IMG/VR virus record: IMGVR_UViG_3300020045_006097
Span: 1-33,716 of that record
From: a virus
Taxonomy: Duplodnaviria > Caudoviricetes
Strand: one strand, 5' to 3'
DNA length: 33,716 nucleotides
Shown: one piece after another, positions 1-33,716 of the stretch
Position numbering within the stretch: position 1 is the stretch's first letter
Layout of the letters: each line of letters begins with the position of its first letter
Notes under the pieces: model-generated
Seen by the model: the letters and a program-made list of their open reading frames with translations, nothing else
What the model was told of the DNA's origin: nothing
Database searches by the model: none
Made by a program: the position numbers and the translations under genes

Positions 1-121
1 TCTCTGCGGTTTTTAGTTGGGATATGTTTAGGTTTCATAATTGTGAGTGATGTATTCTGCAGGAAATCTGCTTATTGTAGTAATCAGTACTACGGAGGAC
101 GTCATATTGGAACTGTAACTT
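1..121. repeat. Terminal direct repeat, left copy (121 bp); probably assembly circularisation overlap
   Basis: 1-121 is identical to 33596-33716. The TGA stop of ORF 35..496 overlaps the ATG (36-38 = 33631-33633) of ORF 33439..33633 across the junction. Confidence 0.97.
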
Positions 122-496
122 TGCTTCAGTGTAAGTGCAATCAGCCTTGGACATACAATATTGCAGAATTTCCCTGGTGAATTGATCAGTTCCATATTCA
201 CTAACATCCTTCAGTAAATCTTGTGATGAGCCGTAATATGTTTGCCAATCAGATTCAATTGTTGATTTGATTTTCTGTTTGCGTTTCTTGCCGTTTTTAA
301 GCGTGATAGTCTTATACTTCGTCTTTGCAAATCTGGCGAGCTTCTTACCAATGTACTTCTTCTTGGTTGGTGTGTGAGTGATAAGGTAGACAAATCCCGC
401 ACAATCAGGTAATGACGTGACGGGATTTCCTTGATATGTCCAGTTATTCAAGTGGAATTCCAAATGGGTTACTTGCACTTCCAGCTTGCGTTGCAT
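35..496 (-). CDS. GIY-YIG family endonuclease of the type common in T4-like phages; true start may be TTG at 451
   Basis: Motifs GFVYLIT...KKYIGKK, ESDWQTYYGSS, FTREIL, catalytic-type E in TYTEAKLQF, and YYN near the C-terminus. Confidence 0.85.
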   Translation of the reverse strand: MQRKLEVQVTHLEFHLNNWTYQGNPVTSLPDCAGFVYLITHTPTKKKYIGKKLARFAKTKYKTITLKNGKKRKQKIKSTIESDWQTYYGSSQDLLKDVSEYGTDQFTREILQYCMSKADCTYTEAKLQFQYDVLRSTDYYNKQISCRIHHSQL

Positions 497-773
497 CTAG
501 TTTTGCTTCATCTAGTGCACGTTTTGCCATTTGTTGATCTAGTACATCTAATTGCGGCTTCAAATCAGCAATAGTTTGCTCTAGTTTTTTAATGCGAAGC
601 ACCAAGCGGTAACGTATGTTTTTCAAGTCATTGCGATTTGCAGCTGAGTACTCACGTTGGTACTTGCGGTAATCTTCCCTGTACTTCTGCTGGTAGTTCA
701 AGCACTTACGGCGGTTGCGCTCACGTGCGATCTCTTCCTTAGTAAATTGAGGCTTAGGTTGCTTAGTTGCCAT
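444..773 (-). CDS. Basic-region/leucine-zipper-like coiled-coil protein (hypothetical)
   Basis: Basic RERNRRKC, then YRKYQREY, then five leucines spaced 7 apart (LKNIRYRLVLRIKKLEQTIADLKPQLDVL); GGAG SD-like site upstream. Confidence 0.7.
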   Translation of the reverse strand: MATKQPKPQFTKEEIARERNRRKCLNYQQKYREDYRKYQREYSAANRNDLKNIRYRLVLRIKKLEQTIADLKPQLDVLDQQMAKRALDEAKLDATQAGSASNPFGIPLE

Positions 774-1110
774 GAGTTACTCCATTACGTGGTGTGTAGT
801 GCAAATCACCAGATTCAATCTTTTCTGCATTAAGTGCAATCTGAGTAGTTAACTGAGCTGATTCATTTTGATAAGGAGCAAGCATTGAGTCGTACTTCAG
901 TTGGATGCGAGCCATAATGAGTTGTACTTCATCAAACCTACGTTGCAATCTAGTTGCTACCTTACGTGGGTCCTGCTCGTACTTGCGGTGATATTCCCGC
1001 TGATATTCCTGGTACTTCTCCTTGTTCTCAGCTTGCCACTTACGTGCACCTACCTTGCGCTTTTCCTGAGGTGTGAGTCCAATTAGGTCTGGGTTTAATT
1101 TATTAGCCAT
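763..1110 (-). CDS. Coiled-coil hypothetical protein, likely paralog of 444..773
   Basis: Shares E-x-Y-x-x-YQREY, a basic N-terminus and a 3-4 hydrophobic heptad pattern; first gene after the CATAAATA at 1138-1145. Confidence 0.7.
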   Translation of the reverse strand: MANKLNPDLIGLTPQEKRKVGARKWQAENKEKYQEYQREYHRKYEQDPRKVATRLQRRFDEVQLIMARIQLKYDSMLAPYQNESAQLTTQIALNAEKIESGDLHYTPRNGVTHGN

Positions 1111-1137
1111 ATTATGTGATAGTGATGTGAGCAGATG

Positions 1138-1145
1138 TATTTATG
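1138..1145 (-). promoter_or_regulatory. T4-like late promoter motif CATAAATA
   Basis: 27 nt upstream of the ATG at 1110; one of 11 boundary or intergenic copies. Confidence 0.6.
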
Positions 1146-1379
1146 CAAGATCCCATTTAGTTGTCTTGCTCAGTTAAGGTAATTTTATGGAATAGCTAGA
1201 TGGAGTGATAGAAATGCAGCTTATGAACGAAGTGAATTGCTGCATTTTATTGCTTTGGATAAGCGCAGCTGTGAAATGTAGGTATTACTTGATTAAATGG
1301 AATTTGATTTGCGGGATATGCACATTTCGTTTTGCAATCAAGTGGAGTACATCTGGCTGCGCAATCTGGCTGGTGCATT

Positions 1380-1820
1380 TCAATTGATATTCGTGCCTCA
1401 TATCAATTTCATTTACCAACCATCTTATTGCTACTTCGTATCAATTAAGTGAAAGCAGAAGTGAATTACAATCCAACACGATCCCCCCTAACGACCACTG
1501 AGGACAGGCCGGGCATCGTTGCCAGTTGATAAAGATAAAAGGTGATTTAAATTTGATTGATTTTTGTAGTTAAGATCAGTATGAATACTGCTACATCAGA
1601 AAGGTCCGTTGTTCAAAACACCTCCTGGGGACAGGTAGGCCACGGTTGCAAACTGAGCTTACAGGATTGATTGATTAGCTTTACGATCTCATTCACAAGA
1701 TCCATGCAAGAGTATTCTTCTTTAACATGCCGTCCTATTTCATACGGTTACTTAATCATCACCTGATGGCTGCCTCACCGCTAATGAAGTCGCAGGCCAC
1801 TTGAATGTTTTGATTGTCTA
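1380..1820 (-). ncRNA. Candidate large structured ncRNA (3' end uncertain, possibly to about 1150)
   Basis: No credible ORF in 1111-1898; CATAAATA at 1825-1832 directly upstream; successive hairpins, several with G-U pairs that work only on the minus strand. Confidence 0.45.
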
Positions 1821-1824
1821 CATC

Positions 1825-1832
1825 TATTTATG
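1825..1832 (-). promoter_or_regulatory. T4-like late promoter motif CATAAATA
   Basis: Intergenic; points into the long non-coding region. Confidence 0.55.
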
Positions 1833-1898
1833 CTTGAACTAAATACTTTATTAGGTCACCCTGATTGTATTTTACTATCGGTGTTTTTGACGTGATAG

Positions 1899-2135
1899 TT
1901 ATTTTCTATTGACAGCGTGACGTTCACGTGTCCAATAGTTTTTATCTGCAACGTAGATCCACTCTGACCATACTGACAGTGTTGGAATAGCACGTGCAGC
2001 TTTGGAGATCAATAGATTATGTGGATCAGACACAGTGTATGTGCGTGGCTTCTTAGCCTTGAGATACAAAGGTTTAATTGAAGCTTTACCTTTTGGAGGA
2101 CGGCTTGCACCCTTAGAGTAATTTGGTGAGCTCAT
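1899..2135 (-). CDS. Hypothetical basic protein
   Basis: ATGA-coupled to the upstream ORF; no recognisable motif. Confidence 0.55.
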   Translation of the reverse strand: MSSPNYSKGASRPPKGKASIKPLYLKAKKPRTYTVSDPHNLLISKAARAIPTLSVWSEWIYVADKNYWTRERHAVNRK

Positions 2136-2377
2136 TTTAGTACGTGCTTATTCCATACGGTGGCACCAATCTGACGAGTAGTGTAGCCAACCTTAGAGAG
2201 ATGCAACCCACCTTCTTTCTCTTCGTACTCACACGGCTCAGCATCTAGTGGACCGTAGAATTCTTTATAAGATAGGATTGGATCATTAGCTTCCATCCAA
2301 GTGGCGAGTTGAGCGGAGTCATCCGGTGTGGTACACATGAGGAACAGCTCATTATTCTTAAGCATTACGTGAATCAT
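2132..2377 (-). CDS. Hypothetical protein (start MIHVML at 2377 preferred over 2485)
   Basis: The shorter start removes the overlap with 2394..2630; stop is coupled to the next ATG. Confidence 0.55.
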   Translation of the reverse strand: MIHVMLKNNELFLMCTTPDDSAQLATWMEANDPILSYKEFYGPLDAEPCEYEEKEGGLHLSKVGYTTRQIGATVWNKHVLK

Positions 2378-2393
2378 TGATAGTTTTAGTTGA

Positions 2394-2630
2394 TTAGAGG
2401 GAAGTACCAAACATTTGGCACCAGACGATATATTGCTCATCAGTGAGTAAGAGTTCAAAGATGAAAGGAGCACACCCGAGTTCAAAGCGGGTGATTATGA
2501 TCCTATGATTGATCCTACTGAGATCGCTACTTGTTGTCACATCCACTGTGTACTCTGTAGCACGATTAGACGGAGCTGGAATAGTAGGGTTCTCAGTTAC
2601 CTGGAGAGGTGGAGGAGGTGGTGGCAGCAT
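2394..2630 (-). CDS. Hypothetical protein with N-terminal poly-proline run
   Basis: Fits the tiled minus-strand small-gene cluster; begins MLPPPPPP. Confidence 0.45.
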   Translation of the reverse strand: MLPPPPPPLQVTENPTIPAPSNRATEYTVDVTTSSDLSRINHRIIITRFELGCAPFIFELLLTDEQYIVWCQMFGTSL

Positions 2631-2799
2631 CTATAGACTCGTTTGCAATTAATTGCTGAAAGTCAACAAGTTGTTGCACTGGTCTATGAATGAAGACACA
2701 TGCCAGATGGTTACACTCCCGCCAAAACAAGAGCTCTTTGAATTCGTTGAGTGTAGCGGGGTATAAGTGAACATAGTGATTACGAAGCTCTGCGTGCAT
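2593..2799 (-). CDS. Hypothetical protein (start MHAELR at 2799 preferred)
   Basis: Tiles with neighbouring ORFs; no motif. Confidence 0.45.
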   Translation of the reverse strand: MHAELRNHYVHLYPATLNEFKELLFWRECNHLACVFIHRPVQQLVDFQQLIANESIDAATTSSTSPGN

Positions 2800-3130
2800 A
2801 TTTGTACAGCTTAACAACGCTGAAACTGATTGCAACCGCACTGAAATATCCAATGACAAAACTGCCAATACCGCATGTTAAAGTCAGTAAGGCAGTCATT
2901 AGTGCAACTAGATCGGTATAAGATGTTGATGAAAGTGCCCGAGTCAAACTGAGGTGTTGATGTTCAGCTTGGTCTCGGGAATTTCTTTCACAACGAAAAA
3001 GGCGACTTGCGTGAAGTGGTGAACATAGCGGTGCACGGTTCTCTGACAGTTCATAGTGTTTGTCGCTCTCTTTTAAATATCTACGTTTTAGATATTGGGC
3101 AAAAGAGGTGACGTTAGGAGATGGTAGCAT
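2780..3130 (-). CDS. Hypothetical membrane protein
   Basis: GAGGGG SD-like site before the ATG at 3130; long hydrophobic C-terminus LVALMTALLTLTCGIGSFVIGYFSAVAISFSVV. Confidence 0.45.
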   Translation of the reverse strand: MLPSPNVTSFAQYLKRRYLKESDKHYELSENRAPLCSPLHASRLFRCERNSRDQAEHQHLSLTRALSSTSYTDLVALMTALLTLTCGIGSFVIGYFSAVAISFSVVKLYKYARRAS

Positions 3131-3590
3131 TTTTATCCCCCTCATATGAAAATTCAGAAATCAGTTCAGTAGCAGTTGGGTTAAGCAGTGAGTCAACATA
3201 TTTGCTGACTTCTTTTGGTGCATCTGGATTCTTAAGGAAGAATTTGTAAGCAAGACGGATCTGTTTGTCACTTAGTTCAACCGCTACTCTCCAAACCCAA
3301 CGATTGAATATACGACCATTTGCTTTTACTTCTTTTAGCTCTGGTACGCGGTGTGCAAAGATAAAGTAGTAATGATCTTGTTGGATGTCACGGTAGCAAT
3401 GAGATACTGCATTCTTGTCCTGACTCCATGAGTGATCAGATGGTTGAAACCTATTTTGGATGTGCTCAAACTTGAACACTCGCTCCATCTCATCTGTACG
3501 TGCATTCAATTCATCATAAACGGAATTGATCCGGATGAATAAAAGCATAAAATCTGCTTTTGCGATCTTTGGTTTTGTTGGAGTAGTCAT
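3114..3590 (-). CDS. Hypothetical protein (start MTTPTK at 3590)
   Basis: TAATG coupling with the stop of 3590..3790; globular-looking 158 aa. Confidence 0.65.
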   Translation of the reverse strand: MTTPTKPKIAKADFMLLFIRINSVYDELNARTDEMERVFKFEHIQNRFQPSDHSWSQDKNAVSHCYRDIQQDHYYFIFAHRVPELKEVKANGRIFNRWVWRVAVELSDKQIRLAYKFFLKNPDAPKEVSKYVDSLLNPTATELISEFSYEGDKNATIS

Positions 3591-3790
3591 TATTCTTCTT
3601 GAATGTTTGACCAAATATCGTTTTGGGTATCTCCATCAATGTGTTGAACAAATTTGGTTGGACGTTTTGCGAAAGCGCAAAAATAAGCAATGTCATGTGC
3701 AAGATAGTCTACGGTGTCGGTCTCAATTACATTGTAAGGTTTCTCGTTAATGATAATGACACGCATATTGTTAGAAATGGTGCCTTGCAT
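3590..3790 (-). CDS. Hypothetical protein
   Basis: Starts 1 nt after the stop of 3792..4100 and is coupled to the next gene. Confidence 0.55.
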   Translation of the reverse strand: MQGTISNNMRVIIINEKPYNVIETDTVDYLAHDIAYFCAFAKRPTKFVQHIDGDTQNDIWSNIQEE

Positions 3791-3791
3791 A

Positions 3792-4100
3792 TTAGTGGTC
3801 TTTCAACATTGTAAGCAAAGAAGGACGGCCAAAGTGCTTGAATAGTACCTTAGTGAATGCATCATCATCATCTTGGGAGGGGTTGGATTGGCTGGAGACT
3901 TGGTGAAGTGTCATGTTGGATGTGTTACCAACCATACAAGCTGGTACGATATTCCAGCCAGAGCGGAGACGGTTGCGAAGTGTGACGTGGTGAATACCAA
4001 ATACTTCGCCTAGTTCGGTTACTGTCATCACATATCCAGCAACTTCATACCAAATTGCGGGTGCTTTACCGTGCTTACCGAGTTCATTCATCTTGATCAT
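3792..4100 (-). CDS. Small helix-turn-helix DNA-binding protein, like the C-terminal module of phage homing endonucleases
   Basis: TVTELGEVFGIHHVTLRNRLRSGW pattern; AGGA SD upstream. Confidence 0.65.
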   Translation of the reverse strand: MIKMNELGKHGKAPAIWYEVAGYVMTVTELGEVFGIHHVTLRNRLRSGWNIVPACMVGNTSNMTLHQVSSQSNPSQDDDDAFTKVLFKHFGRPSLLTMLKDH

Positions 4101-4112
4101 ATGCTATTTCCT

Positions 4113-4149
4113 AAAAGTTAAGAGGTGGTAACCAAACGCTACCACCTCT
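4113..4149 (-). terminator. Probable intrinsic terminator of the structural operon
   Basis: Perfect 10-bp stem AGAGGTGGTA/TACCACCTCT (4121-4130 with 4140-4149), followed by TAACTTTT on the minus strand. Confidence 0.55.
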
Positions 4150-4156
4150 ATTTATG
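4149..4156 (-). promoter_or_regulatory. T4-like late promoter motif CATAAATA
   Basis: Intergenic, upstream of the 4100 gene cluster; abuts the hairpin's 5' arm. Confidence 0.6.
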
Positions 4157-4182
4157 TTGTAACACTGAATGGTATCAACTAT

Positions 4183-4356
4183 TTAGGTTTTATTTTCAAT
4201 CTTTAGCCATTTTCCCAGCGGACATTGAAGCCCACGGATCATGGTTTTAAGGTAAACAACGCAACCGCATTGGTTACAGAGCCCAACTGGGTTCTTTTCT
4301 GGACAGGCAGCGCAGATTGCTCTACGCTCTTCTACGAAAGTTGGATGTTCAGCCAT
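4183..4356 (-). CDS. Small Cys-rich (probably Zn-binding) protein, DUF6171-like; 57 aa, missing from the ORF track
   Basis: Translated by hand: MAEHPTFVEERRAICAACPEKNPVGLCNQCGCVVYLKTMIRGLQCPLGKWLKIENKT; TAATG-coupled to 4356..4598. Confidence 0.8.
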   Translation of the reverse strand: MAEHPTFVEERRAICAACPEKNPVGLCNQCGCVVYLKTMIRGLQCPLGKWLKIENKT

Positions 4357-4598
4357 TATGCTGCATTACTCCAAATCGTCGTAGGGGTGACCTGAGTAAG
4401 CACTACGAGTTTAGATGTTGCCGTATTGAAAAATGTAGAACCAAGCGGTACTCCTGCTTCAGATGGATTAGCAGCAAGACGACCAAGGAAGCGAGGAATA
4501 CGGTTGGAAAGCTCCTGCATGTTCTGATTGATGGTAGATTCTTTACTTTTCTGGCCGATTTCAAGTAAAGTTAGATTCCAGTTTGTAGTTTGTGTCAT
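4356..4598 (-). CDS. Small virion-associated protein, DUF2793-like N-terminus
   Basis: MTQTTNWNLTLLEIGQKSKESTINQNMQEL resembles the T-x-N-L-x-L...Q-x-x-K-x-x-T-x-N pattern found next to GTA-like tail genes. Confidence 0.55.
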   Translation of the reverse strand: MTQTTNWNLTLLEIGQKSKESTINQNMQELSNRIPRFLGRLAANPSEAGVPLGSTFFNTATSKLVVLTQVTPTTIWSNAA

Positions 4599-4601
4599 AG
4601 T

Positions 4602-5009
4602 TTATCCGTTAATGATGTTAATTGTTACTTGCTCACCTTGGTCTAAAGCACCTTGGATAAGATTATATACTTTGTCAAAAGCTACCTTTGACTGGCCGAT
4701 TGATTGTTCATCGCCTGCAACTGTATTGCCAGGTAAGATACAGCCTTCGGTATTATCAGCAGTATTACCTGGGTGAATACGAACACCTTGGTAGTCTGGC
4801 ACATTAACTAGCAGCGGAAGATCACGTTGGAAGTGAGGCGAATACGTAATCACTACTTGGTAAGTGCCAGCTGGGATTGCAGTACGTCCAAATATCTTGG
4901 TATCACGAGTGACATCTTCAAGAGTAAACGCTACGAATACTCCATCTGCAGTTAGCTTGCCAATTGTTGCAGTTCCCTTAGAAGGGGAACGAGTGAGAGT
5001 TAGTTTCAT
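4602..5009 (-). CDS. Putative endolysin/peptidoglycan peptidase, DUF5675-like
   Basis: TIGKL..DG, TLED, TAIPAGTY, and GVRIHPGNTADNTEGCILPG (His/Cys motif of the L,D-peptidase-like fold). Confidence 0.75.
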   Translation of the reverse strand: MKLTLTRSPSKGTATIGKLTADGVFVAFTLEDVTRDTKIFGRTAIPAGTYQVVITYSPHFQRDLPLLVNVPDYQGVRIHPGNTADNTEGCILPGNTVAGDEQSIGQSKVAFDKVYNLIQGALDQGEQVTINIING

Positions 5010-7477
5010 AGTATAGCGGGATATCCGCCTCCGATTAGAGTTGACATTTGTGTGACACTACCGCTAATATCTGCTTGTACTGAACCAAAGTCAGTTACTT
5101 GCATTGCTGCTGTGTAAGTGAATGTAGAATCTGTAGTTGTTCCCTTGCGCTTGATAGTAGCTCCAGATAGGATTGCGTATCCGTATCCAGCCCAATCTGC
5201 ATCATGTCCAATCTCAGTATAATCACGAAGATCGTTATTTGCACGTGGGCGCTCAATCCAAGTAAGAATCCAATCGTTATTTGCTTGACGAACCTTGGTT
5301 AACAAGGCGGGAGCAAACGGGCGAAGATTTAGTCCATACGGTTGAATATCAACTGCCGTAACCTTGCTGATGTCTGAGCCAATAGTGACTGTCTTACTCT
5401 TTACAGTCTTTCCTAGATCAGCAAGAGTTAATGGAATATCAACAAGTGCAGAATCAAGGACTACGAATAGTTCATTGACTACGTGTGTGCCACAGTTCAC
5501 TTCAGATCCAGCACGTCCACGAAGCAAGCGTGACAGTGTGTAAGTGTTGGTTCCGGTCAGCGTTGCATTTGCGAATCCAATCACTTCTTGACCAATCATG
5601 CACCAGTTTTCACCATTTTGCACAGCGATATCAGATTTGCTGATTAGCGAACCTTGCTTTAACTGAACAGAAATAGTAGTCGTAGTATCCCAGATATGGT
5701 AGTTACTAGGTGCAGGAACTGTTGCGCTAACGATGCCAAAAGTAGCAAGGGCGCTTCCTGAAGCAAGGATAGAGTAGCTACTACCCCCATCCACACTCCG
5801 GTACACGTCAGCACCAGGCCAACCAGCACGAGCATAACCATGAATAAGCGCTTTAATACGGGGTGTTGCTGCGTCGGAGTCATTTAGTGGAGGTACTTCC
5901 AAGAATAAGCATTGTGAATAACCAATTGTAGTAACGACTTGTGTTGGCTGCTCAGGAGGAACTGCTGCACCTTGACCTGATGCAACGTACGAATATGCAT
6001 TGTAGTCAGAGCGAGTAGTTGTGAATTCAAGCAAGCCATCACTGGTCTCGTTGATTTCAATGATCCGCACTTGAGTGGATCCACCTGAATCAAGTGGAAT
6101 AGTGATTACGTCAGCTGGTTCTAAGTCTACGTTGTGGTAGTCAGTTGTGAATACGTACTGCTGTTGCTCAATATGTGAATTGATAAGGACAGTTTCTGTA
6201 ATTGTTTTCGCTTGCGCATCGGTGAGAGTAAACGGCACGTCAATTGAGCTATCCTGACCAGCAGTGAAGGTTTCAAGAGTTGAAGTCTGAGTGAACACAT
6301 TCTGATCAATTGCTTCGCTGTAATACTTTAGAGTTACGCTGCGTGGAAGGTCAATACCTTGAATACGCTTTGCAGCATATTTTGTTCCAGCATTTGCACC
6401 ATCAGCTTGCATGTGACCTAAGTCATCAGTTGTAAGCGAACGCACAGTAGATTGGTACTTCGGAATGAACTTAACTACTGCACCACTTGATACGATATCA
6501 AATTGGTATGCAAGAGCGAGCTGATTGAGAACAGTACGGATATTGATAGTGCCAGCAATTGTGAAGTTGAGCGGAGTAGACGGAAGCAGTGATACATCAA
6601 TCATAGTTGAATTGAATCCACCATATTCCATTAGTGAACTAACAACAACTGGCAATGTAGTAGCTGGCAAAGTGCCTGCATAAGCTGGGGAACCAGTGTA
6701 GCGTGAGTCAGCCTGACCATCTCCACCGCCATCACCTATGATTGCATCTACAATTGCTGAACCAGCCCAGATTACACCTGCACCAATTGCAAGCGCACCA
6801 AGCCAATCACCAACTGTAGCTGTCTTCATCCAGTCAAATACGTTGTCCTTGAGTTGATCAAAGAAGCTTTGGTCTGCAGGATTACTGAATCCACCACCAG
6901 CTGAGAATAGTTCCCAATCTGTCTCCCAAGTGATACCAAAACCAGGTTCGTTATTATCGTTAGATGTAGTTGCAGTCTTGCTGATGTACATGTTACCATC
7001 AAAGCCACGCACTACGTCATTGGTGTAGTAGAAGTATGCATCTGTCCAATCACCTGACCAACGCAAGCGACGTACTTCACCAAATACTTCCCAGTTAGAT
7101 TCCCAGTCAAGACCAATCCCTGGTTCATTATTTGTGTCTGCTGTATGAGGAACGATACAAACATATACTACATCTTTGTACTTAACAATAGACGTAGTTA
7201 CAGGAGTACCACTTTCAAAGAAGTACTCTGTTCCAGTAGTCCATGCACCAAGATACTTGAGACCTGATCCAGACGCACCTGCTGGGCCAGCGGGACCTGC
7301 GGGACCAGGAGATGGGCAGCAAACTGTAACTGTAGTTACACCGCCATTTGGAGGAATGATAGTTGTAGTGCTACCCTCGCAATACTCGTACTTGAGCGCT
7401 GGAGAGAGTAGAGGGGTTGGAGTAGGCGCTGCAAACGTCCCCTTCGTTCGTGCTGGGGGGATTGGACAAATACTCAT
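5006..7477 (-). CDS. Central tail-tip/host-specificity protein, C-terminal part (RcGTA g15-like phage-tail domain) with N-terminal carbohydrate-binding-like repeats
   Basis: DLPRSVTLKYY, DLEPADVI, GWPGADVYRS, GQEVIGFANA..GTNTYTLSRLLRGRAGSE; two W..GxxY...VxY/F...YxS/C...EPG...W repeats and a short GPA collagen linker at the N-terminus. Confidence 0.85.
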   Translation of the reverse strand: MSICPIPPARTKGTFAAPTPTPLLSPALKYEYCEGSTTTIIPPNGGVTTVTVCCPSPGPAGPAGPAGASGSGLKYLGAWTTGTEYFFESGTPVTTSIVKYKDVVYVCIVPHTADTNNEPGIGLDWESNWEVFGEVRRLRWSGDWTDAYFYYTNDVVRGFDGNMYISKTATTSNDNNEPGFGITWETDWELFSAGGGFSNPADQSFFDQLKDNVFDWMKTATVGDWLGALAIGAGVIWAGSAIVDAIIGDGGGDGQADSRYTGSPAYAGTLPATTLPVVVSSLMEYGGFNSTMIDVSLLPSTPLNFTIAGTINIRTVLNQLALAYQFDIVSSGAVVKFIPKYQSTVRSLTTDDLGHMQADGANAGTKYAAKRIQGIDLPRSVTLKYYSEAIDQNVFTQTSTLETFTAGQDSSIDVPFTLTDAQAKTITETVLINSHIEQQQYVFTTDYHNVDLEPADVITIPLDSGGSTQVRIIEINETSDGLLEFTTTRSDYNAYSYVASGQGAAVPPEQPTQVVTTIGYSQCLFLEVPPLNDSDAATPRIKALIHGYARAGWPGADVYRSVDGGSSYSILASGSALATFGIVSATVPAPSNYHIWDTTTTISVQLKQGSLISKSDIAVQNGENWCMIGQEVIGFANATLTGTNTYTLSRLLRGRAGSEVNCGTHVVNELFVVLDSALVDIPLTLADLGKTVKSKTVTIGSDISKVTAVDIQPYGLNLRPFAPALLTKVRQANNDWILTWIERPRANNDLRDYTEIGHDADWAGYGYAILSGATIKRKGTTTDSTFTYTAAMQVTDFGSVQADISGSVTQMSTLIGGGYPAIL

Positions 7478-7480
7478 TAA

Positions 7481-8587
7481 TTAGCCTCCGTAATAACCCT
7501 GGGCACCAATAGCAATCATGCCGGTTCCTAGGATCTGTGAACTATTTACACCTTTCAGAGCTGTTGCACGGTATGCAATAACTCCAGTTGCGGTGCGAAT
7601 GAACAAATGAGGTCTCACTGTAATTGAACTTGTTGTATCCGTAATTGGATCGTACTTGTCGTAAGTTACTTGATTAGTTAATACTGCAACTGCCCGAATA
7701 GAGTCATCAGTTTGGGCACCGGTAACACCAGCAGCTACTACACCAACTGTAGACTTGATCATCCGGTATGTTGGCTGTCCGCCACCTACTAGCCATATGA
7801 ATCCTGTCCGAAGATCATCAAGATACGTAGTATGACCTAAGTTTGCACTGAATGTAGTTGGCGTATTTGCTGCTTGATCCCACTTGATTACTGATACATC
7901 ACAGCCAACAAATAGCTCTTTATTCTGATTAACGCTTAGTGTAGCTGGAGATCTGCTAATCTTGTACGTTTGTAGGAATGAGTTAGTTGCGAGATCAAAG
8001 TCAGCAATGCTGTGGTTATTCTTGCATGTAACCCAAAGACTTCCGTCTAATCCATTAATCAGCATTCGTTGATCTGTTTGATGACGCAACGGAATAGCAA
8101 AGACTGACCAAGTGCTTGCAGTAAGATCATATTTTAGTAGCGTATTCTGCATATTTGCATTAGTTGCAGCATTAGCAATCCACAGTGCACCATTCGCAGC
8201 TACTAGATCTGATCCCTTGGTGAATCCAGCTGGAAAATCAAAAGCACCTACTTGAGCCTTTGTATGAATATTATAGCCAACGATATTAGGTGAGGTAGTG
8301 TATAAGACGTACATGATATCACCCAACTTAGTAGCATTTTGCATACCAGTGCGGACGTCACCAAATAGCTGACTTGTTAGACGAACTGTTTGGTTGTCAA
8401 AGTAGTATGCTTGATCAAGCGTATAATCTAGATTTAGTGAAGAGAGAGCTGATATTTTACCGTCGTTCCAACCAACCCATACTTCAACTTCATTCGCTTT
8501 TACAATGAATGTAGGAGTGGCAGAAGAGACAGGTGGGCTGACTGCATCGCGTTTAAACTCATAGATTGTTTCAAATTCTAAGCTCAT
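7481..8587 (-). CDS. Putative beta-propeller virion protein
   Basis: Repeating blades such as NGALWIAN, DGSLWVTC, KELFVGC and GFIWLVG; lies in the tail module. Confidence 0.6.
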   Translation of the reverse strand: MSLEFETIYEFKRDAVSPPVSSATPTFIVKANEVEVWVGWNDGKISALSSLNLDYTLDQAYYFDNQTVRLTSQLFGDVRTGMQNATKLGDIMYVLYTTSPNIVGYNIHTKAQVGAFDFPAGFTKGSDLVAANGALWIANAATNANMQNTLLKYDLTASTWSVFAIPLRHQTDQRMLINGLDGSLWVTCKNNHSIADFDLATNSFLQTYKISRSPATLSVNQNKELFVGCDVSVIKWDQAANTPTTFSANLGHTTYLDDLRTGFIWLVGGGQPTYRMIKSTVGVVAAGVTGAQTDDSIRAVAVLTNQVTYDKYDPITDTTSSITVRPHLFIRTATGVIAYRATALKGVNSSQILGTGMIAIGAQGYYGG

Positions 8588-9144
8588 AGATCATTGCTTT
8601 CGTATTCATCAATGAAACACTTAATTGTGAGAGGACCAACATTGCCGTACGTCCCGAAATTACGTACGTACAAACGTGCGTGAAGGTACTCTGTGTAATA
8701 AGTTGTGTTTGATGTTAAGTATTTAACGTAACTTAGATTTACATTCGGTCCTGTTGTGCTTAGACGCGGATAAAGTGTCACTGCAGCGTCATTGTAGAAG
8801 ATCAATCCGCCATTGTGTGCTGAAGTAGGAGTTACATACGTATCAGTCATCTCATAATATAGTTTGACTGATTGAGCATCAATTGTGCTGCACACCGTGC
8901 CACTAATCGTAATGCGTGGGCGTGAAGCAGTGACATACGTACCACTTAGCTTGAAGAACGTGTAGTAATCATAGCTGCACACGAGTGGATCTGCAGTAGG
9001 ACGGATGATTGGATAGACTGGATACTGAAATCCTTCTACTGCTCCGCTATTCATCCACCCAATATTATCAATTTGGGTTGTAGCAGAGCCCCTGCCGCTG
9101 GCAAGAGCTCCTGAATCTTGATAGTGATCAATATCAATAGACAT
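8584..9144 (-). CDS. Hypothetical tail-module protein (beta-rich)
   Basis: Coupled at both ends (TAATG and ATGA) within the tail operon. Confidence 0.7.
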   Translation of the reverse strand: MSIDIDHYQDSGALASGRGSATTQIDNIGWMNSGAVEGFQYPVYPIIRPTADPLVCSYDYYTFFKLSGTYVTASRPRITISGTVCSTIDAQSVKLYYEMTDTYVTPTSAHNGGLIFYNDAAVTLYPRLSTTGPNVNLSYVKYLTSNTTYYTEYLHARLYVRNFGTYGNVGPLTIKCFIDEYESNDL

Positions 9145-10394
9145 TATACAAAGTTCTTAGCTAGTGAGCAGTACATGGACGTCCCATTTGATACACAAGT
9201 TAGAATATTGACTGATCCGGATGCAATTGAAAGCACTTTATCGGCCCCATTAGCAAATAGGTAAGATGTTCCATATGCGAGCGTGTATCCACCAGGTGCA
9301 GCTTGTGTGATTATGAATGTATAACGGCCAGCACCAAGATTAGTTGGATTTGCTAACGTTGCATTTGCACTAAGAGCAAGGGTGAATATATTAGATAAAG
9401 CGGCATTTACTGCAATAGCCCCACTTGAGGTTAATGCTACTGGGGTGTTGTAATTAGCAGCAGTGTACACATTTCTTGTATTTAATTTAGGAATATTAGT
9501 TCCAACATCTATTACACCAGCAGTAATAGTAATATTTGCAGCATTTCCTGACTTAACTACGCCAAAAGTCGCAGTTCCACTTGCCAAAACTGCAGATAAC
9601 ACACCACTAGCAAGCGCTAATCCAGTCCCAGTAGTAACTTGGAGCAACCCCTTAGAAGTATAAGTCGCATCTGCACTAACACTACCAGCAGCAACTGAAG
9701 TAATCAAACCCTTTGCATTAATCGTAACAGTCGGAAATGCATATGTTCCAGGAGTTAATCCACTAATTGTTGCTAGTGTAGTAGCGCCTATACTTCCTAC
9801 GATATCACCAGTTAATGTACTTGCAGAAGCAGCAGTAACACGGCCTTTTGCATCAACTGTTAATGTAGCTGCGGAATATGTACCAGCTGTCACTCCTGAA
9901 TTTACTAGCGTAGCAGTTGTAATTGTTCCAGTCAAATCTCCACCTACTGCAGGTGCAGCAGTAGAAGCAGCAGTAACACGGCCTTTTGCATCAACTGTAA
10001 TGGTTGGATATGAATAAGAACCAGCAGTCACTCCAGATGCAGCTAACACAGTTGCACCTAGTGAGCCAGTTACATCTCCAGCAAGTTGACTTGATGTAGC
10101 AGCAGTAATGCGACCTTTTGCATCAATTGTTAAACTACCAAGTGAATATGTACCAGCAGTAACTCCAGATGAAGCAAGATAATTAGCGCTAAATGGACCG
10201 ATCACATCTCCAGATAAATTTGGTGCACTAGTAGCCGCAGTAACGCGACCTTTTGCATCAACAGAAATTGTTGGAAAGTAATAAGTTCCAGCGGTTACCC
10301 CAGTAGCAGTTAATTGAGGGGTAGTTGCACTACCTCCTGCTAAATCGCCAGCGAGTTGAATATCCCCTGCGAGTGTTTGCGTTGCGTTTGACAT
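9144..10394 (-). CDS. Tail fibre protein 2
   Basis: Five repeats of L-x-x-(S/T)GVTAG(T/S)Y....T(V/I)DAKGR(V/I)TAA, then an ADATYTSKGLLQ fibre motif and a small C-terminal domain. Confidence 0.8.
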   Translation of the reverse strand: MSNATQTLAGDIQLAGDLAGGSATTPQLTATGVTAGTYYFPTISVDAKGRVTAATSAPNLSGDVIGPFSANYLASSGVTAGTYSLGSLTIDAKGRITAATSSQLAGDVTGSLGATVLAASGVTAGSYSYPTITVDAKGRVTAASTAAPAVGGDLTGTITTATLVNSGVTAGTYSAATLTVDAKGRVTAASASTLTGDIVGSIGATTLATISGLTPGTYAFPTVTINAKGLITSVAAGSVSADATYTSKGLLQVTTGTGLALASGVLSAVLASGTATFGVVKSGNAANITITAGVIDVGTNIPKLNTRNVYTAANYNTPVALTSSGAIAVNAALSNIFTLALSANATLANPTNLGAGRYTFIITQAAPGGYTLAYGTSYLFANGADKVLSIASGSVNILTCVSNGTSMYCSLAKNFV

Positions 10395-10402
10395 TTAAAT
10401 CC

Positions 10403-12520
10403 TTAATTTACGTATGTGCAGTATACTGTTGAATCTATTACAGTACAATCAACAGAAAAATATCCAGTATATGAGCTAGGAACTAGATTATTACTAAATT
10501 TATATACAGGATCAAATGTGATACTAGAATAATCTAAAAATGTAGTATAATATGGGGTTATAAGCACGTTGTTTCCATACCCAAGATACTGATTTCCAAT
10601 AAGCCATTTTGTGCCTATCCAAAGTGGGCGCCCAGCACCGTTAACTTGAGTAGGATACCCAGTATCTAAAAACAACCCACCAGTCCAACTAGTACCTGTA
10701 GTGGATGTGTATCGCCCAAGTCTATTAGCTCCTAATGATGAACTACCCCAGACACCATTGAGATAAAATTCATTATTTCCATATGCTATTCCCCATGCTC
10801 CCCATCCTCCAGCACCAGATGCAGTATATGATCCAACAGTCCAATTTATACCATCAGTAGAAGCTGCAGTATACATTGTATCTGCAGCTGGCGTTGGAAC
10901 TGAACAACTTATACAGAATTTTCCATTTCCAGCAGCTATATGCATGGTATCATACGGAAGGATAACAATAGTTGTTGGAAATGTTTGTAATGTCCAATTT
11001 ATACCGTCAGGAGAAGTAGCATATTTTGTTAGGTCTCCATTTTTTGGTAAAATACAAAATACAGATCCATTCCAAGCAATTTCCATATGCTTAGTATCAT
11101 CTGCAGTTGAGGTTCCACTAAACGGGAGTGTATGTCCAGTCCAATTTATACCATCTGATGAAATAGAAGCTTTGGTATTAACTCCATCAAAGAACCGAGG
11201 AAGTGCACAAAAAATACTACCATTCCATATGATATTCCACAAACTGTTTCCGATACTATATGACGTACCAGTCCAATTTATACCGTCAGCTGAGTACCTT
11301 GGACCACTACCTCCAGCACATACGTATAGACTTCCATTATATGCAACTGGTCCAGTTGCATCGTGATTAGCTGCACCTAACAGTGTAGGAATCTCAATAT
11401 TTCCTAAACGAGAGACTATTGAAAACTGTGATCCAGTTAATGCATTAGCAGGAGCAGCAATATTCCAACTACCAGATAAGTTTAAAATAGTATCAGTTGT
11501 TAAGTTCGGATAAACCGTTCCAGTAGCAGAAACTATACTGTCTGTAGTAGCAGCTGCCCAAGTATTAGTAATAGCAAGTTTAGGAATATTAGTTCCAACA
11601 TCAATTACGCCAGCAGTAATGCTAAGATTTGTAGTATTTGCAGATTTAACTACTCCAAATGCTGTAGTTCCAGTAGGAAGTGTACCGGACAGAACACCTC
11701 CTGTAATTGTTAGCCCTTGATCTGCGGAAATCTGTAATATGCCTTTAGTTGTAGTAGTAGCATCTGCAAAAGTAGTTGCGGTATTATCTGCTGCTGCTGT
11801 TACTCGGCCTTTATTATTAACCGTTAGTGTAGCATAAGCATATGTTCCTGCAGTTACTCCTGAATTGGATAAAACAGTCGCACTGCTAGTTCCGGACATA
11901 TCTCCAGCAAATGTAAGAGAGCCAGAAGCAGCAGAAGTAATGCGTCCTTTCGCATCAACTGTAATAGTTGGGAAAGTATAGGTACCAGGAGTGACTCCAG
12001 AAGCATTTAGTGCTAAATTTGAGACAGATCCGTTCACCTCTCCATTTACTGTAACAGCTCCATTTGTAGCTGAAGTAAGTTTACCAGCAGCATTAACAGT
12101 AAATGCCGCATTACTATATGTGCCAGCAGTTACTCCAGTATTAGATAATACAGTAGCAGAAATTGTGCCGCTTAATTGACCAGTCAACGTAGGACTTGAT
12201 CCGCTTGATGCAGCAGTAACTAATCCGCCATCATTAACTGTAACTTGAGGAAATGTATAAGTGCCAGCAGCGACACCAGATGCAGCTAAAGTTGTAACGG
12301 CAGATGAACTACTAATTACTCCACTTAGTGCGCCAGTCAATGTAATTCCACCAGTGGATGCAACATAGATTAATCTACCTTTTGCATCTACAACGATAGT
12401 TTGTGGAACATAATTTCCAGCAGTCACTCCAGTGATCCGTAGCTCTGGTGCATTTGCTACTCCAGTAAGGTCACCACCAAGAATTATGCTGCCAGGAGTT
12501 GTTGTTGTTGCTAAAGCCAT
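10403..12520 (-). CDS. Tail fibre protein 1 with C-terminal S-x-DGINWT (BNR/Asp-box-like) repeat domain
   Basis: Five SGVTAGTY...VxxxGRxTxA repeats, ADATTTTKGILQ, then four SxDGINWT repeats plus STTGTSWT. Confidence 0.8.
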   Translation of the reverse strand: MALATTTTPGSIILGGDLTGVANAPELRITGVTAGNYVPQTIVVDAKGRLIYVASTGGITLTGALSGVISSSSAVTTLAASGVAAGTYTFPQVTVNDGGLVTAASSGSSPTLTGQLSGTISATVLSNTGVTAGTYSNAAFTVNAAGKLTSATNGAVTVNGEVNGSVSNLALNASGVTPGTYTFPTITVDAKGRITSAASGSLTFAGDMSGTSSATVLSNSGVTAGTYAYATLTVNNKGRVTAAADNTATTFADATTTTKGILQISADQGLTITGGVLSGTLPTGTTAFGVVKSANTTNLSITAGVIDVGTNIPKLAITNTWAAATTDSIVSATGTVYPNLTTDTILNLSGSWNIAAPANALTGSQFSIVSRLGNIEIPTLLGAANHDATGPVAYNGSLYVCAGGSGPRYSADGINWTGTSYSIGNSLWNIIWNGSIFCALPRFFDGVNTKASISSDGINWTGHTLPFSGTSTADDTKHMEIAWNGSVFCILPKNGDLTKYATSPDGINWTLQTFPTTIVILPYDTMHIAAGNGKFCISCSVPTPAADTMYTAASTDGINWTVGSYTASGAGGWGAWGIAYGNNEFYLNGVWGSSSLGANRLGRYTSTTGTSWTGGLFLDTGYPTQVNGAGRPLWIGTKWLIGNQYLGYGNNVLITPYYTTFLDYSSITFDPVYKFSNNLVPSSYTGYFSVDCTVIDSTVYCTYVN

Positions 12521-12523
12521 ATT

Positions 12524-13120
12524 TTAAATTCCACCTTGTTTATTTACTTCAAAGCTGAAAACTGGAACCCGTCCAGCTACGCCTAAGTCAAAATCATTTA
12601 GCACAATATATGCCAAGCCTCGGTACGCAGGCACATTGCCAGCACCAAGTGCGCTTTCCATAGTTGGGTCTGGGTTCTGGGTATTAGTACCCAAGTATAA
12701 CTGACCAATCAATGTCTTGCTATCACCAGCTACATCAACAATCAGTTTGCCATCCGCCCACACTCTGCTAATTCCTTCAATCGGACCTTTGCAAAGTGCA
12801 ATTGCCATGTCTACTTTGTAACCTGTTGCAGATGGGGAGCCTGAACTTCCGCCTTTGCCACCTTGCTTGATTGAATACGTTGTCTTATCCGCAGCCCAAA
12901 TGATATTACCAGCAATACGTTGCTTACCAAATACAATTGGAATTGCACCACCGAATGCAGCTGTCTGCACTCGCAAGTCAGCGATCTTTGGTTCAGGAAT
13001 ATTGCTTGCATCATTGCCAGCAATGTAGGAACCAAGCAACCAACCAATTTGAGCACCAGTAGTACCGCCAATAAATCCGCCAGCCGCAGCACCAATCCCT
13101 GAAATTACTAGATTAGCCAT
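12524..13120 (-). CDS. Central tail-tip protein, stand-alone N-terminal part (RcGTA g15-like N-terminus)
   Basis: DLRVQTAAFGGAIPIVFGKQRIAGNIIWA, AIALCKGPIEGISRVWADGKLI, NVPAYRGLAYIV, PVFSFEV. Confidence 0.8.
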   Translation of the reverse strand: MANLVISGIGAAAGGFIGGTTGAQIGWLLGSYIAGNDASNIPEPKIADLRVQTAAFGGAIPIVFGKQRIAGNIIWAADKTTYSIKQGGKGGSSGSPSATGYKVDMAIALCKGPIEGISRVWADGKLIVDVAGDSKTLIGQLYLGTNTQNPDPTMESALGAGNVPAYRGLAYIVLNDFDLGVAGRVPVFSFEVNKQGGI

Positions 13121-13547
13121 TATTTACTCCCGGAAAGCTGTATGTTTTGACCCATCTAGTATTCCAATCTTCGTTAAAACTATTTACTACGACTTTGTTA
13201 CTGCGAAGGCAAGCGTGGATGAATTGGTCACTATTCAGTAAAATTCCAACGTGGCTGCATGTGCGACCAAACTTGAAACATACGATGTCACCTGGCAGAG
13301 GCTCTGATACTTCTTCACATCCCATCAGCTCCATGTACTGAAGCAAGTGCTCTTCACGATTATGCAGGTGCCATTCAGGTGGATAGTTTGGAACAAGTGC
13401 GGCACGTCGCTCATCAAGCATTCCAACTTCAATTGCAACTGCTACGAGCAACTGAGCGCAATCAATTCCAGCTCCCTTTACTCGTGCATGGTGATGGTAA
13501 GGCGTATCCACCCAACCAAGTGCAGCATCAACTAGTTTTGTTCTCAT
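13113..13547 (-). CDS. NlpC/P60 tail-tip peptidase (RcGTA g14-like)
   Basis: WVDTPYHH...GIDCAQL (catalytic Cys), PGDIVCF, SHVGI, FIHA. Confidence 0.9.
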   Translation of the reverse strand: MRTKLVDAALGWVDTPYHHHARVKGAGIDCAQLLVAVAIEVGMLDERRAALVPNYPPEWHLHNREEHLLQYMELMGCEEVSEPLPGDIVCFKFGRTCSHVGILLNSDQFIHACLRSNKVVVNSFNEDWNTRWVKTYSFPGVNNG

Positions 13548-14392
13548 CGGTATTGGACCTCAACTTGAATATGCGGAAAGCCACCAAAGTTGATTCCGTT
13601 GTTGAACTTAGCTTTGCATGTCGCTTGCGTCTTATCGCATCCAGCTGTAATGCTGAACTGATGACCAGCTGCAATTCCGGTAAATGTGGGCAGATAGAGT
13701 TCAACAACCGGAACACCAGCAACTACCAAATGATTCTTGACTTCATGCTTTAGTCCAGCGTTTGGTCCAGTTGTCCAAGTCAGGATTCCATTCTGCATAT
13801 ATTGGGCTGGTTGACTCAATCCTGATGCGGAGAACTTCAGTTTAGCGACGGATATAGAAGTGACAGTTCCGTTATACGTATACGAACTTTTGTTGAGTGT
13901 ACATGCACCAACTGAACTTGACGAAAATTGGTTGAACAAGCTATGACGGCAGTTAGCAGTTGTGAGGAAGTTAACATTACGTTGCAGCTGACGCATATGA
14001 GACTGAACGTCAGCACGGAACCCGTCTGCTGTCCACTGAATCACGCCAATATTGCCACGAAGGACAGTCAGTGAGCCATAATCCGGATGTCTCCAGCTTG
14101 CAAACCCAACCTCAACAAGCGCATTGTCAAACTTGCCTGCAATTAGATCAGCTTCAGGTGCATCTACCCAGCCAGATCCAATCTCTTGGTTAGAGACGGT
14201 ATCATTTGACGTAGATGTCAGAATAGCGCGACTTAGTCCGGGAGCAGGGACATACGTAGTTCCAGCCACGACAAGGATAGAATCGCAGTCAGTGTAACCA
14301 AAAATTGTGCCATCTGTTGTTGTAAATTTAACGAGTGTAGAGCGGAAGCCATCAACAAACTCCTGTTTTAGTAAAGACGAAATTGTTCTCAT
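13544..14392 (-). CDS. Tail hub protein, DUF2163/BR0599-like (RcGTA g13-like)
   Basis: DG..FGYTDCD, GKFDNA, ANCRHSL, C-terminal AGCDKTQATCKAKFNNGINFGGFPHI. Confidence 0.9.
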   Translation of the reverse strand: MRTISSLLKQEFVDGFRSTLVKFTTTDGTIFGYTDCDSILVVAGTTYVPAPGLSRAILTSTSNDTVSNQEIGSGWVDAPEADLIAGKFDNALVEVGFASWRHPDYGSLTVLRGNIGVIQWTADGFRADVQSHMRQLQRNVNFLTTANCRHSLFNQFSSSSVGACTLNKSSYTYNGTVTSISVAKLKFSASGLSQPAQYMQNGILTWTTGPNAGLKHEVKNHLVVAGVPVVELYLPTFTGIAAGHQFSITAGCDKTQATCKAKFNNGINFGGFPHIQVEVQYR

Positions 14393-15126
14393 TATGTTTC
14401 ATCCTGATATTCAAAGACCTCAATCAACTTGATATCACTTAGGGAGCTTACAGTTGGGACTACTTCACTATCCCCAGTAGAAGTAGACAAAGTTGACTTC
14501 TTCATTGCAGTAATCTTGTAGCTGATCATTCCATCAAAACGTACAGTATGGTAGATCGGACCCGAAAATGTAATTACATCTGTACCAGTCCATGCAGCAC
14601 CAGTAGATTGAAATACCGTAGTGCGTGGGTAAGGATAGTTTGGATACGGAGACATATCAAAATTCATATGAATGTCATAATCCGAACCATATACAAGTGG
14701 GACACCATTGCGCTTAACTACGATATTAGTTAATGCGGTTAGATCCCAAGCTGGAAACTGACCAGTATTGCCAAGATTTAAAACTGGATGCATTCCGCTA
14801 TGGTATAAACCAAACAACCACGTACCTGGCGTACCTGGCACATAGAACGGAACCATTTGCTGATTGGTTAACTCCGGAACGGTTGGGTCACGGAATAGGA
14901 ATGAATCTACAGAGGAGTGCACAGTATTGAAGAACTTAACAATTGCATCCGCATCCTCTTGGTATAGATTACGTGAAGGGATGCTCCAGCTATACCGCTC
15001 TACCTTATTCAGTTTACGGCGGATTTCCCGGTTACCATTTGATGTAATGGCTACTGGATCATTGATAGTTTTTTCAGTTCCGTGCTTTAAACGGAGGTCA
15101 GGGAAAGATTGGTATGTGAAGCTCAT
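14392..15126 (-). CDS. Distal tail protein, DUF2460-like (RcGTA g12-like)
   Basis: SNGNREIR, FFNTVHSSVDSFLFRDP, TVRFD, IKLIEV; directly follows the tape measure gene. Confidence 0.8.
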   Translation of the reverse strand: MSFTYQSFPDLRLKHGTEKTINDPVAITSNGNREIRRKLNKVERYSWSIPSRNLYQEDADAIVKFFNTVHSSVDSFLFRDPTVPELTNQQMVPFYVPGTPGTWLFGLYHSGMHPVLNLGNTGQFPAWDLTALTNIVVKRNGVPLVYGSDYDIHMNFDMSPYPNYPYPRTTVFQSTGAAWTGTDVITFSGPIYHTVRFDGMISYKITAMKKSTLSTSTGDSEVVPTVSSLSDIKLIEVFEYQDET

Positions 15127-17441
15127 TTGTTATATGTCCGTTGTGTGCCAGAAATTAGGTCAGCAAGTGGTCTCTTGATTTTCTCCATTGACCGCATTAC
15201 GTCTTGGGAATCCATTGCGGTGATATTGAATGACACAGCCATATTTGCACCACCCCCAGCAAGAGCAGATGAAACACTTGGTGCAATCGTACCAGATGTA
15301 GTAGGAATGAACACTTCAGGTCGTTTTTCACCAACAATATATGGGACCCCGGCCTTAACTGGCCCGCCATTCTCACGGAATCCGCCAAATAGACTAGAGA
15401 ATACGCTCGTCAAAGCACCACCACTGCGAGCACCACCACCAGTCTTCATCACTCCACCAAATAGATAATCTGTTAGCTGAGAAGCAAGCAAGTCTGCAAC
15501 CATGCGGTCAAGAGTGACTTTGAACATCTTACCCAAGTCATCTATTTTACCCTGCATGATGTCAAAGAAGAATGTTGACATATCACTCTGCATACCAGAT
15601 GCAGCGGTAAGTGTCAGCTTTTGTAGATCAGTTAGCTCAACCTTTAGCAGATTAAATTTGGATTGATTGATTTGCTCAATTGCATTTTTCAATTCATCAG
15701 CACTAATCTTACCTTGAGTGAACCACAACTGAACAAGCTGTGTAGCACGGTCAAGCTTTTCCATCTCTTCGCGAGTCTTGCCAATATAGTCAGACCAAAC
15801 AGAGGTGTCATTCTTAATTCCGTTTGTCTCAGTTGCAACAGTCTGTAGCTCAATCCCTGTTGCTCTGATTACAGCGTTTAATGAATCAATTGCAGCTTGA
15901 TAGCGGGTAACACCCTGCGTATCATTTGCGGCAGCAGCTTTGTCTCGCAGATCTTCAAGTAGCGTGCGTTGTGCAGTTAGTGGAGCAAGTGCTTGTTGAG
16001 CTTGTAACCATGCATCAGCAACGGCCTTACCTTCATTCTTTAGTAGGTCAAGGTACTGAGTAGAACTAGCAAGCTCAGCATTAGACGCAACGATAACATC
16101 ACGTTTTGCCTTCGCAATATTTTCTGCTGAGTCTTTTAGTTGTTTGTCGGCTTCAAAGATCAAGCGTTTTGCATCTGCTTCTTTTAGCAGTGCATCAACG
16201 TGAGCTTTCTGTGCAGGTGTGAGGAACGCAAACTTGCCCTTTTCCATTTCAAACCGAATCTGCTCTGCAAACGTAAGCTGCTTAACTCCATCAATTTCAC
16301 GTTGAATTTGAATTAGCAAGTCATCATATGCTTTCTTCTGCTTACCAGCTTCTGCATCTGGTTTAACAACCTTCTTGTAGTCTTTCCAAGTCTTAGTTGC
16401 TTTAGCTACTGCAGTAGTTGCTTTTGTAGTAGCTACAGTAGTGTTATCCATATTGACCATGAATTCACCAGTTGCAATCGCACTATCTTTGATGTCGTTC
16501 TTAAGAGAGCTAAAGATCGTACCTACTTGACCAAAATCACCACCAAGGATTGCAACTGCAGCGGCAGCAAGCGCACCAATTACTTTACCGATTGATTGAA
16601 TAACGAACACTACTCCTGCACCAACCTTGATGATGAATTTGAATACTGCAGCAACCCCTTTGCCAAATTGCTGTACTCCGTCACCTTTGCTGATCATGTT
16701 TGAGATGCCAGTGACGAAGTTGTCCAATACAGGGAGCATCTCTTTGGCAATTGTCATGCCCACGCCCTGCGCCATACTACCCATCTTGTCTAAGTCATCG
16801 TTAAACTTATTCGCCGCATCTGCTAAGTCTTGTGTAACAACGATACCAAGTTGTGCAGCCTCATCAGTTAGTGCTTTGATCCCGTCAGCACCAGCATTGA
16901 GCATTGGAATCATATCTGTTCCGGATCTACCCATCAACTCCATTGCTAGCGCAGATTTGTTTGCTCCGTCCGGCATTTGCTGGAATGCATCTGCCATTTC
17001 CTTGAGCACTTGTTCACTTGTTTTTAATTTACCATCAGAATCTTTGGTGCTAATACCAAGATGCTTGAATGCATTAGCTGTTTCAGAGCCTGCATCTTGT
17101 GATTCAATTAGTGATTTGTTGAGTTGGTTAAGGCTGCCCTTGAGTGCTTCAACTGGGACGTCATTCATCTTAGCTGCGTAAGCAAGCGCAGAGAATGATT
17201 CCGTTGACATACCAACCTTCTGAGCCATCATGCCCATTTGGTCAGCAGTATCAATTGCAGATTTTGTGATTGCAGCGAAGCCGCCAATAACTGCAGTACC
17301 AACTGCAGCAAGGCCAACTCCCATTGCATTCAATTTACCGCGAATGCTTGCGGTTGAAGATTCAATTGTGCTAACGAGCTTTTTTAGCTCCGGTGTAGCT
17401 TCATCTATTACCTTCAGCGCGATGATTACTGAGTTGTCCAT
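15123..17441 (-). CDS. Tail tape measure protein
   Basis: 772 aa, Ala-rich and helical; C-terminal FRENGGPVKAGVPYIVGEKRPEVFIP motif; follows the chaperone genes. Confidence 0.92.
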   Translation of the reverse strand: MDNSVIIALKVIDEATPELKKLVSTIESSTASIRGKLNAMGVGLAAVGTAVIGGFAAITKSAIDTADQMGMMAQKVGMSTESFSALAYAAKMNDVPVEALKGSLNQLNKSLIESQDAGSETANAFKHLGISTKDSDGKLKTSEQVLKEMADAFQQMPDGANKSALAMELMGRSGTDMIPMLNAGADGIKALTDEAAQLGIVVTQDLADAANKFNDDLDKMGSMAQGVGMTIAKEMLPVLDNFVTGISNMISKGDGVQQFGKGVAAVFKFIIKVGAGVVFVIQSIGKVIGALAAAAVAILGGDFGQVGTIFSSLKNDIKDSAIATGEFMVNMDNTTVATTKATTAVAKATKTWKDYKKVVKPDAEAGKQKKAYDDLLIQIQREIDGVKQLTFAEQIRFEMEKGKFAFLTPAQKAHVDALLKEADAKRLIFEADKQLKDSAENIAKAKRDVIVASNAELASSTQYLDLLKNEGKAVADAWLQAQQALAPLTAQRTLLEDLRDKAAAANDTQGVTRYQAAIDSLNAVIRATGIELQTVATETNGIKNDTSVWSDYIGKTREEMEKLDRATQLVQLWFTQGKISADELKNAIEQINQSKFNLLKVELTDLQKLTLTAASGMQSDMSTFFFDIMQGKIDDLGKMFKVTLDRMVADLLASQLTDYLFGGVMKTGGGARSGGALTSVFSSLFGGFRENGGPVKAGVPYIVGEKRPEVFIPTTSGTIAPSVSSALAGGGANMAVSFNITAMDSQDVMRSMEKIKRPLADLISGTQRTYNK

Positions 17442-18043
17442 TTAGTCTCTCTTTAACAAACGTTGATTTTCCCTAACAATCTTAGAGTATTCTTTCGCTT
17501 CAGCGTGATATGCTATTCTAAATGTACCCATCTCAGCAAGTTGATGCTTTAGTTCGTGCTTACCTGTCGCATTGATCAACAACTTAAATTGGTCAAGTGT
17601 CATATTCTGCACTTCACTAAAGCTAAACCCACTACTAACAAGACTGACGATTAAACTAGACCAGTCTGTGGCACTGTCTTCGCTACTTTGCTCAGTAGAG
17701 GCAGTACCTTCTGGACGAAAAAACTTGCGTTTACCTCCAAGATTGCAGCTAGGATCTGAACACCTTCGTCCATTTCGAGCTGATCAACCCAAGTGCGTGG
17801 CTGACGTGATCCAATAACAATCAGATCCAACACATTGTCTCCACCTTGCACCATGATCTTGGAAAGTGATCCCATCTGGTTTTCACTAGATCCAACTGCA
17901 TCAAGCACGAGCTTGGTAATTGGTTCCACTACTTTGAACACTCTTGGTAGTTCACCAAGCTTAAAAGGAGTGATACGGATTTCGGTGCCCTTGATTTCAA
18001 AAATCTGGCCAGTAGGAAATAGTTTATCAAGTTCGTTAGTCAT
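17442..18043 (-). CDS. Tail assembly chaperone GT, product of a -1 programmed frameshift at T-TTT-TTC (17717-17723)
   Basis: The -1 frame is open from the slip site to TAA at 17442-17444 (FRPEGTAS...DWSSLIVSLVSSGFSFSEVQNMTLDQF...LLKRD), abutting the tape measure ATG. Confidence 0.85.
17651..18043 (-). CDS. Tail assembly chaperone G
   Basis: 130 aa between tail tube and tape measure genes; carries the slippery heptamer in ...NASFF. Confidence 0.85.
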   Translation of the reverse strand: MTNELDKLFPTGQIFEIKGTEIRITPFKLGELPRVFKVVEPITKLVLDAVGSSENQMGSLSKIMVQGGDNVLDLIVIGSRQPRTWVDQLEMDEGVQILAAILEVNASFFVQKVLPLLSKVAKTVPQTGLV

Positions 18044-18066
18044 ATCAGTATTATATTGTGCAAGGT

Positions 18067-18074
18067 TATTTATT
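18067..18074 (-). promoter_or_regulatory. T4-like late promoter motif AATAAATA
   Basis: Just downstream of the tail-tube hairpin, 23 nt before the chaperone ATG. Confidence 0.55.
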
Positions 18075-18076
18075 CA

Positions 18077-18106
18077 GAAACGCAAACAGCCGCACAAGGC
18101 GGCTGT
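18077..18106 (-). terminator. Hairpin/terminator after the tail tube gene
   Basis: 8-bp stem ACAGCCGC/GCGGCTGT (18086-18093 with 18099-18106), followed by an interrupted T tract. Confidence 0.6.
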
Positions 18107-18124
18107 AAGTTATGTTAAGGTAGC

Positions 18125-18883
18125 TTAAACTGCTTTAACGATTGTCATGTAGGCGGAGTCACCAGCACCAGCTGTTGGATCAGATAGCATACCACCAGAC
18201 ATAGAGAATAGACCAACTTCAGTTCCGATTAGGGAGAGAGTCTCAGCCATGTTCAATGACACGCGGTGTAGGTTAGCAATAACTGTCTTCTTAGTTGCAA
18301 GGTTGATACCTTCAAAGCGGAATGCGTATTCAGCGATTGTCTGAGTAGCAGCAGCCATCTTCTCGTAAGCACCGTAAGCATAATCAACTGCCAATGTGTA
18401 TGGAGCAACGCCAGTTAGGTTAGTTGCAGAAACCAAAGTGATTGTGCCGTTAGCAGCATCTACCACGTAGTCGGTAACAACCGTCAAAGTAGTAGCACCT
18501 TGCATAACTACAACAGCAGATACGCCTGGGTTCTTCAACGGCATGATCTGGTTTAGACCGTAACCAATAACCGCTTCATCAGTAGCGGTACCAGAAGTAA
18601 CTGCAGTAGCGGTGCCGTAGAATGCGCGGGCAAGATTTTCTTTGCTGAAAGACTTAGTGTCCAAAGACATTTCCCAGTCAGTTTGGATTGGGATGTGCAA
18701 TGCTAGCGAGCGATTGCCGGAGCAGCTCTCATAGTCATCAACGAAGTCTTGAGTGACATTAACTTCTAGACGTGGGGTATCGCCCAAGAAAGTCCAACCG
18801 CCATTGATGGCACCATTGGATGCGCGTGGCGCAACGTAAACTTTACCTTGGCCGATGAATTGTTCTGTATTGCAAGTAGACAT
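18125..18883 (-). CDS. Major tail (tube) protein
   Basis: FIGQGKVYVAPR...WTFLGD, SKENLARAFYG, DYVVDAANGTI, FRFEGINLA; position in the tail module; AAGGA SD. Confidence 0.85.
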   Translation of the reverse strand: MSTCNTEQFIGQGKVYVAPRASNGAINGGWTFLGDTPRLEVNVTQDFVDDYESCSGNRSLALHIPIQTDWEMSLDTKSFSKENLARAFYGTATAVTSGTATDEAVIGYGLNQIMPLKNPGVSAVVVMQGATTLTVVTDYVVDAANGTITLVSATNLTGVAPYTLAVDYAYGAYEKMAAATQTIAEYAFRFEGINLATKKTVIANLHRVSLNMAETLSLIGTEVGLFSMSGGMLSDPTAGAGDSAYMTIVKAV

Positions 18884-18918
18884 GTATTATTCCTTAATTT
18901 GTAAAACTGATGCAGCTG

Positions 18919-18926
18919 TATTTATA
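18919..18926 (-). promoter_or_regulatory. T4 late promoter consensus TATAAATA
   Basis: Exact consensus 35 nt before the tail tube ATG; overlaps the upstream stop codon. Confidence 0.6.
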
Positions 18927-19353
18927 GTGCTGCGACGATACTATAGCGTTGATCAAAAACAATCCGGTTTCCGGTTAGCTCATCAATCGTCTGTCCTTCG
19001 TATTTCCACTTCCGTGCCCCAGTGGGACCTTGGCGGGCGTTGATAGTAGTGATTAGCTCTGCAAGCAGCGGATACTGGTTAGCAAGCAAGTCAGCTTCTG
19101 TCGTGTATTCCATGAATACCTTGATGATGAACTCCATCTTAACAAAAGGAGGACACTCCCCCTCTACTAATGGAGATGTATTCTGATCACCAATGAATAC
19201 CACCCATGCAGCAGGGGTTTGAACCTTTTGCATTGTAGGATCAACACTCTTTGCGCCGACAGCAAGACCTACACGTTTTGTCGTAGTGCCAAACTTATTG
19301 GATGCAATGCTTTTAGCTGCGGTTAGCAGGTCTAGTGATAATTCTGCGATCAT
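18922..19353 (-). CDS. Tail terminator/completion protein
   Basis: 143 aa immediately upstream of the tail tube gene; PAAWVVFIGD motif. Confidence 0.65.
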   Translation of the reverse strand: MIAELSLDLLTAAKSIASNKFGTTTKRVGLAVGAKSVDPTMQKVQTPAAWVVFIGDQNTSPLVEGECPPFVKMEFIIKVFMEYTTEADLLANQYPLLAELITTINARQGPTGARKWKYEGQTIDELTGNRIVFDQRYSIVAAL

Positions 19354-19781
19354 TTTATTGCGTTTCTCAAGTATTCTCTAACTCTATTTACACCGTCTTG
19401 GTTCCATCCAAGGAACGGACGAGCTGGCATTCTATTCGTACCTAGCTGCAGGTACTTTGCATAAGTTGCAGAACTGAATACTGTTAATGAGAATCCAGTT
19501 AACTTATACTGAATACTATTGATCAGTGCACCAGTGCGATTGAGCAACCCACCAGCAAGCGTTCCGTCGCGTGTACGTTGACGCAGTGTAGCAAGAGACC
19601 AAGGTCTCCACGGTTGTCCATCTGGTGAAGTCTTTTCCTGTGCAATCCGTTGACGAACGATCCGCACTTCTTCCTCACCAGCTTTACGCAGAATTTCATT
19701 AGTTGCTTTGGAAATACGCCCAGCCTTCTGGATAACTGTATTACGTGCTCCAGTGCTATTAACTGATGCTCTTAATTTCAT
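19350..19781 (-). CDS. Virion morphogenesis/tail completion protein (P2 gpS / Mu gpG-like)
   Basis: SPDGQPWRPWS, LLNRTGALINSI, YAKYLQLGT..MPARPFLG. Confidence 0.85.
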   Translation of the reverse strand: MKLRASVNSTGARNTVIQKAGRISKATNEILRKAGEEEVRIVRQRIAQEKTSPDGQPWRPWSLATLRQRTRDGTLAGGLLNRTGALINSIQYKLTGFSLTVFSSATYAKYLQLGTNRMPARPFLGWNQDGVNRVREYLRNAIK

Positions 19782-20416
19782 GTGCCCTGACTCTCTTTGG
19801 CTGTAAATTTAACTGCAGATCCAATTGAACTGAAATCATATTTTACGATATCACCAATGAATCCATCACGTGCAGAGACGGAACGGTTCATTAGATTTTG
19901 CTGGTCACGTAGATAAGTTATCACATTTAATGCACGGAAGTTAGCACTATTGATTCCTGTACCTGGCATTCCTGTACCTACTCCGTAACTATCCGTAGAA
20001 ATGTAACATGGTACAGTGCGGGCAATATAAGATCCTTGTGCAGGACCAAACCCAGCACCACCGTCGCCATATCCAATGGTACGAATATCAATCCGGTCAT
20101 CAGCCTGAATTGCGAGGACAGGTAGGTGAGGAAGACGGCTGATAATGATGTAGCAATGCTCGCCGTTGTATAGATAATCTCCCTGCTCCACTTGCACCGG
20201 ATCAGTGTAGACAGTCCAGATTGGGACTTCCCAGCTAATAGTTTGTGTATACGTGTCGCTAAGTGTAAATGTTGCATTAACTGTAGCACAGTTATTGCGA
20301 TCATCTAACGGGTTCATATCATCCAGCGAGCGGTACACTTGGAATTGATAGCCAAGAGTCTTCGCAATCTTCTTATGAGCCTTGTCAATTTTGTTCTGAA
20401 TACTCTTTGCTGACAT
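19778..20416 (-). CDS. Putative head-closure/neck protein
   Basis: Position in the connector block, coupled at both ends; beta-rich. Confidence 0.5.
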   Translation of the reverse strand: MSAKSIQNKIDKAHKKIAKTLGYQFQVYRSLDDMNPLDDRNNCATVNATFTLSDTYTQTISWEVPIWTVYTDPVQVEQGDYLYNGEHCYIIISRLPHLPVLAIQADDRIDIRTIGYGDGGAGFGPAQGSYIARTVPCYISTDSYGVGTGMPGTGINSANFRALNVITYLRDQQNLMNRSVSARDGFIGDIVKYDFSSIGSAVKFTAKESQGT

Positions 20417-20793
20417 TATTTTGCTCCGTTTTCAATATTTACCTGTTGCAACGCAATTACTTTCGTAGAACATTCAATCAGCTGCTGCTTTAACACAATC
20501 AATTGCATTGATTTGTCTGCAGAATCAAGTTTAAATTGCGCAAAGTCTTCACTGATCTTGACACACTTATTGCGTAGATCAGTGATTTCAATTTCCTGCT
20601 CTTGGTTGGTCCGTGCAAGACGAGTGAGCTCAGCATTCATCCGAGTGTATAGATCACTTGCAATTCCGATCTGAGCAATATCACCACGATCAGCTGACCA
20701 CGCTTTGATTGCTTTTTGTGCTCCAAATACTACTGCACCAATTGCTGCAAAAATAGCTGTAGAATTTGTAATTAGTTCCTGATTGATTTCCAT
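20416..20793 (-). CDS. Holin/antiholin-like protein (one N-terminal TM helix plus coiled coil)
   Basis: TAIFAAIGAVVFGA hydrophobic segment followed by a heptad-rich tail. Confidence 0.5.
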   Translation of the reverse strand: MEINQELITNSTAIFAAIGAVVFGAQKAIKAWSADRGDIAQIGIASDLYTRMNAELTRLARTNQEQEIEITDLRNKCVKISEDFAQFKLDSADKSMQLIVLKQQLIECSTKVIALQQVNIENGAK

Positions 20794-21251
20794 TATCTGC
20801 GTCTTTCTAGTTTTTCAACGCCGGATATCATTTGGATCAGGACCCAAACATCGGCCATTATTGGAATTATGTACAAGAAACTCATTCCATCCCGTAAAGC
20901 AATTAACCCATTTTGCCAAGTAATGCTTGATGCAAGGCAAATTACCCAAAGGATAACTCCCATTATTGTTGCCGCATATTTAAACGTTAGCCACGGAGAA
21001 GTACGGAAGTCCAATACTGCTGAAGTGAGCGACATTGCAGAATATGAAAGGAAGCATCCAATAACAAACCAGTATGATGTTAGTTCAACAAATTGGTCAA
21101 GTGGTGTCCATGTCTGCAAAGATTGTGCTACCCATAATCCTGCAGCAGCAATCAATCCGCACCAACCCATAATTGCTTGAACAGGACGTGTGCTTGATAG
21201 CATCAGTCCCATTACATGGTCGTGAAGGGAAGAAGCTCGTCTTGCAATCAC
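20793..21251 (-). CDS. Four-TM membrane protein, holin candidate
   Basis: Four hydrophobic segments and a basic C-terminus (ERRR); GTGA-coupled to the upstream small ORF. Confidence 0.55.
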   Translation of the reverse strand: MIARRASSLHDHVMGLMLSSTRPVQAIMGWCGLIAAAGLWVAQSLQTWTPLDQFVELTSYWFVIGCFLSYSAMSLTSAVLDFRTSPWLTFKYAATIMGVILWVICLASSITWQNGLIALRDGMSFLYIIPIMADVWVLIQMISGVEKLERRR

Positions 21252-21403
21252 TTTTGCTTTTCCTTCTTAGCTGCTTCAGCTTGCGCAGCTAGAATTGCCC
21301 GCGCTTGCTTCTCAGCTTCTGCTTTAGTAGGATAGCAGTGACCTTCGTGTCCCCATTTATAACCGATCCCACCATGTGGGAGTGTGCAAGCATGAATTGG
21401 CAT
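21248..21403 (-). CDS. Small conserved-looking phage protein, 51 aa, missing from the ORF track
   Basis: Translated by hand: MPIHACTLPHGGIGYKWGHEGHCYPTKAEAEKQARAILAAQAEAAKKEKQK; TAAGGA SD; stop overlaps the next GTG. Confidence 0.75.
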   Translation of the reverse strand: MPIHACTLPHGGIGYKWGHEGHCYPTKAEAEKQARAILAAQAEAAKKEKQK

Positions 21404-21417
21404 AGTGATTCCTTATA

Positions 21418-23184
21418 TTACGCGAGAGTCCAACCTTTAACGGTAGCAATTAACTTATCCGCTACCGTTAAATTTGCCCATCCCCAGTTACCAGATACAG
21501 TAAGCGTCTGTGCACCTGATGCAGTTCCAAGCGAAGTGAATAGATCAACCAGAGCAGGAGCAGATAGCGAACCAGCAATTGTGAAGCCACCGTATTTCAA
21601 TCCAGTTAAAATAACAGAATTAAGCGAACTAGCTCCAGAAAATAGGGTTGCAACACCAGTAGCAGCAATTACTTTTGTGCAATCTACTGAAATTGTTTTT
21701 AACGCTCGTCCGTTCAATGCAATACTTCCCAATACGATACTCGTTGCAGTAGAAGGAATTAATATTGGGCCGATTTCCTGAATACCAGATTGTGAGGCAT
21801 TATTACATTGAAACGCACTTGTCAATGTTATTGCACCAGTAGTTGTAGTTCCAAAATCCATAGTTCCGACCTTTTTCAATGACGTACAGTTTGTGAACAT
21901 ACTACCAGCGGCAGTGCATTTAGCATAACTTAGCACTGGCATCGTTGCTAGTGATGCACACCCGCTAAAAGCCGAAGTCATTGTCGTTACCTTTCCTGTA
22001 TCATATGCTGGGCATGTGAGTATGTTATAGCAGTTTAACGCTATACTAGCTATTGTCGTTACATTGCTTGAATCTGATATTAGCGGTAAGGCAAGCAATC
22101 GCGTACATCCGCTAAATGTAGACGACATTGTAGTTAAAAGAGTAGAGCTCGTAATATTTCCAATAGATCGTAGTGCAGTGCAACCAGTAAACGTAGTTGC
22201 CATTGAAGTACATAACGGAATATTAAGCGCAGGTATATTTGTTAATGAGGTGCAAGCATTAAATGTACTGGATAAAGTGGAAGCTTTATCCCAAGATACG
22301 TTCGGAACTACTAGCAATGCAGAGCAAGTATTAAACAAGCCACCTGTATCAACAGAAGCAGCAGTGAATACAAGTGCTGGGGTTGTTTGAAGACTTGCGC
22401 AGTTAGCAAACATAGAACTAACGGAGGTAGCAGCTGTTGTAATCGTTGCTATATTTAATGATCTAAGATTATAACACTTAGCAAACATATTACTTAACGT
22501 AGTACATGTAGAATATGGAAGATTTCCAGGCACCCCGGATAGAGTGACGCAATTTTGAAACATATAGCTCATATTAGTAACTGTTGCAGAACTAGTAACA
22601 GAAACAGACTGTAATGCAACAAGATCTCCAAACAAGTTAGCGTAACTAGTTAGTGCAGAAGATAACAATTGCACCCGCTCCAGATATGAATATGATAATG
22701 TATTTGTACCGCTAGTACCAAGGGCAGCTACAGAAGTTAATGCTGGTGCAGAAATAATTAGATCTTGGTGACCTTGACGATAAGCCCCAGTTCCTACAAA
22801 CGTACTTTTATTCGCAAATCCAATTGCAGTAAATGTATTACCACCACTTGTTGGGGTGATAGTAATTAAGACTTGTTTATAACCTTCTGACGTAGTAGTT
22901 GCGGATACTGCATCAAAATCATATTGTTTGCTTGCTATCAGTGTAGTCGCGAAATTACCTGAAGTTCCATCGCCCCAATCCACTGTATAACCTCCAGTAA
23001 CTGTAGCGCTAAATCCGATAAAAGTACTTGATCCAGGATCAATACGAAATAAGATAACAATTTTATTCTCTGTAGAGTCAACAGAAGGCATTGCTAACCA
23101 TTCAGAGTTCCGTATCCATTCAATTGGTGGGTTTGGTGGGAGTGCTGCACCTACAATACCGTGGTTGTATAGTTCTTCATTCAT
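21418..23184 (-). CDS. BspA/DUF285-like leucine-rich-repeat protein, probable virion adhesin
   Basis: About 11 repeats of (V/T)TxMxxMFxNCxSLxxxP; N-terminal PKD-like YTVDWGDGT. Confidence 0.8.
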   Translation of the reverse strand: MNEELYNHGIVGAALPPNPPIEWIRNSEWLAMPSVDSTENKIVILFRIDPGSSTFIGFSATVTGGYTVDWGDGTSGNFATTLIASKQYDFDAVSATTTSEGYKQVLITITPTSGGNTFTAIGFANKSTFVGTGAYRQGHQDLIISAPALTSVAALGTSGTNTLSYSYLERVQLLSSALTSYANLFGDLVALQSVSVTSSATVTNMSYMFQNCVTLSGVPGNLPYSTCTTLSNMFAKCYNLRSLNIATITTAATSVSSMFANCASLQTTPALVFTAASVDTGGLFNTCSALLVVPNVSWDKASTLSSTFNACTSLTNIPALNIPLCTSMATTFTGCTALRSIGNITSSTLLTTMSSTFSGCTRLLALPLISDSSNVTTIASIALNCYNILTCPAYDTGKVTTMTSAFSGCASLATMPVLSYAKCTAAGSMFTNCTSLKKVGTMDFGTTTTGAITLTSAFQCNNASQSGIQEIGPILIPSTATSIVLGSIALNGRALKTISVDCTKVIAATGVATLFSGASSLNSVILTGLKYGGFTIAGSLSAPALVDLFTSLGTASGAQTLTVSGNWGWANLTVADKLIATVKGWTLA

Positions 23185-24593
23185 TATGCAAGTACCTCTT
23201 GAGAAAGATTAACGCCATCGCTGTACGTTAACGTGTAGACGTCAGTGCTCGTAACTGTAGTTCCATTTGCTGCATAATTCACAGCAGTTCGTGTCGTATA
23301 GTTCGGGCTTGTTCCGCCTGATAGCGTACTTACACGATAATTAGTACCATCCTGACGCTTGTAAGTTACTACTGTCCAAGCTCCGTTCCCATCTGGACTT
23401 GACCGGTACATGGATAGCGCAGGAGCTCCACCAGTTACGGTAGCCCAACTTGCAGCAGTTCCGTTGGTAGTCAAATACTTACCATCATTGCCAGTCTGGG
23501 CCGGAAGTGCATCTACTGTAGACCAAGTTGTGTTGTAATCAGTTGAATCAACCTTTGTCAATACCTGACCAGCAGTACCACCCGCAGCTACGCCAGGACC
23601 AGTTGCTCCGGTAGCACCGGTAGCGCCATTAGTTCCGTTTGTGCCAGCAGGTCCTTGAGGACCAGTGTCGCCTGTAGCACCGGTTGCGCCCTGAGGACCA
23701 GTATCCCCCGTATCTCCCTTTGGCCCAGTATTACCTTGGATCCCTTGGATACCTTGAGGACCAGTATCACCAGTGTCACCTTTTGGACCTACATCACCCT
23801 GAATACCTTGAAAGCCTTGAATACCTTGTGGTCCTTCAACACCTTGAATACCCTGATCACCAGCAGGACCTTGTACGCCTTGTGGACCTGCCTCGCCCTG
23901 TGGGCCAGTATCACCAGTTAATCCAGCAGGACCTTGAATGCCTTGTGGGCCTTGATCACCAGTTGGGCCAGCAGGACCTTGAATGCCTTGTGGACCAGTG
24001 GTGCCAGCAGGGCCTACAATTTGTCCAGCGTCTGTAAATGCATTCCCGTTCCAAACATACAAATTGCCATCTGCATCAACAATGTACGCATCACCAACGA
24101 TGTTTGACACGGATGGTAAGTCGCCAACTGTAGCTACACTTCCCTTAAATGCAATACTTGGACCAACAGGACCAGCAGCACCGTCATCTCCCTTAACACC
24201 TTGAGGACCAGTAGGACCTTCAGGACCAGTTGGGCCCGCAGCACCAGCTGCACCAGTGTCACCCATTACGCCTTGCGGACCAGTAGGGCCTTGAATGCCA
24301 GTATCTCCCGTGTCACCTTTTGGACCGATCTCGCCCTGAATACCTTGAACACCCTGAATACCTTGCACGCCCTGTGGGCCAGTATCACCAGTAAATCCAG
24401 TTAGACCTTGAGGACCGATTGGGCCCTCATTGCCTTGCGGACCTACAGGACCAGTTAAACCACGAGGACCAGTAGGGCCGGTATTACCAATAGGACCTTG
24501 CGGACCCTGTGGACCTTGCGAACCAGGAGGTCCCTGAGTGACTTCAATCAGGACCTGTTCAACTTCACCTGTTACTACATTAATATCAGCCAT
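23184..24593 (-). CDS. Collagen-like fibre protein
   Basis: Two long G-X-Y tracts (GPQ/GIQ/GDT) separated by [12 protein letters not shown]...GDAYIV...LYVWNG; [10 protein letters not shown] fibre motif. Confidence 0.9.
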
Positions 24594-24937
24594 TATTTGG
24601 TTACCTCTTTGCTCAAATACACATTACCTTGCAGAATTCGTTCAACGTGCTCCGGTGAAGTGCCGTCCTGTACGAGCTCAACGTCATACAAAGCAGTTTC
24701 AAAGTCAAATCCAGTAGTTTGTATAGAAGTGAGGTTGATAGAGAGCACTCCAGTCACTCCGTCTGTAATTACCTCAAATGTAGCAAGTGGAGTAACATCA
24801 TCATATGTCAACCGCATCTGTGCACGGCCGGTCCAGCCAGTTAAATCACGCGGTGCGCCAGTTGCTGCATCACGTAGCGTTAGTTGCTTGATGAATGTTG
24901 CACCTTGCTCTACGGTTAGGTTGTATCTTGTTGCCAT
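24593..24937 (-). CDS. Small fibre-anchoring virion protein (BppU/LtfC-like)
   Basis: [10 protein letters not shown]...[12 protein letters not shown]...YDVEL...RILQG...EVTK, a pattern typically found upstream of fibre genes. Confidence 0.7.
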
Positions 24938-25188
24938 TATTGTCTTTCGTATGTTGAGCGCTTAGCAGATTGAATCAACTGATTCATCTTCAAAGCAAAT
25001 GCGCCTGGCTCTACTAAACCGTTGCCGTTGTTAAAATCGTTAATGTGCATACGCGGAACGAATTCAAAGTGAAACACTCCGCGGTTATTAACACTCTCAA
25101 TTGTCTTGATTTGACAAGACTTAACACTCAGATACGCAGCAAGTGGGACGTGAGCAGTTTGGTATTCGGTTAGTAGATCAGTATTCAT
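24937..25188 (-). CDS. Small protein, DUF5659-like
   Basis: YQTAHVPLAAYL...GVFHFE pattern. Confidence 0.55.
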   Translation of the reverse strand: MNTDLLTEYQTAHVPLAAYLSVKSCQIKTIESVNNRGVFHFEFVPRMHINDFNNGNGLVEPGAFALKMNQLIQSAKRSTYERQ

Positions 25189-25189
25189 A

Positions 25190-25197
25190 TATTTATA
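25190..25197 (-). promoter_or_regulatory. T4 late promoter consensus TATAAATA (only 1 nt before the ATG at 25188, so its target is uncertain)
   Basis: Exact consensus filling a 9-bp intergenic gap. Confidence 0.4.
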
Positions 25198-25752
25198 TTA
25201 CGCGGTAAATTTAAGTGGTTGCCCAGCTAGCCATCCGTTTTCGCCAAGTGCGCGAAGCAAGTCTTGTACTGTAGTTGGAAGACGGTCAGCTTTGATTCCG
25301 TCCTTGATAGCAAGATCAAGTGGACCAACTTTGTAGTTGCTTAGTGTTTCCAAGTCATTATCATCAACAGTGAATTCTCCACCTACTCGCTTGAGCAAAT
25401 AGAGAGCCATTTCACATGTAGCTTGTTTGATCTCATTTGGGATCGTATTTGGATCACGGTAGTAATAGCCAAGTGTTTCAAATGTAGCAACTGGGGATGT
25501 GCGTGTGTCACGAGTAAGAACGTAGCTGCGTGGGAACTGCAACTTCTGTACGATTCGGTTAGTCAGCTGACCACCAAACTTCTCGCGATCAATCCGGTTT
25601 GTTGCTTGCACGAGAGCAGCTTGTTTCTTTGCAGCAGAAATACTCCAGAATGAGCTCTCAAGGTGAGCTGCGAAGTAATCATCAGCCTCTGCAACAGAAA
25701 TATAGCTATTCGCTGTGCTGCTACCTGCAGTAGCGTCATATGCAAATGTCAT
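25198..25752 (-). CDS. Head-tail adaptor (family often annotated 'DnaT-like ssDNA-binding')
   Basis: ANSYISVAEADDYF, AALVQATNRID, QKLQFPR, IPNEIKQATCEMA; first gene after the capsid gene. Confidence 0.8.
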   Translation of the reverse strand: MTFAYDATAGSSTANSYISVAEADDYFAAHLESSFWSISAAKKQAALVQATNRIDREKFGGQLTNRIVQKLQFPRSYVLTRDTRTSPVATFETLGYYYRDPNTIPNEIKQATCEMALYLLKRVGGEFTVDDNDLETLSNYKVGPLDLAIKDGIKADRLPTTVQDLLRALGENGWLAGQPLKFTA

Positions 25753-25773
25753 GTGTATTCCTTTATATTGAGA

Positions 25774-25781
25774 TATTTATG
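25774..25781 (-). promoter_or_regulatory. T4-like late promoter motif CATAAATA
   Basis: Between the capsid terminator and the AAGGA SD of the adaptor gene. Confidence 0.65.
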
Positions 25782-25800
25782 GAACTACACATTGCACAAG

Positions 25801-25834
25801 ACAAAAGAAAAGCCCCCGTGGCAAAACGGGGGCT
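25801..25834 (-). terminator. Intrinsic terminator after the major capsid gene
   Basis: 9-bp stem AGCCCCCGT/ACGGGGGCT followed by TTTCTTTTGT. Confidence 0.85.
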
Positions 25835-25885
25835 GATCGCTCTCTTAACTTCTAAAGGATGCCGGCATTGCACCGGCAATTACTG

Positions 25886-26830
25886 TTATACAGTAACTTT
25901 GTTCAAGGCTGCAACGGATAGAACGCTGTGGATAGCGAACGAACCGTACATCTTGACGCGCCAGATGTCGTAGTCACCAGCTTCGGCAGGACCGACGCCT
26001 TGAACTTGAACACCACCAACGCTTGGGATGATACCAGACAAACCACCAGTACGTGTGCCGTCGTCAAACGAACCAGCGTAGATGGAAACTTGAGTGCCTG
26101 CAGTAGCAGATGTATCAGCAGTCAAGAAGTCGTTACGGATAATTGGGATACCGTTGTATTGTGGAACTTGTACGCCAGCAACGTCCATGTAAGTTACGCC
26201 ACCGGATGCACGTAGCAACGATAGGATCTTACGAACGCCAGCAGAGTGAGCCATAATGAATTGTGGGTCACCTTGTAGAATGCGGTGTAGCATTGCATCT
26301 AGCAATTCAAATGTTAGGCCAGCGTCAGCACCAGCGATAACTTGACCAGCGAATGGCGAGCTAGCTAGCAATACTTCTAGACCGTCAAATTCCTGGGTGT
26401 TTGTCACGCCAGAAACAGAGTTACCAGGAGTAGTTGCATTACCAACAGCGATCTGGCGGAAGTATTCACGACCAACTTGCTTAGCCTTGGATGCAATTGC
26501 AGCAGCCACTGGATCTGCACCAGCGCCTGTGCCAACACCTTGAGCAACGATCAAGCTGTTAACTTCAGCATCACCGATGATGGAAGTTAGTGGTAGGGTA
26601 ACTTGGGCAAAGGTTGCCTGAGTTTTCACACCGGAAGTAGAACCACCGATGGCTAGGGAAGCTACGTTACCAGGAGTACCTTCGCGGTTGAACGCGTAAG
26701 CATTACCTTGCACAACGTTGAAAGGCAGAACGCCTAGCAAGCCGTTTGCAGTAGCAATAGTTTCAGCAACGCCAGCAGAAAGGTCATCATAACCAAGTTT
26801 GCTTGCTTCAGATAGTAGGATTGTTGACAT
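25886..26830 (-). CDS. Major capsid protein (HK97 fold)
   Basis: LLGVLPF..VQGNAYAFNRE, IIGDAEV, EFDGL, YNGIPIIRND, WRVKMY; GGAG SD; followed by a terminator. Confidence 0.9.
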   Translation of the reverse strand: MSTILLSEASKLGYDDLSAGVAETIATANGLLGVLPFNVVQGNAYAFNREGTPGNVASLAIGGSTSGVKTQATFAQVTLPLTSIIGDAEVNSLIVAQGVGTGAGADPVAAAIASKAKQVGREYFRQIAVGNATTPGNSVSGVTNTQEFDGLEVLLASSPFAGQVIAGADAGLTFELLDAMLHRILQGDPQFIMAHSAGVRKILSLLRASGGVTYMDVAGVQVPQYNGIPIIRNDFLTADTSATAGTQVSIYAGSFDDGTRTGGLSGIIPSVGGVQVQGVGPAEAGDYDIWRVKMYGSFAIHSVLSVAALNKVTV

Positions 26831-26864
26831 GTTTAATATTCTCCAAATTGAAAGGACTTACCTT

Positions 26865-27506
26865 TTATTTATTACGACTCGCCAGACCAGCGCTAATCTT
26901 GTCACTTGCGGACTTAGATTGCTGAACATTTGAGCCTTTCGTCGGCTTAAAGGATCCAGACCCTCTGGATTGTGCAAACAAATGTCCGGCAGTTTCGGTC
27001 AGTGATGTAATCCAGGAATTGACTGTGTAAGTCTTACCTGTTTTATCTACAGACTTGTCCTTTGGAACTGCAGTGCCGTTTTCAACGACAAACATTTCCT
27101 TAGCTCGTGCCAATACATCTGGCAGCGCACTTGGTAGTACCCCGTACTCCGTTGCTGCTGTTTTCACTGAGTCAGACAATACTACTCGTTCCAAATTCGT
27201 GGTCAAAGAGGTTGTCTGTGCAGTTAGATTCGTGATTTGAGACTCGTAATTCGTCTTCATCTCTGAGACGCGACCCTCAACAAGCTTTTCAATATCGCCA
27301 GCACCTGGTGCTGTCTTGGTGATATCTTCAACTTGCTTCTTTAGTGCAATATTATTTGTGCGGAACTCCGACACCTTTGTTTCAAGTGCAGTGACTTGTG
27401 CGAGTGGCACAGCTCCAGCTACTTGAAGAATCCATTTACCGCCAGTTTCAGTATAGAAGTTGGCAATTTCAGCTGCAGGTGCAGTCGTAAGTTCGTAATC
27501 TAGCAT
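26865..27506 (-). CDS. Capsid scaffolding protein (start MLDYEL at 27506)
   Basis: Coiled coil, EFRTNNIAL, HLFAQSRGSG, C-terminal DKISAGL; GGGGA SD; directly upstream of the capsid gene. Confidence 0.85.
   Translation of the reverse strand: MLDYELTTAPAAEIANFYTETGGKWILQVAGAVPLAQVTALETKVSEFRTNNIALKKQVEDITKTAPGAGDIEKLVEGRVSEMKTNYESQITNLTAQTTSLTTNLERVVLSDSVKTAATEYGVLPSALPDVLARAKEMFVVENGTAVPKDKSVDKTGKTYTVNSWITSLTETAGHLFAQSRGSGSFKPTKGSNVQQSKSASDKISAGLASRNK
26866..26873 (-). promoter_or_regulatory. T4-like late promoter motif AATAAATA
   Basis: Overlaps the last codons of the scaffold gene, 35 nt before the capsid ATG. Confidence 0.5.
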
Positions 27507-27575
27507 TGTTTGATCCCCGATCAAGTGTGTGAGACACCGTCCCACGTGACCGCACAAATAGTTGCGTGTCAGGTC

Positions 27576-27583
27576 TATTTATG
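27576..27583 (-). promoter_or_regulatory. T4-like late promoter motif CATAAATA
   Basis: The only obvious promoter for the scaffold-capsid operon, which is separated from the portal gene by an opposite-strand gene. Confidence 0.65.
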
Positions 27584-27620
27584 CAATATCGTTAGAGAGT
27601 GGCTGGAGGAGAAATAAATG

Positions 27621-27649
27621 TTGACCTAATGTCTATTTAGGGAGATAAT
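27621..27649 (+). promoter_or_regulatory. Sigma70-type promoter, probably giving a leaderless mRNA
   Basis: TTGACC-17 nt-GATAAT with an A-rich upstream tract; ATG at 27656 lies 6 nt after the -10. Confidence 0.75.
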
Positions 27650-27655
27650 TGGGGT

Positions 27656-28165
27656 ATGAACAAACAATCTATCATCTCTCTGCTCAGCAACGTCAAGGGT
27701 GTTACATTTGCTAACATTGAATACGAAACTGTTGTTGCCACTGCTGCTGCCTTTAAGACTGTACGTGTCACCAAACGCGTGGTTGCGAATGTCCAGCTGT
27801 TCAACAACCTGAAAGCATTCACGAACGTCTACCGCAATGCAGTGGAACGCTCTTCTGGTAAGCCATTTGAAGTGAGCGAATCGTACTTTGAGCACACTGA
27901 ATGCTTCTCCGTTGTCAAGCACAAAACCAAAAGCGCTTACTACCTGTACTGCATCTACAACAACGTTCAGTCTACTGAATATCTGATTGACGGTGTACCA
28001 GCTACGAAACAAGCTGTAACAGCAATGATGACGCCCAGTGCAGCTGCCGCCGCCAATTCGGAAAAGACACACAATGTTCGCAACAATGTGGACCATGATG
28101 TCGTCATTCGCACAATTGGTTTGGATTCGTTGACCAAGATCACTGCATGTGGAGCACAAATCTGA
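27656..28165 (+). CDS. Hypothetical protein; the only credible plus-strand gene (moron-like, early)
   Basis: 169 aa with its own promoter and terminators, between the portal and scaffold genes. Confidence 0.8.
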   Translation: MNKQSIISLLSNVKGVTFANIEYETVVATAAAFKTVRVTKRVVANVQLFNNLKAFTNVYRNAVERSSGKPFEVSESYFEHTECFSVVKHKTKSAYYLYCIYNNVQSTEYLIDGVPATKQAVTAMMTPSAAAAANSEKTHNVRNNVDHDVVIRTIGLDSLTKITACGAQI

Positions 28166-28172
28166 ATAAATA
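28165..28172 (+). promoter_or_regulatory. Late promoter motif AATAAATA on the plus strand
   Basis: Overlaps the TGA of 27656..28165 and precedes a three-hairpin element. Confidence 0.4.
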
Positions 28173-28177
28173 GAAGA

Positions 28178-28260
28178 TTGAGTTGTCGGTTGTGATTAGC
28201 CGATAACATAGTTGCAACGAAAGTTGCTTTGCGAGGCTCCAGAAATGGGGCCTCTTTTTT
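28178..28260 (+). ncRNA. Candidate three-hairpin small RNA or structured 3' UTR
   Basis: Stem 28182-28191 with 28198-28207 (two G-U pairs), GCAAC-GAAA-GTTGC, and a terminator hairpin. Confidence 0.45.
28233..28260 (+). terminator. Intrinsic terminator
   Basis: GAGGCTCCA-GAAA-TGGGGCCTC followed by T6. Confidence 0.88.
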
Positions 28261-28297
28261 AAACCTGTGTTTCCGAAGTAAGTCTATGAAGCAATTA

Positions 28298-28320
28298 GGG
28301 CCCGTGAGGGCCCTTTTTGT
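28298..28320. terminator. Second, possibly bidirectional terminator at the portal stop
   Basis: AGGGCCC-GTGA-GGGCCCT followed by TTTTGT on the plus strand. Confidence 0.75.
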
Positions 28321-29630
28321 TAGTCTATTTCAATCTCAGTGCTGATTGGAGCAGGTCCCTCTTGCTGACTTGCCAAGACACCAGGCTGATTCAAGTCTGA
28401 TTCATCCACAATCTCACCTTCGTACAGCCGCTTAAGCATTGTCTCTAGCGTAATCGCACCAGCTGCATACAATTGTAGCAACGAAGTGATTGTCTGTGGG
28501 GACATCTGAGCTGGACTGAAGTCTGAATTCAAATCTACAACTGGGATCGCATTAGATGAAAACCACGTGTTGTAATCAGTCAAGGCGTGAGTCAATCCAG
28601 CATTCAATGCATTGCGTAGTGTCATAAGGGATGCACCTTCTGCACCCAGACGAATCTGCAATGCATCACTAGATTCAACACCAGCTTTATACTGAAGTAG
28701 TCTGCTACCAAGTGAATACATCTGTGCTTCCTTCTGATTCGCTAAGTCAAGAACGAATGAAGATCCAGTGCCACTGAATTCCATGTACTGAGCGCTACCA
28801 CCAGACTTCAAGTGAATGAACTTGTCACCACCAAGACCAATTGTAGTCTCATCACCCTGCAAATCGCCAACGATTGTAGGAGTAGGGGAAGCAAGTACCC
28901 AAGCAATGTGAGCGAGACCAGCCTGCAATACAAAGTGTTCAATATTGATCTGTGCCAAAGTGAAGAGAGGTGGCTTGCAAATGTCATCGCTGCAATCTTG
29001 TGGATTAACAAATGTGAATGGAATCTTAGTCAGGTAAGCACCACGAACCATTGGCTGAATAGTTTCAGTAATCTCCCACTGATCCTTCTTCACTTGTTCC
29101 CAGATGTTAACCGTATACACGCCAGCTTCATCTAGTGTAAGTTCACGGTAACGAGTGGTCTCAACCTGAACGTACTTGTCATTCTTATCCGGTGCGTAAT
29201 AGCATTCTTCAATCACAACGAAGTCTTCACTCCAATTGATAATGGAAGTGCCACAATAAGTGACCAAGTAAGGCTGATTGTTCTCTTCATCAAAGTCAAC
29301 CAAGATACCAAGGCGCCCCTCAGTTAACAATGTGACGTATGCTTCCTGTACAAACTCTTCGAAGTTATCACCGTCATCCATGTTTGGAATTACTCCAGCA
29401 ACATTCTCAAGACGTGCAGGCTTCCGCGTCAATGCACCAACCAATGCAGACGTTGTACGTTCAACTACATTATAGAACGATGGACGTTTAATGAACTTCT
29501 GATATTGTTGAGGAGTCTGACTCTCCTTCTTAGGGATATATTCAGCAACATCACCTTCGTACGCATCAGTGACCAAATCAACTGCTTCTTCATACTCATC
29601 AAACTCTGGGTGCTTACTATTAATTGGCAT
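28320..29630 (-). CDS. Portal protein (DUF4055-like)
   Basis: MPINSKHPEF, YNVVERT..ALVG, GRLGILVD, SIINW, KPPL..LAQINIEH, YMEFSG, LYAAGAIT..T..KRLYEGEI. Confidence 0.9.
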   Translation of the reverse strand: MPINSKHPEFDEYEEAVDLVTDAYEGDVAEYIPKKESQTPQQYQKFIKRPSFYNVVERTTSALVGALTRKPARLENVAGVIPNMDDGDNFEEFVQEAYVTLLTEGRLGILVDFDEENNQPYLVTYCGTSIINWSEDFVVIEECYYAPDKNDKYVQVETTRYRELTLDEAGVYTVNIWEQVKKDQWEITETIQPMVRGAYLTKIPFTFVNPQDCSDDICKPPLFTLAQINIEHFVLQAGLAHIAWVLASPTPTIVGDLQGDETTIGLGGDKFIHLKSGGSAQYMEFSGTGSSFVLDLANQKEAQMYSLGSRLLQYKAGVESSDALQIRLGAEGASLMTLRNALNAGLTHALTDYNTWFSSNAIPVVDLNSDFSPAQMSPQTITSLLQLYAAGAITLETMLKRLYEGEIVDESDLNQPGVLASQQEGPAPISTEIEID

Positions 29631-29651
29631 GTGTTTCTTTCATTAATGGAA

Positions 29652-29659
29652 TATTTATC
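29652..29659 (-). promoter_or_regulatory. Late promoter motif GATAAATA
   Basis: Overlaps the terL TGA, 21 nt before the portal ATG. Confidence 0.5.
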
Positions 29660-31010
29660 AATAGAGACCAGCCATACGCAATGTGCCAGCTTGGTAGCGT
29701 TTGATCGGGTACTTCTGCCAGATGAAATAGCCACCAGCATCATTAGCATGGTCCCAACCATCTTGCTTATCAGGCTGACCATAATCATCATACACTTGCT
29801 GCTCTAATGATTGAGTATACTGAGGACAAGTGCGAGTGTTAATCTTATACTTACGCTCACCATCCTTAGTACAGAACAGTTGATTCATTGAGTTGATACG
29901 GTCACGCACAGGTGGGTTCTTATTGTCGTACACTACAGCGAACTTAGCTGCCTTGAGCATAATAATGTCAGTCTCAGCAAACACAGATGCGTGTGATCTA
30001 TTCTTACCAGATGAGTCAGGGTAGACAGTGATGTTAATGAAGTCGTGATACTTCTCCTTGATCACTTCAATCATGTGCTCGGTGTCACGCAACCCAATCA
30101 GCTCATCAATCGCATGCGGACCAGATGGAGTGATCACATGCACAATTGCAGCCATCTTATCAATGTTAAAGTCCATACCAATGTGCAGTGTAGGCATCAA
30201 CGGGTTAGCATGTGGTCTAGTTGGATCAATGCGAGCAGCCCACTCCTTGCGCAACTGCTCAATAGTGATAGTGGTGTCATTAAGGTAGCGATCATACTTT
30301 CTGTAGATGCGACCTGATGTCATATTGACGAACTCACCATTGACCCATGCTTGCTGTTCCTCTTCACTGAAGTTGGCAATATTGTCAGAGATGTACTCAT
30401 CAGGTAGAGTAGTATTGTCCCTAGATGAAGCACTGATCACTCTTGTCATCAACGCAAGCTCAGGCTTCTGTGCAGGTGCTACTACGAACTGCTGATATGT
30501 GAACTTGTGACCTTCTGGAGTAGTAGTGACGAATGTCTGACGGATGGCACCATTAGCTCGGCATCTCGCGTTGGTTGCTTTCCACATCGCCTTCTGGATG
30601 TCACTCTTCATAGTATCCATCTCATCAATCCCTACGAATGCAGCATTGATACCAATCATGCGGCTGTAGTTCTCCGCTGACCTCATCTTCAATGTGCATG
30701 TACCGGTCTTGAACTTGATCACAAACTCAGGTGTGCCCCCAGACTTAGTCAGCTTATATGAACCAATGCCAAGCAACTCTAATGCTTCCTCCATGGATGG
30801 GATCAACACGTCAGCAATCAGTGGGTAGGTAGGCTCACACAAGATGCCCACATGGTCCCCAATCAATGCAGCATTGGCTGAGGCAAGATGAATTGCTTTC
30901 ATGCAGAATGCGAATGACTTGCCCGCACCAAAGCCAGCCTTCAGTAAGATGTAGCGTGAGGTAACATCAGTGACGAACTCATACTGATGCTTAAATAGTT
31001 TAACTGCCAT
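29658..31010 (-). CDS. terL: Terminase large subunit (start MAVKLF at 31010)
   Basis: Q motif LFKHQ, Walker A GFGAGKS, Walker B VGIDE, TTTPEG, nuclease motifs GMDFN and DHANDA; GGAG SD. Confidence 0.95.
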   Translation of the reverse strand: MAVKLFKHQYEFVTDVTSRYILLKAGFGAGKSFAFCMKAIHLASANAALIGDHVGILCEPTYPLIADVLIPSMEEALELLGIGSYKLTKSGGTPEFVIKFKTGTCTLKMRSAENYSRMIGINAAFVGIDEMDTMKSDIQKAMWKATNARCRANGAIRQTFVTTTPEGHKFTYQQFVVAPAQKPELALMTRVISASSRDNTTLPDEYISDNIANFSEEEQQAWVNGEFVNMTSGRIYRKYDRYLNDTTITIEQLRKEWAARIDPTRPHANPLMPTLHIGMDFNIDKMAAIVHVITPSGPHAIDELIGLRDTEHMIEVIKEKYHDFINITVYPDSSGKNRSHASVFAETDIIMLKAAKFAVVYDNKNPPVRDRINSMNQLFCTKDGERKYKINTRTCPQYTQSLEQQVYDDYGQPDKQDGWDHANDAGGYFIWQKYPIKRYQAGTLRMAGLY

Positions 31011-31500
31011 TATGGTTAACTCCGTATACGACTTGTGCAGCAGCACAGTATGCCGCGTGCGCTTCTTCTGCTGTGGGAAATGATCCTAGATGTTTATGCT
31101 GGAAGCGAGCAACATAACGCTCACAATTGACTCGCTTGTTAAGGTAGATCCCAGTGAAGCCTGTAGTGTTAAGAGGAGTCATCTCCCTGTTGTACATGTT
31201 GAGACCAGAGGATGCCGCCCGCAGATTAGAGATATCATTATTGGTATGATCTCTATCAATATGGTCAACTATCAGTGGGAGTGATCTGTGGTTGAGAAGG
31301 TAGACAATCCGGTGCAGACCCATCTGCTGGGGGAAGCCTTCCACCTCAATGCTGATAGTTCTGTAACCTTTCTTGCTAGCAGAGACGGTAGTGTGGTTGC
31401 TATTGCGGTGTAGGTGTCCCCCACTGTAGTAGTACCGCTTGCTGCAGTATTCATATAAACTATCAACCTGATCTTGTGTGTAATGTCTGCCTGTTGCCAT
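31000..31500 (-). CDS. HNH endonuclease with C-terminal AP2-like domain
   Basis: LHRIVY...VDHIDRDHTNNDISNLR...N; GFTGI...YVARF...HLGSFPTAEEAHAAY. Confidence 0.9.
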   Translation of the reverse strand: MATGRHYTQDQVDSLYEYCSKRYYYSGGHLHRNSNHTTVSASKKGYRTISIEVEGFPQQMGLHRIVYLLNHRSLPLIVDHIDRDHTNNDISNLRAASSGLNMYNREMTPLNTTGFTGIYLNKRVNCERYVARFQHKHLGSFPTAEEAHAAYCAAAQVVYGVNHNGS

Positions 31501-31526
31501 ATTAGTTCCTTATTCTATGCCACTCT

Positions 31527-31555
31527 ATCATACTTCTATTTATGTTTAATGTCAA
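31527..31555 (-). promoter_or_regulatory. Sigma70-type promoter with a CATAAATA late motif (31537-31544) nested in its spacer
   Basis: TTGACA-17 nt-TATGAT; TAAGGA SD and ATG at 31500 downstream. Confidence 0.8.
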
Positions 31556-31706
31556 CTGTTGCCTAATGAACGTGGATCACTGATAATAGTAAAGTCAGAA
31601 AGCCGTCCTGCGGATCTAGCTTGGGTGTAGCTTCGCCGTCCATTCCGAGCATGTCTCTTCAAATCCATAACTGAATTATCCCTCCATTTAACATGTTAGA
31701 CAACTG

Positions 31707-31735
31707 TTGACTTAAATAGTGAGATGATGTAAAAT
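31707..31735 (+). promoter_or_regulatory. Sigma70-type promoter (rightward member of a convergent pair)
   Basis: TTGACT-17 nt-TAAAAT. Confidence 0.7.
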
Positions 31736-31807
31736 GGAGTGGGGTACCAAGAGTTTTTGCCTGGTCTGGCATGCTCACCTAATGTATCACATGGTGCCCC
31801 CACCTCT

Positions 31808-31836
31808 ATTTTACCCCTAATCTGGCATTTAGTCAA
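31808..31836 (-). promoter_or_regulatory. Sigma70-type promoter (leftward member of a convergent pair)
   Basis: TTGACT-17 nt-TAAAAT. Confidence 0.7.
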
Positions 31837-31898
31837 CAGATAGTTAAATACTATAGCGAAAAATGAGAATGGCATGAATAGTGGGTGAAATGTCGCTT

Positions 31899-32099
31899 TC
31901 ATGCGGACGTAGAGTAAAGTTTGATGATGTCTGAGCTGCGGGTGTACATTACTCCAGTAGATGTACTGATCTGATACCAACCACCATGTGCATCAGGTAG
32001 CACTCCAATGATACTACCTATCATCTCAGTCACGCCTCCCCCCACGCACGCGCAGCGCACTTGCTTAAATAACACTTGGTCTGATACTTTGTACATCAT
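31899..32099 (-). CDS. Hypothetical protein
   Basis: ATGA-coupled to 32096..32671; small and beta-rich. Confidence 0.55.
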   Translation of the reverse strand: MMYKVSDQVLFKQVRCACVGGGVTEMIGSIIGVLPDAHGGWYQISTSTGVMYTRSSDIIKLYSTSA

Positions 32100-32671
32100 A
32101 CTTTCCCCAGCAGAACTTGAAAGCCATATGCAGCAAGTGCATTCTGCTGCAGTCTTGTGCGTGAGTGATCAGGTAGCTTGCATATATCCCGCAGCGGCTG
32201 GGGGAGTAAATGATAGCTAGCTGCTAGCCCCTGCAGGCCTTGGTACTGACAGACCTTAGTTACGCCGGGGATGCCACTCTCTAGCTCCTTAGTGTAGATC
32301 AGGTAGAGCTTCCCCAGCAGAGCTTCCCCAGCGGGCGGGGTGATAGTTAAAATTGATTCTGCAGCAGGAGTAGAATCAGATGAAGTAGAGCTACATGCAC
32401 CTTTATTATCACTCAGATTGGGAGAAATGTCAACGGATGCTGCGGGGGAGACATCTTTTTTATTTTTATTTTTATTTATTTTGGTGTATTTAGCGCTTTT
32501 AGGCGAATTAGCTGTTGACCTGGCGCGAAAAAAAACCTCTCCAGTTTGATCAGATTTAGTTCCAGCTTTGTTCAGCTCCTGCTTTTCCAACTCTAACTTA
32601 GCTTCTACTTCCTTTTGCACTTCTTCTTGTGTGCGCGGAACATAATCACCATCATCATTCGTCATACTCAT
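32096..32671 (-). CDS. Hypothetical low-complexity protein overlying DNA repeats
   Basis: AGGA SD; follows terS; middle part looks disordered. Confidence 0.5.
   Translation of the reverse strand: MSMTNDDGDYVPRTQEEVQKEVEAKLELEKQELNKAGTKSDQTGEVFFRARSTANSPKSAKYTKINKNKNKKDVSPAASVDISPNLSDNKGACSSTSSDSTPAAESILTITPPAGEALLGKLYLIYTKELESGIPGVTKVCQYQGLQGLAASYHLLPQPLRDICKLPDHSRTRLQQNALAAYGFQVLLGKV
32305..32332. repeat. Perfect 14-bp tandem repeat AGAGCTTCCCCAGC x2
   Basis: Copies at 32305-32318 and 32319-32332; the core TTCCCCAGCAGA recurs at 32103-32114. Confidence 0.85.
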
Positions 32672-32701
32672 ATCATTGATCCTATTCTATTCTATCCAGC
32701 C

Positions 32702-33145
32702 TTAATCCGGCTCAGCTTCCTTAGCAATCAACTCCACCTGCTCAAAACTGATTGATCCAGGCAAATGCTGCTTATCTGCATTATCCACACTTGTCTCTCT
32801 CCATCCGTGCTTACGTGCCAGCAAAAACGCAATATCTTTCCGCTTTCTTTCATACGGCACCTCTGGGTCTCTCACAAAGTCCGCAATCTGCTTATACAGT
32901 CCCCATTCCACATCTTTCTTTGCAGTACGCAGGGCTTCAGATAAAGCTGGGTATTTAGCTTTTGCTTCTATGAAGAGTTGAGTGCTTACGCGGAGCACAC
33001 CTGCAATGGCTGCTTCTGTGAAATCAATTGCCGCCATCATCTTTGCAGCATCAATCTCCTTTACACTTGGTACCCACTCCTTTGCCCCGTTCTTCTCCTT
33101 TGGTAGTTCCTTTAAGTCTCTTACTGTAATCTTCTTTGTAGCCAT
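32702..33145 (-). CDS. terS: Terminase small subunit
   Basis: HTH IAGVLRVSTQLF, YPALSEAL...K..VE..LY, IAFLLARKHGWRE; TAAGGAG SD; upstream of terL. Confidence 0.75.
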   Translation of the reverse strand: MATKKITVRDLKELPKEKNGAKEWVPSVKEIDAAKMMAAIDFTEAAIAGVLRVSTQLFIEAKAKYPALSEALRTAKKDVEWGLYKQIADFVRDPEVPYERKRKDIAFLLARKHGWRETSVDNADKQHLPGSISFEQVELIAKEAEPD

Positions 33146-33170
33146 ATAACTGATTCTCCTTATACTTCTA

Positions 33171-33178
33171 TATTTAGA
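33171..33178 (-). promoter_or_regulatory. Late promoter variant TCTAAATA
   Basis: 25 nt before the terS ATG, at the same spacing as the ATAAATA copies. Confidence 0.45.
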
Positions 33179-33263
33179 TCTCTATGGGGCATAAAATGAT
33201 GTATGGATAGAAAAGTAGGTATTACTGAGCCAAGGGGAAATTCAAACCGGGTATGTTCACATT

Positions 33264-33437
33264 TCAAACCGGAAATGGTTGTGCTTCAATTCGTTCCAGT
33301 GCAATGATAAGCAAGCGAGTCTCATACTGATCCATCTGTTTGTAATCCTGATCAGTTCCTAGTCCTGCATCAATCTTTACAGCGATTGCTTTAACAGCTG
33401 CATTGATTGCGTAAATTTCTTCTCTATGTGGTAACAT
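33264..33437 (-). CDS. Hypothetical helical protein, 57 aa, missing from the ORF track
   Basis: Translated by hand: MLPHREEIYAINAAVKAIAVKIDAGLGTDQDYKQMDQYETRLLIIALERIEAQPFPV; GAGGA SD. Confidence 0.65.
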   Translation of the reverse strand: MLPHREEIYAINAAVKAIAVKIDAGLGTDQDYKQMDQYETRLLIIALERIEAQPFPV

Positions 33438-33438
33438 A

Positions 33439-33633
33439 TTATTCCTCTAGTTGATAACGCTTGACTTGGTTAGTTGCTATTAAGTGATCAAGATACTCCA
33501 TTAGCAGATGATCTATTTCATCCTTACTAAGGAAGTCTTTTCTTGGACATCCGTCCTCCACCATATACTCTGCGTAAGCAAATTTGTTAAGTAGCTCTCT
33601 GCGGTTTTTAGTTGGGATATGTTTAGGTTTCAT
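33439..33633 (-). CDS. Hypothetical protein
   Basis: ATGA-coupled to the GIY-YIG gene across the circular junction. Confidence 0.65.
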   Translation of the reverse strand: MKPKHIPTKNRRELLNKFAYAEYMVEDGCPRKDFLSKDEIDHLLMEYLDHLIATNQVKRYQLEE

Positions 33634-33716
33634 AATTGTGAGTGATGTATTCTGCAGGAAATCTGCTTATTGTAGTAATCAGTACTACGGAGGACGTCAT
33701 ATTGGAACTGTAACTT
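33596..33716. repeat. Terminal direct repeat, right copy
   Basis: Identical to 1-121. Confidence 0.97.

Follow-up and report, generated by a model that had tools for sequence, protein, structure and literature searches.

A circular siphovirus genome with gp55-type promoter words and no recognisable replication genes as a possible satellite of jumbo phages

Virophages use the late promoters of their helpers, and the late genes of P4 respond to a helper activator. P4, PICI, PLE and cf-PICI satellites are integrating elements with a replicase of their own that draw capsids or tails from a helper, and the Streptomyces satellite MiniFlayer is without a lysogeny module and has a large, virulent helper (PMC10690885). 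For the late promoters of T4, gp55 alone is reported to give basal transcription (PMC2988020). In the jumbo phage CBB (Rak2-like), which has a gp55-like gene, the late motif is predicted to be ATAAATA, and gp33 and gp45 are reported as not detected in CBB-type jumbos with a long gp55-like sigma (PMC5259590). The PA5oct paper gives TATAATA/TTGAC promoters, not RTAAATA.

The window, by which we mean the whole 33,716-nt stretch analysed here, carries a full siphovirus gene set and thus encodes its own head and long tail. Its first 121 positions are identical to positions 33596-33716, the record falls in the direct-terminal-repeat class, and closing this assembly overlap yields a circle of 33,595 nt with no N, as the initial annotation had proposed. 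That annotation had also assigned about 29 of 33.6 kb to packaging, virion and lysis genes and the remainder to ORFs under about 200 aa; both statements hold, the block from the lysis-side genes to the terminase small subunit (terS) occupying 4183-33145 (28,963 nt) and the longest ORF outside the virion genes measuring 191 aa. Almost every gene is encoded on the minus strand. Three relatives of 30-34 kb (G001, G002 and G007) follow the same plan, sharing both the gene absences and the promoter motif described below. The virion, packaging and lysis genes are as follows.

32702-33145, minus strand: terminase small subunit (phrog_309, E 1.7e-5; homologues in G001, G002 and G007)
31000-31500, minus strand: HNH endonuclease (phrog_99, E 4e-35; PF13392)
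29658-31010, minus strand: terminase large subunit, terL (PF03237, PF17289, phrog_2)
28320-29630, minus strand: portal (phrog_145), with GATAAATA upstream at 29652-29658
25198-27557, minus strand: scaffold, major capsid protein and head-tail adaptor (phrog_206, phrog_212, phrog_477)
17442-24937, minus strand: collagen-like and repeat proteins, neck, major tail protein and tail chaperones (phrog_1084, PF01391, PF03382, phrog_26, phrog_807, phrog_1442)
5006-17441, minus strand: tape measure, distal tail (DUF2460), hub (BR0599), NlpC/P60, fibre-like repeat proteins and tail tip (Rcc01698-like), from PHROGs and Pfam
4183-5009, minus strand: DUF5675 protein and two small genes, including one of DUF6171 (Pfam)

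We take the DUF5675 protein to be the likely, putative endolysin. The 17442-24937 segment also holds two unassigned ORFs, one of which looks membrane-like by eye and is a holin candidate. A Pfam 'DnaT_2' match at 25198-25752 was considered as a replication gene and dismissed, since this is the head-tail adaptor (phrog_477, E 3e-27).

One rival reading is that the genome is not a whole phage. CheckV estimates completeness at 41% for the window and 40% for G001, and the nearest cultured capsid proteins among the 25 matches listed (40-42% identity) belong to 56-65 kb siphoviruses of Xanthomonas, Stenotrophomonas and Variovorax, as might be seen if the assembly were artefactual, if the genome had become defective by deletion, or if it were one segment, the structural one, of a multipartite phage. 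We nevertheless regard this as very improbable: terL identity to the window is 72% in G001, 57% in G002 and 50% in G007, yet three strongly differing genomes close at 33.0-33.8 kb with identical gene order. A mis-circularised fragment is ruled out because two relatives close independently, G001 through a 6-nt overlap that reads in frame through the tape measure gene and G007 through a terminal repeat with a CheckV completeness of 100%. Moreover, the 26 homologous proteins of one conserved small gene (32096-32671) never occur on a contig longer than 33,844 nt. Genome scans found no close prophage with terL, and with the capsid protein nine loci at 35-40%, none a close prophage; the top terL hit in E. 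coli turned out to be an ordinary prophage in which the motif bias is absent (6 vs 11). In two further genomes, G031 and G033, the family pattern is not clear.

The most distinctive shared trait is a promoter-like word. The initial annotation had placed TATAAATA at operon starts; a strand-biased word does precede genes, but it is RTAAATA, strict TATAAATA occurring only twice in the window, which is chance level. RTAAATA has 18 coding-strand copies against one on the template strand, and 16 of the 18 lie within 70 nt of a start codon. ATAAATA itself is present in 12 coding copies and one template copy (shuffle mean 6.3, with 13 reached in 1 of 100), and stands before each of the scaffold, major capsid protein and head-tail adaptor genes, at 27576, 26866 and 25774. 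The top hexamer of the gene gaps is TAAATA (44/67, vs 8.2 in shuffles). Across the four genomes together there are 85 coding and 12 template copies with no conserved upstream element. At the first base of the RTAAATA word, A stands in 32 cases, G in 24, C in 5 and T in none. Genes with RTAAATA at most 100 nt upstream number 15/43, 12/45, 12/38 and 13/44 (27-35%), against 12/369 (3%) in 16 control phage loci. These control loci share the stop-codon bias, which rejects an artefact of TAA followed by ATA at gene junctions; in the window, two sites at a distance of 1-2 nt from an ATG may themselves be of that origin. The word is also found before non-virion genes and, in G002, before tRNAs. Uncultured loci at the capsid distance of the cultured 56-65 kb relatives (L032-L052), which are GC-richer, have no RTAAATA upstream of genes. 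Taken together, the word has the features of a gp55-type late promoter: a -10-only variant of TATAAATA, on the coding strand, at gene starts, without a -35 element.

Two accessory genes point to phages that use such promoters.

35-496, minus strand: SegE-type GIY-YIG endonuclease (PF19835, E 3e-32)
27656-28165, plus strand: accessory gene of 169 aa, with a sigma70-like site upstream at 27621 and a terminator downstream at 28233

For both, the closest relatives found are in gp55-encoding T4-superfamily jumbos bearing the same motif. The nearest GIY-YIG relatives sit beside gp46/47 and gp55, and the gp55 family is present in 18 of 19 tested contigs that carry them; the plus-strand gene, which with the sigma70-like site before it goes unmentioned in the initial annotation, matches jumbo G009 at 48% of amino acids (E 7e-26) and 68% of nucleotides. 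RTAAATA lies at most 100 nt upstream of 77/385, 18/130 and 33/119 genes in jumbos G009, G011 and G012. As the shared genes are only 48-65% identical, they speak for past exchange, not present dependence. The helper initially proposed was T4-like, with gp55, gp33 and gp45. The gp55 link to the T4 superfamily stands, but a jumbo with a long gp55-like sigma is the better candidate, and coupling to the gp45 clamp is not established because gp33 and gp45 are undetected in such jumbos. For basal transcription, gp55 alone is enough. A T4 gp45 query found no homologue in G009; phrog_223 hit none of 24 records, nor any control.

The window itself carries no gp55. A six-frame search with a gp55-family model that recovers T4 gp55 at 3e-69 was negative, as were all five records of the element's family; T4 proteins match G009 but no ORF of the family at E under 0.05, and the T4-superfamily set (gp43, gp44, gp46/47, gp55) is not carried. 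More broadly, 51 ORFs were searched against PHROGs and Pfam, and 146 of 156 stop-to-stop frames (at least 30 aa, from non-structural regions) against NCBIfam, with no match in the window to a polymerase, helicase, primase, initiator, SSB, recombinase, integrase, repressor or sigma factor; Rfam and ARAGORN found nothing in it. The claimed absence of recognisable replication and sigma genes is thereby borne out. The suggested check of the small ORFs for Rep, sigma or activator folds matched no initiator, sigma or activator, but several conserved small genes lack an assignment. Five are kept in all four genomes (the first five lines below), and any of them could be an activator or initiator.

3114-3590, minus strand: conserved 157-aa protein, in all four genomes, with no family match in PHROGs, Pfam or NCBIfam
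3792-4100, minus strand: HTH-like protein akin to the C-terminal portion of HNH endonucleases (phrog_3377, E 0.0015; phrog_15118, E 0.007)
24937-25188, minus strand: DUF5659 protein (PF18903, E 4e-4), present in each of the four genomes, with a duplicate in G002 and in G007
31899-32099, minus strand: conserved gene of 62-66 aa, 37-66% identical to G001, G002 and G007, SH3-like by eye
32096-32671, minus strand: conserved gene, of which only the C-terminal ~75-110 aa are common to relatives in the alignment
444-1110, minus strand: a pair of basic helical ORFs, mutually related and with related ORFs in G001 and G007
31527-31555, minus strand: sigma70-like site TTGACA-17-TATGAT with ATAAATA inside the spacer, a layout that recurs once in G007
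1150-1890, minus strand: non-coding stretch of ~700 nt between two CATAAATA sites (1825 and 1138), with no Rfam match

Atlas searches with the 32096-32671 and 3114-3590 proteins gave no assignment, a profile search of the PDB brought nothing significant for the HTH-like gene, and PDB searches by sequence gave no match. The predicted model of the DUF5659 protein (pLDDT 92) has a best fold match of Z 3.5, which is not significant and does not imply a new fold.

These genes, one of them HTH-like, speak for an autonomous lytic siphovirus, in which a conserved small protein of the phage's own would steer the host's RNA polymerase to RTAAATA, with the genome copied by host enzymes from an initiator or RNA-primed origin that has escaped recognition. 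A full tail and the lack of an integrase suit such a free lytic life, and sigma70-like sites could express early genes. Three of these sites, missed in the initial annotation, lie at 31.5-32.4 kb, and those upstream of HNH-terL suggest that some of the operon might be open to the host holoenzyme; overall, the 29 sigma70-like sites are not above the 31.3 of shuffles. We consider autonomy unlikely all the same. The small proteins match no gp55-family, sigma, activator or initiator model, and the HTH-like and 157-aa candidates themselves follow CATAAATA, the HTH-like gene being the first after the copy at 4149 and a hairpin. Autonomy would also make a coincidence of both the genes shared with gp55-encoding jumbos and the -10-only word like theirs.

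Somewhat less probable again is that dependence is confined to late transcription, with gp55 supplied by a large phage and replication by host enzymes plus an unrecognised initiator or origin of the element's own. In a sister clade, L050 and L218 have RTAAATA (5/22 and 8/28 genes) together with a primase and a DUF5906 helicase, and G032 (a fragment, 76%) is without a gp55 match. G001 has a 413-aa ORF with polymerase-like motifs by eye, placed where the window has non-coding DNA (predicted model pLDDT 35.5). Against this, the window, G002 and G007 show no primase-helicase or polymerase-like gene like those of the sister clade and G001, a tblastn search of the window with the G001 ORF recovers no remnant, and that ORF looks mobile because it is also present in the unrelated phage G031.

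On balance we lean, by a small measure, towards the element being a helper-dependent satellite virus that would use a jumbo's late sigma and, probably, its replisome. With no recognisable replication or transcription genes and a gp55-type late-promoter word, it would likely multiply only in cells infected by a gp55-type phage. After its own injection, few genes, of sigma70 type, would be read; with a co-infecting helper, gp55-RNA polymerase would become available and turn on the virion, lysis and small genes at RTAAATA, and the helper replisome would copy the DNA. More speculatively, replication could start without an initiator, from an R-loop, perhaps in the 1150-1890 stretch, or by recombination, and the relatives' junction resolvases might debranch DNA for use by their own terminase. 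T4 copies plasmids either by recombination or from ~100 bp made up of a promoter and an unwinding element (PMC3016281). The 1150-1890 stretch, a candidate RNA-primed origin, has a weak likeness in alignment to non-coding stretches of G002 and G007, and RNA folding of 1150-1825 (z -0.68) is no better than in shuffles. The initial idea that the particle is self-made while replication and late transcription are borrowed from a T4-superfamily phage is partly supported: it agrees with the complete genome, the gene absences, the motif and the shared genes, and dependence on a helper is presumed; borrowed replication is the weaker part because a motif-bearing sister clade keeps primase and helicase. 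Counting against a satellite, neither an integrase nor a prophage relative accounts for how it would wait for a helper.

More tentatively, the whole ~33-kb, tailed, non-integrating clade may consist of obligate hyperparasites of jumbos that have handed over late transcription and replication, a bacterial counterpart of the virophages; a sister clade keeping primase-helicase would then mark an intermediate step. A literature search, with subscription papers largely outside it, found no description of such an element. If the satellite reading is true, ordinary-looking free siphovirus genomes can be jumbo parasites, flagged by a promoter word without the matching sigma gene, which offers a simple virome screen for hidden satellite viruses. 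It would bear on whether large phages attract satellites, an open question raised in PMC13359090, and would provide a compact natural reporter for jumbo gp55-like sigmas where gp33 and gp45 are undetected. If it is false, there is a small activator and a replication mode in this clade that have both gone unrecognised, and these too would merit finding.

The initial annotation set its 'inverted satellite' against the classical satellites P4, PICIs and PLE; satellites with capsid genes and without replication genes are already described (PMC10690885). Like MiniFlayer and MulchRoom, the element has its own encapsidation genes (terS, terL, portal, scaffold, capsid and adaptor) and no recognisable primase or other key replication genes; HNH nucleases occur in both satellites and GIY-YIG in MulchRoom, and the element has both kinds (PMC10690885). 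Those satellites differ in having 20-26 genes and ~1-kb terminal repeats. MiniFlayer grips its helper with short fibres and MulchRoom is thought to use helper tails, whereas the element has a full long-tail module comprising major tail, tape measure, distal tail, hub and tail tip; their helper dependence was shown in culture, whereas that of the element is inferred; and the word 'promoter' is absent from the paper describing them, whereas the element has a gp55-type motif (PMC10690885). It may work as they do but is not a member of their lineage, and a self-made long tail with helper-sigma wiring would be new by comparison. The late promoters of T4 (gp55, gp33, gp45; PMC2988020) and CBB (PMC5259590) likewise present a -10-only AT-rich word before virion genes, and the element's ATAAATA is the motif predicted for CBB, itself a prediction; unlike T4 and CBB, the element is without gp55, and its word is RTAAATA, not TATAAATA. 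With P4, PICI, PLE and cf-PICI it shares a presumed helper dependence; unlike them, it has no integrase or replicase that was found, and head and tail are both self-encoded. The cultured siphoviruses of Xanthomonas, Stenotrophomonas and Variovorax are nearly twice its size. Virophages of giant viruses, according to PMC13359090, also combine their own virion with a predicted reliance on a larger virus's expression machinery; with eukaryotic hosts and unrelated virion and replication genes, they resemble the element by analogy only.

The window is a closed genome that carries its own virion genes and no recognisable replicase or sigma factor. It closes into a circle, as the initial annotation had held: the same 121 nt stand at both ends, so that the circle measures 33,595 nt and contains no N. 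The virion, packaging and lysis block put there at about 29 kb spans 28,963 nt (4183-33145). Searches of its 51 ORFs against PHROGs and Pfam identify a full set of siphovirus genes (terS, terL, portal, scaffold, capsid, adaptor, neck, major tail, chaperone, tape measure, distal tail, hub, NlpC/P60 and tail tip); the DUF5675 product is probably the endolysin, and lysis genes are assigned only tentatively. The claimed lack of recognisable replication, integration and sigma genes is borne out: neither library matched any replication, recombination, integration or sigma family among these ORFs, and of the 156 stop-to-stop frames in the non-structural regions, the 146 run against NCBIfam yielded nothing further but a below-cut-off GIY-YIG match. 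A Pfam 'DnaT_2' match was rejected as a replication gene, the gene being the head-tail adaptor.

CheckV estimates completeness at only 41%, probably because the nearest cultured capsids come from 56-65 kb phages. An artefact or a genome segment, which this estimate could suggest, is highly improbable beside the relatives, which place the window in a clade. G001 (33,844 nt, terL 72%) is colinear with it, and its ends share a 6-nt overlap, in frame within the tape measure gene; G007 (33,107 nt) carries a terminal repeat, with a CheckV score of 100%; and G002 (29,886 nt, linear) follows the same plan and adds five tRNAs:

L026:1803-2566 (locus in G002), tRNA genes Val, Thr, Ala, Asn and Ile, downstream of a TATAAATA site

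Among 26 homologues of one conserved small gene, the longest contig is 33,844 nt, and the bacterial and archaeal genome collection gave no close prophage; what matches terL best in E. coli is an ordinary prophage. The relatives share the gene absences: the small ORFs scanned (26 from G001 and G002, 12 from G007) gave no replicase or sigma match stronger than a weak DnaD-like one (E 0.004), to a helical, basic ORF in G002. Each of the three encodes a Holliday junction resolvase, at roughly the position of the window's GIY-YIG nuclease. An opposite-strand gene in the small-gene region of G007 (L081:3513-4046, + strand) matches phrog_2267, of unknown function. The 15-kb family fragment G008 (L083) has terL, terS, DUF5659 and tail tip in common with the family but differs in its portal and carries a NinG/Rap nuclease.

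A promoter-like word does precede genes, as first annotated, but the strict TATAAATA occurs at chance level and was rejected as the window's motif; the actual word, RTAAATA (R = A/G), is a real, conserved feature. In an unbiased count TAAATA is the top hexamer in the gene gaps of the four genomes (44/67 against 8.2 shuffled), preceded by A 32, G 24, C 5 and T 0 times and with no conservation further upstream. RTAAATA occurs 18 times on the window's coding strand and once on the other (ATAAATA, 12 against 1), with a start codon within 70 nt of 16 of the 18. By automatic gene calls it lies within 100 nt upstream of 15/43 window genes and of 12/45, 12/38 and 13/44 in the three relatives (antisense, one each), compared with 12/369 genes at 16 control loci whose terL or capsid genes are distant homologues, or 12/265 at the ten of 42-52% GC.

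This -10-only word and two genes are common to the window and gp55-encoding jumbo phages. A search that found T4 gp55 at E 3e-69 detected no gp55 family member in six frames of the four genomes or G008. Viral contigs yield 294 relatives of the GIY-YIG gene, the top 80 at 53-65% identity, with gp46/47-like genes at 8 of 9 loci scanned and baseplate hub genes as neighbours; gp55 is present in 18 of 19 contigs tested from those 80, picked for size (39-327 kb). One of these, G009 (327 kb), encodes homologues of gp43, gp44, gp46, gp47 and gp55, with gp45 not detectable, and its gp55 is nearest (~45%) to those of 285-470 kb jumbos of E. coli, Pseudomonas (PA5oct group) and Sinorhizobium. RTAAATA lies upstream of 77/385 genes in G009, 18/130 in G011 and 33/119 in G012 (antisense 17, 3 and 6). 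Beyond the GIY-YIG gene, the 27656-28165 gene and repeat-rich fibre segments, nothing detectable is shared between the family and these three jumbos. The available text on the Rak2-like jumbo CBB describes a gp55-like gene, gp33 and gp45 not detected, and ATAAATA predicted before structural genes (PMC5259590); that on PA5oct reports, in place of this word, the motifs TATAATA and TTGAC (PMC7318152). In a sister-clade fragment, the gene at L220:1955-2440 shares 35% identity with one that lies near the DNA polymerase of G009.

The second shared gene lies in an accessory locus on the opposite strand, between portal and scaffold:

Window 27621-28254, + strand, accessory locus
Window 27656-28165, + strand, gene 48% (aa) and 68% (nt) identical to G009
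G001 10973-12100, + strand, accessory locus

Three other relatives of this gene sit on one gp55 contig and two short fragments. Window and G001 have the leader TTGACC-17-(G/T)ATAAT in common, with different genes behind it; in G001 the promoter unit is present twice, in a sigma70-led cluster. Overall, sigma70-like sites show no enrichment (29 against 31.3; 28 against 38.4); one precedes the window's plus-strand gene, and three good ones lie upstream of HNH-terL (31555, 31836, 32433). Together with the G001 cluster, these sites make some host-driven expression likely. TTGACA-17-TATGAT in the window (31527-31555) and G007 (5879-5907) holds TAAATA at an identical spacer position before different genes, and is possibly a dual host/helper promoter.

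We modestly favour a phage that makes its own virion and depends on a gp55-encoding jumbo for its sigma and, speculatively, its replisome. The helper's gp55-like sigma, on host core polymerase, would read RTAAATA. Since gp55 by itself sustains basal transcription (PMC2988020, available text), the clamp need not take part. Replication might be initiator-free, by the helper replisome: T4 replicates plasmids with a ~100-bp promoter plus unwinding element, or via recombination, and its endonuclease VII resolves branches ahead of packaging (PMC3016281, available text). A candidate origin is the non-coding stretch 1150-1890, downstream of CATAAATA, and the relatives' resolvases would suit branched DNA. 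G-rich runs followed by GAT occur in non-coding stretches of the window (1490-1510), G007 (about 4990) and G002 (about 1090), with weak alignment support. Dependence limited to transcription we consider improbable.

A sister clade (portal about 40%) complicates the helper-dependent reading, having an RTAAATA-type motif together with its own primase and DUF5906 helicase:

L050:18-2722 (fragment), primase and DUF5906 helicase
L218:1543-4129 (fragment), primase and DUF5906 helicase

No gp55 was found in the sister-clade fragment G032. The sister siphovirus L031 (56% GC, different tail tip) has eight coding-strand TAAATA against none. G001 also carries a 413-aa ORF (L025:1615-2856, G001 17615-18856) whose motifs, judged by eye, look family-A-polymerase-like; it matched nothing in any library searched, has a homologue (P0002) in the unrelated phage G031 and has no remnant in the window. 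A short internal stretch of it recurs inverted just beyond its end. A further complication is that five conserved small genes gained no assignment in family or structure searches. The DUF5659 gene (24937-25188) is duplicated in both G002 and G007; its product is modelled with confidence as a small alpha/beta protein (pLDDT 92), for which no solved structure was a significant match. An autonomous phage with a cryptic activator, for which such genes leave room, is unlikely beside the word and genes common to the gp55-encoding jumbos.

The 'inverted satellite' proposed in the initial annotation is not new in kind: MiniFlayer and MulchRoom encode encapsidation genes and, in the available text, no primases (PMC10690885). 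They lack the full tail module that the window has, and that text does not discuss promoters. The satellite classes listed in the available text of PMC12822802 include no such element, that of PMC13359090 regards the satellites of large phages as a question still open, and our literature search turned up no description of any fully tailed phage that is keyed to the gp55 of a helper. If the dependence holds, such a phage would be a new form of satellite.
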